Notes under the pieces: model-generated | What the model was told of the DNA's origin: nothing | The model's input: the letters and a program-made list of their open reading frames with translations, nothing else | The model's database searches: none | Translations under genes and position numbers: made by a program | In this document: positions 1-64,000 of the stretch, piece after piece | Position numbering within the stretch: position 1 is the first letter of the stretch | Layout: every line of letters begins with the position of its first letter | NCBI GenBank assembly: GCA_964291235.2 | Contig: OZ219816.1 | Span: 992,001 to 1,056,000, forward strand | Length of the DNA stretch: 64,000 nt | Direction of reading: 5' to 3' | Source of the DNA: Vicinamibacteria bacterium | GTDB lineage: Bacteria > Acidobacteriota > Vicinamibacteria > Marinacidobacterales > Marinacidobacteraceae

Positions 1-288
1 GCGGAGACGCCCGGTGAAATCGCGCTCAGCATCCTCGCCCAGATCGTGGAGGACCGGCAGCCGACGGGGCGGACCGAGGCCGCTCCGGAGGAACCCGCTC
101 CGCCGCCGATGGTCGGCATTGCGCTCGACGCCCCGGCGGACGACACGGCGGTGGACCCGATCTGCGGAATGACCGTCTCCCGGGACTCCCCGCACCGGCT
201 GGAGTCCGGCGGCGCAACGCACTGGTTTTGTTGCGCTGGCTGCCTGGAGACGTTCGCTACCACCGGGGAGGCCGGCGATCCCGCGTAA
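1..288 (+). CDS. XdhC/CoxI-family maturation protein, C-terminal part with YHS domain (5'-truncated by window edge)
   Basis: Frame 1 from base 1 reads AETPGEIALSILAQIV (XdhC C-terminal motif), then DPICGMTV...HWFCCAGC (YHS domain). Confidence 0.8.
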   Translation, partial: AETPGEIALSILAQIVEDRQPTGRTEAAPEEPAPPPMVGIALDAPADDTAVDPICGMTVSRDSPHRLESGGATHWFCCAGCLETFATTGEAGDPA

Positions 289-335
289 ATCGCCCGCTGA
301 GCAGGTGCCGCGGTCCGGCAGGAGGGCCCAAAACG

Positions 336-1511
336 ATGAAACCTCGCCACACGTTCCTCGCCGTCGTGGTGATCTCCTTGATCGCCGCGGGCGCTCCTAC
401 CCAAACACCAACCCGCGCCCGGGATCTGGGGGTTCCATTCGAGGGCGAGCCGGGCCCGCTCAACGCCATCACCGACGTTTCCGGACTGGAGGTGGGACAC
501 ACCACGATCCTGCGGGAAGAGGGGCCGGTCCGGACCGGGGTCACCGCGGTGCTGCCGCGCGGGCGGATGAGCCGGGTCGGGGTGTTCGCCAACTGGTTCG
601 CCCTGAACGGCAACGGAGAGATGACCGGTACGACCTGGGTCAGCGACCGGGGAATTCTGAAGGGGCCCGTGCTCATTACGAACACCTACAGCGTCGGCGC
701 GGTCCACGAGGCCGCGATTGCCTGGGCCGAACAGAATCTCGGTTTCCGCGCCTGGACGTTGCCGATGGTTGCTGAGACCTGGGACGGATTCCTGAACGAC
801 ATCACCGGCTTCCATGTCCGCCGCCAGCATGTGTTCGCCGCGCTGGAGTCCGCCCGCGGAGGACCGGTCGAGGAGGGGTCGGTGGGAGGTGGCACCGGAA
901 TGCGGACCTTCGAGTTCAAGTCGGGAATCGGCACCGCCTCGCGCCGGGTCGGGACCGGCGGGACGGACTACACGGTGGGCGTCCTGGTTCAGTCCAACTT
1001 CGGCCGGCGTCCGCAGCTCCGCATCGCCGGGGTTCCCGTGGGACGGGAGATCCCCGACCTGCTGCCGGAGAACCCGCCGCTTTCGGGAGCCGGGCCGCCC
1101 GCCCCAAGGGGAGGACGGGACGGATCCATCATCATCATCGCGGCCACGGATGCTCCGCTGCTCCCGCACCAGTTGAAGCGTCTTGCCCGCCGGGCGTCCT
1201 TGGGACTCGGACGCCTCGGGAGCATCTCGATGAACGGCTCCGGAGACATTTTCGCGGCGTTCTCCACTGCCAACGAGGACGCCGTCGCCAACGAGAGCGG
1301 CGAGGCTCGATTGCGGATGTTGGCGAACTCCGATCTGAACCCGCTCTTCGAAGGGGTCGTGCAGGCCACCGAGGAGGCAATCGTGAATTCCATGATCGCG
1401 GCCCGCGACATGACCGGAGTGAACGGCCGCCGGATCTATGCGATCCCGCACGAACGTCTCCAGGAAATCCTCCGCCGCTACGACCGGCTGCTGGCGGTAA
1501 CCCCGGATTGA
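336..1511 (+). CDS. dmpA: P1/DmpA-family L-aminopeptidase/D-esterase with signal peptide
   Basis: RARDLG, NAITDV, GNGEMTG, EGSVGGGTGM motifs and DG|SII autocleavage site; ATG at 336 with hydrophobic leader. Confidence 0.85.
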   Translation: MKPRHTFLAVVVISLIAAGAPTQTPTRARDLGVPFEGEPGPLNAITDVSGLEVGHTTILREEGPVRTGVTAVLPRGRMSRVGVFANWFALNGNGEMTGTTWVSDRGILKGPVLITNTYSVGAVHEAAIAWAEQNLGFRAWTLPMVAETWDGFLNDITGFHVRRQHVFAALESARGGPVEEGSVGGGTGMRTFEFKSGIGTASRRVGTGGTDYTVGVLVQSNFGRRPQLRIAGVPVGREIPDLLPENPPLSGAGPPAPRGGRDGSIIIIAATDAPLLPHQLKRLARRASLGLGRLGSISMNGSGDIFAAFSTANEDAVANESGEARLRMLANSDLNPLFEGVVQATEEAIVNSMIAARDMTGVNGRRIYAIPHERLQEILRRYDRLLAVTPD

Positions 1512-1588
1512 CGGCCCATCCGGATTCGGGCCGGGCGCCATAGGCACACCCAAGCGGGGCGTTCAGAGCAGCGCTAACCTGCCCGAAG

Positions 1589-2777
1589 ATGAGGGCTGTA
1601 CGTCGTTGGCCGGGGTGGAAGTTGCTGGTGGCGGTATCACGATCCCTGTCGCGTGCGGCGCTGATCGCCGCGTGCGGGTTCGCCGGCTGCGGGGACTCGG
1701 GTGGGCCCACGTCGCCCCCGGTGGGAACCGGTCCCGACGGCGCTTGAGATCCGTGGCCTGCCTGAGGCGCCCTTTCCCGTGGGGGCGCGCGCCGACCTGA
1801 CTGCCCGCGCCACATTCAGCGACGGCTCCGCCGGCCTGGCGGACGCCGTCTGGCAGTCCAGCGATCCCATGGTGGCGAGCATTGACCAGCGCGGCAACCT
1901 GCGAGCTCATGCCGAAGGAGAAACGCGCATCACGGCGACGTTCGGCCCCGTCCGGAGCGAAGCGGCCCTGTCGGTGACGCCGCCGACCGTGGCGCTTTAC
2001 GACCTGACCGGCAGGGTGGTCAACCAAAACGGCAAACCGGTGGCGGACGTGCTGATCGTCGCCCTCGACGGGGCTTCCGCGGGTGAGGAGACGCGGACCG
2101 GGTGGGACGGCCGTTTTTTCCTATCGGAACTGCGGGGAGAGACGACTGTCGCGGCCCGGAAGGATGGCTACGCGGAGCAGGAGCAACGATCCACCGGACC
2201 CCCGCAGGAACTTCACTTCACCCTGGACGGTCTGGCGCCCCGCGACTCGTTTGGCGGCGGCCAGTGGCTCGTGGGTGATGAAATCGTCGCCCGCCGCTAT
2301 TTCGGGGATCCCGAGTCGGGATGTGTCTGGCAGCGCCGCTCGGGGTATTCGGACATCGGGGGAGTGGACCGCGCCGCCACGAGCCCGCCGGACCCGGACT
2401 TCATCGCCGAGGGCTTCTTCGGCTTTGACGCTCTCCAGGCGATCGTGGACATCCACGACGACGACGCGATCTTCCGTTCCACCCCCGAATGCGGCGTCTG
2501 GGGATCCGAGCCCTCCATCTCCCGGGTGCAGGAGACGATCGGGCCCGGCAACTGGCTGGTCGGTTTGCAACTCTTGCCCGGGACCTACCGCGCCGAGGCG
2601 GGCGAGCACTGTTACTGGGCGCGGGTGAAGAGCTTCGGGGGAACCTCGGAGGACATCATCGAGGACGATTTCCTCGAGGCGCCCGGCGGGGTCACGGTCA
2701 CGCTCGACGATTCCGATGTCGGCTTCTACACCGACGACGAGTGCGGTCCCTGGACCCGGGTCGAAGCCCCTCCCTGA
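1589..2777 (+). pseudogene. Lipoprotein with Big_2 Ig-like domain, carboxypeptidase-regulatory-like domain and two G-W-VG..I..G.Y..C.W.R repeats; apparent +1 frameshift near 1716-1725
   Basis: ATG 1589 gives a signal peptide with lipobox FAG-C-GDSGGPTSPPV but stops after 52 codons; the mature domains continue in another frame (ORF 1701..2777). Confidence 0.6.
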
Positions 2778-2790
2778 CGCCCACTGGGGT

Positions 2791-2993
2791 TAACAGCCTG
2801 TGGCAAAACCCCCGCGGCCCAGTTCTCCCGGTGGGGGCTCGAGCGGCGATGCATCCCGTCTGAACCGCGCCTCTACGAGGCGCTCATCGTTGCGTTTCGG
2901 TCGAAATACACCTGGTATTCCTCCCTCACGCGCCTTGTCAGCCGGGCGCCTTGCCACTCTCGGTGCTCACGGGGGTTTCACCACAGGCTGCTA
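2791..2993 (+). mobile_element. MITE family A, copy 1 (TA-flanked; carries an 18-bp unit at 2819-2836)
   Basis: TA-ACAGCCTGTGGCAAAACCCC...GGGGGTTTCACCACAGGCTGC-TA terminal inverted repeats; core GTTGCGTTTCGGTCGAAATAAC-like segment (gttgcgtttcggtcgaaatac...gtattcctccctcacgcgcc) shared with other copies. Confidence 0.85.
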
Positions 2994-3003
2994 AAAGCGG
3001 GAA

Positions 3004-5394
3004 TCAGAAACTGAGATCCAGCTCGATCCCGATCGTCCGCGGTTCGCCGGCGCGGCCAAGCGCGCTGAAAATCGGAGCGGTCGGCTGCCACGCCTGGAGG
3101 AGATACGCCTCGTCGAGGAGGTTCCTCCCGAAGGCGAACACCCCGAAGTTGCCTCGCTGGTAGCCGAAGCGGGCGTTCACCAGCGTGCGCCCTCCGACCC
3201 GGAAGCGCGCGTCGTTACCGCTGTTCGAAAAGGCGTCGGCCTGTGCGGCGACCTCGGTGTTCCCTGACCAGTTGTCATCCAGCCGGACGGAAACCCCGGT
3301 CAGCCACGACCATGCCGGCGCGTGCGGGAACTCGTTCCCCGTGAAGTCCCGCTCCCCGTCGCGGAACTCGTCGAACCGGGTGCTGAGCAGGCCGAGCGAA
3401 CCGTAGAGCTGGACGCGCGGGTCGAGCCAGTAGCCGGTCTGCGCCTCCAGCCCGGTGACGGTGGATTCCCCGGCGTTGACGGTGACGGTGTCCACCGGAA
3501 GGCCGAGATCCGTCATCACCCGGACCTGCTGGTCGGTCCAGTCGGTGTAGAAGACATTCCCGTTGAAGAACCAGCGCCGGTCGGGAGCCGCCGCGCGCAG
3601 CGCGAACTCGACGTTGCTCGTGAACTCGGGCTCGAAATCACTGACCCGCTGGCTGAGGACGGCGATCGACTGCCCGCCGGCCCGATAACCCCGCTGCCAG
3701 CCGATCGAGGTGGACAGCGAGTCGGTCCAGTCGCGGGTCAGGGTGGCTTTCGGAAGAAAGGCCCGGTAGGAGGCGTCCAATTCCTGCGGGGGCCCCTCTG
3801 GCGGGAACTGCGGGAGGGGTGGATCGGAGACGACTCCCTGGCGGTTCACGGTCTCGCGGCTCTCGCTGTCGTAGCGGGCGCCGAGGGTGACGGTCCAGGC
3901 GTCGGCCAGGCCGAGGTCGAACTCGCCGAAGACGGCCGCGTTCCGCGTCGCTTCCTCGGTGTTGAAGAACGAGGTCAGGACGAACCCCGGGGGAAGTCCC
4001 GCGAGCTCGCCCGGGCCGGCGGCGTCCGCCTGCAGCGTGTCGGTCAGGTCTGCGAAATAAAGGCCCAGGACTCCACGCCGCCGGCCCGGCCCCTGGTAGC
4101 GCAGGAGGAACTCCTGGGTCATCCACTCGTCGTCGGTCGTGTAGTCGAGGACACCGGCTGCCAGGGGTGTCTGGTCCAGATCCTCCTCCCGGCGGTAGTC
4201 GTGCTGGTAGATGCTGGAGGTGGATTCGAGGGACAGCCGGTGGCTCAGGTCGTAGGCGAGCCCCAGCGTCACGTTGTGGTGCTCCGAACCGTCGGCGGCA
4301 GGGTGGTCCGAGATGTTGACGCGCTCCTCCGGAAAGCGGTCCACGTTGATCGCCCCGTCGCCGCCGCGGCTCTCGGTCGCCTGATAGGTGAGCATCCCCC
4401 GGAACCGGGCCGTCGGATCGAAGCGCAGCTTCATGCGGATCGCGAGGTAGTCGCGAAAGTCATAGGAGTCGTCTCCGCGGGTTGTGTTCTGGACGAACCC
4501 GTCGCTCTTTCGGTTGTCCACCGCGAGCCGGAAGGCGGCCTTGCCGGCCACGATGGGAACGTTCAGGACCGCCGAGCCCTGGGTGGCGCCGAGGTTGCCG
4601 AACCGGCCCCGCACCCGCACGGCAGTCCGGTATTCCGGATCGGTGCTCTTCATGACGATGGCGCCGGCAAGGGCGTTGCGCCCCTGCTGGGTGGACTGCG
4701 GCCCGCGGAAGATCTCCACCCGGTCCATGTCCCAGGTGCTGAACGGTCCGAAGAAAGTGCCCTGGTAGCCCTGCACCGTGGCGCCGTCCAGCTTGACGCT
4801 CAGCAGCAACCCGCCTTCGGGGCCAAAGCCCTGCTGGCTGATACCCCGGATGGAGAAACCGCGGACGTCGGAGGAGGAGTTGACGTTCGGCGTCATGGCG
4901 ACGAGCCGGGAAAGGTCGGTGTCGGTCCCGGAATCGAGTTGCGCTCCGGTAGCGAGCGCCACGCTGGTGGGTTCGTCCTGAAGACTCCTCTCCTGCTGCT
5001 GGCCGGTGACGGTCACCCGTTCCGCGAAGGACATGTCGAGCGGAATGCTGATGCGGACCTCGCCGGCGCTCCCGACCGTGATCTCGACGGTGCGGTCGGC
5101 GAAACCGCGCCCGAGCACGGTCAGACGGTGGAGGCCTTCCGGGAGCGTGTCGAAGCGGAACGATCCCGCCGCGTCGCTGGTGGTCTCCCGAATCTGGCCG
5201 TTCGCGAGGGTGAGGATCACGTTGGCGCCCGGAACCAGGAGTCCCTGCGGATCGGTGACCTCGCCTACGATCTCGGCTGCCGAGAGTGTGGTTCCGATCG
5301 CGGACGCGACCCCTGCTTCGGGGGACGCGGGTAAGAGGAGGCAGGAGAGCGCGGCGGTGGCAGCAAGAACGCGGCGCGGGACGAAGCGGGACAT
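3004..5394 (-). CDS. TonB-dependent receptor with N-terminal carboxypeptidase-regulatory-like domain
   Basis: Signal peptide MSRFVPRR, GEVTDPQG..VPGA domain, plug motif RVEIFRGPQST.QGRNALAGAI, C-terminal Phe. Confidence 0.9.
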   Translation of the reverse strand: MSRFVPRRVLAATAALSCLLLPASPEAGVASAIGTTLSAAEIVGEVTDPQGLLVPGANVILTLANGQIRETTSDAAGSFRFDTLPEGLHRLTVLGRGFADRTVEITVGSAGEVRISIPLDMSFAERVTVTGQQQERSLQDEPTSVALATGAQLDSGTDTDLSRLVAMTPNVNSSSDVRGFSIRGISQQGFGPEGGLLLSVKLDGATVQGYQGTFFGPFSTWDMDRVEIFRGPQSTQQGRNALAGAIVMKSTDPEYRTAVRVRGRFGNLGATQGSAVLNVPIVAGKAAFRLAVDNRKSDGFVQNTTRGDDSYDFRDYLAIRMKLRFDPTARFRGMLTYQATESRGGDGAINVDRFPEERVNISDHPAADGSEHHNVTLGLAYDLSHRLSLESTSSIYQHDYRREEDLDQTPLAAGVLDYTTDDEWMTQEFLLRYQGPGRRRGVLGLYFADLTDTLQADAAGPGELAGLPPGFVLTSFFNTEEATRNAAVFGEFDLGLADAWTVTLGARYDSESRETVNRQGVVSDPPLPQFPPEGPPQELDASYRAFLPKATLTRDWTDSLSTSIGWQRGYRAGGQSIAVLSQRVSDFEPEFTSNVEFALRAAAPDRRWFFNGNVFYTDWTDQQVRVMTDLGLPVDTVTVNAGESTVTGLEAQTGYWLDPRVQLYGSLGLLSTRFDEFRDGERDFTGNEFPHAPAWSWLTGVSVRLDDNWSGNTEVAAQADAFSNSGNDARFRVGGRTLVNARFGYQRGNFGVFAFGRNLLDEAYLLQAWQPTAPIFSALGRAGEPRTIGIELDLSF

Positions 5395-5485
5395 GGCGGG
5401 AACCTCAGCCGGGAAGACTACGCCGAAGGGCGGGTGAAAGATCCGTTCGCGCCGTCCGTACGCGATCCGCCGATCAGGAAAGCCT

Positions 5486-5528
5486 TTGACACATCTCAAT
5501 TGACACATTTCACATGCCACACCATACT
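5486..5528 (+). promoter_or_regulatory. Sigma70-type promoter with direct-repeat operator for the vapBC pair
   Basis: TTGACA (5500-5505), 17 bp, CATACT (5523-5528), then 6 nt to ATG 5535; TTGACACAT repeated at 5486 and 5500. Confidence 0.7.
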
Positions 5529-5534
5529 GGCCGC

Positions 5535-5843
5535 ATGTCCCGCCGCCACAAGGTCCAGGTCACGCTGAACGAGGTCGAATACGCCGCGGTCCGGCGCCGG
5601 GCCGAAGCCGAGGGTCTCAAGCACGCGGCCGTCGTCCGCGAGGCGATTCAGGAGTACTGCGTCAAGCCGGACCGGCGCCGGCGACAACTGGAGGCGCTGG
5701 AAGCGCTTCGCAGCATGCCGCCCGCGCCGGTTCCGGAGTCCTGGTCGGAGTGGAAACGGGAATACAGCCGCTTGAAGACAGCGTTTCGCGTCGCCGAATG
5801 GCCGCGGCGCGACGCCCCCGCGGACACCAAATCGAATGACTGA
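5535..5843 (+). CDS. Putative RHH/CopG-type antitoxin (VapB-like)
   Basis: KVQVTLNEVEY..VRRRAEAEG....VVREAI ribbon-helix-helix pattern; overlaps the start of the PIN gene. Confidence 0.7.
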   Translation: MSRRHKVQVTLNEVEYAAVRRRAEAEGLKHAAVVREAIQEYCVKPDRRRRQLEALEALRSMPPAPVPESWSEWKREYSRLKTAFRVAEWPRRDAPADTKSND

Positions 5844-6303
5844 GTCGCAGCCCCATCCGGGTGAGCGGCCGTTCGAGCCTCCTGGGGTGATCTTCGTCGA
5901 CGCGAACGTCTTCATGTACGCGGCGGGTGCGGATGCCAGGTGGCGGGAGACCTGTGACGCGGTGTTGGAGAGTCTTCAGGAGAGCAAGGTGCGGGTCGTG
6001 ACGAATGCGGAAGTCCTTCAGGAGATCCTCCACCGATACTTCGCCCAACATCGTCCTGGAGAGGCCCAAACTGTCCACCGCGCCGCTCAGGAACTTTGCG
6101 ACGAGATCATCCCGGTAACGGAACATCACACGACCCGCGCGCTCGCGCTGCTTCTCGAATACGAGGGGCTCTCCGCTCGCGACGCTGTTCACATCGCCAC
6201 AATGGAGGCGCGCGAGGTCCGCACCATCGTGTCGGCGGACCAGGGCTTTGATGCAGTGTCTGGCGTGGATCGAATCGACCCCCGGGACTTCGTCCGCGCC
6301 TGA
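5836..6303 (+). CDS. vapC: VapC-family PIN-domain toxin
   Basis: IFVDANVFMY, EVLQEI, LSARDAVHIA, SADQGFD acidic PIN motifs. Confidence 0.9.
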   Translation: MTESQPHPGERPFEPPGVIFVDANVFMYAAGADARWRETCDAVLESLQESKVRVVTNAEVLQEILHRYFAQHRPGEAQTVHRAAQELCDEIIPVTEHHTTRALALLLEYEGLSARDAVHIATMEAREVRTIVSADQGFDAVSGVDRIDPRDFVRA

Positions 6304-6352
6304 TCGGGTCCGGTCGGCGCCTGCCAGCGCCGGCGAGCCGTAGAATCCGGCG

Positions 6353-6793
6353 ATGGACATTGAAGGCACCGAGATCATCAGCGCCCCCCGCGAGAAGGTC
6401 TGGGCCTTCGTCACCGACGCGGAATCGGTGGCCTCCTGCACCCCCGGCGTGAAGTCGGTCCGCATCCTCGAGCCCGGTAAGCGGTTCGAGGTGGTGGGCG
6501 GCGTCAAGCTCGGTACCGTGGGGCTGAACGCGAAGAACGTCATCGAGTTCACCGATCTGGTGGAACTCGAAGAGGCCCGGCTCAAGATCCGGGGCCGGGG
6601 ACCGGGCACCACCATCGATGCCGTCGCCGAACTGCGGCTGCGGGACGAGGAATCCGGTACCGCGCTGGACTGGAAGGGCACGGTGCAGGTGCGGGGCACG
6701 CTGGCTGCGCTTGCCTCCCGGCTGCTGAAACCGGTCACCGAAAAGGTGCTGCGCGAGATGTTCGCCGAGATGCGATCCAAGATCGAGGCCTGA
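6353..6793 (+). CDS. coxG: CoxG/SRPBCC-family protein
   Basis: I.APREKVWAFVTD.E.VASCTPG and G.LA.LASRL motifs; TAGAAT 6 nt upstream of the ATG. Confidence 0.8.
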   Translation: MDIEGTEIISAPREKVWAFVTDAESVASCTPGVKSVRILEPGKRFEVVGGVKLGTVGLNAKNVIEFTDLVELEEARLKIRGRGPGTTIDAVAELRLRDEESGTALDWKGTVQVRGTLAALASRLLKPVTEKVLREMFAEMRSKIEA

Positions 6794-6841
6794 ACGGCCT
6801 GCCGCGTTCCACCCACGGAACCCACCGAGGAAAGGAAATCC

Positions 6842-8032
6842 ATGAGACTTCGACTGAGAACCGTCCCGCTTGCGGGCCTTCTGATCGCCGGGCTGCTCGC
6901 GGCAACGCTCGCGGCCGCGCAGGATCCGTACTTTCCCGAACGCCACGACTGGCAGACGAGGGCTCCCGCCGAAGCGGGGTTCGACCCGACGCTCCTTGAG
7001 GAGGCCGTGGAGTTCGCGGTGGCGTCGGAATCGGGCGCTCCCCGGGACCTCGCTTTGAACCACGAATTGACGTTCGCTCAGGAGCCCTTCGGGAGTCGCG
7101 TCGGCCCCACGACCGTGCGGGGAGCGCTGAGCGGCATCGTCATCAAGGACGGTTACATCGTCCGGGAGTGGGGGCCGTCGAAGAAGGTGGACATGACCTT
7201 CAGCGTCTCGAAGACCTTCCTTTCGACGACCATCGGGCTGCTCTACGACGCCGGCCTCATCGCGTCGGTCGAGGACCGGGTGGGCCCCTACATGCCGGAC
7301 GACGAACTCTTCGGCTCGGAGCACAACCAGTCCATCACCTGGGATCACCTCCTGCGTCAGACCAGCGACTGGCAGGGCACGCTCTTTGGGAAGCCGGACT
7401 GGGCCGACCGGCCGGTGGGAGACCATCCCTTCGAGTATCCCGACCGCCCGATGTACAAGCCGGGAACCCACTACAAGTACAACGACGTCCGGGTGAACCT
7501 GCTCGGCCTTGCGGGGCTCCACGTGGTGCGCGACCCGTTACCGGTCATTCTCCGCAAGGGGATCATGGATCCCATCGGCGCCTCGAACCGCTGGCGCTGG
7601 CACGGCTACGAGAACTCCTGGGTGATGATCGACGGCCGGAACGTCCAGTCCGTGAGCGGCGGCGGCCACTGGGGCGGCGGGATGCACATCAGCGGCCGCG
7701 ACCTCGCCCGTTTCGGCTACCTGTTCCTGCGGATGGGGAACTGGAAGGGCGAGCAGCTCATCTCCGAGGAGTGGATCGGGATGGCCCGCACTCCGGGCGA
7801 GGTTAACCCCAGCTACGGCTACATGAACTGGTTCCTGAACGGCCCGGTCGAGCGGGACGGGGAGATGGTGAAGTCCATCCCCGACGCTCCCGACACCGCG
7901 GTGACCTTCCGTGGGGCCGGGAGCAACATCGTCTACGTGGACTGGGAGAACGACCTGGTGGTCGTGGTCCGCTGGATCCAGGGGGGCGCGGTATCGCCCT
8001 TCATCGGGAAGGTGCTCGCGGCGCTGCGCTGA
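6842..8032 (+). CDS. Exported serine hydrolase, beta-lactamase (AmpC-like) family
   Basis: Signal peptide, SVSK (SxxK) and YND motifs, HLLRQTS, RDLARFG. Confidence 0.85.
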   Translation: MRLRLRTVPLAGLLIAGLLAATLAAAQDPYFPERHDWQTRAPAEAGFDPTLLEEAVEFAVASESGAPRDLALNHELTFAQEPFGSRVGPTTVRGALSGIVIKDGYIVREWGPSKKVDMTFSVSKTFLSTTIGLLYDAGLIASVEDRVGPYMPDDELFGSEHNQSITWDHLLRQTSDWQGTLFGKPDWADRPVGDHPFEYPDRPMYKPGTHYKYNDVRVNLLGLAGLHVVRDPLPVILRKGIMDPIGASNRWRWHGYENSWVMIDGRNVQSVSGGGHWGGGMHISGRDLARFGYLFLRMGNWKGEQLISEEWIGMARTPGEVNPSYGYMNWFLNGPVERDGEMVKSIPDAPDTAVTFRGAGSNIVYVDWENDLVVVVRWIQGGAVSPFIGKVLAALR

Positions 8033-8057
8033 CCGGGCGCCCGGCCCCTTCGGCGCA

Positions 8058-8450
8058 TCAGGCGCCGAGGTCGTAGAGCGGGAAACCCATCCTCTCCGCG
8101 GCGGTCGCCATCCGGCGGTCGTAGCTGGCGAGTGCAACGCGCTCACCGCTCTCCCGAAGATGCACCATCGAGGCGAGGTGCAGGGCGTCGAGCGTGCGGA
8201 GCGGCGAAGCAAAGGGTCTCAAGGCGCGTGCGAGCACCGGAGGAGAGAGTTCCAACAGGTCCGTCCCGCCGATAATGCGCTCTGCCGGACCGCCGTGAGT
8301 CTCGGCCATTCCGCGGGCGTGCAGCCGTACCCACACCTCGTACTCGAGCAGCCGGCTGGAAACCAGCTTCTCCTTCCATAGCGCCGGTGGAGGCCGTCGG
8401 TCCTCCGTCAGGATGTGGGCAAGGACGGCGGAACTGTCGAGATAGGTCAC
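8058..8450 (-). CDS. vapC: PIN-domain toxin (VapC-like)
   Basis: YLDSSAV, LRTLDALHLAS, SYDRRM motifs. Confidence 0.88.
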   Translation of the reverse strand: MTYLDSSAVLAHILTEDRRPPPALWKEKLVSSRLLEYEVWVRLHARGMAETHGGPAERIIGGTDLLELSPPVLARALRPFASPLRTLDALHLASMVHLRESGERVALASYDRRMATAAERMGFPLYDLGA

Positions 8451-8740
8451 CGATCCGCCCGATCTTCGTCCAGCTCCCGGAGGAGTTGCGCCATGGACGT
8501 CACCGGCTTGCCTCTCGGAGGCGGCCCGTTCAGCCGGGATCGGGCAGGAGTGAGATGGCCCCTCCGGACCATCTCGACGAGTCGCGGATTGTCGGCGAGC
8601 GGGTTCCCCGTTTCCCGCGGAGGCCCCATCTCGGCGACGATGCGGTCGCGATTGGTGACCAGTACCGTCTCGCCGGAAGCGGCGAGACGGACGTACTCGC
8701 TCAAGCGGTTGTTCAGCTCCTTGATCCCGACGGCTCTCAT
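8447..8740 (-). CDS. Phd/YefM-family antitoxin
   Basis: MRAVGIKELNNRLSEYVRLAASGETVLVTNRDRIVAE; 4-bp overlap with the PIN gene. Confidence 0.88.
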   Translation of the reverse strand: MRAVGIKELNNRLSEYVRLAASGETVLVTNRDRIVAEMGPPRETGNPLADNPRLVEMVRRGHLTPARSRLNGPPPRGKPVTSMAQLLRELDEDRADR

Positions 8741-8746
8741 GGAGTC

Positions 8747-8767
8747 ATGGTAGCTACGGTAGCCACC
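8747..8767 (-). promoter_or_regulatory. Putative -10 element and operator of the phd-PIN pair
   Basis: On the minus strand TACCAT lies 6 nt before the ATG; tandem GGTAGC(T/C)AC repeats overlap it. Confidence 0.5.
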
Positions 8768-8856
8768 CATCGCAACGGCGACCGCATTGCCGTCGCCGAA
8801 ACCGCGTCGGTGGTCGCCGCTGGGAGAGCCGGGCAACTCTCCGGGTCGGAAACGCC

Positions 8857-11430
8857 CTACCTGTCGCCCAACTCGTCCACCTGCGCCTGGTAAAGCCGCC
8901 GCCCCTCCTCGAACGTCGCCAGCACCGCCGCCTTCTGCGCGGGATCGTCCCAGCGATCCATCGCCCGCAGCTCCTCCAGCACCTGGTCGATCCAGCGGAC
9001 GAAGAACGCCGCGTCGTCCCGTGAGCGGATCGGTTCGTCGCCGCTGATCACGAACACGGGATTCGTGTGCGCGAACAGGTAGCTGTCCATCGCGCCGTGC
9101 TGCGGCGGCCCCAGTGCCCTCGCCGCAATCCACCCGCTTTCCTCGATCGGGATCTCCAGTTCCGCGTCGATCGATTTCAGGTCGCCCGCGGCGTCGATCC
9201 GGTGCACGACGCGACCGTTTTGCACGATCTCCAGGGCATGCATCGTGAAGAGCGACCGCGCCGTGGCGCGCACCGTGATCACATCGCCGCGCGACACCGC
9301 CAGTTCCTCGCCCATGCCCTTACCGGGAGCGTCTCCGGGCCCCGAAACGTCCAGCGTCATGATCGGGCCACTGGTCACGAACGCCCGACCCGCCGCCATC
9401 GCGTCGGCCCAGGCGTCGTAGTGGACATGGTCCTCGCCGGTGTAAACGTAGGTGCGCGTCGTCCCGACCGCGGGATGCCGCCAGATGTCCGACATGACGT
9501 CCGTTCCGGCGGTCCCCGGGATGCGCGAACCCGTGTTGAGGAGGCGGTACCAGACCTCGGCCGTGCCGAGTTCGTCGCTCCAGATACACGCCACGTCCAC
9601 AAAGTCGGCGAGGCCGAGAACCGCGTCAACGGGCAGCTCTCGCGCTGATCCGGCTCCCGCCGCGTCGGGGTCCCGATGCCGGAGTCCGAAGGGGTGGACG
9701 TACCCGCCGATGCCGCCCTGCTCGTGCACCCGGCGAAGCACCGCCGCGTTGTCCGGGTAGAGGGCCTGGTGCGCGGTCCCCACCGAGCCGATGTAGAAGG
9801 GCGTGATCAGCTCGATCAGATTCAGCAGCGAGAGGTGCGCGAAGTAGCTGGGCCGGTATTCCTCGTTGTAGTAAACGATGGTGCGCGGGCCGCCATGCGG
9901 GTGGGGGTGCCCGAGAAAGTGCTCGAGATCCTCGACCCGGCTGTTGCCCCAGTAGTTGGCGATCATGCCGTTCGCGATGTTGAGGTCCTCCGCGTGGGCC
10001 TTGTTCCGAAGGTCCTCGGGGGTGACGAAGTAGTGGCCGCCGTAGTTGGGGTGGATGTGATTGTCGCCCGAGTACCAGCCACTCTCCGCCATGTCGATCC
10101 AGCGGTCCAACTGGACTTCGACGGTGGCGTGCTCGCCAGCGCGGACTTCGACGGCGCGCGAGACGGGCTCGTATTCGAAGCCCCGCCAGGCCTCGACGGT
10201 GGCCTCGCCGGCGGGAAGGGTCACCGAGAAGCTGCCGTCCGTGTGGAAGTAGTAGTCCTCGGTCACGCTGACGACGCGGGGGTAGCTGCCGTGCGGGAAC
10301 CAGGCGCGCCCGTCGGCGCCGGTCAGATAGATGCGCGACGGCAGGAGTTCGCCGTCCGAGTCGCTGATGCGAACGCGGAGCCGGCCGGTGGGCTCGGACC
10401 ATGCGTAGCCGTCGATGCGCACGGGTTTGGGCGCGCCGCCCCCGCGCGTGACCGTGTAGAGCGCGAACCCCATCCCGTTGTCGATGCTGCGTGGCTGGTC
10501 CGGGACGCCGCCGTTCCGCGCGTACACCAGGCGCTCGCCATCGGGTGACCACGACGGGAAATACTCATCCGTGCGGCTGTGGGTGAGGCGCACGGGCTGG
10601 ATTCCCCGGGGGGACCTCTCGCTCGGAACGGCGTAGAGGTCGTTGTTGCCCGAGGAGTCCGTGATGTAGGCGACGATGCCTCCATGCGGTGCGACGACCG
10701 GCGCCGCCTGGTAGTTGGTCTCGATGCGAATGACGAGTTCCACCGCTCCAGTCGCGGCGCGATACCGCCAGAGGGAACCTGAGCCGAGTGCGGCTTCGCC
10801 CCGCCTGGAAACGAACACGATGTCGCCGGTGTCGCCGATCCAGTCTCCGGCCATGTCGTTCGCCGCCGGGTCGGCGATGACGGCTTCGGCCGATCCGGTT
10901 TCCATGTCGTGGACCCAGAGGTCGAAGGTGCCGTCACGCTCCGTCGTGAAGAGGACGCGGGACCCGTCCGGTGACCAGCGCGGGCGCAGGTCGAGGAAGG
11001 AGTGGGTGGTGAGGCGGCGCGACCCGCCCGTCGCGAGGTCGGTGACGAAGATGTCGAAGTTGCGGTCGATATCGGCCGCGTAGGCGATCTGGCTGCCGTC
11101 GGGGGACCAGCTCGGCTGGGAGTGGTAGCCGGGGCCGCTGGTCACCTGGTGGGCCGTGCCGCCCTCGGCGGGGACGATCCAGATGCGGCCCTGGTAGGCA
11201 AAGGCGATGGACTCGCCGTCGGGCGACCAGGCCGGGTAGGTGGGCGAGGCCGTGACTGGAGGCGGGAAGTAGCTCTCCATGTACATCCGGCCCGCGTTGC
11301 TGGAACCCGAGAGGGAGGGGTAGCCGCCCGGGAAGGGGTCGGGGTATTCGTATCCCTGGGCGGACGCAGGGCGCGCAGACAGCGATGCCAATGCGGCGGC
11401 GGCCAGGACTGCGATGGCGGGGAGTTTCAT
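8857..11430 (-). CDS. Exported TolB/PD40 beta-propeller fused to a CehA/McbA-family (PHP-like) metallohydrolase
   Basis: Repeated P.WSPDG motifs; WYSGDNHIH, YVHP, GTD, GRAFVTSGP, AHTNPV. Confidence 0.82.
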   Translation of the reverse strand: MKLPAIAVLAAAALASLSARPASAQGYEYPDPFPGGYPSLSGSSNAGRMYMESYFPPPVTASPTYPAWSPDGESIAFAYQGRIWIVPAEGGTAHQVTSGPGYHSQPSWSPDGSQIAYAADIDRNFDIFVTDLATGGSRRLTTHSFLDLRPRWSPDGSRVLFTTERDGTFDLWVHDMETGSAEAVIADPAANDMAGDWIGDTGDIVFVSRRGEAALGSGSLWRYRAATGAVELVIRIETNYQAAPVVAPHGGIVAYITDSSGNNDLYAVPSERSPRGIQPVRLTHSRTDEYFPSWSPDGERLVYARNGGVPDQPRSIDNGMGFALYTVTRGGGAPKPVRIDGYAWSEPTGRLRVRISDSDGELLPSRIYLTGADGRAWFPHGSYPRVVSVTEDYYFHTDGSFSVTLPAGEATVEAWRGFEYEPVSRAVEVRAGEHATVEVQLDRWIDMAESGWYSGDNHIHPNYGGHYFVTPEDLRNKAHAEDLNIANGMIANYWGNSRVEDLEHFLGHPHPHGGPRTIVYYNEEYRPSYFAHLSLLNLIELITPFYIGSVGTAHQALYPDNAAVLRRVHEQGGIGGYVHPFGLRHRDPDAAGAGSARELPVDAVLGLADFVDVACIWSDELGTAEVWYRLLNTGSRIPGTAGTDVMSDIWRHPAVGTTRTYVYTGEDHVHYDAWADAMAAGRAFVTSGPIMTLDVSGPGDAPGKGMGEELAVSRGDVITVRATARSLFTMHALEIVQNGRVVHRIDAAGDLKSIDAELEIPIEESGWIAARALGPPQHGAMDSYLFAHTNPVFVISGDEPIRSRDDAAFFVRWIDQVLEELRAMDRWDDPAQKAAVLATFEEGRRLYQAQVDELGDR

Positions 11431-11507
11431 CGGCGAAGGTCCTCTCCCGGAGCGAGAAGTCGTCACTCGGGCGAATGGGCAGATCCTCATGGCGGAGGCC
11501 TCGGAAC

Positions 11508-12521
11508 TCAGAAGATCGACTTCGGCATGTGCATGCTCACCAGCATGTTGGGAACGTCCACGGTTTCGGAGATCTTGAGGTCGCCGGCCAGCGAACAGAG
11601 CACGTAGGCCTCCTCGGGCGTCAGCCCGTGCTCGGCCACCAGCCAGGCGATCATGTGCCGCGTCGCCTTCTTCGCCGCCTCGTCGATGTCGGGGTCGAAC
11701 CCGGTGACCGCGTAGTACTCCTCCGTCTCGTATTCGGGTTCGGTGATCCCCCGGGGATTCGGGAGTACTTCCAGCGTCAGCACGAGCCGCATGGGCACCT
11801 CGATCGCGCTTCCGGAAACCTCACCGTCCGCCTGCACCGCGTGGGTGTCCCCGATCGAGAAGTTCGCGCCGGGGACCTGGACCGGGATATAGACCGTCGT
11901 CCCGGCGCGCATGTGCCGGTTGTCCATGTTGCCGCCGTTTGCGCGGGGCGGGATGGTCACCAGCATCTCGTCGGTGGCCGGCGCCACGCCGAGCACGCCC
12001 GGGAAGGGGGACAGGGGCAGGGTGATCCGGTCATTGAAACGCGCCTCGGTGGCGCCCGGCGCCAGATCGAAGCTCCGGATCCAGGGATCCGTGAACTCGT
12101 CGGCCAGGAAGCCGAACCCCGGGAAGATGCCGGCCCAGCCGGGGCCCTGAACTTCCGCTTCGTGGATCGTCACGGCGAGCAGGTCGCCCGGCTCCGCCCC
12201 CTCCACGGCGACCGGGCCGGTGAGGGCGTGGATCAACCCGAAGTCCACGCTCGCGAGATCCTCGGCGGTGGTCTCCGGAGTGATCTGGCCGTCCGAGGCT
12301 TCTTTCGTGAAGATCTCGACCACGGCGCCGGAGGGGACGGTGAGGACCGGCGGGATGGTGGCGCTCCAGCGGTTATGGGTGTTGTCCGCCGGAAGCGTGT
12401 AGTCGGGCGTCGGAACCGGATCCACCTCCGGTTCCGGGTCGGGGGCCGGAGCGGGTTCGGGTGATCCGCAGGCGGCCGCGAGGGCGAGAGCCGCGAGAAG
12501 CAGGACGGCGGTTCGGTACAT
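11508..12521 (-). CDS. Acetamidase/formamidase-family lipoprotein
   Basis: HNRW, HALTGPVAVEGAEPGD, GGNMD, GDTHAVQADGEV; lipobox LAAA-C. Confidence 0.88.
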   Translation of the reverse strand: MYRTAVLLLAALALAAACGSPEPAPAPDPEPEVDPVPTPDYTLPADNTHNRWSATIPPVLTVPSGAVVEIFTKEASDGQITPETTAEDLASVDFGLIHALTGPVAVEGAEPGDLLAVTIHEAEVQGPGWAGIFPGFGFLADEFTDPWIRSFDLAPGATEARFNDRITLPLSPFPGVLGVAPATDEMLVTIPPRANGGNMDNRHMRAGTTVYIPVQVPGANFSIGDTHAVQADGEVSGSAIEVPMRLVLTLEVLPNPRGITEPEYETEEYYAVTGFDPDIDEAAKKATRHMIAWLVAEHGLTPEEAYVLCSLAGDLKISETVDVPNMLVSMHMPKSIF

Positions 12522-12562
12522 CGGAGGCTCCTTGGTTTGGGCGCACCGGCGATTATCCGTGT

Positions 12563-13206
12563 TGCGCAGGTACCCCCACCGGAAGAGCTGGGCCGGTCTT
12601 TGGCCGACGTCGCTCCGCACAGCGCAGCGAGATCCCGCCGTCAACTGTCCCGGGTGGCGCTGCAGCCCATCAATGTGGCGCTGCGCCACTCCCGTGCCTG
12701 TACGGCAAAGCACCGTCCGCGTTCAGGTTGGCGCAGGAGCGCCGGCCTCCGGCCGGCATCGCTTCGCGTAGCGGAGCGAAACTCCCGTCGTCAACTTTCC
12801 CCGATGGTGCTGCAGCCCAACGCCGTAGCGCTGCGCCACTCTCGGGCTGGTCCGGCGACGCGCCGCCCCGCTTGGGTCGGCGCCGTCGAGGCTGATCAAG
12901 TCGGGGAGTTTCGCCTCGCAGGAGCGCCGGCCTCCGGCCGGCATCGCTCCGCGCAGCGGAGCGAAACTCCCGTCGTCAACCCGATGGTGCTGCAGCCCAA
13001 CGCCGTAGCGCTGCGATTTCCCCGATGGTGCTGCAGCCCAACGCCGTAGCGCTGCGCCACTCTCGGGCTGGTCCGGCTACGCGCCGTCCCCGCTTGGGTT
13101 GGCGCCGTCGAGGCTGACCAGGTGTGGGAGTTTCGCCTCGCTGCGCTCGCCGATGCCGGCCGGGAGGCCGGCGCTCCTTGCGCTCCTCGCGCTCCTTGCG
13201 CTGCTA
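12563..13206 (+). repeat. REPIN-like array of three related units starting GGAGCGCCGGCCTCCGGCCGGCA, an internal 35-bp duplication and a 9-bp (Y)GCGCTCCT tail
   Basis: Units begin at about 12568 (degenerate), 12736 and 12921; the third closes with the inverted copy TGCCGGCCGGGAGGCCGGCGCTCC ending at 13177. Confidence 0.8.
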
Positions 13207-14208
13207 GCGCGACGTGCTGGCGTCGGTTTCCGGAGCCGCGTAGTAGCCCTTTCGGGTGCGGGCGACGACGTCGTCGCGGCCCTTGATCTTGACTTCGATG
13301 CTTCGCCAGCCGCCTTCCTTGCGCTCCCGGGAGGGGAGATACGCGACTTGGTACTGCCGGTGCAGTTCGTGCTGGATCTGGCGGAAATGGCGCGACAGAT
13401 CTTCGATCTTCTCCGGGTAGTAGGACCTTCCGCCGCTTTGCTCCGCCACCGCGTCCAGAAAATCGCGGTTCAGCTTTCCGCCTCCTTCGGGACTCCAGCC
13501 CGTGTATCCGACCGTGTAGATCGCCCCCTCCGAAAGCCGGGCGCCTTCCAGCGCCTGCTCCCGCGTGCTGACGCTCCCCTTGGCATCGGACCCGGAGTCC
13601 TCCCCATCCGAGACGAGAATGAGCGCCTTTCGCTCCTCGACGCGGGAGAGTTCCTGCAGGCTGGTGAGGATTGCGTCGTACAGCGCCGTCTTCCCGAAAG
13701 GACGCATGGCGCGGATCATGGGAACCTGGTTCCAGATGTCCGTGGCGTACGGAGGTCCGAAGCGGACACCTTCGCTGAAGGTGGCGACGCGTCCCTGGTC
13801 GGCGGTCGCCATGTTACGAAGGAAGAGATAGGCGGCAGTCTGAATCGCCGACAGATTCGAACGGACGGATGCGGATGAGTCGAGCAGGAGGAGGCTGGTT
13901 ACCGGAGTCAGATCGGCGGTGAAGTAATTGATCTCCTGGGGTATCCCGTCCTCGAGGATCTCGAAGTCGTCCTCGCCAAGCCCGGTGACGAAGCGCCCAC
14001 GCTCATCCGCGACCACGATGTCGAGGGTTACGCTGGGAACCCGGACCACGAAACTGAACCGCTCCCCGAGCGTTGCTTCCCGCTCCGTGGTGGTTGGCCT
14101 CTCCACCGGCGGTGGCTGCGTCGGCGGCTGGCTCGGGGGCTGTCCCGGAGCGAGCGATCCGGTTGCCAACAAGCTCAGGATGGCGGTTGGAATCAGCACT
14201 GCGCGCAT
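13204..14208 (-). CDS. VWA-domain protein (VWFA-related acidobacterial type), exported
   Basis: V.D..GRFVTGL..DDF.I.EDG..Q.I, DSSAS MIDAS, TALYDAI, SDGED, RTRKGYYA. Confidence 0.88.
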   Translation of the reverse strand: MRAVLIPTAILSLLATGSLAPGQPPSQPPTQPPPVERPTTTEREATLGERFSFVVRVPSVTLDIVVADERGRFVTGLGEDDFEILEDGIPQEINYFTADLTPVTSLLLLDSSASVRSNLSAIQTAAYLFLRNMATADQGRVATFSEGVRFGPPYATDIWNQVPMIRAMRPFGKTALYDAILTSLQELSRVEERKALILVSDGEDSGSDAKGSVSTREQALEGARLSEGAIYTVGYTGWSPEGGGKLNRDFLDAVAEQSGGRSYYPEKIEDLSRHFRQIQHELHRQYQVAYLPSRERKEGGWRSIEVKIKGRDDVVARTRKGYYAAPETDASTSR

Positions 14209-14357
14209 GACGTCTTGGGGGATTGCCGTAGTGTAGGCCGCAGACGCGCGGCGCGCCGGACGGGTGTCGAGCGAGGTTTCTGCTCTTGCGGATTTCCGTC
14301 CTTCCCGGTTACTCTCGCGGTTCGAATGATTCGTCCCCGGCGAGGAGGAGCCTCCCC

Positions 14358-14825
14358 ATGAGCCACCGCGTTCGCATCAGCGTCAACGGAAAAGCCGAGG
14401 AGTTGGATGTCGAGTCCAGACTGCTCCTTTGTCATCTGCTCCGGGACCGGCTTGGACTTACCGGGACGAATGTCGGCTGCGACACCTCGCAGTGCGGATC
14501 CTGCACGGTGCTCATGGACGGGAAGGCAGTCAAATCGTGCACCGTGCTGGCGGTCCAGGCGGACGGCTCGGACATAACGACCATCGAAGGGCTGGCGGGC
14601 GCCGACGGGCTCCATCCCGTGCAACAGTCCTTCTGGGATAACCACGGCCTGCAGTGCGGCTTCTGCACTCCGGGCATGATCCTGACCGCGGTCGAAATCC
14701 TGGAGCGGAATCCGGACGCCACGGACGCCCAGGTGCGTCACGGCCTCGAAGGCAACATCTGCCGCTGCACCGGTTACGAAAACATCGTCAAGTCGGTGGT
14801 GGCCGCCGGCGCCCGCGGGAGCTGA
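14358..14825 (+). CDS. coxS: CoxS/CutS-like 2Fe-2S subunit of a molybdenum hydroxylase
   Basis: GCDTSQCGSCTV, QCGFCTPG, GNICRCTGY; RBS GAGGAGG. Confidence 0.92.
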   Translation: MSHRVRISVNGKAEELDVESRLLLCHLLRDRLGLTGTNVGCDTSQCGSCTVLMDGKAVKSCTVLAVQADGSDITTIEGLAGADGLHPVQQSFWDNHGLQCGFCTPGMILTAVEILERNPDATDAQVRHGLEGNICRCTGYENIVKSVVAAGARGS

Positions 14826-14867
14826 GCGAGGCTCACAACTTTCGACAGGACTGCGAGGAGGAGAACC

Positions 14868-17228
14868 ATGGGCCGTTACGTAGGGACTTCGGTCAAGCGG
14901 GTGGAAGATCCGCGCTTCATACAGGGCAAGGGACGCTACGTCGCGAACCTGCAGATGCCGGGCATGGTCCACGTGGCCATCAAGCGCAGCCCCGAGGCTC
15001 ACGCCCGGATCACCGGGATGGACACCTCGGCGGCGAGCGCCATGGATGGCGTACTGGCTGTCTTCACCGGGCAGGACTTCAAGGACGGTGGCTGCGGTTC
15101 GCTCCCCTGCGGCTGGCTGGTGCCCGACACCAAGGTGCCCGATCGGCCGGTCGTGGTGACCGACCGCGTCTGCCATGTAGGGGATTCGGTGGCCGTCGTG
15201 GTTGCGGAGGATCCCTACGTCGCCGCCGATGCGGTCGAAGCGATCGAGGTGGACTACGAACCGCTCCCGACCGTGGTGGACGCCCGGGGCGCCACGGATG
15301 AGGGAGCGCCCCTCGTTCACGCGGAGATCGAGGACAACGTGTCCTACCACTGGGCGCTCGGAGATCAGGAGGCATGCGACAAGGCGTTTGCCGAAGCCGA
15401 CGAAGTGGTGGAGCTCGAACTGGTGAACCAGCGGCTCATCCCCACCGCGATGGAGCCGCGCGCCGCCGCGGCGCAGTGGGAGGCGGCTTCCGAAGAGATG
15501 ACCGTCTGGACGACCAGCCAGAATCCGCATCCGATCCGGCTGCTGCTCTCGGCGTTCACGCTCGGAATCCCCGAGAGCAAGTTGCGGGTGATCTCGCCGG
15601 ACGTCGGCGGCGGCTTCGGCAGCAAGATCTTCCACTACCCCGAGGAAGTCATCGTGCCGTGGGTGGCGCGCCAGGTCGGGCGCCCCGCCCGCTGGGTGGC
15701 GACGCGGACCGAGAGCCAGATGACCGATTCCCAGGGACGGGATCACGTCACCGTGGCCAAGCTCGCCGTGCAGGGCGACGGCACCTTCACCGGGCTCGAC
15801 GTGGAGACCTGGGCGAACCAGGGGGCCTACCTCTCCACCTTCGCCCCCCTCATTCCCACCGCGCTCTACATCACGCTGCTCTCCGGCAACTACAAGATGC
15901 CCGGAGTGTTCGGCAAGGTGCACGGCACGCTCACGAACACGGTGCCGGTGGACGCCTACCGGGGCGCTGGCCGCCCGGAGGCCGCCTACCTCGTCGAGCG
16001 CCTGGTGGACCTGGCGGCAGCCCGGCTCGGCCGGGACCCGCTGGAGCTCCGGCGCCAGAACGCGATACCCAAGGAGGACTTTCCCTACCAGACCCCGGTC
16101 GCGTTCCTGTATGACAGTGGGGACTACGACCGGCTGATGGCGACGGCTGCCGATCGGGCGGACTACGCCGGGATGCGCGAGGCGCAGGCCGAGGCGCGCG
16201 CCGACGGCAAGCTACGGGGCGTCGGGGTGGTCTGCTGCATCGAGGCCAGCGGTCCGGCGCCCTCGGCGGTAGCGGGCTCGCTGGGCTCTGCCGTGGGCTT
16301 TTGGGAGAGCGGAGAAATTCGGATCCATCCGACGGGGCAGGTGAGCGTCTTCACCGGCTCCCACACCCATGGCCAGGGGCATGAGACCACCTTCGCCCAA
16401 GTGGCCGCCGATGAACTGGGAGTGCCGATCGAAAGTGTGGAGGTCGTCCACGGCGACACCGGCCGCGTCAACTTCGGCATGGGCACCTACGGGAGCCGGA
16501 GCGCCTGCGTGGGCGGCTCGGCGCTCGTGCGGAGCGCCGAGAAAGTGCGGGCGAAGGTCCTCAAGATCGGCGCCCACCTGCTCGAGGCCGCGGAAGAAGA
16601 TGTCGTGTACGACCAGGAGTCCGGCCGGGTGCACGTGAAGGGCTCTCCTGACCGCGGAAAGGAATTCGGCGAACTCGCCTTCGCCGCCTACACCGCGCAC
16701 AGCCTTCCCGAGGGAATGGAACCGGGGCTCAACTTCGTGAGCTTCTACGATCCGGCCAACTTCACGTTCCCGGCGAGTTCGCACATCTGCGAGGTGGAGG
16801 TCTGCTCCGACACCTGGGAGGTGCGGATCCTCCGCTACGTGGCGGTGGACGATGTTGGCAAGGTGATCAACCCGATGATCGTGGAGGGCCAGATCCAGGG
16901 CGGAATCGTCCAGGGGGTCGGCCAGGCGCTGACCGAGATCGGCGCCTATTCCGACGACGGCCAACTGCTTTCCGGCACCCTCCTCGAGTACGCCGTCCCG
17001 CGGGCGGACCTGCTGCCCGGAATCGAGGTGGACCGGATCGAGACCCCGTCGCCCCACAACCCGCTCGGGGTCAAGGGCGCCGGCGAGATGGGCACCATCG
17101 CGGCCACGCCAGTCGTCGCGAACGCCGTGCTCGATGCGCTTGCTCCTTTGGGAGTTACCCACATTGAGCTTCCGCTCACTCCGGAGAGGATCTGGCGCGC
17201 CGTCCGGGCGGCCCGCAGCGCCGCCTGA
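14868..17228 (+). CDS. coxL: CoxL/CutL-like molybdopterin large subunit, form II (AYRGAGR)
   Basis: GGGFGSK, AYRGAGRPEA, GQGHET, GVKGAGE motifs. Confidence 0.92.
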   Translation: MGRYVGTSVKRVEDPRFIQGKGRYVANLQMPGMVHVAIKRSPEAHARITGMDTSAASAMDGVLAVFTGQDFKDGGCGSLPCGWLVPDTKVPDRPVVVTDRVCHVGDSVAVVVAEDPYVAADAVEAIEVDYEPLPTVVDARGATDEGAPLVHAEIEDNVSYHWALGDQEACDKAFAEADEVVELELVNQRLIPTAMEPRAAAAQWEAASEEMTVWTTSQNPHPIRLLLSAFTLGIPESKLRVISPDVGGGFGSKIFHYPEEVIVPWVARQVGRPARWVATRTESQMTDSQGRDHVTVAKLAVQGDGTFTGLDVETWANQGAYLSTFAPLIPTALYITLLSGNYKMPGVFGKVHGTLTNTVPVDAYRGAGRPEAAYLVERLVDLAAARLGRDPLELRRQNAIPKEDFPYQTPVAFLYDSGDYDRLMATAADRADYAGMREAQAEARADGKLRGVGVVCCIEASGPAPSAVAGSLGSAVGFWESGEIRIHPTGQVSVFTGSHTHGQGHETTFAQVAADELGVPIESVEVVHGDTGRVNFGMGTYGSRSACVGGSALVRSAEKVRAKVLKIGAHLLEAAEEDVVYDQESGRVHVKGSPDRGKEFGELAFAAYTAHSLPEGMEPGLNFVSFYDPANFTFPASSHICEVEVCSDTWEVRILRYVAVDDVGKVINPMIVEGQIQGGIVQGVGQALTEIGAYSDDGQLLSGTLLEYAVPRADLLPGIEVDRIETPSPHNPLGVKGAGEMGTIAATPVVANAVLDALAPLGVTHIELPLTPERIWRAVRAARSAA

Positions 17229-17258
17229 TCAGTGACCAGCGAATAGGAGACTGCTTCG

Positions 17259-18116
17259 ATGTATCCGAACCAATTCGACTACCACCGCGCCGCTTCGGTC
17301 GCCGAGGCGGTGGAGCTACTTTCTTCGCTGGCCGACGCCAAGCTGGTCGCGGGTGGGCACAGCCTGATCCCAGCCATGAAACTGCGCGCGGCGCAGCCGG
17401 CGGCGCTGGTGGACATTGGCCGGATTCCGGGACTCGCCGACATCTCCGGAGACGGGGACAGCCTGGTGATCGGGGCGCTCGCCACCCACTCCTCGGTGGC
17501 CGGCTCGGCGGCGGTTCAGGGAGGATGCCCGATGCTCGCGGAGGCGGCCGCGGCGATCGGGGACATCCAGGTCCGGAACCGGGGAACGATCGGAGGCAGC
17601 CTGGCGCACGCGGATCCGGGCGCCGACTACCCGGCTGCGATGCTGGCGCTCGGCGCCGAAATCACCGCGGTGGGCGCCGGAGGTGAGCGAACCATCGCCG
17701 CGTCGGACTTCTTTGTGGACATTCTGACCACTGCGTTGGCCGAGAATGAGGTCATCACTTCGGTGCGGGTTCCGTGTGCTGCCGGGAGCGCTTATCTGAA
17801 GCATCGGCATCCGGCCTCCAGCTACGCGGTCGTCGGGGTTGCCGCCTCGGTGGTCCTGGACGGCGGCAATGTCGCGAGCTGTGCAATCGGCATCAACGGG
17901 GTGGCCGGGAAGGCGGTGCTCGCCGAAGCGGCGGCCGCGGCGCTTTGCGGCGGCCCGGCGAACGCCGCGCGCATCGCGGAAGCGGCGGGTCTCGTAGGGG
18001 GAGCCTGCGGCGACGCGCTCGGTGACCTCTATGCCTCCGGCGAATTCCGGACCCATCTCGCCGGGGTGTACACGGGGCGGGCGCTGGCCGCCGCCGCCGA
18101 ACGCGCGGCAGGCTGA
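17259..18116 (+). CDS. coxM: CoxM/CutM-like FAD subunit
   Basis: AGGHSLIP.MKLR, QVRNRGTIGGSLAHADP. Confidence 0.92.
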   Translation: MYPNQFDYHRAASVAEAVELLSSLADAKLVAGGHSLIPAMKLRAAQPAALVDIGRIPGLADISGDGDSLVIGALATHSSVAGSAAVQGGCPMLAEAAAAIGDIQVRNRGTIGGSLAHADPGADYPAAMLALGAEITAVGAGGERTIAASDFFVDILTTALAENEVITSVRVPCAAGSAYLKHRHPASSYAVVGVAASVVLDGGNVASCAIGINGVAGKAVLAEAAAAALCGGPANAARIAEAAGLVGGACGDALGDLYASGEFRTHLAGVYTGRALAAAAERAAG

Positions 18117-18118
18117 AC

Positions 18119-19042
18119 TTGGCGACGCCGGCCTCGGTGACCGGTCCGGCGCCTGTCTCCTCGGTCTCCGAACTCACCGGGGCACTGGCCGGGCAGGGGT
18201 ACATCGCCGCTAGCGGGCTCGCCACCGCGCTGTTCCTGGCCCTCCGCCTGGAGCGGCCGCTGTTCCTCGAGGGCGAAGCCGGCGTCGGCAAGACCGAACT
18301 TGCCAAGGTCACGGCAGCCGTCCTCGGAGTCCCGTTGATCCGGCTGCAGTGCTACGAGGGGCTGGACATCGCGCAGGCCGCCTACGAGTGGAACTACACC
18401 CGGCAGATGCTCGCGATCCGCCTCGCCGAGAGTGGTGGCGCCGCGATGGACCAGCAGGACCTGTTCGGGCCCGACTTCCTGCTGCGCCGGCCCCTGCTGC
18501 GCGCCATCGAGACCTCGTCGCCGGCACATCGCCCGGTCCTGCTCATTGACGAGGTGGACCGCAGCGACGAAGAGTTCGAGGCGTACCTCCTTGAAGTCCT
18601 GTCGGACTTTCAGATCACGATTCCGGAGGTCGGCACCATCGAGGCCGCCGCGCCGCCGGTGGTGGTCCTCACCTCGAACCGCACCCGCGAGGTCCACGAC
18701 GCCCTGAAGCGCCGCTGCCTTTACCACTGGATCCCGTATCCGACCTACGAGCGGGAACTCGACATCGTGCGGGAGCGGGTGCCGCAGGCGGCGGCGCAGC
18801 TGGCCGCCGAAGCGACCCGGTTCGCGCAGGAGCTGCGCGAGTTGGACCTCTTCAAGCGCCCCGGGGTCTCCGAAACCCTCGACTGGACCATGGCGCTGGC
18901 CGCGCTGGGACAGACGGCGCTCGACGAGGCCGCCGTGGATCGGACGCTGGGAGCGCTGCTCAAGTACCGCGACGATCTGGAAATGGTGCGCGGCGAACGG
19001 GCGGGCGCCATCCTCACTCGGCTGGCCACCGGGGTCTTGTGA
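18119..19042 (+). CDS. coxD: CoxD-like MoxR AAA+ ATPase
   Basis: GEAGVGKT Walker A, LQCYEG, LLIDEVD, HDALKRRC; start codon uncertain. Confidence 0.9.
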   Translation: MATPASVTGPAPVSSVSELTGALAGQGYIAASGLATALFLALRLERPLFLEGEAGVGKTELAKVTAAVLGVPLIRLQCYEGLDIAQAAYEWNYTRQMLAIRLAESGGAAMDQQDLFGPDFLLRRPLLRAIETSSPAHRPVLLIDEVDRSDEEFEAYLLEVLSDFQITIPEVGTIEAAAPPVVVLTSNRTREVHDALKRRCLYHWIPYPTYERELDIVRERVPQAAAQLAAEATRFAQELRELDLFKRPGVSETLDWTMALAALGQTALDEAAVDRTLGALLKYRDDLEMVRGERAGAILTRLATGVL

Positions 19043-20295
19043 CCCCCGCGGCTCCGGCCGGGGAACCGGGCCCCTCACCGGCGCTCCCGCCGCTGCTGCA
19101 AAACCTCACCCTCTTCGGGCGACTCCTGCGGGGGATCGGGCTTCCGGTCTCGACGGCGCGCATGCTGGACCTGGCGCAGGCGCTTTCCCTGATCGAGGTC
19201 TTCCGGCGCGAGGAATTCCACGCCGCCGCCCGGGCGCTGCTCATCCATCGGCGCGAGGATCTGGAACTCTTCGATGCCGCGTTCGCACTGTTTTGGGAGA
19301 CGCCTCCCGAGCGGTGGACGCGGGCGCGGCTTCCCGGAATGACGCTCCGGAAACAGCGCTCCCCCGTCACCCGGGCCACCTTTCGGCCGGCGGCGGCCAC
19401 GGGCGACGGTGATTCGGGTGAACAACCTCCCCACCCCTTCGCTCGCCGGACCTGGAGCGACCGCGAGTCCCTCGAGCACCGCGATTTTTCGGATCTCGAT
19501 GAGGAAGAGCTGCGGGAGGTCCGGGCGCTCATCCGGGACGCCGGCTGGCAGGCGGCCCGCCGCCGGGTCGTGCGTTTCCGGCCAGGCGGCAACCGGAACC
19601 TGGACCTTCGCCGTACGCTGCGGCACGGACTCCGGTCCGGCGGGGAATGGGTGCGGCTCGAGCGTCGGCGGCGCCGGGAGAAGCCGCGCCCGCTCATCGT
19701 GCTGGCCGACGTCAGTGGCTCCATGGAGCAGACCGCGCGCGTCCTCCTCCATTTCCTCTACGGGCTCTCCCACGGTTCGTCCGGGCGGGTGGAGGCGTTC
19801 GTCTTCGCCACCCGGCTCACTCGGATTACCCGCAAACTGTCGGACCGGCGGGTGGACCGCGCGCTCCGGGAGGCCTCGGAGGCGGTGCGCGACTGGTCCG
19901 GGGGAACCCGGATCGGGGAAGCGCTCCACCGCTTCAATCTGGAGTGGGCGCGGCGGCTTCCCACCTCCTCCGCGGTTGTGCTGCTGGTGAGCGACGGCTG
20001 GGACCGGGGTGACCCTGCGCTGGTGGCGTCGGAGATGGAGCGACTGCAGGGACTCGCCTGGCGGATTGTCTGGCTGAACCCCCTGCTTTCCGATGAGGGC
20101 TACGAGCCGCTCACGCGCGGTATGGCGGCGGCGCTGCCGCACATTCATGACTTCCTTCCGGTGAACAACCTGGCAAGCGTTCGCTCGCTGGCCGACCATC
20201 TGGCCGGGCTGGATCCCGTGGGGCGCGCGACGGCCCCGCGTCTTCGGTCCTTGCGCCGTTCGCTGGCCGCGACCCCGGCCCGGGCCGCACCCTAA
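19039..20295 (+). CDS. coxE: CoxE-like VWA protein
   Basis: DVSGSM, GGTRIG, SDGWDRG, WLNP; the stop TAA overlaps the MITE terminus. Confidence 0.9.
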   Translation: MTPAAPAGEPGPSPALPPLLQNLTLFGRLLRGIGLPVSTARMLDLAQALSLIEVFRREEFHAAARALLIHRREDLELFDAAFALFWETPPERWTRARLPGMTLRKQRSPVTRATFRPAAATGDGDSGEQPPHPFARRTWSDRESLEHRDFSDLDEEELREVRALIRDAGWQAARRRVVRFRPGGNRNLDLRRTLRHGLRSGGEWVRLERRRRREKPRPLIVLADVSGSMEQTARVLLHFLYGLSHGSSGRVEAFVFATRLTRITRKLSDRRVDRALREASEAVRDWSGGTRIGEALHRFNLEWARRLPTSSAVVLLVSDGWDRGDPALVASEMERLQGLAWRIVWLNPLLSDEGYEPLTRGMAAALPHIHDFLPVNNLASVRSLADHLAGLDPVGRATAPRLRSLRRSLAATPARAAP

Positions 20296-20477
20296 CAGCC
20301 TGTGGTAAAACCCACGCGGCGTTTGACCGGCGATCCATCCCGCCTGAACCACTCCGCTTCGCTTCGTTCTGCGTTGCGTTTCGGTCGAAATACACCCGGT
20401 ATTCCTCCCTCACGCGCCTTGTCAGCCGGGCGCCTCACCGGTCTCGGCGCTCACGCGAGTTTCACCACAGGCTGTTA
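20293..20477 (+). mobile_element. MITE family A, copy 2 (no 18-bp unit; serves as empty-site reference)
   Basis: TA-ACAGCCTGTGGTAAAAC...GTTTCACCACAGGCTGT-TA, located at the coxE stop codon. Confidence 0.85.
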
Positions 20478-20492
20478 ATCCCGGCAGGCCCC

Positions 20493-21506
20493 ATGCGCGA
20501 CATCGCTCCGGTTCTGGATTCCTGGCTCCGCGGAGAAGGTCCGCTCGCGCTCTCCACGGTCGTTCATACCTGGGGATCCGGGCCGCGCCGGCCGGGCGCC
20601 CGGATGACCATCGACAGCGCCGGTCGCATCGCCGGGTCCGTCAGCGGGGGCTGCGTGGAGTCGAGCGTGGTCCAGGCTGCCCGGGAAGTCATCGAAGGCG
20701 GCGAGCCGCGCCTCCTTCGCTTCGCGGTTTCGGATGAATTGGCTTGGGGTGTCGGTCTCGCCTGCGGCGGCTCGCTGTCGGTGTTCGTCGAGCGGGCGGA
20801 CCGGGAACGACTCCAGCGGGTACGCGAAGGGATGCGCCGCCGGCTTCCGGTCGCGCTGGCCGTGGTGACTTCGGGGCCCGGGCTCGGCGAAAGTCTCGTG
20901 ATGGTTCAGGATGCGGACGGTGTCGGTTCGCCCCAACTCCTCGAGGCGGCCGAGGCGGCCCTCGCCTCGGGACGCCCGCTGGCGACCGAGACCGCACTCG
21001 GTGCGGTGTTTTGCGATGTGATCCGGCCGCCGGAATCCCTGGTCATTGTCGGCGGCGTTCATATCGCCCAGGCGCTGTGTGATCTTGCCGCCCGGATCGG
21101 CTACCGCCCGGTGATCTGCGATCCGCGCCCGGTGTTCGCCTCTCCCGAGCGCTTTCCGGGAGTGGAACTGGTGAACGAGTGGCCCGGGGAAGGTTTCCGC
21201 CGGATCGGGCTCGACGCCGGCACCGCCGTCGCGACCCTGACCCACGACCCGAAGCTGGACGACCCGGCGCTCGCGCTGGCTCTTGAGAGCCCGGCCTTCT
21301 ATGTCGGGGCGCTCGGCAGCCGAAAGACGCACGAACGACGTCTCCACCGTCTTCGGGAACGCGGTGTTTCCGAAGCCGCGCTCGCGCGCATCGCGGCCCC
21401 CATCGGGCTGCCGATCGGCGCCCGCACGCCGGACCAGATCGCGCTCTCGGTCATGGCCGAGGTGGTGGCGGCGCGGAACGGCGCCCGCGGCAATCCGGCG
21501 GGATGA
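20493..21506 (+). CDS. xdhC: XdhC/CoxF-family molybdenum cofactor insertion chaperone
   Basis: GSVSGGCVE, GLACGG, THDPKLD, YVGALGS, PIGLPIGARTP. Confidence 0.9.
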   Translation: MRDIAPVLDSWLRGEGPLALSTVVHTWGSGPRRPGARMTIDSAGRIAGSVSGGCVESSVVQAAREVIEGGEPRLLRFAVSDELAWGVGLACGGSLSVFVERADRERLQRVREGMRRRLPVALAVVTSGPGLGESLVMVQDADGVGSPQLLEAAEAALASGRPLATETALGAVFCDVIRPPESLVIVGGVHIAQALCDLAARIGYRPVICDPRPVFASPERFPGVELVNEWPGEGFRRIGLDAGTAVATLTHDPKLDDPALALALESPAFYVGALGSRKTHERRLHRLRERGVSEAALARIAAPIGLPIGARTPDQIALSVMAEVVAARNGARGNPAG

Positions 21507-22231
21507 TCCCGGTCCTGGAACTCTCCGAGGTCGTCAGGCGCTACCCCCAGGCGGACGGGTCGGAACTGACGATCCTCGATACCGTCAGCCTCGCGATCGA
21601 CGAGGGGGAAACGGTGTCGGTGGCCGGCCGGTCGGGCAGCGGGAAGAGCACCTTGCTGCACATCGCGGCGGGCATCGAGACCCCGAGCGAAGGGACGGTG
21701 CGGCTCGGGGGACAGGACCTGTCCGGCCTGCGGGATCCGGAACGCAGCCGCCTGCGGGGCCGTTTCGTGGGCCTGGTCTTCCAGTTCTTCCATCTGGTGC
21801 CCTACCTCAGCGTCCTGGAGAATGTTCTGCTGCCGGCGCGCATCGCGGGCGTTCGGCAGGCGCCGGACGAGGAAGGGGTCGCTCGGAACGTGGACACCAT
21901 TGCCCGCCGGTTGTTGATGTCCGTCGGCCTCGAGAGCCGTGCTCGGGAGCCGGCGCGGCGCCTCTCCGGCGGGGAGATGCAGCGGACGGCCATCGCTCGC
22001 GCGCTGCTGCTGGGGCCGCCGCTACTGCTGGCCGATGAGCCGACCGGCAACCTCGACGCCCGGAGCGCGCAAACGGTCGCGGATCTTCTGTTCCGTCTGG
22101 CCCGCGAGCGTGGCGCGGGGCTTTTGCTCGCGACTCACGATCTCGAGCTTGCCGCCCGGGCCGACACGCGGCTGCGGCTCCGTGGAGGAAGGCTCTTCGC
22201 GGATCCGGCGCCCGCGCCGGCCACCGCGTGA
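21503..22231 (+). CDS. ABC transporter ATP-binding protein (LolD/AttE-like)
   Basis: GRSGSGKS, LSGGE, ADEPTGNLD, ATHD. Confidence 0.9.
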   Translation: MIPVLELSEVVRRYPQADGSELTILDTVSLAIDEGETVSVAGRSGSGKSTLLHIAAGIETPSEGTVRLGGQDLSGLRDPERSRLRGRFVGLVFQFFHLVPYLSVLENVLLPARIAGVRQAPDEEGVARNVDTIARRLLMSVGLESRAREPARRLSGGEMQRTAIARALLLGPPLLLADEPTGNLDARSAQTVADLLFRLARERGAGLLLATHDLELAARADTRLRLRGGRLFADPAPAPATA

Positions 22232-24798
22232 TCCGGCTGCTCCTTCGCGCCGCGCCGGCGCGCTTCCGCGCGGCCCCCGCGCTCGGCGCCCTCCCGGTCG
22301 TGGCCATCGCGCTGGGCGCCGGAGCGGTGCTGTCGGTACAGCTTCTCAACCAGGCGGCGCTCGAGACCCTCGACGCCGGTCTCGAGGTCATTTCCGGTGG
22401 CGCCGATCTCATCGTGACCGGGCTCGTGGAGGAAGCCGGAAGCGTTCCGGACGAGGCCTGGCCGGCCATCCTTGCTACCCCGGGCGTCCGGCGCGCCACG
22501 CCCGTGCTCCGGCTAGCTGGAATTCGGGTGGGAACCCTCGACCGGGAGACATCGGTCCCCGGATGGGGAGTGGACATCATTTCCGGATTCTTCGATTTCG
22601 CGGGCTCGGAGGAGCAGGAGGCGACTCTTGCCCCCGAGGTCTTCTTCTCCGGGGGCATCGTCCTTCCGGAGCGGATTGCGAATCGGCTCGGGGTCGGCAC
22701 GCTCGATCCGGTTTGGATCTCTCCTGACGGCGCGGGCGCCGAGGGCCGGCGTCCCACGTTGGTGGCGGGGACGTATCCGGGTGAGGACGGACGTGCGTCC
22801 GCCTTCCTGGACCTTGCGTACGCCCAGGCGCTCCGCGGACGGCCTGGCTTCGACCGAATCGAGGTGTCGGTGGCGGAGGGGTTCGAGGTCGAGACGATCC
22901 GGAGCGCGCTGTCCATCCGGATTTCCGGGACCAGGATCGAGGAGAGCGGAACCCTGCGGGCCGAAGGGGCGGAACTCTTCTCGGCGTTCCGGCTGAATCT
23001 CCTCGCACTTTCCGCGGTGAGCCTGCTGGTGGCCGCGTTCCTGGTGTACGCGAGCGTCCGAGCCGCGCTCGCCGCGCGCCGTCAGGAGATCGGCCTCTAC
23101 CGGGCACTCGGGGCATCGGGCCGGCGGGTGGGAGTGCTGCTCCTTGGCGAGGTGTTTCTGATGGCGCTCGTCGGCGCCGCACTCGGCATTCCGGTGGGCG
23201 CCCTGGCTGCCGGCGCCTCGCTGGATCGCGTCAGCGCGACGATCTCGAACCTCTATCTGCTGGAACGGATCGAGGGCCTGACGATCGATCCGCAGGTCGT
23301 GCTGTTGGCGGGGCTCGTCGCGGTGGCGGCAGCGCTTGGCGGTGCGGCGCCGCAGGTATTCGCGGAGGCGTCCCGCGCGCCGGTGACCCTGCTCGCCCCG
23401 GGACGTGCTTCGCTGTCTTTGGCGCGCCGCCGCTTCTGGCGCCTCGGGCCGCCGCTCGCCGGGACGGCGCTGATCGGAGTTGCCGCGTGGGCGGCTCTCG
23501 ATCCCGGGAGTTGGCCGGCACGGCTGGGCGGCGGTTTCGGCGCGGCCGGCGCGCTGCTCATTGGGGCCGCGCTCCTTCCGGACGCGGTCATCCGACTGGC
23601 GTCGGGTTTTCGGGCGGGACAAAACTCCGCGGTCGGGCGGGGGATCCTCGCCGCGCTCCGGGAGCCCGGCTCCACGGGGCCACCGGCGGCGGCGCTGGTG
23701 GTGGCGGTGACCATGCTGGTCGGGGTGAGCTCCCTGATCGGGAGTTTCCGGGCAACGCTCGACGGCTGGCTGGGCGAAACGCTGGCCGCCGACATCTACG
23801 TGTCGCGGGCAGGGGGAGCGGGCGGGGCGCGCTCGATCGCGTCTGAGCGACGGGCCCTCTCCGCCGAGGCGCTGGCGGCTACCGCCGCGGATCCGGACGT
23901 TCGGGACCGCGATCTGCTGCGGGCCCTCCGGATTCGACTCGAAGGGCGGCCGGTTGCCGTGTTGGGGGTGGATGCCGCCCTTCCCGTGGCCGGAGACCGC
24001 TTCTCCATTCTCGGAGGTCGGGAGGCGGCGCTTACGGGATTCGGAGTGGGCGAGGTGCTGGTGTCCGAGCCGCTGGCGCGGCGGCTGGGCATCGAGGCCG
24101 GAGCCGCGCTGTCTCTCCCTGGCGCGACGACCGAGCGCCCCCTACGGGTCGCCGGCGTCTATCGCGACTACGGAAACGAGCAGGGGGCGCTGTTCCTGGA
24201 CCGGAAACTCATGAATTCCCTCTACCCGCCGGAGCCCGGGGCGGCGGCGCCGGTCCACGGCGCCGCGCTGTACCTCCGCGAGGGGGCCGATCGAGCGGCG
24301 GCGGTCGCCCGGCTGGAACGGACGCTGGGACTGAGTGCGAATGTCGTTGACAACGCCACGCTCCGGGCGCGGGCGCTCGGAGTGTTCGACCAGACGATGG
24401 CGGTGACCGGACTCCTGCGCGTCTTCGCTCTGGTGATCGCGGCGCTTGGGGTGGGACTCTTCCTTTGGACCCTGGTGCGCGAGCGCGCCCCGGAAGTGGC
24501 GCTCCAGCGGGCGCTCGGGGCGAGTCGCGGACAGATCGCCTACGGCTTTTTGGGCCGGACGCTCGTGATCGTCGGAGTTTCGCTCCTGATCGGCGGCGGC
24601 GCGGGCGCCGTCCTCACCCTGTTGCTGGTGCAGGTCGTCAACCCGCTGTGGTTCGGCTGGACCCTGGCGCTCCATTGGCCGCTGGCAGGCCTGGCGGCGC
24701 AGGCGGCCGCGGTCGTGCTGGCGGGTCTTCTGGCCGCCGTTCTGCCTGCGCGGCTGGCCTCCCGTATGGATGCGACCGCCCTCCGCCAGGAAATCTGA
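22228..24798 (+). CDS. FtsX/MacB-like ABC permease (AttFG-like, duplicated)
   Basis: Two RRQEIG.YRALGA / RAPEVA.QRALGA permease motifs and multiple TM segments. Confidence 0.85.
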   Translation: MIRLLLRAAPARFRAAPALGALPVVAIALGAGAVLSVQLLNQAALETLDAGLEVISGGADLIVTGLVEEAGSVPDEAWPAILATPGVRRATPVLRLAGIRVGTLDRETSVPGWGVDIISGFFDFAGSEEQEATLAPEVFFSGGIVLPERIANRLGVGTLDPVWISPDGAGAEGRRPTLVAGTYPGEDGRASAFLDLAYAQALRGRPGFDRIEVSVAEGFEVETIRSALSIRISGTRIEESGTLRAEGAELFSAFRLNLLALSAVSLLVAAFLVYASVRAALAARRQEIGLYRALGASGRRVGVLLLGEVFLMALVGAALGIPVGALAAGASLDRVSATISNLYLLERIEGLTIDPQVVLLAGLVAVAAALGGAAPQVFAEASRAPVTLLAPGRASLSLARRRFWRLGPPLAGTALIGVAAWAALDPGSWPARLGGGFGAAGALLIGAALLPDAVIRLASGFRAGQNSAVGRGILAALREPGSTGPPAAALVVAVTMLVGVSSLIGSFRATLDGWLGETLAADIYVSRAGGAGGARSIASERRALSAEALAATAADPDVRDRDLLRALRIRLEGRPVAVLGVDAALPVAGDRFSILGGREAALTGFGVGEVLVSEPLARRLGIEAGAALSLPGATTERPLRVAGVYRDYGNEQGALFLDRKLMNSLYPPEPGAAAPVHGAALYLREGADRAAAVARLERTLGLSANVVDNATLRARALGVFDQTMAVTGLLRVFALVIAALGVGLFLWTLVRERAPEVALQRALGASRGQIAYGFLGRTLVIVGVSLLIGGGAGAVLTLLLVQVVNPLWFGWTLALHWPLAGLAAQAAAVVLAGLLAAVLPARLASRMDATALRQEI

Positions 24799-26792
24799 TG
24801 ATCCGTTCCGGTTGGCTGGCGCTCTCCCTTGCGCTCCTGGCTCCCGCGCCGATCACGGCGCAGGAATGGCAGCAGGCGGAACCGGGCTACCCCTGGGAGT
24901 TCCCGAACGATCACTGGGCTCACGTCGGCTACCGGACCGAGTGGTGGTACTTCGTTGGTTTCGCCGACACGGCGGATGCGTCCCGCCGCTTCGCCTGGCA
25001 GTTCACCCTGTTTCGGACCGGGCTGACGCTCGCGCCGCCGCCCGCCGCGCCCTCCCCGTGGGGTGTGGAGTACGTGGCGATGGGGCATGCCGCGCTGGCC
25101 GATCTGGAGGCCGGCGAGCGCGTCTTCACCCAGACCACGCATCGGGAGGCGCCTGGCCTGGCGCGCTTCGGGGTGTTTCCGGACCCGGAGATCGGATGGC
25201 TGCGCGGCCCGCCGGGCACGGTGGAGCCTTGGTCGCTGGTGTTCCGGGACGGAGCGTTCGAGTTCGTTGCCGCCGATGCCGAACGGGGGCTCCATCTGAA
25301 ACTCGCCGCCGTTCCGACCCGGGAGCCGCTGCTGCACGGCGAGGCCGGCCATTCGCCGAAATCGGAGGGCGGGGCGGCCAGCTTCTATTACAGCCAGCCC
25401 CGCCTCGCCCTGACGGGGTCCGTCGGGCTCGGCGATACGCGGGTCGAGGTCTCCGGCAGTGGGTGGATGGACCGCGAATTCGGATCGAGCTGGCTCAGTC
25501 CCGATCAGACCGGTTGGGACTGGTTCGGCCTGAACCTCGGTGACGGCCGGGATCTCATGCTCTACCTGCTGCGCCGCCGCGACGGGAGCCTTTCCTACGC
25601 CGACGGCAGTCTGCGCGATCCGGACTCGGAGGCGATCCGGAGAGTCGGTGCGGTGGAGGTCGAAGTCCTCGACACCTGGACTCCGCCCGATCTGGAATCG
25701 GACCCGGGAACTTCGCGTCCCTATCCGGCCGGGTGGCGCCTCCGGTTCCCCGGCGAAGATCTCGACCTGATCGTCCGGCCCCTTCTCGACAACCAGGAAA
25801 ACCGCCGGCCGCCCGGTAGTTCCGGGCCGGACATCCCGTACTGGGAGGGGGCGGTCACGATCGAAGCCGCCGACGGCGCCCCCTGCGGACGCGGTTTCGT
25901 GGAACTCACCGGTTACCGGTCGGACGTGGCTGTCGGCGGGCTCTCCCCGGATACAATCGGAAGCTCATCCAACGCCCGGCAGAGGAGGCAAGACAGCATG
26001 ATGGACGGCCTGATGGACGGCATAACGTTCGTATTCCGCTGGCTCCACATTTTTGTGGGGATCATCTGGATCGGCCACCTCTACTTCTTCAACTTCGTGA
26101 ACGGTCAGATGACCGCGAAGCTTGATGGAGCCACGAAGCAGAAGGTGGTGCCCGAGCTGATGCCCCGCGCCCTCTACTGGTTCCGTTGGGGCGCCGCCTG
26201 GACCTGGATCACCGGCGTGGTGTTGCTGCTGCTGGTCTTCTACCACGGCGGCCAGACCCTCGCGACGAACGCCGTATGGAGCGGTGGAGCGCTGCTCATG
26301 GTCGCGATCACCTTCCTGGCGGTCTTCGTGTACGACGCGTTGTGGAAGAGCGGGCTCAAGTCCAATGTGCGGGCTGCCACGATTGTTTCCTTCTTGCTGC
26401 TCAGCGTAGCCGTGGCTCTCTTCCACTATGTCGGGCACTTTTCGTTCCGGGGCTTACTCATCCACACCGGTGCCATGTTCGGAACCATGATGGCCTTCAA
26501 CGTCTGGTTCCGGATCTGGCCGGCCCAGCAGCGGATCATCGCCGCGGTCAAGGCTGGCGAAGCCCCGGCCGCCGCCGACCCGGCGCTCGCCGGCTTGCGC
26601 TCCAAGCACAACACCTACATGTCGCTGCCGCTCCTTTGGGCGATGGCGAATGAGCACGCCGTTGTTTTCTCCGGTGGGAACTTCGGGATTCCGGGCGATT
26701 TGTACTGGGTGGCCTGGCTGGTGATCGTGGCGATCGCCTGGCATGTGATCTTCCAGTGCTACCGGATCGCCGGCCGCGTCTCCGGCATGTAG
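24798..26792 (+). CDS. AttH/CrtC-like lipocalin-domain protein running in frame into a PuuD-like (urate hydroxylase N-terminal) membrane domain
   Basis: FP.DH..H..YRTEWWY, YYSQPRL, WMDREFGS, GWDWF, YWEG, VELTGY; no stop codon before RWLHIFVGIIWIGHLYFFNF. Confidence 0.75.
   Translation: MIRSGWLALSLALLAPAPITAQEWQQAEPGYPWEFPNDHWAHVGYRTEWWYFVGFADTADASRRFAWQFTLFRTGLTLAPPPAAPSPWGVEYVAMGHAALADLEAGERVFTQTTHREAPGLARFGVFPDPEIGWLRGPPGTVEPWSLVFRDGAFEFVAADAERGLHLKLAAVPTREPLLHGEAGHSPKSEGGAASFYYSQPRLALTGSVGLGDTRVEVSGSGWMDREFGSSWLSPDQTGWDWFGLNLGDGRDLMLYLLRRRDGSLSYADGSLRDPDSEAIRRVGAVEVEVLDTWTPPDLESDPGTSRPYPAGWRLRFPGEDLDLIVRPLLDNQENRRPPGSSGPDIPYWEGAVTIEAADGAPCGRGFVELTGYRSDVAVGGLSPDTIGSSSNARQRRQDSMMDGLMDGITFVFRWLHIFVGIIWIGHLYFFNFVNGQMTAKLDGATKQKVVPELMPRALYWFRWGAAWTWITGVVLLLLVFYHGGQTLATNAVWSGGALLMVAITFLAVFVYDALWKSGLKSNVRAATIVSFLLLSVAVALFHYVGHFSFRGLLIHTGAMFGTMMAFNVWFRIWPAQQRIIAAVKAGEAPAAADPALAGLRSKHNTYMSLPLLWAMANEHAVVFSGGNFGIPGDLYWVAWLVIVAIAWHVIFQCYRIAGRVSGM
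25998..26792 (+). CDS. PuuD-like (Urate_ox_N) membrane protein, probable independent internal start
   Basis: GAGGAGG RBS before ATG 25998; WFRWGA..TW.TG, NVWF.IWP.Q, RSKHNTY.SLP motifs; no cytochrome c CxxCH. Confidence 0.7.
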   Translation: MMDGLMDGITFVFRWLHIFVGIIWIGHLYFFNFVNGQMTAKLDGATKQKVVPELMPRALYWFRWGAAWTWITGVVLLLLVFYHGGQTLATNAVWSGGALLMVAITFLAVFVYDALWKSGLKSNVRAATIVSFLLLSVAVALFHYVGHFSFRGLLIHTGAMFGTMMAFNVWFRIWPAQQRIIAAVKAGEAPAAADPALAGLRSKHNTYMSLPLLWAMANEHAVVFSGGNFGIPGDLYWVAWLVIVAIAWHVIFQCYRIAGRVSGM

Positions 26793-26855
26793 TGGGGAGC
26801 GCCCCGGTCGCCTGTCGCAGGATCGTCACGAGTCGGTAGGGGACCCGTCGCGGCC

Positions 26856-27866
26856 TTGCGAGTGACCGCTGCGGGACCGGTCTTCGGTGCACGGACCGCT
26901 CACCGAACCGTCGTGCTCCGGCTTTGCCTCGCGGCCTTGGCGGGAGGCTGCAATACGTCCACCGACGAAGCTGTCTTCCCGAGCCGCGCCATCGAGATCG
27001 TCTCGTGGGCGACTCCGGGCGGCCCGAGTGATCTGCTGGCGCGAGCGCTTGCAGAGGCGGCCCCGGAGAATTTCGACGGGCAGCGAGTCACGGTCATGAC
27101 CCGGCAGGGGGGCGCCGGGGCGGCGGGGATGCAATATCTCAGGAGCCGCGCCGGGGATCCGCACGTGCTCGGGGTGTTCACGGCGAGCGGAACCGTGAAC
27201 ATGGCGACCGGCCGGATTCCTTTCGCTCCCGGCGACTTCACCCCGATCCTCAGGATCCAGGTGGACCCGTTCCTGGTCGCGGTACGAGAGGACAGTGCTC
27301 TCGAGACGCTGGAAGACCTCTTCGAGGCAGCCCGGAGGGAACCGGGAGCGATCTCGATGTCCGGCTTCGGGGCTGCTTCCGCACACTTCCTCGGCTTCCA
27401 GCGGCTGCGGTCCGCGGCCGGCGACCCCGACATCCGCTGGATCGCCTACGAGGGTTCCGGTGACGCCGTGGTTGCCGCGCTCGGGGGCCACACCGATGCG
27501 GTGCACACCAACTACAACATCGTGCGCGAACACCTGCGCGCGGGGACGATGCGGGTGCTGGCGGTGGCGCTGCCGCTTACCGCGCTTCGCGATACCCCCA
27601 CCTACCTCGAGTCGGGGTACGACCTGGCGCCCGTTCACTGGCGCGGGGTGGTGGCCCCCCCCGGACTGTCCCCCGAGGTTCGCGCCGACTTGCGGGCGCG
27701 GCTTCTCGCCGCCATCCGGGCGGCGGGTTTTCAGGAGTACATGGCGCGGGCGGCGATGGAATACGCGGTGATGGACGACTCGGACGCCTTCGGGGACTGG
27801 ATTACCGAGGAGGTCGAAACCAGCCGGGCGTTGCTTGCACGGCTCGGACTGCTCGTGAATGAGTGA
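26856..27866 (+). CDS. tctC: Tripartite tricarboxylate transporter substrate-binding lipoprotein (Bug/TctC)
   Basis: FPSRAIEIV...PGG.SD, GGAGAAG, YEGSG.AV.A.LGGH; lipobox LAGG-C; start uncertain. Confidence 0.85.
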   Translation: MRVTAAGPVFGARTAHRTVVLRLCLAALAGGCNTSTDEAVFPSRAIEIVSWATPGGPSDLLARALAEAAPENFDGQRVTVMTRQGGAGAAGMQYLRSRAGDPHVLGVFTASGTVNMATGRIPFAPGDFTPILRIQVDPFLVAVREDSALETLEDLFEAARREPGAISMSGFGAASAHFLGFQRLRSAAGDPDIRWIAYEGSGDAVVAALGGHTDAVHTNYNIVREHLRAGTMRVLAVALPLTALRDTPTYLESGYDLAPVHWRGVVAPPGLSPEVRADLRARLLAAIRAAGFQEYMARAAMEYAVMDDSDAFGDWITEEVETSRALLARLGLLVNE

Positions 27867-28302
27867 CGGCGGCCGGCGTCCCGTCTCCCTGGTAGAGGCC
27901 GGACTCTTCGCCCTCATCGGAGCGGGTGTCTGGTTGGATTCCCGGGGTTATCCGGCCCCGCTTCTGGAAGGGGTGCCGGGGCCGGCCTTTTTCCCCGGGC
28001 TGGTGGCCGTTTCCCTGATCGGGTGCGCCGCGGTCCTGGCGCTTCGTCCGGTGCGCCAGCCGGCAGCTGTCAGGGCGGGCGGAGGCTGGACGCTCCGGGT
28101 ACTGGGAGCGACGGGCTGGACCGTGGCTTTCCTCCTCACGCTTCCGCTGATCGGACACCTTGCCGCGCTTCCGCCGCTGGTCGGCGGACTCATGTGGCTC
28201 TCGGGAGAGAGGTCGCCATGGGTGCTGGTCGGTCTCTCCCTTGTCTTCGCGGGCTTTGTCCACCTCCTCTTCGTCGTCATCCTGGGGGTCCCCTTGCCGT
28301 GA
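27859..28302 (+). CDS. tctB: TctB small membrane subunit
   Basis: GPAFFP motif, about 4 TM segments, C-terminal LF...LGVPLP. Confidence 0.82.
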   Translation: MSDGGRRPVSLVEAGLFALIGAGVWLDSRGYPAPLLEGVPGPAFFPGLVAVSLIGCAAVLALRPVRQPAAVRAGGGWTLRVLGATGWTVAFLLTLPLIGHLAALPPLVGGLMWLSGERSPWVLVGLSLVFAGFVHLLFVVILGVPLP

Positions 28303-29783
28303 GCGCGTTGCTGGAAGGGCTGGCGACCGCGCTCCAGCCGGTGAATCTGGCGGTACTCCTCGGGGGCAGTCTCCTCGGAGTCTTTGCCGGGGCGGTGCCG
28401 GGTCTGAGTTCGACAGTCGGCCTCGCGCTGGTGCTCCCGGTCACCTTCGCCCTCGAGCCCACGCCGGCGATCCTCATGATGATTTCCATCTACATGGCGG
28501 CGGAGTACGGGGGTTCGATCACCGCGATCGCGATCGGCGTCCCGGGGAGTTCGCCGGCGCTTGCCACGACCTTCGACGGATACGCGATGACGCGCCGGGG
28601 AGAAGCCGGGCGCGCGTTCGGGATTTCCCTGTTCGCGTCCATGAGCGGCGGGATTCTGGGAACGCTGTTGCTGGTGGTGGCGCTTGGCCCGTTGTCCCGC
28701 GCGGCGATCGCCTTCGGACCGCCCGAGTATTTCGGCCTGGGCGTGTTCGGGCTGGCGATCGTGGCCAACCTGGTGGGGAAGGATCCACTGAAGGGCATCA
28801 TCAGCGCGTTGCTCGGCCTCGTGGCGTTCCTGATCGGCCTCGATGTGCTCACGGGTGCGCCCCGCCTGACGCTGGGGTCCACGGTCCTTATGGACGGACT
28901 CGGACTCGTGCCCATGCTGATCGGCTTTTTCGCGATCGGCGAAGCGCTCGCCGCGGTGGCCGGACGACGGAAGCGGGTGGCGGCCGCCACGGGAATGAAG
29001 GGTGCGCTCCCGGGACGAGGAGAACTGCTCCGGCTGTGGCGTCCGATCCTGCGCGGCTCGGCGATCGGCGGTGTCATCGGGGCGATCCCCGGCGCCGGGG
29101 CGACGATCGCGTCCATCGTGGCGTGGAACGAGGAACGCCGCCTGTCCCGCAACCCGGAGCGGTTCGGTACGGGCGAGCCGGCTGGCATCGCGGCCCCCGA
29201 AGCCGCGAACAACGCCTGCGTGGGCGCGGCCATGATCCCGCTGCTCGCCCTGGGCATTCCGGGTTCGGCGAGCGCCGCGGTGTTGCTCGGGGGACTCACG
29301 GTACAGGGGGTGGCGCCCGGACCGTTGCTGATGACCGAGCAGGCCTCGTTGGTCTATGCGCTCTACGCCGGATTCATCGTTGCCGTGGCGTTCATGCTGG
29401 TCGTAGGCCGTCTCGGGATTCCTCTCTGGGTGAAGGTGGTGAGTCTCAGTCCCCGGATCCTCATGCCGCTGGTGGTGGCGATTTCGCTCATCGGGGCTTT
29501 CGTCCTGCGGGGCAACCTGGCGGATGCCTGGTTCGCACTTTTCTTCGGACTCGTCGGTTTCTTCATGTTGCGGCGCGGGTATCCGCTCGCGCCCGCGGTA
29601 CTCGGGCTCATCCTGGGGCCGATGGTGGAGACGAACTATCGGCGGGCGCTCGCGCTGTCTTCGGGTTCCCACACCGTTTTCCTGGAGAGTCCGATCAGCC
29701 TGGTTCTCATTTTGCTCGCCGTCGTGAGCTTTGCGGCCCCGGCGGTGCGAAGCCGCCTCCGGCTGGGGCGCGAAGAGCGCTGA
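28299..29783 (+). CDS. tctA: TctA large membrane subunit
   Basis: GAVPGL, YGGSI, TFDGY.M, APEAANNA, LGIPGS, PGP.L. Confidence 0.9.
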   Translation: MSALLEGLATALQPVNLAVLLGGSLLGVFAGAVPGLSSTVGLALVLPVTFALEPTPAILMMISIYMAAEYGGSITAIAIGVPGSSPALATTFDGYAMTRRGEAGRAFGISLFASMSGGILGTLLLVVALGPLSRAAIAFGPPEYFGLGVFGLAIVANLVGKDPLKGIISALLGLVAFLIGLDVLTGAPRLTLGSTVLMDGLGLVPMLIGFFAIGEALAAVAGRRKRVAAATGMKGALPGRGELLRLWRPILRGSAIGGVIGAIPGAGATIASIVAWNEERRLSRNPERFGTGEPAGIAAPEAANNACVGAAMIPLLALGIPGSASAAVLLGGLTVQGVAPGPLLMTEQASLVYALYAGFIVAVAFMLVVGRLGIPLWVKVVSLSPRILMPLVVAISLIGAFVLRGNLADAWFALFFGLVGFFMLRRGYPLAPAVLGLILGPMVETNYRRALALSSGSHTVFLESPISLVLILLAVVSFAAPAVRSRLRLGREER

Positions 29784-29920
29784 ACGCCCGGATGGCGCAG
29801 GCTCCGTACACTGTGCGGTTTCCGGTCCGCGACCAGCGGAACCATGTACCTGCCGCGGCGCCAGACAACCGACTCGAATTTCCCTCGGAGCCGCCACCAC
29901 CCCCGAAGAAAGGAACAGCC

Positions 29921-31318
29921 GTGAGCGCGACCGCAGCCGTCTCCGATTTCATCCTCGAAACGACCGTCGAGGATCTTCCCGACCAACTCCTCGATGAGGG
30001 GCGCCGGTGCGTGACCGACGGTATCGGGGTCATTCTCGCCGGCTCGACGGACGCCTGCTCGCGCATCGTGCAGGAGCAGATTGCGGGGCAGGGAGGACAC
30101 CCGGAAGCGGCCATTCTGGGCCCCGCCGGCCTCCGGGCCCCCGCTTCCCTGGCCGCCCGCGCGAACGGTACCGCGGGCCACGCGCTCGATTTCGACGACA
30201 CCCAGCTATCGAACGCTCCGGATCGGATCTTCGGATTGCTCACCCATCCGACGGTCGCGCCGCTCGCCGCGGCGCTCGCGATGGCCGAGCGGGAAGACGC
30301 GTCCGGGCAGCAACTGCTCGAGGCGTTCCTCATCGGCTTCGAGGTGGAGTGCAAAATTTCGGAAGCAATCCATCCGCGGCATTACATGGAGGGTTTCCAT
30401 TCCACGGCGACGGTGGGCACTCTGGGAGCGGCGGCGACCGCCGCGAAGCTGGCGGGGTTGACCCGGGCCGAATTGGACATGGCGCTCGGGATCGCCGCGA
30501 GCCTTGCCTCGGGCATCCGCCTCGGCTTCGGAACCATGACGAAGCCGCTCCACGCCGGGCGAGCCGCCGAGAACGGCATCCTGGCGGTGGAGCTCGCGGC
30601 CCGCGGCTACACCTCGGGGCATGACGCGCTCGAGGCGCCGTGGGGATTTTTCCGGGTGTTTGGGGGCGGTTTCGACGCGGAGCGGCTGAACCTCGGCGAG
30701 CCGTACACCCTGCTCGATCCGGGCGTCTCGGTGAAGATGTTCCCCTGTGGCAGCCTCAGCCATCCGAGCCTCGCCGCGCTGTTGGACCTCATCCGCACCG
30801 AGGATCTGGCGCCCGACGACATCGAGCGGATTACCTTCCGAGCCGGGCGCAACATCCTGAATCCGCTCCGGTATCTCGATCCGCAGAATGCCCTCGAAGC
30901 CAAGTTCTCCGTGCCGTTCCTCCTCGCGAGCGCGGTGCTCCGGCGGCGCGTGGGGATCCCCGAGTTCTCGGACGATTTCGTACGCTCCCCCGGAGTGGTC
31001 GCCATGATGCGGCGGGTTGCGGTCGAGTTCGATCCCGAGATTGATGCGCGGGGTTACGACCGGATGCGGAGCGCCATGGACGTCACCCTGAGAAACGGTG
31101 CGGAGCACACCGTCGAGGCCGACATCTATCCGGGCGGCCCCGAGCGCCCCCTGACCCGCGAGGAACTGCGGGACAAGTTCCGCGATTGCGCCGGCGGCGC
31201 CCTTCCTGCGGACCGGATCGAAGAGGCGCTCGCTCAGGTCGAACGGGTGGACCGGATCCCGCGCGCCGCAGACCTGGCGGCTGTGCTCAACGGGGCTCCG
31301 GCGGGGGCCGCGGCGTGA
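29921..31318 (+). CDS. MmgE/PrpD-family protein
   Basis: NGTAGHALDFDD, HP, GFHST, GTMTKPLHAG, KMFPCG, AKFS; AAGGA RBS before GTG 29921. Confidence 0.9.
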   Translation: MSATAAVSDFILETTVEDLPDQLLDEGRRCVTDGIGVILAGSTDACSRIVQEQIAGQGGHPEAAILGPAGLRAPASLAARANGTAGHALDFDDTQLSNAPDRIFGLLTHPTVAPLAAALAMAEREDASGQQLLEAFLIGFEVECKISEAIHPRHYMEGFHSTATVGTLGAAATAAKLAGLTRAELDMALGIAASLASGIRLGFGTMTKPLHAGRAAENGILAVELAARGYTSGHDALEAPWGFFRVFGGGFDAERLNLGEPYTLLDPGVSVKMFPCGSLSHPSLAALLDLIRTEDLAPDDIERITFRAGRNILNPLRYLDPQNALEAKFSVPFLLASAVLRRRVGIPEFSDDFVRSPGVVAMMRRVAVEFDPEIDARGYDRMRSAMDVTLRNGAEHTVEADIYPGGPERPLTREELRDKFRDCAGGALPADRIEEALAQVERVDRIPRAADLAAVLNGAPAGAAA

Positions 31319-33258
31319 GGCTTCTCCCGGTCGCCGTGTTGGGCGCCGTTGCCCTCGTGGCCTGTGGGGCCGGCTCCGGGGAAAGGCCCGAGGCGGCTCC
31401 GAGCGCCCCTCCCTACGCAGCGGTGCAGGTCGAGGAGAACTTCTTACTCCCGATGCGCGACGGGGTGCGGCTCGCCACCGACGTGTATCGGCCGGGCCGC
31501 GACGGGGAACCGGTGGAGGAGCGCTTTCCGGTGCTGCTCCACCGCACGCCGTACAACAAGGCGTCCGACCGCCTGGCGGAACAGGCGCGCTGGTTCGCCT
31601 CCCACGGCTATGTCGTGGTGGTGCAGGACATGCGGGGCCTGTACTTCTCCGAGGGCCTCTTCCAGAAGTACCACGATTTCGATGCCCCCGACGGGTTCGA
31701 CACCATCGAGTGGATCACCGGCCTCAACTACGCGCTGCCTACGGTGGGCATGTGGGGGACCTCCTACGGAGCCCACACCCAGGCCGACGCCGCGAAGCTG
31801 AACCCGCCCGGCCTGGACACTCTGGTGCTGACGATGGGCGGTCTTTCGGACGCCTGGACCCACAAAGTCCGCAACCACGGGGCCTTCGAACTCGGTCAGC
31901 AGCTCGGCTGGGCGCACAGCCAGCTCGCCGCGGTGACCGACGAACCGAGCGTCCGGGCGCGGCTGGAGCAGGAGGGCCCCGCCGACTGGTTCCCGAACAC
32001 TCCCTTCCGGAAGGGCGAGAATCCGCTCTCCGCCGCCCCGAATTTCGAGGACTACTACCTTGAGATGCAAAACCACGGTGACTACGACGACTACTTCCGG
32101 GGCGTCGGCCGCAACTGGGCCGAGTACTACGAGCAGACATCGGACGTCCCGATGCTGCACGTCGGCGGCTGGTATGACTCCTATGCCCCCGGCACCATCC
32201 AGAGCTTTCTCGAGCTGTCCCGCGTCAAGTCGTCTCCCATGATGCTCGTCATGGGGCCGTGGACGCACGGGGGAAACAACCGGTCCTACGCCGGGGACAT
32301 CGAACTCGGAGAGGCGGCAGCCATCGAGGACTTCGCCCGGGAGTTCCATCTGCGCTGGTTCGATGCACGTTTGAAAGGCCAGGGCCCCTTCGCGCCCTTT
32401 GCGGACGACCGTCTGGAAGCCGCGTCGCCGGGCCCGGTGACCCTGTTCGTCATGGGGGGAGGGGACGGCCGGCGCGATGAGAATGGCCGCCTGTTTCACG
32501 GCGGCGCCTGGCGGACTGCAGCTACCTGGCCCCTCGAGGGAACCGAGATGACCCCCTTCCACCTGCGCGCGGGTGGCGGATTGACTCCCGGGTCGCCGGA
32601 TGACAGCGAAGGGTCCTCGGCGTACACCTACGATCCGGAGCATCCGGTCCCCACGATCGGCGGGGCCTTCTCGGGCGCCCTCAAGCGGGGCGGCTACGAC
32701 CAGCGGGAACGCACCTTCCACTCGCTCTCCGGCGGATCCGAGAACGGTTTCTTCGGTTCTGAAGTGGACGGCCGGCGGACTGCGGACCGCACCGACGTCC
32801 TGGTCTTCGAGACCGAGCCGCTTGCGGAAGGGCTCGAAGTGGTTGGGCCGGTCTCGGCGCGTCTCTGGGTCTCGTCAAGCGCGCCGGATACGGATTTCAC
32901 GGCCAAGCTGGTGGACGTCTATCCCCCGAGCGATGACTTTCCGGAGGGATTCGATCTGAACATCACCGACGGCATCCTGCGAGCCCGTTACCGGGACTCC
33001 CGGGAGGCGGAAACGCTGATGAATCCCGGTGAAATCTACGAACTGGAAATCACCCTCTTCCCCACCGCCAACCGGTTCCAGGCCGGCCACCGGATCCGCC
33101 TGGAGATCTCCAGCTCGAACTTCCCGCGGTTCGATCCCAACCCCAATACCGGCGAACCGCTTGGCCGCCACACCCGCGCGGTTCCGGCCGACAACGTGAT
33201 CCACCACTCGGCGGAGCACCCCTCGGCGCTCGTGCTTCCGGTACAGCCCGCGCGGTAG
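31315..33258 (+). CDS. CocE/NonD-family hydrolase (lipoprotein)
   Basis: MRDGVRLATDVYRP, RTPY, GTSYG nucleophile, GGWYD, GPWTH, SSSNFPRF; lipobox LVA-C. Confidence 0.9.
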   Translation: MRLLPVAVLGAVALVACGAGSGERPEAAPSAPPYAAVQVEENFLLPMRDGVRLATDVYRPGRDGEPVEERFPVLLHRTPYNKASDRLAEQARWFASHGYVVVVQDMRGLYFSEGLFQKYHDFDAPDGFDTIEWITGLNYALPTVGMWGTSYGAHTQADAAKLNPPGLDTLVLTMGGLSDAWTHKVRNHGAFELGQQLGWAHSQLAAVTDEPSVRARLEQEGPADWFPNTPFRKGENPLSAAPNFEDYYLEMQNHGDYDDYFRGVGRNWAEYYEQTSDVPMLHVGGWYDSYAPGTIQSFLELSRVKSSPMMLVMGPWTHGGNNRSYAGDIELGEAAAIEDFAREFHLRWFDARLKGQGPFAPFADDRLEAASPGPVTLFVMGGGDGRRDENGRLFHGGAWRTAATWPLEGTEMTPFHLRAGGGLTPGSPDDSEGSSAYTYDPEHPVPTIGGAFSGALKRGGYDQRERTFHSLSGGSENGFFGSEVDGRRTADRTDVLVFETEPLAEGLEVVGPVSARLWVSSSAPDTDFTAKLVDVYPPSDDFPEGFDLNITDGILRARYRDSREAETLMNPGEIYELEITLFPTANRFQAGHRIRLEISSSNFPRFDPNPNTGEPLGRHTRAVPADNVIHHSAEHPSALVLPVQPAR

Positions 33259-33277
33259 GCGGTCGTCCTCCGGGGAC

Positions 33278-34732
33278 TCAGTTCGCTCGCCGCTGGGCGA
33301 GGAGGGATCCGGCCACCGCGACCGCCGCGTTCAGGATCGCCCCCAGCAGGCCGGCGTGGATGCCGGCGATCTTTCCGTAGCCGGCGAGGGTGAGCCCGGC
33401 CGCGAGCAGGGTTCCGAGGACTACTCCGGTAAGCGCCGCGCGGGCCGACAGTCGGGGCCAGGTGAGACCCAGTAAAAAGACCGGGGCCGCCTGCACCAGG
33501 AGTTCCATCTTGAGTTCCAAAAGACCCCAGAGGCTGATCCGCGGCGTGAGCGCGATCGCCACCAGCACTCCCATGATGGCGAGTGAGAAGACTTTCCCGA
33601 TGCGGGTGATGCGGGCTTCCTCCACGGCGCCCCCCTGGCGCCGCCGTAGTACTGGGGCCACGAAGTCCTTGGCCAGCATCGACGAGAGGGTCAGCAGCAC
33701 GGAGTCGGCGGTGGACATGATGGCCGCGACCACCCCGACCACGGTCAGGATGCACATCCAGAACATCCACTCGGACTCGGTGGCCCAGCCGCGGAGCAGG
33801 GCCGGCAGCACCTGATCCGCCGCGACCCCGGTCAACCCGCTGAGCCGGGGGAGCGCCAGGATGCCGACCAGGAAGACCGGGAGGGTGGTGAGGAAGGGGA
33901 GAAACGCCAGGACGGAGAGCGCCTTCCGGAGCGAGGTGCCGCTCCGGGCGGCGAAGATGCGCTGGATGGCCTGGGGATAGACGGCGCCCGAAATGCCGAT
34001 CAACAGGAGGGTGCTCGCCCACGTGGCCTGCATCGTGGCGTCGGGGCGAAACGCCTTTTCCGGCTGGTTCTCGAGCACCCACGCGGTGGCCGCGCCGACG
34101 CTTTCGCCCGAAAACACGGTGGCGGCGAGCAGGCCGAAGAGGCCGATCGCGAGCAGGATTCCCTGGAGACAATCGGTCCAGGCGACCGCCCGCAGCCCAC
34201 CCAGGAGTTCGTAGCCGAGGATGGCGGCGGTCAGGACGAGGACGCCCGCGGCATAGGGAATCGCGCCGTCCGAGAGGCCCGCCACCACGTGCCCCATCGC
34301 CATGAGCTGCGCCAGCAGATAGTTCGCGATGGCGGCCGCCATGAGCAGATTGGTGACCCGGGTCAGTCCCGGATGTCCGAAACGGTGATCGAGCCAATCG
34401 GCGGGGGTCACGAACTGGTGGCGCTCGGAGGCGGCGCGGAGACGGGGGGCGATGACGAGATAGACGACGACGATGGCCAGCATGAAGCCGACGCTCATCA
34501 CCCACGGGAACCCGACCCGGTAGGCCTCCCCGGGATAGCCGACCAGGGTGTTCCCGCTGTACTGGGTGGCGTAGAGGGTGAACAGGAGCACCACGCCGCC
34601 GAGCCCGCGGCCCGCCAGGTAGAAGTCGGCGAGCGACTCCGAGGCGCGGGCGGCGCGGGCCCGGATGCCGAGGAAGGCCAGTACGGCGATGTAGGCGGCG
34701 AGAGCGGCGGTGACGGCGGCGCCGAAGCCCAT
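33278..34732 (-). CDS. Sodium:solute symporter (SSS, PanF-like)
   Basis: FYLAGRGLGG, ATQYSG, GGLRAVAWTD..QG, AAIMSTADS. Confidence 0.9.
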   Translation of the reverse strand: MGFGAAVTAALAAYIAVLAFLGIRARAARASESLADFYLAGRGLGGVVLLFTLYATQYSGNTLVGYPGEAYRVGFPWVMSVGFMLAIVVVYLVIAPRLRAASERHQFVTPADWLDHRFGHPGLTRVTNLLMAAAIANYLLAQLMAMGHVVAGLSDGAIPYAAGVLVLTAAILGYELLGGLRAVAWTDCLQGILLAIGLFGLLAATVFSGESVGAATAWVLENQPEKAFRPDATMQATWASTLLLIGISGAVYPQAIQRIFAARSGTSLRKALSVLAFLPFLTTLPVFLVGILALPRLSGLTGVAADQVLPALLRGWATESEWMFWMCILTVVGVVAAIMSTADSVLLTLSSMLAKDFVAPVLRRRQGGAVEEARITRIGKVFSLAIMGVLVAIALTPRISLWGLLELKMELLVQAAPVFLLGLTWPRLSARAALTGVVLGTLLAAGLTLAGYGKIAGIHAGLLGAILNAAVAVAGSLLAQRRAN

Positions 34733-34735
34733 CGG

Positions 34736-34951
34736 TCAGTCCTCGCCGTCGTCCCAGAGCCGGCGCGCCGCGAACGACACGAGGCAGCTCACCGCAAAGG
34801 TGCAGACCAGGGAAATCACTGCCCAGGAGGGCAGTCCGAGCACGATGGAGGGCTCCCCTTCCCCGAACCACCACGGAATCGAGAACCCGTAGAGCGCCGC
34901 GATCACCAAGAAGAGCCACGGGTGGTGCAGCGGATCCCGCCGGAGGCTCAT
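34736..34951 (-). CDS. Small 2-TM SSS-associated membrane protein (DUF3311/DUF997-like)
   Basis: IPWW....P..LGLP.W pattern immediately upstream of the SSS gene. Confidence 0.7.
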   Translation of the reverse strand: MSLRRDPLHHPWLFLVIAALYGFSIPWWFGEGEPSIVLGLPSWAVISLVCTFAVSCLVSFAARRLWDDGED

Positions 34952-35025
34952 GAAAGGCGACGATACGGCAGATTGCGCCGGAATGGGAAAGGGCTGCGGG
35001 ATACTTTCCCTTTCCGGAGGTCCCC

Positions 35026-36243
35026 ATGATCCATCGCCTGCTCGCCCTGTTCGTTCTTTCTGCCGGGATCGCGCTTCCCGCCGCAGCCCAGGATCCCGAC
35101 CTGGCACTCGTGGGCGGTTCCGTATTGGACGTACGCGACGGGACCATGTCTCGGGCGAACGTGCTGATCGGAAATGGACGGATCCTCTCCGTCGGACCGG
35201 AAGACCCACCGGCGGGAGTTGAGACTCTGGACGTGAGCGGGAAGTTCGTGCTGCCCGGATTCATCGATGCGCATACCCACGCCACCCAGCTCTCCCAGGT
35301 GCGGCGCGCGCTGGAGTCTGGAGCGACGACGCTCCGCAGCGCCAGCGTGGGTTCCTATCGGGACGTGGCCATCGGGCGCATGGTCGCTGCCGGGCACCTC
35401 GCGGGACCGGACTATCTCGGGGCCGGGATTTTCATCACCACCAACATTCAGGACGCCCGGCTCGCCTCGGAGAGTCTCTACGGGATTGCCGATGACATCC
35501 AGAGCGAAGCGGATCTGCGCCTGCTGGTCCGCGTGAACGCGGAAAACGGAGTCCGGGCGGTCAAGACCCGGGCCACCGAGCGCGCGGGGCTTCCGAACAC
35601 GGATCCCCGCAAGCAGGTGTACTCGGAAGCGCAGCTCCGAGCCGTTGTCGAAGAAGCGACGGCCCTCGGTATTCCGGTCCTCTGCCACGCGCACGGAGAC
35701 GAGGGCGCCCGTGCCGCGGTGCTCGCCGGGGTGGCGAGCATCGAGCACGGCACCTTCCTGACCCGGGAGACGCTCGAGCTGATGGCCGAGCGGGGGACCG
35801 CGCTCGTCCCCACCTACACCACGCTCATCGATCTGGACGAGGTCGGCGGAGACTATGACCACCCGGTGCTGACGCTGCGGGCCGACTTCATGGTGCCCCG
35901 CATGGAGCGGACAATGCGGATGGCCCAGGAGATCGGCGTCCGGCTGATCGCCGGCAGCGACACCAGCTACGGACCGGAGAGCGTCAGCCGGATCGGTGTC
36001 GAGGTCGCGAACTTCGTGAAGGTCGGCCTGAGTCCCATCGAGGCCATCCGCGGAGCGACGCTCTACAGCGCGGAACTGCTCGGCATCGCGGAGGACACCG
36101 GGGTGGTCGAGCCCGGAAAGGAGGCGGACCTGATCGTGGTGGTGGAGGATCCGCTCGAACACATCGCGGCGATTCAGGACGTGGTGGCGGTGGTCTCGAA
36201 CGGCCGTCTCGCAGTGAACCGGCTCCCGTTCGAGGTCGAGTAG
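35026..36243 (+). CDS. Exported metal-dependent amidohydrolase (Xaa-Pro dipeptidase-like)
   Basis: LPGFIDAHTH, HAHG, SIEHG, AGSD, GKEADL; signal peptide. Confidence 0.88.
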   Translation: MIHRLLALFVLSAGIALPAAAQDPDLALVGGSVLDVRDGTMSRANVLIGNGRILSVGPEDPPAGVETLDVSGKFVLPGFIDAHTHATQLSQVRRALESGATTLRSASVGSYRDVAIGRMVAAGHLAGPDYLGAGIFITTNIQDARLASESLYGIADDIQSEADLRLLVRVNAENGVRAVKTRATERAGLPNTDPRKQVYSEAQLRAVVEEATALGIPVLCHAHGDEGARAAVLAGVASIEHGTFLTRETLELMAERGTALVPTYTTLIDLDEVGGDYDHPVLTLRADFMVPRMERTMRMAQEIGVRLIAGSDTSYGPESVSRIGVEVANFVKVGLSPIEAIRGATLYSAELLGIAEDTGVVEPGKEADLIVVVEDPLEHIAAIQDVVAVVSNGRLAVNRLPFEVE

Positions 36244-36375
36244 CCACGGGAGCGGACCGGGTGGCGAACGCCTTGACCGCCCGGCCCGCCGGAATCACGA
36301 ACCCCCGCACCCGAGCCGAATAGGGTGGCGGCCCGGGAGTGCGCGGCCGGCGCCAGGCTTCGGCGAGCCCCTCAC

Positions 36376-37029
36376 TCACTCCTTTCGGAAGACCCTCTCG
36401 ATCCGCACCGGCGGCGTCAGCTGCTGGGCTTCATACGGCGCCGAGTGGATCGCCCGCACCACGTCCATCCCCTCGATCACCCTGCCGAACGCCGCGAATC
36501 CCTGCCCGTCAGGGTTCCGCATGCCTCCGAAATCGAGTGACGGCTGGTCACCGACGCAGATGAAGAAGCTGTGGGTGGCCGTGTCCGGGCCGGTCCGCCC
36601 CATGGAGATCGCGCCGTCAACATGCATGAGCCCCGTCTCCCTGGTGCGCTCCAGCTCGATCGCGGGAAAGAGGTCCACCGCCGCGTCGGGATTCCGGCCG
36701 CCCTGGATGACCGCGATCCGGATGGAGTCGTTGGGCTGGTTTCCGGCGTGCACGGTGCGGAAGAAAGTGCCGCCGTCGTAGTGCCCACCGTCCAGGTAGC
36801 GGAGAAAGTTCCCCGCGGTGACGGGAGCCCGGCCGGCGTCAACTTCCAGTTCGATGGCGCCCATCTCGGTTTCCACAACGACCCGTACCAGGTCGGCGGA
36901 CCCGGGCGTGGCGACCGCCACGCCACCGGCCGTGAGCGCCAGCACGGAGAGGAGGGCGGCCATCGTCCGTCGCGAGGTGGCGCGGACGGATCCGTGCCGA
37001 GGGGGCCACTCCAGGTGAGATCTCCGCAT
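36376..37029 (-). CDS. Exported cyclophilin-type peptidyl-prolyl isomerase
   Basis: AP.TA.NFL.Y, IQGG, H..GAISMGR, FFI, FGRVIEGMDVV; start may be at 36963. Confidence 0.88.
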   Translation of the reverse strand: MRRSHLEWPPRHGSVRATSRRTMAALLSVLALTAGGVAVATPGSADLVRVVVETEMGAIELEVDAGRAPVTAGNFLRYLDGGHYDGGTFFRTVHAGNQPNDSIRIAVIQGGRNPDAAVDLFPAIELERTRETGLMHVDGAISMGRTGPDTATHSFFICVGDQPSLDFGGMRNPDGQGFAAFGRVIEGMDVVRAIHSAPYEAQQLTPPVRIERVFRKE

Positions 37030-37306
37030 TGGTTCTCCTTGTTTCGCCGATGTGATCGGCGTCTCGCCAAGGGTACCGACCTTTGTGCGGCGGAGGCGCT
37101 CGCGATCATGACGCGGTAGATCGGCACGATTGGGAAACGCCGCGAGGAAGCCTGCGCGGAAGCACAGCTTGGCCCTCGCCGAGCGCCGACGCCTCTGGCG
37201 CCACCAGTTCCTGAACGATCCGGCGTTTTGAGCGTCTGGCGGATGGGCAGGGTGACGGCCCCCGGGAGATCCGCGGACCCCAGCGTGCGGAACGGCGTTT
37301 CGTCAG

Positions 37307-38497
37307 GTGCTGGAAGTAGAATTGGAGGTGTTGACACCGCCTTCCGTTCCGATTCGGGATACCGAAACCCAGGCCGAAATCCGGCGAGCCGTCCGGGAGT
37401 TCGCAGCCACCGAGATCCTCCCGCATGCCTCGCGTTGGGACGAGGAGGAGTCCTTCCCCGGGGAAACCGTCCGGAAACTCGGCGAGTTGGGCTTTCTGGG
37501 TCCCATCTTTCCCGCGAAGTACGGCGGCGCCGGTTTCAACTACACCGAGTACGCGGTGCTCATCGAGGAACTGGCGCGTGCCGACGCCTCGGTGGCGATC
37601 ACGGTCGCGGCGCACGTTTCGCTGGCCGCCAACCACATCTACGAGCAGGGGACGGAAGAACAGAAGACGAAGTTCCTGGGGCCGCTCGCGTCGGGGGAGG
37701 CGCTCGGAGCGTGGAGCCTCACCGAACCCGGGGCGGGAAGCGATGCGGGCGGGACCCGTACCACGGCGGTCCGGGACGGTGACGGCTGGGTCCTGAACGG
37801 GAGCAAGACCTTCACCACGAATGGCTCGCAGGCGGACATTGCCGTCTGCATGGCGTCCACCCATCCCGCCCGCAAGACCCACGGGATAACGGCGTTCATC
37901 GTCGAGAGGGGTACTCCGGGCTTCCGCACCGGCAGGAAGGAAAAGAAGCTCGGCCACCGGGCGTCGGACACCTCCGAGATGGTGTTCGACGACTGCCGGG
38001 TGCCTGACGAGAACGTGCTCGGAGCGGTGGACGCCGGGTTCATGGGAGCGATGAAGGTGCTCGACGGCGGCCGCATCAGCATCGCGGCGCTCTCGCTCGG
38101 CATCGCCCAGGCCGCACTGGAATGCGCAGTGGACTATGCGAAGGAGCGGCGCCAATTCGACCGGCCCATCAGCGACTTCCAGGGAGTGCGGTTTCCGCTT
38201 GCGGATTCCAAGTTGGAAATCGACGCGTCGCATCTCCTGATCCAGCGAGCCGCGGCGATGAAGGACTCGGGCGCGACGACGACGAGCGAATCGGCGATGG
38301 CCAAGTTGCAGGCGAGCGAGACGGCGGTGCGGGTTACCAACCGCGCCGTCCAGGTCCTGGGGGGATACGGCTATACGCGGGAGTATCCGGCGGAGCGCTA
38401 TCTGCGGGACGCGAAGCTCATGACGATCGGGGAGGGAACCTCGGAGATACAGCGATTGATCATCGCCCGGCCCCTCCTCGGCCGGATCGGCGGTTGA
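37307..38497 (+). CDS. Acyl-CoA dehydrogenase (short/branched-chain type)
   Basis: [49 protein letters not shown]; start may be at 37328. Confidence 0.92.
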
Positions 38498-39756
38498 TCG
38501 CCGGCAGGAACCGGGAGCCCGCCTTGGCATCGGGAGCAGAACACCCCGCCGTCCTGTTCCGCGAGGTCCGGGCCGGCGACCGCCGTGCTCTCGGGCGCGC
38601 CATCACGCTCGTGGAGAGCGGCGCCGAGGGGGCGCGCGAGGCGGCGCTGGCGCTCGACTGGCCGGAGCGGGCGCGCGTCATCGCCCTGACCGGTCCTCCG
38701 GGGGTGGGGAAGAGCGAACTGGCGAATTGCCTGGCGGCGGCATTTGGCGCCGCCGGCCGGAGCGTGGCCGTGCTCGCCGTGGATCCGTCGAGCCCCCAGA
38801 CGGGCGGCGCGCTGCTGGGTGATCGGGTGCGATTCACTGGCGACTCGGGAAGGGTCTTCTTTCGAAGCATGGCTGCCCGCGACGGCGAGGCCGGTCTCGC
38901 TCCCGAGGTCCCGGCGGTGCTGCGACTGCTGGCCGCCGGCGGCGCCGAACGCATCCTGCTGGAGACTGCCGGGGTGGGGCAGGGCGACGATTCGGTTCTC
39001 CGCCTCGCCGACCTCGGGATGGCGATCACGGCGGCCGGTCTCGGAGACGCGGTCCAGGCCGCCAAGGCCGGGCTCTTCGAGGTGGCGGACTTCGTGGTGG
39101 TGAACCAGGCCGATCGGCCGGGCGCGGAGGTGACGGCTGCCTCGTTCCGTGCGCTGCGGACGGGACCGGTGTTCCTGACCTCAGCGGCCGAGGACACTGG
39201 AGTAGAGGATCTCAGGGTGGCGGCGGAACAGGAACTTGCGGCCCGCGGCCCGCTGGATCGTTCGCGGGTTCCCGGGGGTGAGGGACCGCTGGCGGATGAA
39301 ACCTCCCGTCCGGCGAATGTCAAATCGGCGAATCCCCATCCGGCGATCCGCCTGCACCACGTGGGAATCGCGGTGCCGGACGGGGGAGAAGCCGCCGAAC
39401 TCTGGCGCACCCTGCTGGGGCTGCGCGAAACGGGCCGCTACCGGGTGGAGGAGTTCGGCGTCCTCGCCCTGTTCCTGGCCCCCGAGGGCGAGTCGGCGCC
39501 GGCCGGCGGTTTCCTGGAACTGCTGGAGCCGACGGCTCCCGACAGTCCCGTGGCGCGCCACCTCGAGCGCCGGGGCCAGGGCCTCCATCACGTCTGTTTC
39601 GAGGTGGAAGACATCCACCGGACCCTGAAGGATCTCGAAGCACGGGGAGTTCGCCTCGTGGACCGTGAGCCGCGCGAGGGGGCAGGGGGACATCTGGTGG
39701 CGTTCATCCATCCGGCGAGCGCCGGAGGCGTACTGCTCGAACTGAAACAGGCCTAG
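38494..39756 (+). CDS. MeaB/ArgK GTPase fused to methylmalonyl-CoA epimerase
   Basis: [24 protein letters not shown], then LHHVGIAV...ELLEP...GLHHVCFEV...[13 protein letters not shown]. Confidence 0.8.
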
Positions 39757-39807
39757 GTACCCGGCGCGGAGGAGGCGGGCAGTGAAGCCGGATACGCTTG
39801 GGGAACC

Positions 39808-40548
39808 ATGAAACCCGCTCTCTCCTTTCGCCGTGATTTGCTGATGCTCATGGGCGGCGTTCCGGTCGCCTACGCCCTCGGACTGTGGCTCGGTTCCATG
39901 GGACTCGCGGCCGCGCGCTGGGTGCTTCCCCTGCTGCTGGCGGCCCCCGCGATTCACGGGCTCTGGCGGTATCTGGGAGAGGGACGGCGTTCCGAAGCCG
40001 TCCGCCTCATGCTCGGCTGGGCGCTCGCTCTCGCGGTCTTCGGGCCGATTGCCATGGCGGTCGCCCCCGAGGCTGCGGAGGCATCGATATTCCGGGGTGC
40101 GGAATACCGGGATGAAATGACGGTCTGGCTCGCGACGGGAGAAGGCGCCGAAGGGGATATCCGACTCTTCTTGCCGATCCACCTCCAGCGGCTTGCTCTC
40201 TTCGTGCCTCTCTCCCTGGTCAGCGGCGGAGCGCTGGGGATTCTGATGGGCGCCGTGATGGTGAACTTCATGGACTTCTTCGTGGCTTCCTACGCGGCGG
40301 CGGCGAGCGGGGTCCCGGCAGCGCTCGCCTGGTTCCCGTGGGCGCTCTGTCGGGTGGCCGCGTTCGTCATCCTCGGAGTGATCCTCGCGGAGCCGCTGGT
40401 GCGGCGGCTCGGGAAGGTGACCGCGCCGCTCCAGCCGGGCCGTGGCCGACTGCTCTACGTGGCGGGTGGGCTACTGATCGCCGACGTGGTCCTGAAGGCA
40501 GCGCTCGCCCCCATGTGGGGACGGTTCCTCGCCGGCTTTCTCAACTGA
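39808..40548 (+). CDS. Integral membrane protein (SpoIIM-like, uncertain)
   Basis: About 7 hydrophobic segments; SLVSGG.LG..MG...VN.M motif. Confidence 0.65.
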   Translation: MKPALSFRRDLLMLMGGVPVAYALGLWLGSMGLAAARWVLPLLLAAPAIHGLWRYLGEGRRSEAVRLMLGWALALAVFGPIAMAVAPEAAEASIFRGAEYRDEMTVWLATGEGAEGDIRLFLPIHLQRLALFVPLSLVSGGALGILMGAVMVNFMDFFVASYAAAASGVPAALAWFPWALCRVAAFVILGVILAEPLVRRLGKVTAPLQPGRGRLLYVAGGLLIADVVLKAALAPMWGRFLAGFLN

Positions 40549-40563
40549 CGCCACCTGGCCCGG

Positions 40564-40586
40564 GGAGCGCCGGCCTCCAGTCGGCA
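40564..40586 (+). repeat. Isolated REP-like half GGAGCGCCGGCCTCCAGTCGGCA
   Basis: Near-identical to the unit starts in the 12.56-13.2 kb array. Confidence 0.65.
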
Positions 40587-40710
40587 CAGCCCGCCGGAGG
40601 CGGGCGGCGTGACGAACCCGCTCGGCGGGATGGCTCGCGTCTCGGCCGGAACCGCACCAGCCGTCATGGCGGCAGTACGACGCGCCGAACCAGTGGATGG
40701 GGCGTGCCGG

Positions 40711-40785
40711 TGGTGGGCGATGCAGGATTTGAACCTGCGACTTCTACCGTGTGAAGGTAGCACTCTCCCGCTGAGTTAATCGCCC
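40711..40785 (-). tRNA. tRNA-Val(CAC)
   Basis: Reverse complement GGGCGATTAACTCAGCGGGAGAGTGCTACCTTCACACGGTAGAAGTCGCAGGTTCAAATCCTGCATCGCCCACCA; CCA encoded. Confidence 0.95.
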
Positions 40786-40985
40786 GTTCCCGGGTTCCCG
40801 CCGGGGGCTCCGATCTGGAACCCGCCCCGGCTACGGAAGGCAGGGACGCTAGCAATCCGCCTCCTGCGCGTCAACCCGAGTGAGGAGCGTTTCCTGCAGC
40901 TGGGACCGCGCCAAGATGCTCCCGACAGGTTGCAGGTCGGCGACGACGCAAGACGGAGGACCGGCGGTCCCTCGGGATAGCGGTG

Positions 40986-42401
40986 CTAAAAGGCCTCCAC
41001 CTTCATCATGTTGGTGGCGCCGCTCAACTGGTGGGTCCCGCAGACGAGCACCACCCGGTCGCCCGAAGCGACGTAGCGTTCGGATCGGAGCCGGTCCAGC
41101 GCCCGGCTGAGCATCCTGTCCGTGGTTCGAAAACGCCGGTTCCGCATGGGGCGGACCCCCCAGCGGAGCGCCAGCCGCCGATAGACGTGGTCTGATGTCG
41201 TGAAACCGAAGATGCCGCAGCGCGGCCGCATGCGGCTCACCTGGCGCACGGTGGCTCCCGAATCCGTGAACGCGACGATGTAGGCCGCGTCGATGGCGGT
41301 GGCCGCTTCCCGGGCGGCGGCGGCGACGGCGTGCTCCACGCGACTCCGGTCGATCAGGGCCTGGTAGTGCGGCAGCTCGCCGAAGTCGGCATGTTGCTCG
41401 GTGTAGGTAGCCAGGCGGTCCAAAGTGCGCACCGCCTCCACCGGGTATTCGCCGACCGACGTTTCGCCGGAGAGCATCACGGCGTCGCTGCCGTCCAGGA
41501 TCGCGTTCGCCACGTCGGAGGCTTCGGCGCGGGTCGGCATGGGATGCGAAATCATGGAGTCCAGCATCTGGGTCGCGGTGATTGCGATCTTGCCTCGCGA
41601 ATTCGCCTGGCGAATGACCCACTTTTGCACGATGGGAACGCGTTCGGCGGAGGTCTCGACCCCGAGATCACCGCGCGCCACCATCACCCCGTCCGACACC
41701 TGGAGGATTTCGTCGAGGTTTTCCAGCGCTTCGGGCCGTTCGATCTTGGCGATCACCGGAATGTCCTCGCGGTCGAGGCGGGCGAGCAGTCCGCGCACGG
41801 TCTCCACGTCCCGAGCTCGCTGAACGAACGACACCGCGAGATAGTCCACTTCGGCAGCCACCGCCGCCTGCAGGTCGGCGCGGTCCTTGACCGTGAGCGC
41901 CGGACCGGAGAGGGGCACCCCCGGCAAGTTGATGCCCTTGCGGGAAGACAGGATGCCTCCCACCACGACTTCGGTTTGGACGTCCTTGTCCGCGGCCTTG
42001 AGCACCCGCAGCTTGAGAAGTCCGTCGTCGAGCAGGATGAAGTCGCCGGGACGGACGTCGCGGGGGAGCTGGGGGTAGGTTGTGGAAACGGCTTCAGCGC
42101 TTCCCTCGATCACCCTTGAGGTGATCACGAAGCGGGCTCCCGGCTCCAGTTCGACGCCCTCGGCGGGTACCTCGCCGGTGCGCATCTTGGGACCGGCGAG
42201 GTCCGCGAGGGTCGCGATGGCGCGGCCCGCCTTGCGAGCGGCGCGGCGCACCAGGCGAACCCGGCTCTGCAGGCTGCCGGCGGTTTCGTGCGCGCAGTTG
42301 AGCCGTGCCGCATCCATCCCGGCGTCCACGAGAGCTTCGACGGTGGCGGCGGTGCGGGTGGCCGGCCCCAGGGTGGCGATGATCTTGGTTCGGCGAAACA
42401 T
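40986..42401 (-). CDS. pyk: Pyruvate kinase
   Basis: RRTKIIATLGP, IAKIER, MVARGDLG, ATQMLDSM, PTRAEASDVANA. Confidence 0.95.
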   Translation of the reverse strand: MFRRTKIIATLGPATRTAATVEALVDAGMDAARLNCAHETAGSLQSRVRLVRRAARKAGRAIATLADLAGPKMRTGEVPAEGVELEPGARFVITSRVIEGSAEAVSTTYPQLPRDVRPGDFILLDDGLLKLRVLKAADKDVQTEVVVGGILSSRKGINLPGVPLSGPALTVKDRADLQAAVAAEVDYLAVSFVQRARDVETVRGLLARLDREDIPVIAKIERPEALENLDEILQVSDGVMVARGDLGVETSAERVPIVQKWVIRQANSRGKIAITATQMLDSMISHPMPTRAEASDVANAILDGSDAVMLSGETSVGEYPVEAVRTLDRLATYTEQHADFGELPHYQALIDRSRVEHAVAAAAREAATAIDAAYIVAFTDSGATVRQVSRMRPRCGIFGFTTSDHVYRRLALRWGVRPMRNRRFRTTDRMLSRALDRLRSERYVASGDRVVLVCGTHQLSGATNMMKVEAF

Positions 42402-42405
42402 GCTT

Positions 42406-43128
42406 CTACAGGGGCCGCAGCTCCGTCTCCGTCGCGTTGGCTGTCGGCGCTGACCCGCGCCGCGGCTCCAGAATGGTCACCAGTACCTTGAGGGTCGCCA
42501 GGAAAGCGGCGAGGGGCGGACCCGAAGAGTCTCCCCGGGGCACTTGCCGGCTCGAAACGGGAACCTCCACCGAGGGAACCCGGGCTCGGGCGGCACTCAC
42601 CTGCATCTCGGCAAGCCAGCCGTAGTCCGGGTCCGAGAGTCCCCACCGGACGAGATTCGGCCAGCGAACCGCCCGAAAGGGCCCCAGGTCGGTGAAGCGA
42701 TAGCCGTAGCGGAGGAGGACGAGACCGGTCGCGATCCAGTGCCCGAACCGAACCAGGCCCGGATAGGTCCCCGGCTCCGGTTCCCCGCGGCTCCGCGACC
42801 CCACGACGAAGTCCACCCCCGGGGAAAGCAGCGGAGAGAGCACCGCGGGCAATTCCTCGGCGTCATCGGCGCCATTTCCGCGGAGAAACACCACGACGTC
42901 CGGAGGGGCTTCGGCGAGATGGGCCATCCCCGCCAGGCAGGCGCGCCCGTACCCCGGGCGCTTCTCCTCCACCGCTGTCGCCCCATAACGCCGGGCCGTC
43001 TCGACGATGCCGGTGTCCGGTGGTCCGACGACCACGACTTCCCGCAGATGGCCGTGCGGGAGAGCCCCGAGCACCCGGGAAAGCCGCGGTCCGCCGCCGG
43101 GTGCGGGAATGATCGCCGCCGTTCGCAA
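42406..43128 (-). CDS. Glycosyltransferase family 2-like protein with degenerate acidic motifs
   Basis: GYG.AC..G, DFVVGSR, FTDLGPFRA, YGW..EMQ, EVPVS; TTG start at 43128 assumed. Confidence 0.75.
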   Translation of the reverse strand: MRTAAIIPAPGGGPRLSRVLGALPHGHLREVVVVGPPDTGIVETARRYGATAVEEKRPGYGRACLAGMAHLAEAPPDVVVFLRGNGADDAEELPAVLSPLLSPGVDFVVGSRSRGEPEPGTYPGLVRFGHWIATGLVLLRYGYRFTDLGPFRAVRWPNLVRWGLSDPDYGWLAEMQVSAARARVPSVEVPVSSRQVPRGDSSGPPLAAFLATLKVLVTILEPRRGSAPTANATETELRPL

Positions 43129-43130
43129 GT

Positions 43131-43333
43131 CAGGAGCCCGAGGACCGGACGACGTGAGCGCCGAGGGGCGCAAGGCCCGGTTCTCCCGGTGGGGGTCTGA
43201 TGGATCGGACGCACGAGGGAGAAATACCGAATGTCCTTCGACCGAAACAAAACGATGATGGACGCGAAGGCGCGTGGTTCGGCCGGGAGGGTTCGCCGGC
43301 CGAACACCGCATGACTATGTGCACAGGCTGCTG
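43131..43333 (-). mobile_element. MITE family A, degenerate reverse copy (18-bp unit at 43177-43194)
   Basis: CACAGGCTGC terminus at 43322-43331; reverse-strand core TTTCGGTCGAA...GGTATTTCTCCCTC and CTCGGCGCTCACG. Confidence 0.7.
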
Positions 43334-43371
43334 AATCTTTGCGGGGCAGTATATGGGCCGGTTCCCGTAGG

Positions 43372-45015
43372 ATGGACTCCGTGAGCGACTTGTGGATCCG
43401 ACTTCGAATTGTCGTGTTGGCCGGGACGGCGTTCGCCGCCGCCTGTGCGGGCGGACCTGTGCCACCCGCCGAGGAGGGATCCGCGGTGGTCTTCCGCGGT
43501 GGCCAGATCCTCGACGGAACCGGGAACCCGTGGTACCGGGGCGATGTGCTGGTGGTCGGAGACCGCATCGCCCGGGTCGGCGTCATTCCGGCCGAAGCGC
43601 TTCCGGCGGGGACGCGCGCGGTGGAGGCGGCGGGGCTCACCATCATGCCCGGCTTCATCGATCCGCACTCGCATGCCGGCCCGGGGCTCACCACTCCCGA
43701 ACTCCGCGCCGGCGAACCCGTCATCCGGCAGGGCATCACTACCGTGATGGTGAATCCGGACGGAGGTGGCGAGGTCGATCTGGCGGAGCAGGGCCGCCGC
43801 CTCAGCGAAGGCGGCATCGGCGTCCACGTCGCCCTGATGATCGGCCACGGAGCGGTTCGTCGCGAAGTGCTCGGGATGGAGGATCGGCCGCCGACCGAGG
43901 AGGAACTCGAGCGGATGGCCGGGCTCGTGCGCGCCGGGATGGCGGCCGGGGCATTCGGGATGACCGGAGGCCTCTACTACGCCCCCGGGAGTTACGCCGC
44001 GAATGACGAAGTGGTGCGCCTCGCGGCGGAGATCGCGCCGTTCGGCTCCTTCATCAGTCACATTCGCGATGAGAGCGACTACAACATCGGCCTGGTCGCG
44101 GCCGTGGGGGAGGTCATCGAGGTCGCCGAGACCCACGGCATCCGCGGGGTGGTGACCCACTTCAAGGCGCTGGGGCCTCCGGTGTGGGGGTTGAGCCGGG
44201 AGGCGACCGCGGCGATCGACGCGGCGCGAGCCCGGGGGGTTGAGGTTTTCGCCGACCAGTACCCGTATGAGGCGTCCGGAACCAGCATCGTTGGGGCGCT
44301 CGTTCCCCGCTGGGCGCTCGCGGGCGAAACGATGCCGGGAATGCCCTCCCCCCTCGAGAACAGGCTGGCGAGTCCCTCGGAACGGGCTCGCCTGAGCGCC
44401 GACATGCTGGTGGCGCTGGAGCGGCGGGGCGGGGCCGAAACGCTCCTCCTGTCGCGGCACCGCGCCGATACCTCGCTCGAAGGGCGATACCTGAGCGACC
44501 TGGGGGAGGAGTGGGGTCTGGAGCCCATCGATGCGGCGCTTCGCCTCCTCGGTGCCGGCGGCGCCGGGCTCGTGTCCTTCAACATGTCGGAAGAGGACAT
44601 CGCGCACATCATGTCGCGCGAGTGGACGATGGGCTCGTCGGACGGCGGTCTGGTCCCGGCTGGCGAAGGACGGCCGCACCCGCGCTACTACGGCGCCTTT
44701 CCGCGGCGCATCGCGCGCTACGTGCGCGAGCGGGGAGTGCTCACGCTTCCCGAAGCGGTTCGGGGGATGACGAGCCTGCCGGCGACCGTATTCCGCATGC
44801 ACGACCGGGGACAGGTGGCCCCGGGGCGGATCGCCGATCTGCTCGTGGTGGATGTCGAGGCGTTTCGCGACGCCGCCACCTACGAGGACCCTCACGCCCT
44901 CGCCGAGGGAATCGTGCACGCCCTGGTGGCCGGGGTTTTTGCGATCGACAACGGGGAGGCGACGGGAGCGCTCGCCGGGCGGGTGCTGACCCCGCACTGG
45001 CTTGACAGCGAATGA
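43372..45015 (+). CDS. N-acyl-D-amino-acid deacylase (D-aminoacylase), lipoprotein
   Basis: PGFIDPHSH, GLYYAPG, HIRDE, DQYPY, SSDG, HPRYYGAFPR; lipobox FAAA-C; start approximate. Confidence 0.9.
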   Translation: MDSVSDLWIRLRIVVLAGTAFAAACAGGPVPPAEEGSAVVFRGGQILDGTGNPWYRGDVLVVGDRIARVGVIPAEALPAGTRAVEAAGLTIMPGFIDPHSHAGPGLTTPELRAGEPVIRQGITTVMVNPDGGGEVDLAEQGRRLSEGGIGVHVALMIGHGAVRREVLGMEDRPPTEEELERMAGLVRAGMAAGAFGMTGGLYYAPGSYAANDEVVRLAAEIAPFGSFISHIRDESDYNIGLVAAVGEVIEVAETHGIRGVVTHFKALGPPVWGLSREATAAIDAARARGVEVFADQYPYEASGTSIVGALVPRWALAGETMPGMPSPLENRLASPSERARLSADMLVALERRGGAETLLLSRHRADTSLEGRYLSDLGEEWGLEPIDAALRLLGAGGAGLVSFNMSEEDIAHIMSREWTMGSSDGGLVPAGEGRPHPRYYGAFPRRIARYVRERGVLTLPEAVRGMTSLPATVFRMHDRGQVAPGRIADLLVVDVEAFRDAATYEDPHALAEGIVHALVAGVFAIDNGEATGALAGRVLTPHWLDSE

Positions 45016-45049
45016 GCCACGCTACGGTTCCGGCCCGGAGGTAAACCTC

Positions 45050-46432
45050 GTGACACGTGAATCCGCGATCGCCGAGACCATCCTCGATACGGTCGGGGAC
45101 ACGCCGCTGGTCGGGCTGCGGCGGATCGGCCAGGGACTTCCCGGCCGGGTCGCGGTGAAGATGGAGTCCTTCAATCCCGGCGGCTCCGTGAAGGACCGGA
45201 TCGCGATCTCCATCGTGGAGGACGCGGAGCGCCGCGGCGATCTGAAGCCCGGCGGGACGATCATCGAGGGGACCTCGGGCAACACCGGGATGGGTCTCGC
45301 GCTGGTTGCCGCGGTGAAGGGGTACCGCTCCATCTTCGTGATGCCGGACAAGATGAGCGACGAGAAGATCCGGGCGCTCCGGGCGCTCGGCGCCGAGGTG
45401 GTGGTGACCCCGACTGCGGTGGAACCCGAAGATCCGCGCAGCTACTACAGCGTGGCCAAGCGTCTGGTTGATGAGACCCCCGGCGCGCTCTACGCCAACC
45501 AGTACCACAACCCTGTAAATCCCGAGACCCACTACCGGACGACCGGACCGGAACTGTGGGGACAGGTCGGCCCCGAAATCCACACGCTGGTCTGCGGGCT
45601 CGGGACCGGAGGCACCATCACGGGCACCGGCCGTTACCTGAAGGAACAGAATCCGGAGATCCGGGTGGTTGGCGCCGACCCGGTCGGCTCGCTCTACGAC
45701 GAGTACTTCCGCACCGGAAAGATCGGCGAGGCCCGCAGCTACAAGGTGGAAGGGATCGGCGAGGACTTCATCCCTTCCACCATCGACTTCGCGGTGGTGG
45801 ACGAGGTGATCCAGGTCACCGACCGGGACTCCTTCGTGATGACCCGGCGCCTGGCCCGCGAAGAGGGGCTCTTCGTCGGCGGCTCGGCGGGCACCGCGAT
45901 GGTTGCGGCGCTCGAAGCGGCTTCCCGGGTACCGCCGGGCGCGCTCGTCGTGGTGCTGGCTCCCGACGCCGGGGGGCGGTACCTGTCCAAGATCTTCAGC
46001 GACGACTGGATGCGCCAGAACGGCTTCCTCGAAACCGCCCGGGACGGCGCGAGGGTGGGCGATGTTCTCGCCTCGAAGGGGGGACAGGAGATCCTCAGTG
46101 TTCCGGAGAGCGCAGGTGTCCGGGAAGTGGTCGCGCTGATGCGAAAGCACGACGTCTCCCAGCTTCCCGTGCGGGACGACAGCGGCTTCACCGGGGTGGT
46201 CACGGAGGCTTCGCTTCTGGATGGCCTCTTCTCCGGAGGGGTCGGACGGAGTGATCCGATCCGCGCCTTCGTAAAGACGGACAAGATCGCGTCCGTGGAT
46301 GCGGGAAGCCCGCTTGAAGAGCTGGCCCAGATCTTTGCCGGCGGCCGTATTACGGTAGTGACCGAGGCCGGACGGGCCGTCGGCCTCCTCACCCCGATCG
46401 ACCTGCTCGACTACCTCTCGCGGGAGGGTTAG
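45050..46432 (+). CDS. cbs: Cystathionine beta-synthase with C-terminal CBS domains
   Basis: NPGGSVKDR, TSGN, NQY.NP.NP..HY, GLGTGGT, YKVEGIGEDF, CBS pair; GGAGGT RBS. Confidence 0.9.
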   Translation: MTRESAIAETILDTVGDTPLVGLRRIGQGLPGRVAVKMESFNPGGSVKDRIAISIVEDAERRGDLKPGGTIIEGTSGNTGMGLALVAAVKGYRSIFVMPDKMSDEKIRALRALGAEVVVTPTAVEPEDPRSYYSVAKRLVDETPGALYANQYHNPVNPETHYRTTGPELWGQVGPEIHTLVCGLGTGGTITGTGRYLKEQNPEIRVVGADPVGSLYDEYFRTGKIGEARSYKVEGIGEDFIPSTIDFAVVDEVIQVTDRDSFVMTRRLAREEGLFVGGSAGTAMVAALEAASRVPPGALVVVLAPDAGGRYLSKIFSDDWMRQNGFLETARDGARVGDVLASKGGQEILSVPESAGVREVVALMRKHDVSQLPVRDDSGFTGVVTEASLLDGLFSGGVGRSDPIRAFVKTDKIASVDAGSPLEELAQIFAGGRITVVTEAGRAVGLLTPIDLLDYLSREG

Positions 46433-46632
46433 CAGCCTGGGGCATACCCCACGCGGCCCAGTTCTCCCGGTGGGGGCTCGACGGGCGATGCATCCCGGCG
46501 GAATCGCGCCTCTAGGAGGCGCTCATCGTTGCGTTTCCGTCGAAACAAACTCGGTATTCCTCCCTCACGCGCCTGGTCAGCCAGGCGCCTCACCCGTCTG
46601 TTGACTCGTGTGAGTTTCACCACGGGCTGCTA
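46430..46632 (+). mobile_element. MITE family A, copy 3 (18-bp unit at 46458-46475)
   Basis: TA-GCAGCCTGGGGCA...GTTTCACCACGGGCTGC-TA, starting in the cbs stop codon. Confidence 0.85.
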
Positions 46633-46648
46633 AGAGCGGCAGCTCCGC

Positions 46649-48253
46649 TTACATCCGCCGCCAGCGGGGACCCGCGCCGCCCTCGCGCGGAGTCCATCGC
46701 GGACCGAAGACATCGGCGGCCCGGCAGTCCACGCAGTTCGAGGGGTTGACCGTCAACCCGTCGTCGCGGACCTCGTACACCCCGGCCGGGCAGATGCGTT
46801 CCCAAAGGGCCCCGGTTTCCGGCGGCACCTCGTCGGGAAGCACGAGATGGGAGGGGATGTCGTCCCGCGTGTTGTTTCCGGAACGGAAGACGCCGTCGAG
46901 CTTCGAAAACGGCGGGGCGGGGACGGACTCGGGCGCCCGTCGGGTCCGCGCCACATCCTCCTCCACCGCGATCGTGCCGCGGGGAAGCGCTCCGGCGGTC
47001 AGCGTCGCGAGTCCGGAGACCAGCGCCCCGCGGAAGAAGCCGCGCTGAAACGCCGGCCGCATGTTCCGGTTGCGTCTCAGGTCGAGGAGGATCTCGCTGT
47101 CCTGCAGCGAGGCGTCATACATCGAAAGCGGAACTCTCGCCCGCAGGTGCGCCATCGCCGCATCGGCGGCCAGGATTCCCGAGAGCATCGCGTAGTGAAT
47201 CCCCTTCAGCGATGGAACGTCCACGAATCCGGCGCTGTCCCCGACGAGCAGGAGTCCCTCTCCCGAAACGCGCTCGGGGAGCGACCCGAAACCCCCTTCG
47301 GGAATCAGGCGGGCGCCCCACTCGAGGCATTCCCCGTCCCGAAGATGAGGCTGGATCCGCGGATGCGCCTTCAACAACTGCAGGGCCCGGTGCGCATCGA
47401 GCGCCTCCGTCGGCGCATCCAGCCCGACCACCATGCCCACCGCCGAGAGGCTCTCACCCATCGGATACAGGAAACCGCCCCCGAACGCCGATCGGGGCAG
47501 CGGGTATCCCATCGTGTGGATCACCCGGTCCGGAGGGTTCTCCGACTTCCAGAGTTCTTTTACCCCCAGCGCAAAGATGGACGGATTCGGCGAAGAAATG
47601 CCGAGCCGCTCACGCCACGCCAGTCCCAACGGGCCGCGAGCCCCCTCGGCAAGGATGACCACCCGCGCCGCGATCTCGGTGGAAGGTTCGAAGCCCGGCC
47701 CGGGAGAGCCGTCCTTCCGCCGGCCGGCGGGCACGGTCTCGAGCCCGACCACCCGGTTGTCCTGCATCAGCAAGGAGCCGATCGCAAATCCGGGAAATAT
47801 CTCGACTCCGAGGGTTTCCGCCCGCTCACCGAGCCAGCGGGTGATCTCCGAGAGGGAGGCCGTGAAGAAGCCGTGGTTCCGCATGGTGGGCGGCGTCGGT
47901 ATCCGGATCCCGCGGCGGGCGGTGAGGAAGTGAACGCTCTCGCGGCGGACGCGCTCGCGGAACGGGAACGCGTCCTCCTCGAGATCGGGGAACAGTTCCC
48001 GGAACCCGACCGGGTTGACGACCGCTCCCGAAAGGGAGTGTCCTCCGAGTTCTCCGGCTTTTTCGAAGACGCAGATGGACAGTTCCTGGCCCGCCGTTCT
48101 GGCGGTCTGCGCCAGGCGGATCGCGGTGGCCAGTCCCGCCGGCCCGCCACCCACGATGGCGACGTCGAAGGGCAGGGACTCGGGACCGGGCGTTCGGTCG
48201 GCCAGCAACCGACCGAGGGGAAGCGGGGGCCGCGTTCTCCCGAGATCGATCAT
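46649..48253 (-). CDS. ETF-quinone oxidoreductase (FixC/FixX-type)
   Basis: IVGGGPAGL, H.LSGA, AEGARG, GVKELW, IPEGG, GDSAG, KGIH.AM.SG, CPAGVYE. Confidence 0.9.
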   Translation of the reverse strand: MIDLGRTRPPLPLGRLLADRTPGPESLPFDVAIVGGGPAGLATAIRLAQTARTAGQELSICVFEKAGELGGHSLSGAVVNPVGFRELFPDLEEDAFPFRERVRRESVHFLTARRGIRIPTPPTMRNHGFFTASLSEITRWLGERAETLGVEIFPGFAIGSLLMQDNRVVGLETVPAGRRKDGSPGPGFEPSTEIAARVVILAEGARGPLGLAWRERLGISSPNPSIFALGVKELWKSENPPDRVIHTMGYPLPRSAFGGGFLYPMGESLSAVGMVVGLDAPTEALDAHRALQLLKAHPRIQPHLRDGECLEWGARLIPEGGFGSLPERVSGEGLLLVGDSAGFVDVPSLKGIHYAMLSGILAADAAMAHLRARVPLSMYDASLQDSEILLDLRRNRNMRPAFQRGFFRGALVSGLATLTAGALPRGTIAVEEDVARTRRAPESVPAPPFSKLDGVFRSGNNTRDDIPSHLVLPDEVPPETGALWERICPAGVYEVRDDGLTVNPSNCVDCRAADVFGPRWTPREGGAGPRWRRM

Positions 48254-50193
48254 CCGCCGAACCGTTCGGGATCCCAGCCCAGACCGAGCGCCGAAGGCGG
48301 GGCGATGTAGCCGAGCAGGGCGGACGCCGCCACCACGGCCGGGCTCGCCAGATACCCCTCGCCGCCCCGGCCCATACGGTTCTCCCAATTCCGGTTGAAG
48401 GAGGTGATCGCCCGCATTCCCGGGCGAAGGGCGTCTTCCCCCTGTCCGAAGCAGGGCCCGCACCACGAAGCCCGGATTTCGCCGCCCACCGAACGGAGGA
48501 TGGAGGCGATCGCCTCTCCCCCGAGCCGTGGCTCGCCTCGTTCGATCTGCTTCCGGACGCCGCCCGATCCCGGAAAGATCACGAACTTCTCCCGCGCCCG
48601 GTCGTGTCCTTTTTCGCGGGCGGCGCGCACGACCTGGGCGGCGGACAACAGATCCTCGTAGCTGCCGTTCGTGCAGGAACCGATGTAGGCGCGATCGAAT
48701 CCGAGCCGACTCTCCGCGACTTCGGCCGCCGGGCGGGTGTTGCCGGGTGCGGACGGAAGCGCCACCAGGGGTTCCACGGTGGCCAGGTCGAACACCTCTT
48801 CGGCGGCGAAACGCGCGGACCTCCCGCTCGCGAGGCGGGGGTAGGGGAGATCCTGGATTCCTCGACCTTCGAAGAATCCGGCGGTGACCTCGTCAAAGGG
48901 GAAGATCCCGTTCCACGCCTCCGCCTCCGCCATCATGTTGCAGACCGTGTTGCGCCACGCGATCGGGAGGGCGCCGTTCGGATCCACGAATTCCACGGAG
49001 TTTCCGGCAGCCGCCCCGTTCCACCTCGAAATGAGCGCCAGCACGACGTCCTTCCCGGACGACCAGGGCGGGATCTCGCCGGTCAGGACCACCCGGCGGG
49101 CCGGCGCCGGAGTGAGGAGGACGCTACCCGTGGCCCAGCCGAAGCCGAGCGCGCTCGATCCGATCCCGACGCCGAGCGCGCCGTAGGCGCCGTAGGCGCG
49201 GCTGTGACTGTCGGCGCCGGGGATCACGGCGCCGGGCATCACGAGCCCCTGCTCGGGAAAGTAGAAGTGGAAGATCCCGTCTCCCGGAGTTGCGAACCAC
49301 GGAGGGTGGAGGTTCTCGATTTCGGCGAATTTTCGACTGATTTCGGTCTGCCGGTCGTCCGCCTCACGCCCGGTGAAGACGAAATGGTCGTTGGCGATGG
49401 CGGCCTGTCGGGGATAGCTGGCGCCTCCGGTGATTTCGCGGAAGGTGTGGATGGCGAAGGGCGCGGTGCCGTCGGAGGCGGGCAGGAGGTCCGCCGTCAC
49501 CAGGATGCTCTCCCCGACCGCGACCGGAGCCTGCCGATCCACCCGGTGGGCCCAGAGGATCTGTTCGGTCGTGGTAAGCCGGTGGCGCGCTCTTGGAGCG
49601 GGCCATTCGATTTGGGGCTCGGTGGCTACGGAAGCCAGGAATTCCCGGCGCCCGGCGGTGAGGATGCCGCCGCTTGCCCGAAGGTCGCTTTCGCGCCCGC
49701 TAAGCGGTTTGGGTTCGTAGGAACGGCCGAGCGAGTCGTTCGTGAGCCGGCGCGTCGCCGGAAGGAAGGTGAACCGGTGGCCATCCCGCGCGTCCTCGGC
49801 CGCGGCGGGGCATTCCAGCACCTCGAGGCCCAGGTTCAGGGCATTTCGGCGGAAGATGTCACCGACTCCGCGGCCGAGTACGAGCACCAGCGTAGTGCCG
49901 GCATCCCGCGCGATTCCGAGAAGGCCCGCGGGGCTCATCTCCCTCGAGGAGCCGATGCCGAACCGCTCTCCCGCGACCACGAAGTTCTGTCCGGACCGGA
50001 CGCGGGCCGCAAAGTCGGGCATCAGGTGGCGAAAGGCGCCGGCTTTCCACCGCGCGTCGAGAGCGTCCAGACTCTCGGAAACGCAATCGGCGGAAGGCGT
50101 GATCTGGTCGGTGTCGATCGCGTCGCGCTTTCTGCCGGGGCGTTTCGCGTCCCAGAAGATGAGCGCCTCTCCGGTCACGGGAGTCGCCGACAC
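48250..50193 (-). CDS. Aconitase-family hydro-lyase with LeuD-like swivel domain N-terminal to a LeuC-like Fe-S domain
   Basis: IDTDQITP, FGIGSSRE, IFRRNALNLG; then DH, GADSHS, NM.AE, IGSCTNG, CGPC, NRN; GTG start at 50193 assumed. Confidence 0.85.
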   Translation of the reverse strand: MSATPVTGEALIFWDAKRPGRKRDAIDTDQITPSADCVSESLDALDARWKAGAFRHLMPDFAARVRSGQNFVVAGERFGIGSSREMSPAGLLGIARDAGTTLVLVLGRGVGDIFRRNALNLGLEVLECPAAAEDARDGHRFTFLPATRRLTNDSLGRSYEPKPLSGRESDLRASGGILTAGRREFLASVATEPQIEWPAPRARHRLTTTEQILWAHRVDRQAPVAVGESILVTADLLPASDGTAPFAIHTFREITGGASYPRQAAIANDHFVFTGREADDRQTEISRKFAEIENLHPPWFATPGDGIFHFYFPEQGLVMPGAVIPGADSHSRAYGAYGALGVGIGSSALGFGWATGSVLLTPAPARRVVLTGEIPPWSSGKDVVLALISRWNGAAAGNSVEFVDPNGALPIAWRNTVCNMMAEAEAWNGIFPFDEVTAGFFEGRGIQDLPYPRLASGRSARFAAEEVFDLATVEPLVALPSAPGNTRPAAEVAESRLGFDRAYIGSCTNGSYEDLLSAAQVVRAAREKGHDRAREKFVIFPGSGGVRKQIERGEPRLGGEAIASILRSVGGEIRASWCGPCFGQGEDALRPGMRAITSFNRNWENRMGRGGEGYLASPAVVAASALLGYIAPPSALGLGWDPERFGG

Positions 50194-50323
50194 CGACGCG
50201 CGCTGATCGCCGGCGGCCGGCGGGAGCGGCACGCCGGGCTTTCTCCGTCCGGGCTGAATGCGCACGGTTTTGAGTATAGAGACTGCCCGCGGAGGAGTTC
50301 CGTCGCCCCCCAGCACGCTCCGG

Positions 50324-51532
50324 ATGATCGAAACCGGGGCTGCGGTCACTAGAATCCGCCCCGTCTTGGGGCGTTCCTCTTTGCTGTTGCTAGCCGGGTT
50401 GGTGGCCTTGGCCCCCTTGACGGCAGTCGCGGGGCAGTCGTCCCCGGCGCCGCCTCAAGAGGCAGCGCCTCTGCCCATCTTCCTGCTGACGATGGGCCCC
50501 GACCATTCCGTGATCTTTCGCAAGTGGGGACACTCGGCCCTCTGCGTCGGGGATCAGTGCCTGAACTACGGGGTTACCGATTTCTCGCGGCCGCTGGGGC
50601 TGGTCCGGGATGTCCTGGAAGGCAAAGCCGTGTTCTGGGTCTCCGTCTCCCGCTACCAGGATCTGGTGGCGGCCTATGCCCTCCATGACCGGAGCATCTT
50701 TCGACAGGATCTCGAACTCTCCGTCGAGGCGCGGCAGGCGCTCCTTGCCCGCGTGGCCCATGACGTGGTGCCGGGCCAGAGCGACTACATCTACGACCAC
50801 TTTCACGACAACTGCACCACCCGCATTCGCGACTATCTCGACGAAGCCACCTCCGGCCGTCTCCGGGAACCGATCGCGCTGCCGACTCCCTTCACGGCCC
50901 CCGGCGAGGAGCCCACGTTTCGGGGCCACATTCGCCGCGGTCTCTACGGGGATCCCTTCCTGCTCTGGCTCACCGATGTCGGAGTGGGTTCGATCGTCGA
51001 TGAGCCCGTGTCGTCCTTCGATGCCATGTTCCTGCCCGGTGCGCTGCGCCACGGGGTGGAGCAGGCATTCGATGCAGCGCCGACGAGACTCCACACGGGA
51101 ACCTATGGTGACCTCCTGCCTCCCGACCCGGGAAGCGGTCCCTATCTCCCGTGGCTCCTGGGAATCGGGCTCCTCCTGAGCGTGCTCATCCTGGCGCCGG
51201 GCGCGGCGGCCGTGCCGCGGCTCGCGATCGGCGCGACGGCGTTCGTGACGACACTCGTGGGAGTGGTGGCCGCGGCCGTGCTTCTCATGAGCCCGCCTCC
51301 CGAATTCCGCACCAGTCTCGTCGCTTTCGCCATTCCGGCCAGCGACTTCCTGCTCGCCACCCGCCACGCGCGCTGGTACGCGCCGCTCCGGCTCGTGTGG
51401 GGTGCCGGGTTCCTGGTGGCCCTCGTTGCGGGTGTCCTGCGTCAGCCTCTCGGCTGGACCGTGCTCGCTACCCTCCTCCCGGTGGCCGCCATCGCGTGGC
51501 GCCAGCGACGGCCGGCGAATGCCGCCGCCTGA
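50324..51532 (+). CDS. DUF4105 / Lnb-like periplasmic domain with C-terminal TM segments
   Basis: LLTMGP, WGHSAL, NYG..DF, Y.YDHFHDNCTTRIRD, MFLP; start uncertain (50324-50366). Confidence 0.75.
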   Translation: MIETGAAVTRIRPVLGRSSLLLLAGLVALAPLTAVAGQSSPAPPQEAAPLPIFLLTMGPDHSVIFRKWGHSALCVGDQCLNYGVTDFSRPLGLVRDVLEGKAVFWVSVSRYQDLVAAYALHDRSIFRQDLELSVEARQALLARVAHDVVPGQSDYIYDHFHDNCTTRIRDYLDEATSGRLREPIALPTPFTAPGEEPTFRGHIRRGLYGDPFLLWLTDVGVGSIVDEPVSSFDAMFLPGALRHGVEQAFDAAPTRLHTGTYGDLLPPDPGSGPYLPWLLGIGLLLSVLILAPGAAAVPRLAIGATAFVTTLVGVVAAAVLLMSPPPEFRTSLVAFAIPASDFLLATRHARWYAPLRLVWGAGFLVALVAGVLRQPLGWTVLATLLPVAAIAWRQRRPANAAA

Positions 51533-51539
51533 TCCTTCC

Positions 51540-52886
51540 ATGCCCGCGAATCCCGCATCGCTGATCGAGGCCTCGCTTCGTCGCCGCAGTATGCCTGCGG
51601 CGTTTCGGCGCGGATTCCTCCGCTCGGTAGGCGCCGCCGCTCGCGGGCCGTGCCACCTTGGGGAAGCGGCCATCGAGCCGGTGACGGACCTCGCGCGCAT
51701 CGTCCCGGCGGGACGGACCGCATCGGCGCAGGAGTGTGCGCGCACGGTCGCGATCACCCTGAACGGCGGACTCGGAACGACGATGGGGATGCGGGCTCCG
51801 AAGGCGCTTCTCTACGCGACCGAGAACATGACGTTCCTCGACATCGCTCTCAGGCAAGCGGAGGCCGCCGGGGTCCGGTCGGTTCTGATGAACAGCTTTG
51901 CGACCGACGCGGCAGTTCGGCAGGCCGTGGGGGAGCGGGACGCTCGGAGTTTCCTGCAGCACGAGGCGCCGAAGCTCCGGCGGCGGGATTTTTGCCCGGT
52001 GCAGGTGCCCGAGCGGCCGGACCTCGAGTGGTGCCCACCCGGCCACGGCGACCTCTACACCGCGCTCGGCACGAGCGGCGTCTTGAAGGATCTGCTGGAC
52101 GAAGGCTTCCGCTACGCCTTCGTCTCCAACGTGGACAACGTGGGAGGCTGTCCCGATCCCGTGCTGCTCGCCCACTTCATCGGGTCCGGGGCGCCGTTCC
52201 TCATGGAGGTCGTCCGGCGGACGGCCGAGGATTGGAAGGGGGGGCATCTGGCCCGGCGGCGAAGCGACGGACGGATGGTCCTGCGGGAGACGGCGCAGTG
52301 CGCCCCCGAGGACCGGGACGCTTTCCGTGACCACGAGCGGTACTGCTACTTCAACGCCAACAATCTTTGGCTGCGGCTCGAGGCGCTTCGCGACGCCCTG
52401 GATCACGAACGGGGATTCCTCCCGCTTCCCACCATCGTGAATCCGAAGACCGCGGATCCGCGCGATCCCGCTTCCACGGAGGTGTTCCATCTGGAGCAGG
52501 CCGCCGGGACGGCGCTCGAAGTCTTCGAGGGGGCTCAGGCCGTCGAGGTGCCGAGGCGTCGGTTCGCGCCGGTGAAGACGACCGAGAACCTCCTGGTGCT
52601 CCGCTCGGACATCTACGCGATCGACGAGAACGGCCTCGTGGAACCCGCCCGCGAGCCACCGCCGGTGGCGCTTGACAGGGAGCGGTACCGCTTCATCAGC
52701 GATCTCGAAGCCCGTTTCCCATACGGGCCGCCTTCGCTGGTCGCCTGCGACCGGTTTCAGGTCAGCGGCGACGTCCGCTTCGGGAAGCAGGTGGCGTGCG
52801 AGGGGGAGGTGACGGTTCTGGGCCATCGGGACCGTCCCTCCCGCATTCCGGACGGGGCCCGCCTCCGGGGCGTGGTCCGGGTCTAG
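51540..52886 (+). CDS. UTP-glucose-1-phosphate uridylyltransferase, eukaryote/UgpA type
   Basis: LNGGLGTTMG, MNSF, WCPPGHGDLY, SNVDN, KGGH, FN.NNLW, RFAPVK. Confidence 0.9.
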   Translation: MPANPASLIEASLRRRSMPAAFRRGFLRSVGAAARGPCHLGEAAIEPVTDLARIVPAGRTASAQECARTVAITLNGGLGTTMGMRAPKALLYATENMTFLDIALRQAEAAGVRSVLMNSFATDAAVRQAVGERDARSFLQHEAPKLRRRDFCPVQVPERPDLEWCPPGHGDLYTALGTSGVLKDLLDEGFRYAFVSNVDNVGGCPDPVLLAHFIGSGAPFLMEVVRRTAEDWKGGHLARRRSDGRMVLRETAQCAPEDRDAFRDHERYCYFNANNLWLRLEALRDALDHERGFLPLPTIVNPKTADPRDPASTEVFHLEQAAGTALEVFEGAQAVEVPRRRFAPVKTTENLLVLRSDIYAIDENGLVEPAREPPPVALDRERYRFISDLEARFPYGPPSLVACDRFQVSGDVRFGKQVACEGEVTVLGHRDRPSRIPDGARLRGVVRV

Positions 52887-52912
52887 CCGCCTCTGGCAAA
52901 ACCCAGCGGGCC
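52884..52912 (+). repeat. Lone MITE-A-like left terminus at the UGPase stop codon
   Basis: TAGCCGCCTCTGGCAAAACCCA versus family TAGCAGCCTGTGGCAAAACCCA; downstream interior diverged. Confidence 0.5.
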
Positions 52913-53110
52913 GTAGGGCCGTGGGCCGTTCCCTCTGCCGAGCGCGGGCGGTTCCTTACCGATCGCCTTCACGGAGCCCCGCCGGGAGGGAAACCATCCG
53001 GCGTCGATCTCTGCGGCGCACGTATGAAAAATCCACGTCGCCCTTGCTGAGGTCGATCGCCACGCGGCGGGCGCAGCACATCCCGCGCGACTCGGGAAGG
53101 ACCGTGTTCG

Positions 53111-53401
53111 CTAAGTGGGGCGGCCCGTCAGCCAGTTCCATGGCTGGATCCGGGATTGGGAGAAGAGGCCAGCCTCGCCAAAGGGGCTGTGAGCGACGAA
53201 GTTCCGCGCCACCTCGAGTGAGGGCGCCTCGATGATCATGAGGCCGCCGACCACGGCCTGTGCGTCGTCATCCAGTGTCGCTCCCCCGTGATGGAGGGTC
53301 ACGCGCGAGTGGCTTTGAAGGTAGGCCTTCATTGCGTCGGATTCTCTGCGCCGGGTCGCTTCCATGCCGACCGTGTGGACGTTCCAAACGACAAAGTACA
53401 T
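53111..53401 (-). CDS. YciI-family protein
   Basis: GG.TLDDD....VGGL.I.EAPS.E.A..F....PF...G; AAGGAG RBS; the usual YciI His is not evident. Confidence 0.7.
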   Translation of the reverse strand: MYFVVWNVHTVGMEATRRRESDAMKAYLQSHSRVTLHHGGATLDDDAQAVVGGLMIIEAPSLEVARNFVAHSPFGEAGLFSQSRIQPWNWLTGRPT

Positions 53402-53633
53402 GTTGGTCTCCTTTTGTAGAGCGGTTGATTCATCAGTACACGAACAACCGTGCGCACAGCATACCGACGCATCAGAGGCCGCCGGTCCCGGGGTCGCGGG
53501 GACGACGGCCAGGGCCCCGGAGACGAACGCGGCGCCGTTTCGGCGCCGACATGAGGCCAGGGAGTCGTGGCGTCCGGTTCCCCGGCGCACGCGGCCGCGG
53601 CGACCAGCGGGGTCAGGGTCGCGAGGAGTCGTT

Positions 53634-55871
53634 TCAGGATGGTGACGTGGGTCCCGGTCTCGGGGAGTCCTGGGGTAGGGGAGCCGCGGCTTCGGCTTCG
53701 AAGCGGGCGGCGAGGAGGTAGCGGTACAGGTCAAGCGCGAGCCGTCCGCGGTGCTCCTCCAGCCAGCGCCGGGCGGACGGCGCGAGCACCATGGTCTCGC
53801 AGGTCCCCTCCGCCAGCACCGTGGGCGCGCTCTCGTCGGAAGGGGCCACCGGCCAGATCGCGTCGCCGGGGCCGTACTGAAGCAGGCGCGCCCCTTCGGC
53901 TCCAAGGGCGGAAGCCCGGCCGGAAGTCAGCAGTTGCAGGCCCTCGCTCGCCACCCCCGGACCGGCGAGAATTTCCCCGGCGGCGTAGCGGCGCGGGTGC
54001 AACCATTCTTGCAGTTCGTCCATCAGGTCTTCGAAACGGATCTGGCGCTCTAGATGACGCTCCAGATCGTCGGCGGTGCGCTCGAACAGCGCGGCGCGGC
54101 GCTCGTCCACTTCGCTCGCCTTCGCTCTCCACGCTTCGATGAGGATTTCCTCACAGCACTCCAGCGCGCGGTCGGTGTTCGGCTCGATCCGGACCGCCGC
54201 AAACTCCGGTGCGGGAAGGTTGCGCTGCAGGCCTCTGCCGAGTTGCTCCGAAGGCGCGCCCAGCACCACGTTCACCCCGGCGGCGTTCGCTGCCCGCAGG
54301 AACCTCGCGAGGACGTTCACCGCCGAGAAGTCGGAGCCGGACACCTTCGTGAAGTCAAGCAGCAGACAGGCCGGCCGCGGATCGCCGCTCAGGGACCTCC
54401 GGAGCTGATCGGCCAGCGGGGTCACGCTGCCGAAGAAGAGGTAGCCGCGTAGCCGGTATCCGAGGAAGCGCCCGCCCTCCTCCAGCAGGATGGCGCGATC
54501 CGGGACCGAACGCGCCCTGGTGCTCCGGAGTTCGCGCGCGCTGAAGCGCGATTCGATCGGGTCCACGCGGCTCAGGCGCACGGCGAAGAACACGAGGGTC
54601 GCCAAGATGCCCGTACCCACACCCTCGAACAGGCCGAACGCGACGATGACCACCGCGATCAGCACGATGATGCCGTACTCCGACCCGGGGAGCCGCTTTC
54701 GGCTCTTGACGAGCCCTTCGTCCAGCATGCTGAAACCGGCGAAGAACAGGATGCCTCCCACGAGCGCTACCGGGACCAGTTCCAGCATGCCGTCGCCCAG
54801 GAAGAGCGCCGCCGCAATTACGAGCGCGGCGACGACGCCGGTCAGTCGGGTGGCCGCTCCGAACAGCTTGCTGCGTAGCGATGCCGGGACGATCATGCTT
54901 GCGGCGGTGCCTCCGCCGAAACCGGCCACCACGCTGGCGAGCCCCGTGGCGCGAAACTCGCGGTCCCAGTCCAGATCCTGGTTCGCGGCCATCTCGAGCC
55001 CGGCGAGATTCATGATCACCACGATGAGCGCGACCAGTACCAGCATCAGCATGGTCGGTAGCTGCGGGACCATCGCCCCCCAGTCCACCAGTCCCAGATC
55101 CGCCGGATGCAGGGCCGGCCACAGGTTGCCGTCCGAAGTGCTCGCCAGCAGGAATCCCGCCGTCCTCGCCTGGTCGCCGGAGATGTCGAGGGTGGCGAGT
55201 CCGAGGTGGTACCCGCCAACGGCGAGCGCAACGCTGACCGGCAAAATCCAGGAGCGGCGCCACCGCTTCATCGAGAGGTAGAGGGCGAGCCCGAACGCCG
55301 CTCCGGGAGCCCACTTCCACAACTGCGGGGTTTGCACCAGCGCCGGAATCGTGCGCCAGTCGGGTTCCGCCCCCATCAGGGACATGGCGGCGAGGCAGAC
55401 GGCGGCGCCGATGCCGGCCACGAAGCCACCTGCCACCGGATAGGGGACGAAGCGCACCAGGTTGGCGAGCCGGTAGCGCCCGATCAGCAAAAAGAACGCG
55501 CCGGTGATGACGGCGCTGATCATGAGGGCACTGGTGGCGGTGACGAACAGCACGTCGCCTTCGACAGCTATCGTGGCGCCGATCAGCGCCATCACCACGA
55601 CCAGCGCCGGGGACAGCCCCGAGATCGCCCCGCGAAAGCCGCCCGCCAGGGCGATGACCAGGCAGGCGGCGAAGTTCCCGAACAGCACCAGGCCGACACC
55701 CTGGGACGCATACGGCGCCAGCGGTCCGGAAAAAATGAGGGTCCCGTAGGCGATCTGCGCAACGAGCAGACCGAGGCCCGTGGTCAAGCCCGTCACCAGT
55801 GCCGGGACGGCTTTCGGCGACCCGGCATCGGCGCGAAGCTCCGATGCGAGATTGCGTAACCGGGACATCAT
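53634..55871 (-). CDS. SulP-family anion transporter with STAS and cNMP-binding-like domains
   Basis: VRFVPYPVAGGF.AG, DREF.A.G, LRGYLFFGS, LLDF..V.G.DFSA, C-terminal cNMP-like segment. Confidence 0.85.
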   Translation of the reverse strand: MMSRLRNLASELRADAGSPKAVPALVTGLTTGLGLLVAQIAYGTLIFSGPLAPYASQGVGLVLFGNFAACLVIALAGGFRGAISGLSPALVVVMALIGATIAVEGDVLFVTATSALMISAVITGAFFLLIGRYRLANLVRFVPYPVAGGFVAGIGAAVCLAAMSLMGAEPDWRTIPALVQTPQLWKWAPGAAFGLALYLSMKRWRRSWILPVSVALAVGGYHLGLATLDISGDQARTAGFLLASTSDGNLWPALHPADLGLVDWGAMVPQLPTMLMLVLVALIVVIMNLAGLEMAANQDLDWDREFRATGLASVVAGFGGGTAASMIVPASLRSKLFGAATRLTGVVAALVIAAALFLGDGMLELVPVALVGGILFFAGFSMLDEGLVKSRKRLPGSEYGIIVLIAVVIVAFGLFEGVGTGILATLVFFAVRLSRVDPIESRFSARELRSTRARSVPDRAILLEEGGRFLGYRLRGYLFFGSVTPLADQLRRSLSGDPRPACLLLDFTKVSGSDFSAVNVLARFLRAANAAGVNVVLGAPSEQLGRGLQRNLPAPEFAAVRIEPNTDRALECCEEILIEAWRAKASEVDERRAALFERTADDLERHLERQIRFEDLMDELQEWLHPRRYAAGEILAGPGVASEGLQLLTSGRASALGAEGARLLQYGPGDAIWPVAPSDESAPTVLAEGTCETMVLAPSARRWLEEHRGRLALDLYRYLLAARFEAEAAAPLPQDSPRPGPTSPS

Positions 55872-55874
55872 CCT

Positions 55875-56122
55875 GAACAGCCGGTAGGGAAGGTGGCGTC
55901 AGCACCGAAGACGGGGAGAACCGGCCCGGGTGTAGTTCGACCGAAACGCAACCATGAGGACCGCCTGGCGGCCGCTTTCAGGCGGGATGCATCGCCGTTC
56001 CCCTCCGGAGGGGGGCGAGAGCCCCGCACCGGGCCCGGAGCGAGAGGGGCAGGGGGTGGGCCTACCCGGTCCCCATCCCTGTTGGCTTGGGCATGCCGCG
56101 TGACGTTCTGCAAAGGCCGTTT
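55875..56122 (-). mobile_element. MITE family A, degenerate long reverse copy with hairpin module
   Basis: Reverse strand shows CACGCGG..CCC.AGCCAA...CTCTCGCTCCGGG...GCGATGCATCCCG..GTTGCGTTTCGGTCGAA, collinear with copy 4. Confidence 0.7.
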
Positions 56123-56402
56123 GGGTCTCCGGCGAGCGGGTTCCGCGCCGCCGACCGAAATCGTTCGCTCCCCCGGTCCCCAGCAGCAGAATCGACTTGC
56201 TTCAGGGGGAGCATACGGGAGGCGACGTGATGGCGCTCGCCGCGCGCCCGTTTCCGGAATCGGACAGGCGCGCCCCAGGATCGTTCAGACGGGCACCGTT
56301 GTGCGCAGGGCCGCGGAGATGTGTACAGCGGCGCTCCTTCAGGGGATGACCGCATTCCCCCCGGGCGGTCCCGGCTAGAATCCGCGCTTCCCAACTCTCC
56401 TC

Positions 56403-57089
56403 ATGCGCGGCGAACAACGACACAAACTTGAGACCGATGCTCTCCTGCTGCGGGTTGAGCAGGCGGTGGACTGGGCGCAGGCGAATCGCCGGAGCCTGGT
56501 GACCATCATCGCGGCCACGGTCGGAGTCGCCCTTCTGGCCGGAGGTCTGCTGGTGAACCGGAGCAACCGGAAAGAGGCGGCGCGGACCAGGCTCGGAGCC
56601 ATCACGACCGAGATCCAGCAGGTGACCGGAGGAGTCGAGGGCCAGCGCGGACCGTGCGAGGCCTCCCTCTCCGAACTCGAACGGCTGGCCGAAAGTGAAG
56701 GAAATTCTCTGGAGGGCCGAACGGCGCGCTACTACGCCGGGGTATGTCAACGCGCGCTCGGGGACTACGACGAGGCCGCCGCGAGCTTCGAAGCGGCTCG
56801 GGGGCGCAGCGATCTGCTGGGCGAGTTGGCCACGCTCGGTCTTGCCGGGGTCCAGCGCACCTCCGGCATGGGCGAGGAGGCTGCTCTTGCGTATCGCAGT
56901 CTCCTGGACGGGGGCGGTGAACTGCCTCTGGACCCGGTGCTGTTCGAACTCGGGGTCCTCGAGGAGGAACAGGGACGGCCGGAAGCGGCGAGCGAACTCT
57001 ACGAGCGAATTGTCGAGGAGTATCCCGCCTCCGCTTTCCGGGACCTTGCGGAAACCCGCAAGGAGCGACTCCCCGACCTGTCCCGCTGA
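56403..57089 (+). CDS. YfgM-like membrane-anchored TPR protein
   Basis: RHKL..D N-terminus, one TM segment, TPR-like helices, YP.S.F; TAGAAT upstream. Confidence 0.75.
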   Translation: MRGEQRHKLETDALLLRVEQAVDWAQANRRSLVTIIAATVGVALLAGGLLVNRSNRKEAARTRLGAITTEIQQVTGGVEGQRGPCEASLSELERLAESEGNSLEGRTARYYAGVCQRALGDYDEAAASFEAARGRSDLLGELATLGLAGVQRTSGMGEEAALAYRSLLDGGGELPLDPVLFELGVLEEEQGRPEAASELYERIVEEYPASAFRDLAETRKERLPDLSR

Positions 57090-57179
57090 CCTGACCGTTC
57101 TCGCTGACCCTGCCGGTCCCACCGAGGTGGTTGCGCGCCCGGTAGGGCAGCCCCGCCGGAAGGCCGGGAAGACCTTGGT

Positions 57180-58922
57180 GTGAAGGAGATGTCCGAAACC
57201 GTCTCCAGGCTCGGAGCGCCGCCACCGCCGCCGGGACCGCGCCGCCGTGCGGGTTCGGGTTGCCTCGTCAGCGCGATGCTGGTCATGGCGGTGGTGGTTG
57301 GGGTGGGGCTCCTGGCGCTTGGGGCGGCGTTCGTGCTCGGGGAAGGCCCGCGGGTTTCCGAGGGGAGTGTTCTGGTTGTGGGAACGGACGCCGAGTATCC
57401 CGAAACCGTTCCCTATACGCCCTTTCTTTTCGCGGACGCCGGACCGAGTTTTGGCGAGTTGATCCGCGGAATGTCCCGCGCCGCCGAGGATTCCCGCATC
57501 GCCGCGCTTCACCTGCGCGTCGGCAACACCCGGCTCGGGTGGGCGCGGGCGCGCGAACTGCGCGACGCCGCCCGGCGCTTTCAGGACGCCGGAAAGCGGG
57601 TCACCGCTTCGGTCGAATACGCCGGGCTCCTGGACTACTACCTCGCGAGTGTCGCCGACCGGGTCCACATGCATCCGCGCGGCCAGCTCGGGCTCTTCGG
57701 CGTCTCAATGGAGGTGATGTTCTTTGCGGGGCTCTTCGAGAAGCTGGGGATCGAGGCGCAGTTCGAGGCGATCGGTCCCTACAAGACGAGCCCCGACGTC
57801 TTCACCGGCTCCCGGATGAGCGCCGAGCACCGCGAGCAGCTCGAGGCCCTCGGGGAAGAGTTCCGAATGACGGTGGCGGAGGCGGTAGCCGGCGCTCGCG
57901 GCCTGACCCCGGAGGAGGGCGACCGCCTGCTTCGAGACGGCCCCTACACGGGGAGCCGGGCGCTCGCGAGCGGACTCGTGGACGTCCTGAGCTATCACGA
58001 TCAGGTCCGGGATGACGTCGGCGACGAGTTCGTGGACATCACGCAGTATGTGACCTCCGTGCGTTCGGGTCTGCCGGACGCCGAAGCCCGGGTCGCGGTC
58101 GTTCATGTGGACGGGGCGATTCTTCCCGGCAAGAGCCGAGCGGACCTCACCGCGGGAAGGGTTGCCGGAGCGGAGACCATCGCCGAGGCGCTCGCCTGGG
58201 CGGAGGAGGAACCCTCCGTGGACGCGGTGGTCCTGCGGGTTTCGAGCCCCGGGGGTAGTGATTCGGCGTCCGACACGATCTGGCGCGCGGCGGAGCGGGT
58301 ACGCGAAGTGAAACCGGTCATTGCCTCTTTCGGCGACACCGCCGCGTCGGGTGGGTACTGGGTCTCGACGGCGGCGCGGCGGGTGGTCGCAGAACCCCTT
58401 ACCGTCACCGGTTCCATCGGCGTCTTTGTCGGAAAGTTCAGCATCGGAGAGTTGCTGGAAAAAATCGGACTTACGACCGAGGTCGTTTCGGCCGGCGGCA
58501 AGCCGAGTTGGCTCAGCCCCTCCCGGCCGCTCGACGAGCAGGACCTCGATCGTCTCCGCGAGGGCGCCGCGGAGATCTACGGAACGTTTCTGGAGCGGGT
58601 GGCGGCGGCCCGCTCCATGACGACCGCCGAGGTGGACGCCATCGGCCAGGGACGGGTCTTCACCGGCCGTCAGGCCCTCGAGGCGGGTCTCGTGGACGAG
58701 CTGGGCGGTCTCGAGGATGCGGTGCGCATCGCCGCGGTCGAGGCGGGATACGCGCCGGACGCGCGCATCGACACGATTGCGCTGCCGGAACCGCCGAGTC
58801 TCGCCGAGGCGATCGAGGCGGAGCTCCGCTCCGGAGGTCTGCGCGAGCGGCTCCCGCTACTCGACGCGGCGCTCCGGGGTACCCGGATGGCGCTGCTGCC
58901 GTTCGTTCCCCGGTTTCGCTAG
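57180..58922 (+). CDS. sppA: Signal peptide peptidase SppA (67K type)
   Basis: YYLAS, G.YKT, LRVSSPGG, AASGGYW, TGSIGV, GQGRVFTG. Confidence 0.92.
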   Translation: MKEMSETVSRLGAPPPPPGPRRRAGSGCLVSAMLVMAVVVGVGLLALGAAFVLGEGPRVSEGSVLVVGTDAEYPETVPYTPFLFADAGPSFGELIRGMSRAAEDSRIAALHLRVGNTRLGWARARELRDAARRFQDAGKRVTASVEYAGLLDYYLASVADRVHMHPRGQLGLFGVSMEVMFFAGLFEKLGIEAQFEAIGPYKTSPDVFTGSRMSAEHREQLEALGEEFRMTVAEAVAGARGLTPEEGDRLLRDGPYTGSRALASGLVDVLSYHDQVRDDVGDEFVDITQYVTSVRSGLPDAEARVAVVHVDGAILPGKSRADLTAGRVAGAETIAEALAWAEEEPSVDAVVLRVSSPGGSDSASDTIWRAAERVREVKPVIASFGDTAASGGYWVSTAARRVVAEPLTVTGSIGVFVGKFSIGELLEKIGLTTEVVSAGGKPSWLSPSRPLDEQDLDRLREGAAEIYGTFLERVAAARSMTTAEVDAIGQGRVFTGRQALEAGLVDELGGLEDAVRIAAVEAGYAPDARIDTIALPEPPSLAEAIEAELRSGGLRERLPLLDAALRGTRMALLPFVPRFR

Positions 58923-58937
58923 GCGGAAACCGCCCTT

Positions 58938-59690
58938 TCAGAGACCGCTCAGGTAACTGGCGCCGCCGAGCTGCGCTACCGCCGCCTGGATCTCGCGGGT
59001 CCGACGGGTCACATATTCCGATGGTTGTGCCGCTGACATGCGTTTGGGGCTCGGGAGTACGGCGACCAGGGTCGCGGCCTGGCGAGGAGTGAGGTCACCC
59101 GGTTCCCGGCCGAATGCATGCCGGCTTGCCGCCAACACCCCGAAGATGCCGGGACCAAACTCGGCCACGTTCAGATAGACCTCGAGGATCCGACGCTTCG
59201 GCCACATGAGTTCGAGGGCGACGGTGAAGTACGCCTCGAGGCCCTTCCGGACAAGGTTCTGGCCTGGCCAGAGGTAGAGATTCTTGGCGACCTGCTGCGA
59301 GATGGTGCTGGCGCCCCGGAGGCGTCCGCCGCGGCGGTTCCGCTCCAGCGCGTCGGAGATGGCGTCGAGGTCAAAACCGAAATGGTCGGGGAACTTCTGG
59401 TCTTCGGCTGCCACCGCGGCGATGGGAAGGTGGGGCGAGATGGCGTCGCGGGGCGCCCACTGGTAGTGGACCGTTCCCTCGCCCACGATGCGCTCGCGGA
59501 GCATGAAGGCGCTGGTCGGCGGCGGAATCCAGCGCCACGGCAGCACCAGGACGACCGTCAGAGCGACCCACGCGCCCGCCACCATGAGGGCCAGCCGGGT
59601 AAACCGGCCCAAACGCCGTTTGCCGCTCCCGGAAGCCGGGGCAGCGGGTTCGCTACGGTCCGGTTGGATCTGGGTCTCGATAGGCGCCAT
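58938..59690 (-). CDS. mtgA: Monofunctional peptidoglycan transglycosylase
   Basis: AAEDQKF..HFGFD, RGASTISQQVAKNL, RKGLEA, K.RILE.YLN. Confidence 0.93.
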   Translation of the reverse strand: MAPIETQIQPDRSEPAAPASGSGKRRLGRFTRLALMVAGAWVALTVVLVLPWRWIPPPTSAFMLRERIVGEGTVHYQWAPRDAISPHLPIAAVAAEDQKFPDHFGFDLDAISDALERNRRGGRLRGASTISQQVAKNLYLWPGQNLVRKGLEAYFTVALELMWPKRRILEVYLNVAEFGPGIFGVLAASRHAFGREPGDLTPRQAATLVAVLPSPKRMSAAQPSEYVTRRTREIQAAVAQLGGASYLSGL

Positions 59691-61326
59691 CACCCGTGGT
59701 TTGCTCGATTGCCAGCGTCCGGGTGGGGAAGGCGAAGTCCACGCCGATCTCCTTCGCCAGCCGCAGGATGGAAAGCAGGAAGTTGTGCCGCTCGGACAAC
59801 TCGGCATGCCAGTCGGGAACCCGGAAGAAGCAGTAAACGAGAACATCCACCGACGAATCCGAAAAGCGATTCAGGTGGATCTCGAAATAGTCGTGGCGCA
59901 TCGCCGGGTTCTTGAGGATGAGACCCTGTACGCCATCGACGAACGCCTGGATGCGATCGGGGTCGGTGTCGTAGCGCAGCGACAGCATGTGTTTCATCCG
60001 TCGGTACTTGCGCTGTCCCATGTTGTCCACGATCGAGTTCACGACCTTGCTGTTCGGGACGCTGACCACGGAGTCGTAGAAGGTGCGGACGCGGGTTGAG
60101 CGCAGGCCGACCCGCTCGACCGTTCCCTCGTAGCCGTCCACCAGAACCCAGTCGCCGACCTGGAACGGCCGGTCGCCGACGATGGCGAGGGAACCCATCA
60201 CGTTCGCGAGGGTGTCCTGTGCTGCGAGGGCAATGGCGAGACCTCCGAGTCCGAGACCGGCGACCAGAGTGGTGATCGAGTACCCCTGGCTCTGGGCAAT
60301 CAACAGGATTGCAACGATGAGCGAGCCGACGCGCAGGGCCGTGCGGGCGAGAGGAACCAGGTGGTCGTCCACCTTGGTCTCGGTCTTCGCGGTAATGGCT
60401 TCGAGTCGGGTACAGAGCGCGTCGATGGCCCGGTAGGCGAACCAGACCGCGATCGCGGCCAACGTCAGGTCGAGGAGGACCGTCAGTACCTGGTTGATCA
60501 GTACCGGAAACCGCAAGTCCGCGAGGAAGCGGCGGAAGACCCACACCGAGGCGAGCCACGAAGCCGGCACGGCCGCCGCCGCCATTTCCTCGACGGCCCA
60601 GCCGGCGCGCCGGTTTGCGAAGCGGACCAGGAAGCCCCGAAAGAAGAGGCCGAAAAGCCACTGGGCGGCCCAGGCGAGGCCGGCGAGGATGCCGAGGCCG
60701 ATGAGTTGCCAGAGCGTGAAGCCCAGAAAGGAACGTTCCACCACGGGAGGGAGCAGGTCGAGGAGCCGACGGGCGTACCACGAGAAGGTGCTCTCATAGA
60801 GGCTCTCGGCAGCCCCTACGGTGCGCGCCGAGATCTGCCACGCCCGATCCTCGCCCCGCCGGAGCTGGAATTCCGGAAGCCGGATCGGGAAGGGCGTGAA
60901 GACGGCCTCGCGGGCGTCCGGGTCCACGTACTCCGGGTCCGCGGGCACGGCCTCCATGCGCACGAACAGGCCCCGGCCATCGAGAACCGACTTGAGCTGG
61001 CTGGCGACGAGACGCCGTTCGCCCGAAGCGACGCTCGGGTCGAAGTTGAGGGTTGCGGTGACCGAGTCCCAGGAGATCTCGTCCGCCAGCTGCCCCCCGA
61101 GAAAGGTGTTAAGGGTCGTTCGCGGACTGCGTAGATCCTCGGGGACCGACGACGCCGGAGCCTGAGCGCCGGCGGTCGTGGCCGAGGCGAGCAGCGCGAG
61201 GGCTAACAGCCCGTGGTGAAAAACCCGTGAGCGCCGCTCGAGCCCCCACCGGGAGAACTGGGACGCGGGGGTTTTGCCACCGGCTGTTGATGCGGGTCGG
61301 AAGATCATGCGAGCTTGATCACTCAT
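59653..61326 (-). CDS. mscS: Mechanosensitive channel MscS family with N-terminal periplasmic domain; signal peptide interrupted in frame by a mini-MITE
   Basis: GLGLGGLAIALAAQDTLAN, PFQVGDW, GLRSTR, VPN, FAFPTRT. Confidence 0.9.
   Translation of the reverse strand: MSDQARMIFRPASTAGGKTPASQFSRWGLERRSRVFHHGLLALALLASATTAGAQAPASSVPEDLRSPRTTLNTFLGGQLADEISWDSVTATLNFDPSVASGERRLVASQLKSVLDGRGLFVRMEAVPADPEYVDPDAREAVFTPFPIRLPEFQLRRGEDRAWQISARTVGAAESLYESTFSWYARRLLDLLPPVVERSFLGFTLWQLIGLGILAGLAWAAQWLFGLFFRGFLVRFANRRAGWAVEEMAAAAVPASWLASVWVFRRFLADLRFPVLINQVLTVLLDLTLAAIAVWFAYRAIDALCTRLEAITAKTETKVDDHLVPLARTALRVGSLIVAILLIAQSQGYSITTLVAGLGLGGLAIALAAQDTLANVMGSLAIVGDRPFQVGDWVLVDGYEGTVERVGLRSTRVRTFYDSVVSVPNSKVVNSIVDNMGQRKYRRMKHMLSLRYDTDPDRIQAFVDGVQGLILKNPAMRHDYFEIHLNRFSDSSVDVLVYCFFRVPDWHAELSERHNFLLSILRLAKEIGVDFAFPTRTLAIEQTTGDGAYRDPDPTGP
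61204..61289 (-). mobile_element. Mini-MITE A (82 bp, internally deleted; 18-bp unit at 61244-61261) inside the mscS coding sequence
   Basis: Reverse strand ACAGCCGGTGGCAAAACCCCCGCG...GCTCGAGCGGCG|CTCACGGGTTTTTCACCACGGGCTGT-TA, collinear with both ends of copy 1. Confidence 0.85.
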
Positions 61327-61355
61327 GGGCGCTCCAAGGGGTATGCCGGGCGGCG

Positions 61356-61429
61356 TACGCCTGGCAGGACTCGAACCTGCGACCTACGGATTAGGAATCC
61401 GTCGCTCTATCCACCTGAGCTACAGGCGC
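61356..61429 (-). tRNA. tRNA-Arg(CCT)
   Basis: Reverse complement GCGCCTGTAGCTCAGGTGGATAGAGCGACGGATTCCTAATCCGTAGGTCGCAGGTTCGAGTCCTGCCAGGCGTA; CCA not encoded. Confidence 0.93.
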
Positions 61430-61509
61430 ATCGATTGCCGGACGACGCGCGGGCAATCGTAGCGCCTGAACTGGTCAACAAATCGCCGGGAGGAACGCTT
61501 CGGAGGCCG

Positions 61510-62067
61510 CTACCGGTAGGTCAGAACCGTGTGCACGGGGGCGCCAAGGCGAGCGAGACGTTCCGCCCCGCCGAGCGGCAGGAGCGCGATCAGGAGGGAA
61601 AAGCCGGCCACCGTGACCCCGAGGCGCCGACAAAGGCGGAATGCCGCCGCCGCCGTGCCGCCGGTGGCGAGGACATCGTCCACGATGAGTACCCGGTGGC
61701 CCCCGCTCAGGGCGTCCCGGTGCATTTCGAGCGCGCCCCGGCCGTACTCGAGTTCGTAGGCTTCGGCGACCGTCGGTGCGGGGAGTTTCCCCGGCTTGCG
61801 AATCGGCACGAGGGGGACGCCGAGTTCCAGGGCGACTCCGGCGCCGAAGAGGAATCCGCGGCTCTCGATGGCCACGACCGCGTCCACCGGAGCGTCTCCG
61901 AAGGGAGAAGCCAGAGCCTGGACCGCTTCCCGGAATGCCTCGCTATCGGCCAGAAGCGGCGTGATGTCCCGAAACAGGACTCCCGTCTCGGGAAAATCGG
62001 GGACGCTGCGGATCCGGGCCTTCAGCCGGGAGGCGAGACCGTCCTCAGTGGACGATGCGGAAGTCAT
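61510..62067 (-). CDS. apt: Adenine phosphoribosyltransferase
   Basis: IRSVPDFP..GVLFRDITPLL, ESRGF, RKPGKLP, VLIVDDVLATGGT. Confidence 0.95.
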   Translation of the reverse strand: MTSASSTEDGLASRLKARIRSVPDFPETGVLFRDITPLLADSEAFREAVQALASPFGDAPVDAVVAIESRGFLFGAGVALELGVPLVPIRKPGKLPAPTVAEAYELEYGRGALEMHRDALSGGHRVLIVDDVLATGGTAAAAFRLCRRLGVTVAGFSLLIALLPLGGAERLARLGAPVHTVLTYR

Positions 62068-62332
62068 CCGGTCGGCCCCCTGGGTCCGGCAGCTCGACGG
62101 TGTCTTCCAGGATGGCGTCGACACGTCCGGGCATTTCGGTCTGCAATGCGCTCCGGAACCTCTCCAGGACTTCGGGGATGGCGAAGGCGCGGATTTCCAC
62201 CGTGCCGTCGGGGCGGTTCTTCACTGCCCCCCGGACTCCGAGCGCCCGGGCCAGACGCGCCGTACTCCACCGGAATCCGACTCCCTGAACGAAACCGGAA
62301 ACCAGGTAGCGTCGAGCGACCAGCTCTCCCAC
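62045..62332 (-). CDS. acyP: Acylphosphatase
   Basis: VSG.VQGVGFR, G.VKN.PDG.VE. Confidence 0.88.
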   Translation of the reverse strand: MGELVARRYLVSGFVQGVGFRWSTARLARALGVRGAVKNRPDGTVEIRAFAIPEVLERFRSALQTEMPGRVDAILEDTVELPDPGGRPDDFRIVH

Positions 62333-62338
62333 GGCGCT

Positions 62339-62667
62339 TAGCAGCCTGTGGCAAAACCCACGCGGTATTCCCGAGCCAAGAGAGAAGGGGGACGGGCAAA
62401 CCCGTCCCCCGTCTCTCTCGCTCCGGGGTCTGCGCGCGGCTCGCGCCGCGCTCCGGAAACGACGAGCGATGCATCCCGGCTGGCCCCCACCGGGAGAACT
62501 GGCCGCGCCTCTGCGAGGCGCTCATCGTTGCGTTTCGGTCGAAATACGCTCGGTATTCCTCCCTCACGCGCCGCCCCCACCGGGAGAACTGGGTCAGCCG
62601 GACCCCCACCGGGAGAACTGGGCCTCACTCGTCTCGGTGCTCGCGTGCGTTTCACCACAGGCTGCTA
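62339..62667 (+). mobile_element. MITE family A, copy 4 (composite: hairpin module plus three 18-bp units)
   Basis: TA-GCAGCCTGTGGCAAAAC...GTTTCACCACAGGCTGC-TA; the right end supplies the stop codon of the minus-strand gene ending at 62665. Confidence 0.88.
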
Positions 62668-63813
62668 ACCGACGGTTGCGAGAGCGCCTTCGAGATCCCG
62701 CAGCAGGTCGGCGACATCTTCGACCCCTACGGAGAGACGCACCAGCCCGTCGCCGATACCGATGGCGCGGCGCATGGGCTCCGGAACCGAGGCGTGGGTC
62801 ATGGTGGCGGGATGGTTCGCCAGGCTCTCCACCCCGCCGAGGCTCTCGGCGATGTGGAAGACGCGAAGCGCTTCCATGAGGCTCCGGGCGCGGTCCATGG
62901 TTCCGACGTCGAAGGAGAGCATGCCTCCGAAGCCGGTCATTTGACGGCGGGCCAGTTCGTGGCCCGGGTGGTCGGGGAGCCCGGGATAGTGCACCGCGGC
63001 GACGTCCGGATGCTTTTTGAGCATCCGGGCAATCGCGCGCGCGTTCTGGTCGTGCCGCTCCATGCGGAGCGCCAGCGTCTTCGTACTGCGGAGCAGAAGC
63101 CAGGATTCGAAGGGCGAGAGAATCGCTCCGGCAGCGTTTTGCAGGTAGTGGAAACGAGCGACGTGCTCGGCCTCCCGCGCGACCAGAATGCCGCCGACGC
63201 CGTCGCTGTGCCCGTTCAGGTACTTGGTGGAGGAGTGCACCACGATGTGGGCGCCCAGCTCGAGTGGCCGCTGGAAATACGGGGACATGAAGGTGTTGTC
63301 CACCACCACCAGGGCGCCGGCCGCGCGGGCGGCATCCGCGAGGGTGCGGAGATCGGCGATCCGCAGCATCGGGTTGGTCGGGGTCTCCAGGAACAGCATG
63401 GATGCCCCCGCCTCGAGTTCCCGGATGGTGGCCCCGGTATCGCTCGTGTCCATCCAGGTGAAATCGAGCCCCCGGGGACGCAACACGTTCTCGCCGAGCC
63501 GGTAGGTGCCGCCGTAGCTGTCGGCGGTGGCGATGACCCGCCCGCCGCTGGGCACGAGATCGAAGGCCATCACGATCGCCGCCATTCCGGATGCGCAGGC
63601 AATCGCCCCGGAGCCGCCCTCAAGCGAGGCCAGGTTCGCTTCCACGGCGTTTCGCGTGGGATTCCCTGTCCGCGAGTACTCGTAATCGCCCGGCTGGCCG
63701 GGCGACTTCTGGATGAACGTCGCGGCCTGGACCAGCGGTACCACGACGGCGCCGCTGCCCGAGTCCGGATGCTGTCCGGCGTGGATGGCTCGGGTTGCAA
63801 AGCCCCGGACCAC
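62665..63813 (-). CDS. Cystathionine gamma-lyase/gamma-synthase (Cys/Met PLP enzyme)
   Basis: FATRAIHAG, YEYSRTGNPT, ETPTNP, DNTF, HSSTKYLNGHSD, AESLGGVES, RLSVG; GTG start at 63813 assumed. Confidence 0.92.
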   Translation of the reverse strand: MVRGFATRAIHAGQHPDSGSGAVVVPLVQAATFIQKSPGQPGDYEYSRTGNPTRNAVEANLASLEGGSGAIACASGMAAIVMAFDLVPSGGRVIATADSYGGTYRLGENVLRPRGLDFTWMDTSDTGATIRELEAGASMLFLETPTNPMLRIADLRTLADAARAAGALVVVDNTFMSPYFQRPLELGAHIVVHSSTKYLNGHSDGVGGILVAREAEHVARFHYLQNAAGAILSPFESWLLLRSTKTLALRMERHDQNARAIARMLKKHPDVAAVHYPGLPDHPGHELARRQMTGFGGMLSFDVGTMDRARSLMEALRVFHIAESLGGVESLANHPATMTHASVPEPMRRAIGIGDGLVRLSVGVEDVADLLRDLEGALATVG

Positions 63814-64000
63814 TGGGTCGGGAGCTGGTTTCGCGGAGGGCAAGGGGGCGGATTCTATGAGAGTCCGACGCGACGCCCGCCCGGGCTGAACGCGTCCGGG
63901 CGAGGCTCGGGGCGTTCCGCGCCCTTGAGGCTGATAATTTGGGAGCGTTCCCCGCATCCACCGTGGCCGTAAGCGAAAAAACCGTCTATCGCGTTACCTT

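What the first reader, a model, noticed from the sequence alone, without database searches (positions are those of the whole stretch)
2819..62621. An 18-bp unit (CCCCACCGGGAGAACTGG) that inserts into other repeats: candidate minimal mobile element or insertion footprint
Seen: 8 copies at 2819-2836, 12574-12591, 43177-43194, 46458-46475, 61244-61261, 62485-62502, 62575-62592 and 62604-62621; six are identical. All copies I found lie inside repeat elements. Aligning filled with empty repeat copies gives a net +18 bp at five different host positions. Site A: CGCGGC^GCTCG in copies 1, 3 and the mini copy, empty in copy 2, reverse orientation. Sites B-D: in copy 4, forward orientation, with D shared by the 43.1-kb copy. 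Site E: in an unrelated REP family. The context is R-C[unit]G in 7 of 8 copies, no target duplication is obvious, and the 1-3 bases on the CCCC side often differ from the empty allele. The unit is not palindromic and has no stop codon in any of the six frames. Inference: multiple positions, both orientations and two host families are not explained by slippage or simple inheritance. This suggests an enzyme writes a fixed 18-21-mer into hairpin-rich DNA, for example an excision scar of an IS110/IS1111-like or HUH element that targets REPs, or an RT-templated insertion. I do not recognise it as a described element.
Basis: partly seen in the sequence, partly recalled or inferred. Interest (0 to 1): 0.82.

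Follow-up and report, generated by a model that had tools for sequence, protein, structure and literature searches.

The report
Tiny 18-base insert, IS110 landing site
A fixed 18-base DNA word has been written into more than a hundred different places in the genomes of one family of marine Acidobacteria, including in frame into housekeeping genes, and an insertion sequence uses this word as its landing site, yet the machinery that spreads the word is still unknown.

Summary
CCCCACCGGGAGAACTGG occurs 8 times in the window (chance 0.19). It occurs 121 times at ≤1 mismatch in this 3.45-Mb genome and 0 to 1566 times in relatives. It is letter-identical across 5 genera of one Vicinamibacteria family and was not found in two sister families.

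Host MITE copies come in lengths of 185, 203, 221, 239, 257 and 275 bp. After units are removed, 33 of 38 are exactly 185 bp. I count about 118 distinct flank contexts, in both orientations, with tandem 18+18 copies. Relatives carry three in-frame +6-residue inserts in CoaBC, Mfd and Lhr compared with this genome.

The unit is not a hairpin. It shows no replication-strand bias and matches no tRNA.

New here: an IS110-family element splits the unit at one fixed position in 14 of 14 copies in three species. The unit is therefore this element's target.

The mover was not identified. RT is missing from 13 of 15 genus genomes. The RAYT gene and this IS subfamily are missing from several high-copy genomes. 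The closest known kind is the cyanobacterial small dispersed repeats (SDRs). I class it as a new variant of a known kind.

The parts
2819..2836 (-). exact unit at 'site A' of a 203-bp MITE copy (MITE 2791-2993)
   Evidence: Empty MITE copies are 185 bp.
12574..12591 (+). unit variant (2 mismatches) at the 5' foot of a REP-like hairpin
43177..43194 (-). unit variant (1 mismatch) in a degenerate MITE copy
46458..46475 (-). exact unit at site A of a 203-bp MITE copy (46430-46632)
61244..61261 (+). exact unit inside a mini-MITE (61204-61290), next to tRNA-Arg
   Evidence: Short-read contigs of other runs end exactly at 61261.
62485..62502 (+). exact unit at site B of the 329-bp MITE copy (62339-62667)
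62575..62592 (+). exact unit at site C of the same MITE copy
62604..62621 (+). exact unit at site D of the same MITE copy
62339..62667 (+). host MITE copy carrying three units plus an unrelated insert of about 95 bp. The MITE is absent from the same inter-gene spot in the other genus genomes.

Best explanation
The unit is a lineage-specific, very small insertion module. It has an 18-nt non-palindromic core and reaches 19-21 nt when the semi-conserved flanks (G)C...(G/C) are counted. It has been written de novo into more than 100 different sites: internal loops, bulges and stem-loop junctions of a 185-nt hairpin MITE, the foot and stem of REP hairpins, loops of other small hairpins and, in relatives, in frame into housekeeping genes. 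Each event adds 18 bp (19 at GG^CC sites in REP stems), makes no target duplication, and often changes 1-3 bases next to the CCCC end. Copy number then also rises passively when the host repeats multiply.

Shown: multi-site insertion, constant size, sequence constancy across genera, and use of the unit as the specific integration site of an IS110-family element.

Inferred: the unit spreads by copy-and-paste from existing copies as a short single strand or a templated patch, with co-conversion of adjacent bases. A trans-acting factor that recognises the sequence would drive this. That factor is not a reverse transcriptase, not the genome's RAYT and not the unit-targeting IS itself. The only sequence-specific machinery linked to the unit here is the IS110 bridge-RNA recombinase class, which makes it the best candidate class, but no element with matching donor ends was found.
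For: - **Size quantisation.** MITE lengths are quantised and 33 of 38 full copies are exactly 185 nt once units are stripped.
- **Empty counterparts.** 134 of 160 units have a unit-less counterpart elsewhere in the genome. 28 of 46 site classes give a net +18, and the REP-stem classes give +19.
- **Many contexts.** About 118 distinct flank contexts occur among 460 units.
- **Coding inserts.** Three in-frame +6-residue inserts occur in relatives against this genome's orthologs: CoaBC, Mfd and Lhr.
- **Low divergence.** Units carry 5 mismatches in 540 nt (0.9%), while the MITE sequence around them is 8.1% from consensus.
- **Conservation.** The unit is present in 15 of 15 genus genomes and 5 of 9 other genomes of the family, and in 0 of 16 genomes of two sister families, with 0 to 1566 copies. 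This genome's REP hairpin version is species-specific by contrast: 151 copies here and <=45 elsewhere.
- **Unpaired sites.** By my mapping onto the predicted fold, 5 of 6 MITE sites lie at unpaired positions or stem-loop junctions.
- **IS110 link.** The IS110 element splits the unit after base 4, with CC on both sides, in 14 of 14 copies, in at least three host contexts. PF01548 matched all 7 tested genomes with >=87 units and none of the 5 with <=1 unit.
- **Published chemistry.** Xie et al., bioRxiv 10.64898/2026.08.31.748434 (abstract and sections 8 and 9 read) report single-stranded circles, copy-and-paste and recombination on arms as short as 5 bp for IS621.
Against: - No mover was identified, and no recurrent gene sits beside units in about 0.9 Mb of unit-bearing loci.
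- G019 has 70 units but no PF01548 match and no RAYT match. G023 has 17 units and no PF01548 match.
- The link between IS110 presence and unit number is expected anyway if these IS elements need repeats as targets. The genomes are also related, so they are not independent.
- My hand simulations of IS110-type core exchange did not reproduce the observed junctions.
- There is no replication-strand bias (82 against 78), unlike IS200/IS605-type single-strand transposition.
- The low divergence of units could reflect selection or gene conversion rather than recent insertion.
- Sites at unpaired positions may reflect what the MITE tolerates rather than where insertion happens.
- No orthologous filled/empty pair closer than about 72-82% DNA identity was available, so exact junctions in unique DNA are unresolved.
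Confidence: 0.5

Rival explanations
1. The unit is a product of IS110 chemistry. It would be either the scar left when an IS110/IS1111-type element leaves, or an interior-less mini-IS110 (left arm + core + right arm) moved in trans as an 18-nt single-stranded circle.
For: An IS110 element recognises the unit with base precision in 14 of 14 copies. Its left end holds CCGCCGGGAG and TATAGGGGCT stretches that look like guides to the unit and the left junction (read; inference). PF01548 presence tracks unit number in 12 of 16 genomes at the extremes. The constant length, tandem 18+18 copies and copy-and-paste pattern fit the single-strand-circle and half-match chemistry reported for IS621 (bioRxiv 10.64898/2026.08.31.748434; abstract and sections 8 and 9 read).
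Against: The ends of the three IS110 families examined do not match the unit halves. No split unit with a long interior was seen in this genome apart from the 5 insertions of the unit-targeting IS itself. The unit-targeting subfamily was not found in G001, G008 (only 43% relatives) or G019. Canonical excision restores the target and leaves no scar. Unit sites share only a weak GC-rich consensus, unlike an 11-14 nt guide-specified target.
Confidence: 0.15
2. The unit is a functional word kept by selection or molecular drive, such as a DNA-uptake-signal-like sequence or the binding site of a conserved protein. The insertions would be rare products of generic template switching that are then favoured.
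For: The unit is invariant across 5 genera while REPs are species-specific. The two strands are used equally (96 + and 98 -). The flank consensus decays like an extended motif. No mover gene was found. Density reaches about 1 per 2.6 kb in G013. Two of the three genic inserts are in DNA-repair genes, Mfd and Lhr. A bias of uptake sequences to such genes is known from Neisseria (recalled, not checked).
Against: Nearly all copies lie inside MITE or REP repeats and not spread through genes. New copies arise as exact +18 insertions and not by substitution. Generic template switching would spread many different short words, but a 14-mer census shows only this one besides REP and MITE cores. Competence genes and a receptor were not tested.
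Confidence: 0.15
3. Replication template switching or gene conversion between GC-rich hairpin repeats alone spreads the unit, using GC...GCC microhomology, with no dedicated factor.
For: Flanks are GC-rich and often inverted repeats of each other. Bases next to the unit are co-converted. Flank classes co-vary: CC|U|CGC against GC|U|GCC. Tandem copies and inverted pairs occur.
Against: The size stays constant at unrelated sites, including unique coding DNA. Only one such word exists in the genome. The sequence is identical across genera whose coding DNA is only about 70-84% identical.
Confidence: 0.1
4. The genome's REP-associated tyrosine transposase (RAYT, HUH class) cuts and pastes the unit as single-stranded DNA.
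For: A RAYT gene (NF047646, 92 bits against a cut-off of 80) lies at contig C1 about 16150-16924. It is flanked on both sides by about 125-bp arrays of the REP hairpin that hosts many units. Units sit exactly at the foot of that hairpin.
Against: No RAYT match was found, even at E<=1 (family model) or E<=10 (protein), in G013 (1566 units), G004 (776), G018 (259) or G019 (70). The RAYT flanks hold no unit. The unit is not a hairpin. There is no strand bias.
Confidence: 0.05
5. A reverse transcriptase copies the unit from an RNA template into nicked DNA.
For: The sequence is fixed and tandem copies occur.
Against: RVT_1 matched 0 times in this genome and only 2 of 15 genus genomes. None of G013, G004 or G008 had a match.
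Confidence: 0.02

Closest known systems
Small dispersed repeats (SDR1-8) of Nostocaceae (Elhai et al. 2008, Genome Res 18:1484)
   Same: Both are very small (21-27 nt there, 18-21 here) dispersed repeats that sit inside other repeats and minitransposons at precise positions. Both vary between related genomes and have an unknown mover. SDR5 inserts precisely between bases 3 and 4 of the HIP1 octamer (passage in PMC4390886).
   Different: I could not read the paper itself, because PMC2527708 is not held. What I cite comes from passages in PMC5861425 and PMC4390886 and from my memory of the abstract. As recalled, SDR4-6 share a hairpin fold, whereas this unit does not fold. The phylum differs. 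The IS110 link and the in-frame gene inserts are shown here. [quoted passage not shown]
REP/REPIN elements with RAYT transposases (Nunvar 2010, PMC2817692, abstract read; Bertels and Rainey 2011, PMC3116915, passages read)
   Same: Both are short, abundant, mostly extragenic repeats and occur in clusters. A RAYT flanked by REP arrays is present in this genome.
   Different: The unit is not palindromic. It does not flank the RAYT. Its abundance does not follow RAYT presence. It is conserved across genera, while REPs are species-specific.
Repeat-specific targets of IS110-family elements (IS621 and bridge RNAs, PMC11208160, search listing only; ISPpu10, bioRxiv 10.64898/2026.03.19.712850, abstract read)
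   Same: All copies of the IS sit at one position of one conserved repeat. A dinucleotide (here CC) is present on both sides, and the orientation is fixed.
   Different: Here the target is itself a tiny insert nested in REPs and MITEs. The bridge RNA of this element is only inferred: there was no Rfam match.
Mobile GC clusters of yeast mitochondria (Wu and Hao 2015, PMC4478555; abstract and section 17 read)
   Same: Both are gene-less inserts of tens of bases with rapid turnover. Both show possible co-conversion of flanks and have an unknown amplification mechanism.
   Different: The GC clusters are palindromic, carry putative target duplications, and live in an organelle that encodes RT and endonucleases.
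Rickettsia palindromic elements (recalled from my own knowledge; no paper read)
   Same: Both are selfish repeats tolerated in frame inside protein-coding genes.
   Different: Those elements are 100-150 bp and palindromic. Here the insert is 18 nt, which is 6 codons with no stop in any frame.

Membership tests
Small dispersed repeats (SDR) of cyanobacteria | Dispersed repeat of about 20-27 nt present in many copies | tested here: met
   18-nt core, 19-21 nt with flanks. 121 copies at <=1 mismatch here and up to 1566 in a relative.
Small dispersed repeats (SDR) of cyanobacteria | Found nested at precise positions inside other repeats or minitransposons, and differing between related genomes | tested here: met
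Small dispersed repeats (SDR) of cyanobacteria | Shared hairpin secondary structure (SDR4-6; recalled from the abstract) | tested here: not met
   Fold energies are no better than shuffles: z = 0.39, 0.43, 0.46 and -0.09.
Small dispersed repeats (SDR) of cyanobacteria | Sequence relatedness to a described SDR family, or occurrence in Nostocaceae | not testable with these tools
   The paper and its sequences are not held. The organism is an Acidobacteriota MAG lineage according to record titles.
REP/REPIN-RAYT system | Imperfect palindrome forming a hairpin | tested here: not met
REP/REPIN-RAYT system | The cognate repeat flanks the single-copy RAYT gene | tested here: not met
   The RAYT flanks carry REP hairpin arrays but no unit.
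REP/REPIN-RAYT system | Abundance follows presence of the RAYT | tested here: not met
   No RAYT was found in G013, G004, G018 or G019, which hold 1566, 776, 259 and 70 units.
IS110-family target (attachment) site | All copies of the IS are inserted at the same position and orientation of the sequence | tested here: met
   14 of 14 copies: 5 in G000, 6 in G014 and 3 in G004. The right end was seen for 1 of the 3 G004 copies.
IS110-family target (attachment) site | Core dinucleotide present on both sides of the inserted IS | tested here: met
   ...GC-CCCC|IS|CC-ACCGGG..., so CC is on both sides.
IS110-family target (attachment) site | Bridge RNA in the non-coding end with guides matching the target | tested here: inconclusive
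   The left end holds CCGCCGGGAG (9 of 10 matches to unit bases 3-12) and TATAGGGGCT, which is the complement of the left junction. There was no Rfam match. No structure or covariation test was done.
IS110 excision scar or interior-less mini-IS110 | A full-length parent whose two ends equal the two parts of the unit | tested here: not met
   Three IS110 families were examined and their ends are unlike the unit halves. This genome has no such split unit. One end of the 43% family was not fetched.
MITE of a DDE transposon | Terminal inverted repeats and target-site duplication | tested here: not met
   The unit halves match as inverted repeats at 3 of 9 positions (my count from the sequence). 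No duplication is seen at junctions.
RT-templated insertion (retron, DGR, group II intron) | A reverse transcriptase gene in genomes where the unit is abundant | tested here: not met
   RVT_1 matched 2 of 15 genus genomes and none of G000, G013, G004 or G008.
DNA uptake signal sequences | Non-palindromic word, strand-symmetric, abundant, shared by a family | tested here: met
DNA uptake signal sequences | Spread through genes and spacers, arising by substitution | tested here: not met
   Nearly all copies lie in MITE or REP repeats and arise as +18 insertions.
DNA uptake signal sequences | Competence machinery with a sequence-specific receptor | not tested
   No search was made.

The most novel reading that the evidence does not exclude
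A previously unrecognised way of writing DNA. A trans-acting, sequence-specific machine copies a fixed, unstructured 18-nt word from existing copies and pastes it at unpaired positions all over the genome. The machine might be an IS110-type RNA-guided recombinase working on tiny single-stranded circles. The pasting needs no hairpin, inverted repeats, target duplication or reverse transcriptase. The word in turn serves as a self-made landing pad for a full-size IS110 element.
Probability: 0.3. Interest if true: 0.9.

Novelty: new variant of a known kind. Interest (0 to 1): 0.72.

Why it matters
Mobile DNA below about 30 bases has been reported only rarely, and no mover has been identified for it. 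This case offers an unusually clean system for three reasons:
- It is one invariant word with exact +18 steps and hundreds to more than a thousand copies in some complete genomes, against none in close relatives.
- It produces in-frame six-residue inserts in essential genes.
- It has a direct physical tie to an RNA-guided IS110 recombinase.

It makes a standing question testable: how do very small repeats move? The routes are comparative gene content across the 0-to-1566-copy series and reconstitution with the IS110 enzyme. If that enzyme class can move 18-base single-stranded circles, this bears on the off-target behaviour and design of bridge-recombinase editors. The unit also matters for annotation, because it breaks short-read assemblies and adds residues to proteins.

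Tried and rejected
- **Split-unit search in this genome.** I searched unit 10-mers outside full units. Only chance-looking coding hits appeared. The five IS110 insertions had been scored as 2-3-mismatch units and were recognised only later.
- **Strand run in G018.** The listing seemed to show a run of one strand. It was an artefact of truncated output and I dropped it.
- **tRNA-derived origin.** The best ungapped match was 14 of 20 among 59 tRNA/tmRNA genes. Rejected.
- **Phage origin.** 1 exact hit in the viral contig collection. Rejected.
- **Rfam.** Only two tRNAs in the window, and nothing in the IS locus at E<=1.
- **Recurrent neighbour gene.** Clustering 381 ORFs from loci L011-L124 gave only paralogous peptidase-like families.
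- **Genes between unit pairs.** Nothing relevant turned up.
- **Orthologous filled/empty MITE comparison.** Not possible, because the MITE at 62339-62667 is absent from the other genus genomes. In the 13 genomes where both flanking matches are listed, they lie <=31 bp apart.
- **Sequencing runs.** No RNA holder was listed. Laid contigs break at the repeats and gave no clean unit presence/absence call.
I replaced it with blastn-short.
- **Hand simulations of IS110-type core exchange** with core CC or GC did not reproduce the observed junctions.
- **The site-A flank tally** mis-anchored, and I do not use it.
- **Literature searches.**
  - 'small dispersed repeat' + 'cyanobacterial genomes' + 'mobile': 3 papers.
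  - 'SDR5' + 'Nostoc' + 'repeat': 2 papers.
  - 'Marinacidobacterium': 0 papers.
  - 'bridge RNA' + 'IS110' + 'IS621': 23 papers.
  - None of the listings or passages I read describes this unit.
  - Supplements were not consulted.
- **Earlier notes for this genome:** none.

Full report
**1. Observation**

The pattern CCCCACCGGGAGAACTGG matches the window 8 times at up to 3 mismatches, at exactly the reported coordinates. Six copies are exact, the copy at 43177 has one mismatch and the copy at 12574 has two. The expected count is 0.19, and none of 100 shuffles reaches 8.

Reading the flanks shows that every copy lies in a repeat:
- two 203-bp copies of a MITE with ends TAGCAGCCTGTGG... (window 2791-2993 and 46430-46632);
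- a mini version of the same MITE (61204-61290);
- a 329-bp copy with three units (62339-62667);
- a decayed copy near 43.2 kb;
- a REP-like hairpin at 12.57 kb.

**2. Scale in this genome**

The window lies in a 3.45-Mb assembly of two contigs. The assembly holds 194 matches at up to 3 mismatches: 83 exact, 38 with one mismatch, 39 with two and 34 with three. Of these, 96 are on one strand and 98 on the other. Several of the 3-mismatch hits look like chance matches in coding DNA.

A 14-mer census shows the unit, extended by majority rule to GC-unit-G, as the third most abundant repeat core. It ranks after two REP hairpins, and no second short non-palindromic word of this kind appears.

**3. 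Insertion, not inheritance**

Pairing MITE ends gave 62 elements. Those without a unit measure 185 bp (19 copies, plus two each at 184 and 186). Lengths by unit count are:

| Units | Length (bp) | Copies |
|---|---|---|
| 1 | 203 | 7 |
| 2 | 221 | 1 |
| 3 | 239-240 | 5 |
| 4 | 257 | 1 |
| 5 | 275 | 1 |

After units are removed, 33 of 38 full-length copies are exactly 185 nt.

- At least seven positions of the MITE are used, in both orientations. Perfect head-to-tail 18+18 pairs and inverted pairs also occur.
- For 134 of 160 units (<=2 mismatches), a BLAST of the joined flanks finds a unit-less counterpart elsewhere in the genome.
- Grouped into 46 site classes, 28 give a net +18. The classes in REP stems (GG^CC) give +19. 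Most of the rest are low-identity alignments.
- Across this genome and about 0.9 Mb of loci from relatives, 460 units fall into about 118 flank contexts under a crude de-duplication.

**4. Junctions**

The base before the unit is C in 129 of 160 copies (100 of 118 contexts). The base before that is G in 98 of 160. After the unit come G or C, then C, then C.

In well-matched filled/empty pairs the bases next to the CCCC end differ from the empty copies while length is kept. The changes seen are AC to GC, AA to GC, TT to GC, TT to CC and ATA to GC..C. In one REP subfamily the change runs the other way, GC to AC. No target duplication is seen.

This looks like co-conversion of a few flanking bases, or later adjustment of a weak extended motif. 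I cannot tell which.

Mapped onto the predicted single-strand fold of the MITE, which is a long imperfect hairpin, five of six sites lie in internal loops, bulges or stem-loop junctions. Other sites are loops of small hairpins and the foot of the REP hairpin. This may reflect where insertion happens, or only where it is tolerated.

**5. Unique coding DNA**

Three units in relatives lie in real genes, and this genome's orthologs lack exactly six residues at those places:

| Gene | Relative and locus | With unit | This genome |
|---|---|---|---|
| CoaBC | G009, L139 | ...EGPTSSPGGGPTGG... | ...EGPD------PTGG... |
| Mfd | G011, L142, and the same locus L098 | ...LGGPPPGELVRPVL... | ...LGA------TRPVL... 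|
| Lhr helicase | L117 | ...LLAASSPGGGPADEGG... | ...VLAP------PAREGG... |

Evidence is, with Pfam domains. The ORF filter flagged 43 of 492 units examined. By eye most were spurious frames running through repeats. Only these three were verified, and one further hit (L092) is a chance match in an unrelated actinobacterial MAG.

The unit therefore also enters non-repeated DNA. Its length (six codons) and its lack of stops in any frame explain why this is tolerated.

**6. Distribution and conservation**

At up to one mismatch the unit is present in 15 of 15 other genomes of the genus and in 5 of 9 genomes of other genera of the same family. It is present in 0 of 16 genomes of two sister families. 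The reversed-pattern control gave 0 or 1 per genome.

Counts in genomes of one to four contigs range widely:

| Genome | Units |
|---|---|
| G013 | 1566 |
| G004 | 776 |
| G008 | 692 |
| G018 | 259 |
| this genome (G000) | 121 |
| G014 | 87 |
| G019 | 70 |
| G009 | 15 |
| G020 | 1 |
| G017, G022, G024 | 0 |

G001 (20 contigs) has 747. Low counts in fragmented short-read MAGs may be assembly loss.

An exact-match scan of public genomes returns almost only MAGs titled Candidatus Marinacidobacterium, Vicinamibacteria or Acidobacteria. There are four stray single hits, in Georgenia, Pseudarthrobacter, a gammaproteobacterial MAG and an Acidimicrobiaceae MAG. Independent assemblies and Logan contigs from several studies contain the unit, so it is not an adapter or assembly artefact.

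Coding DNA of the genus is only about 70-84% identical at the locus tested. The REP hairpin version of this genome is species-specific, with 151 copies here and at most 45 elsewhere. Yet the unit is letter-identical across genera.

Inside MITE copies the units carry 5 mismatches in 540 nt (0.9%), while the surrounding MITE sequence is 8.1% from its consensus. The units are therefore either much younger than their hosts, or homogenised, or constrained.

**7. What the unit is not**

- It does not fold. The z-scores against shuffles are 0.39, 0.43, 0.46 and -0.09.
- It shows no replication-strand bias: 82 on the G-rich strand against 78.
- It matches no tRNA or tmRNA. The best match is 14 of 20.
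- It is not phage-borne. There is one hit in the viral collection.
- Reverse transcriptase (RVT_1) is absent from this genome and matched only 2 of 15 genus genomes. None of G013, G004 or G008 had a match.

**8. The RAYT**

This genome has one REP-associated tyrosine transposase (NF047646, 92 bits against a cut-off of 80; Pfam Y1_Tnp partial). It lies at contig C1 about 16150-16924. It is flanked on both sides by about 125-bp tandem arrays of the REP hairpin, in the classical arrangement. Units often sit at the foot of that hairpin or inside its stem elsewhere, but none lies in the RAYT flanks.

No RAYT was found in G013, G004 or G018 with the family model at E<=1. None was found in G013, G004, G018 or G019 with the protein at E<=10. 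Nunvar et al. (PMC2817692, abstract) report a strong correlation between a RAYT and its cognate REPs, and the unit breaks that rule.

**9. The IS110 link**

Pfam DEDD_Tnp_IS110 matches five identical loci in this genome. Aligning the five copies shows an element of about 1.54 kb with a 420-residue transposase.

The element always lies in a unit at the REP foot: ...GGGAGC-CCCC | TATAGGATCGG...(IS)...CGTGGAAAGT | CC-ACCGGGAGAACTGG-GCCGGCC.... The unit is split after base 4, and CC is present on both sides.

The same holds elsewhere:
- all six copies of the 82%-identical element in G014, one of which is in MITE site A;
- three copies of the 64-65%-identical element in G004, whose left flanks are other REP sites. 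The right end was seen for one of these.

That makes 14 of 14 copies, in at least three host contexts and always in the same orientation. The unit itself is therefore the target.

The non-coding left end contains CCGCCGGGAG (9 of 10 matches to unit bases 3-12) and TATAGGGGCT, which is the complement of the left junction. I read these as probable bridge-RNA guides. That is an inference: there was no Rfam match.

This fits known IS110 biology:
- ISPpu10 inserts only into copies of one conserved intergenic sequence (bioRxiv 10.64898/2026.03.19.712850, abstract).
- IS621 uses a bridge RNA and a core dinucleotide (PMC11208160, search listing only; details recalled).

**10. Is the IS110 class also the mover?**

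For:
- Across 16 genomes searched with PF01548, all seven with 87 or more units have a match (G000, G001, G004, G008, G013, G014, G018).
- All five with at most one unit have none (G020, G017, G022, G024, G021).
- The intermediate genomes split: G009 yes, G016 weakly, G019 and G023 no.
- Xie et al. (bioRxiv 10.64898/2026.08.31.748434; abstract and sections 8 and 9) report that IS621 excises a single-stranded circle, leaves the donor intact, and can recombine on one arm as short as 5 bp. This would make an 18-nt, interior-less derivative chemically conceivable.

Against:
- The unit-targeting subfamily was not found in G001 or G019. G008 has only 43% relatives, and G013 has only fragments of the subfamily.
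- The ends of three IS110 families examined are unlike the unit halves. Two of those families target REP stems or another repeat.
- Unit sites share only a weak consensus.
- The correlation is expected anyway if these IS elements need repeats to land in, and the genomes are kin.
- My hand simulations of core exchange did not reproduce the junctions.

I keep this as the leading candidate class, at low confidence.

**11. Verdict**

The unit is a real micro-insertion module. In behaviour it is the closest counterpart of the cyanobacterial small dispersed repeats. It differs from them in being unstructured, in its phylum, in entering genes in frame, and in serving as the landing site of an IS110 element. 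I could not read the SDR paper itself. I rely on passages in PMC5861425 and PMC4390886 and on memory of its abstract.

Earlier notes of this scan describe the 185-nt hairpin MITE of sponge-associated Acidobacteria and tiny nested hairpin inserts in other phyla. Those inserts are hairpins and this one is not. The scan had no note on this genome.

The mover remains unidentified. RT and RAYT are disfavoured by their absence from the richest genomes. An IS110-type mechanism, a drive or binding-site function, and plain template switching remain open.

Noticed in passing
outside the window: G000 contig C1 about 15551-17500: A single REP-associated tyrosine transposase gene (about 243 residues, C1 16150-16924) is flanked on both sides by about 125-bp tandem arrays. 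The arrays contain the REP hairpin GCCGGCCTGGAGGCCGGC. The upstream neighbour is coaBC.
   Followed up: yes
outside the window: G000 contig C2 at about 869.0, 908.8, 1236.5, 1778.0 and 2040.9 kb: Five near-identical copies of an IS110-family element of about 1.54 kb, each inserted in a unit at the foot of a REP hairpin.
   Followed up: yes
loci L191-L194, L196 (G004, G013) and L198-L200 (G018): Two further IS110 families are present. One abuts GGAACGCCGG, which is a REP stem. The other abuts GTATGGAGCGCC, with a unit about 57 nt upstream in two of its three copies. One end of the first family was not fetched.
   Followed up: partly
outside the window: G000 contig C1 438273-440050: A tandem array of about 55 copies of a 32-bp period containing AGCTCCGGTCGATATCCGGG, with a smaller related array near C1 1062.3-1062.6 kb. 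Its nature is unknown.
   Followed up: no
window 62366-62460: An extra insert of about 95 bp with its own hairpin (GGGGGACGGGCAAACCCGTCCCCC) lies inside the MITE copy that carries three units. Contigs of runs X3 and X6 join 62365 to 62460 without it, possibly from other MITE copies.
   Followed up: no
window 46432-46645: In runs X1 and X3 a contig replaces the 212 bases of the MITE at this locus with 111 other letters. This suggests a different allele of the spacer in a closely related population.
   Followed up: no
window 57084: One contig of run X5 (depth 2.9) lacks 18 bases here, between direct repeats of CGCTGACC. This is an ordinary slippage deletion and is unrelated to the unit.
   Followed up: partly
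outside the window: G000 contig C2 1720150-1720720: Five tandem copies of a 137-bp period, each holding a unit variant followed by two REP-type hairpins.
   Followed up: partly
relatives G019, G005, G009 (listings): A variant of the unit with G at position 13 (..GGGAGGACTGG) is common. It accounts for 21 of the 33 one-mismatch copies in G019 and occurs in many contexts, as if two alleles of the word both propagate.
   Followed up: no
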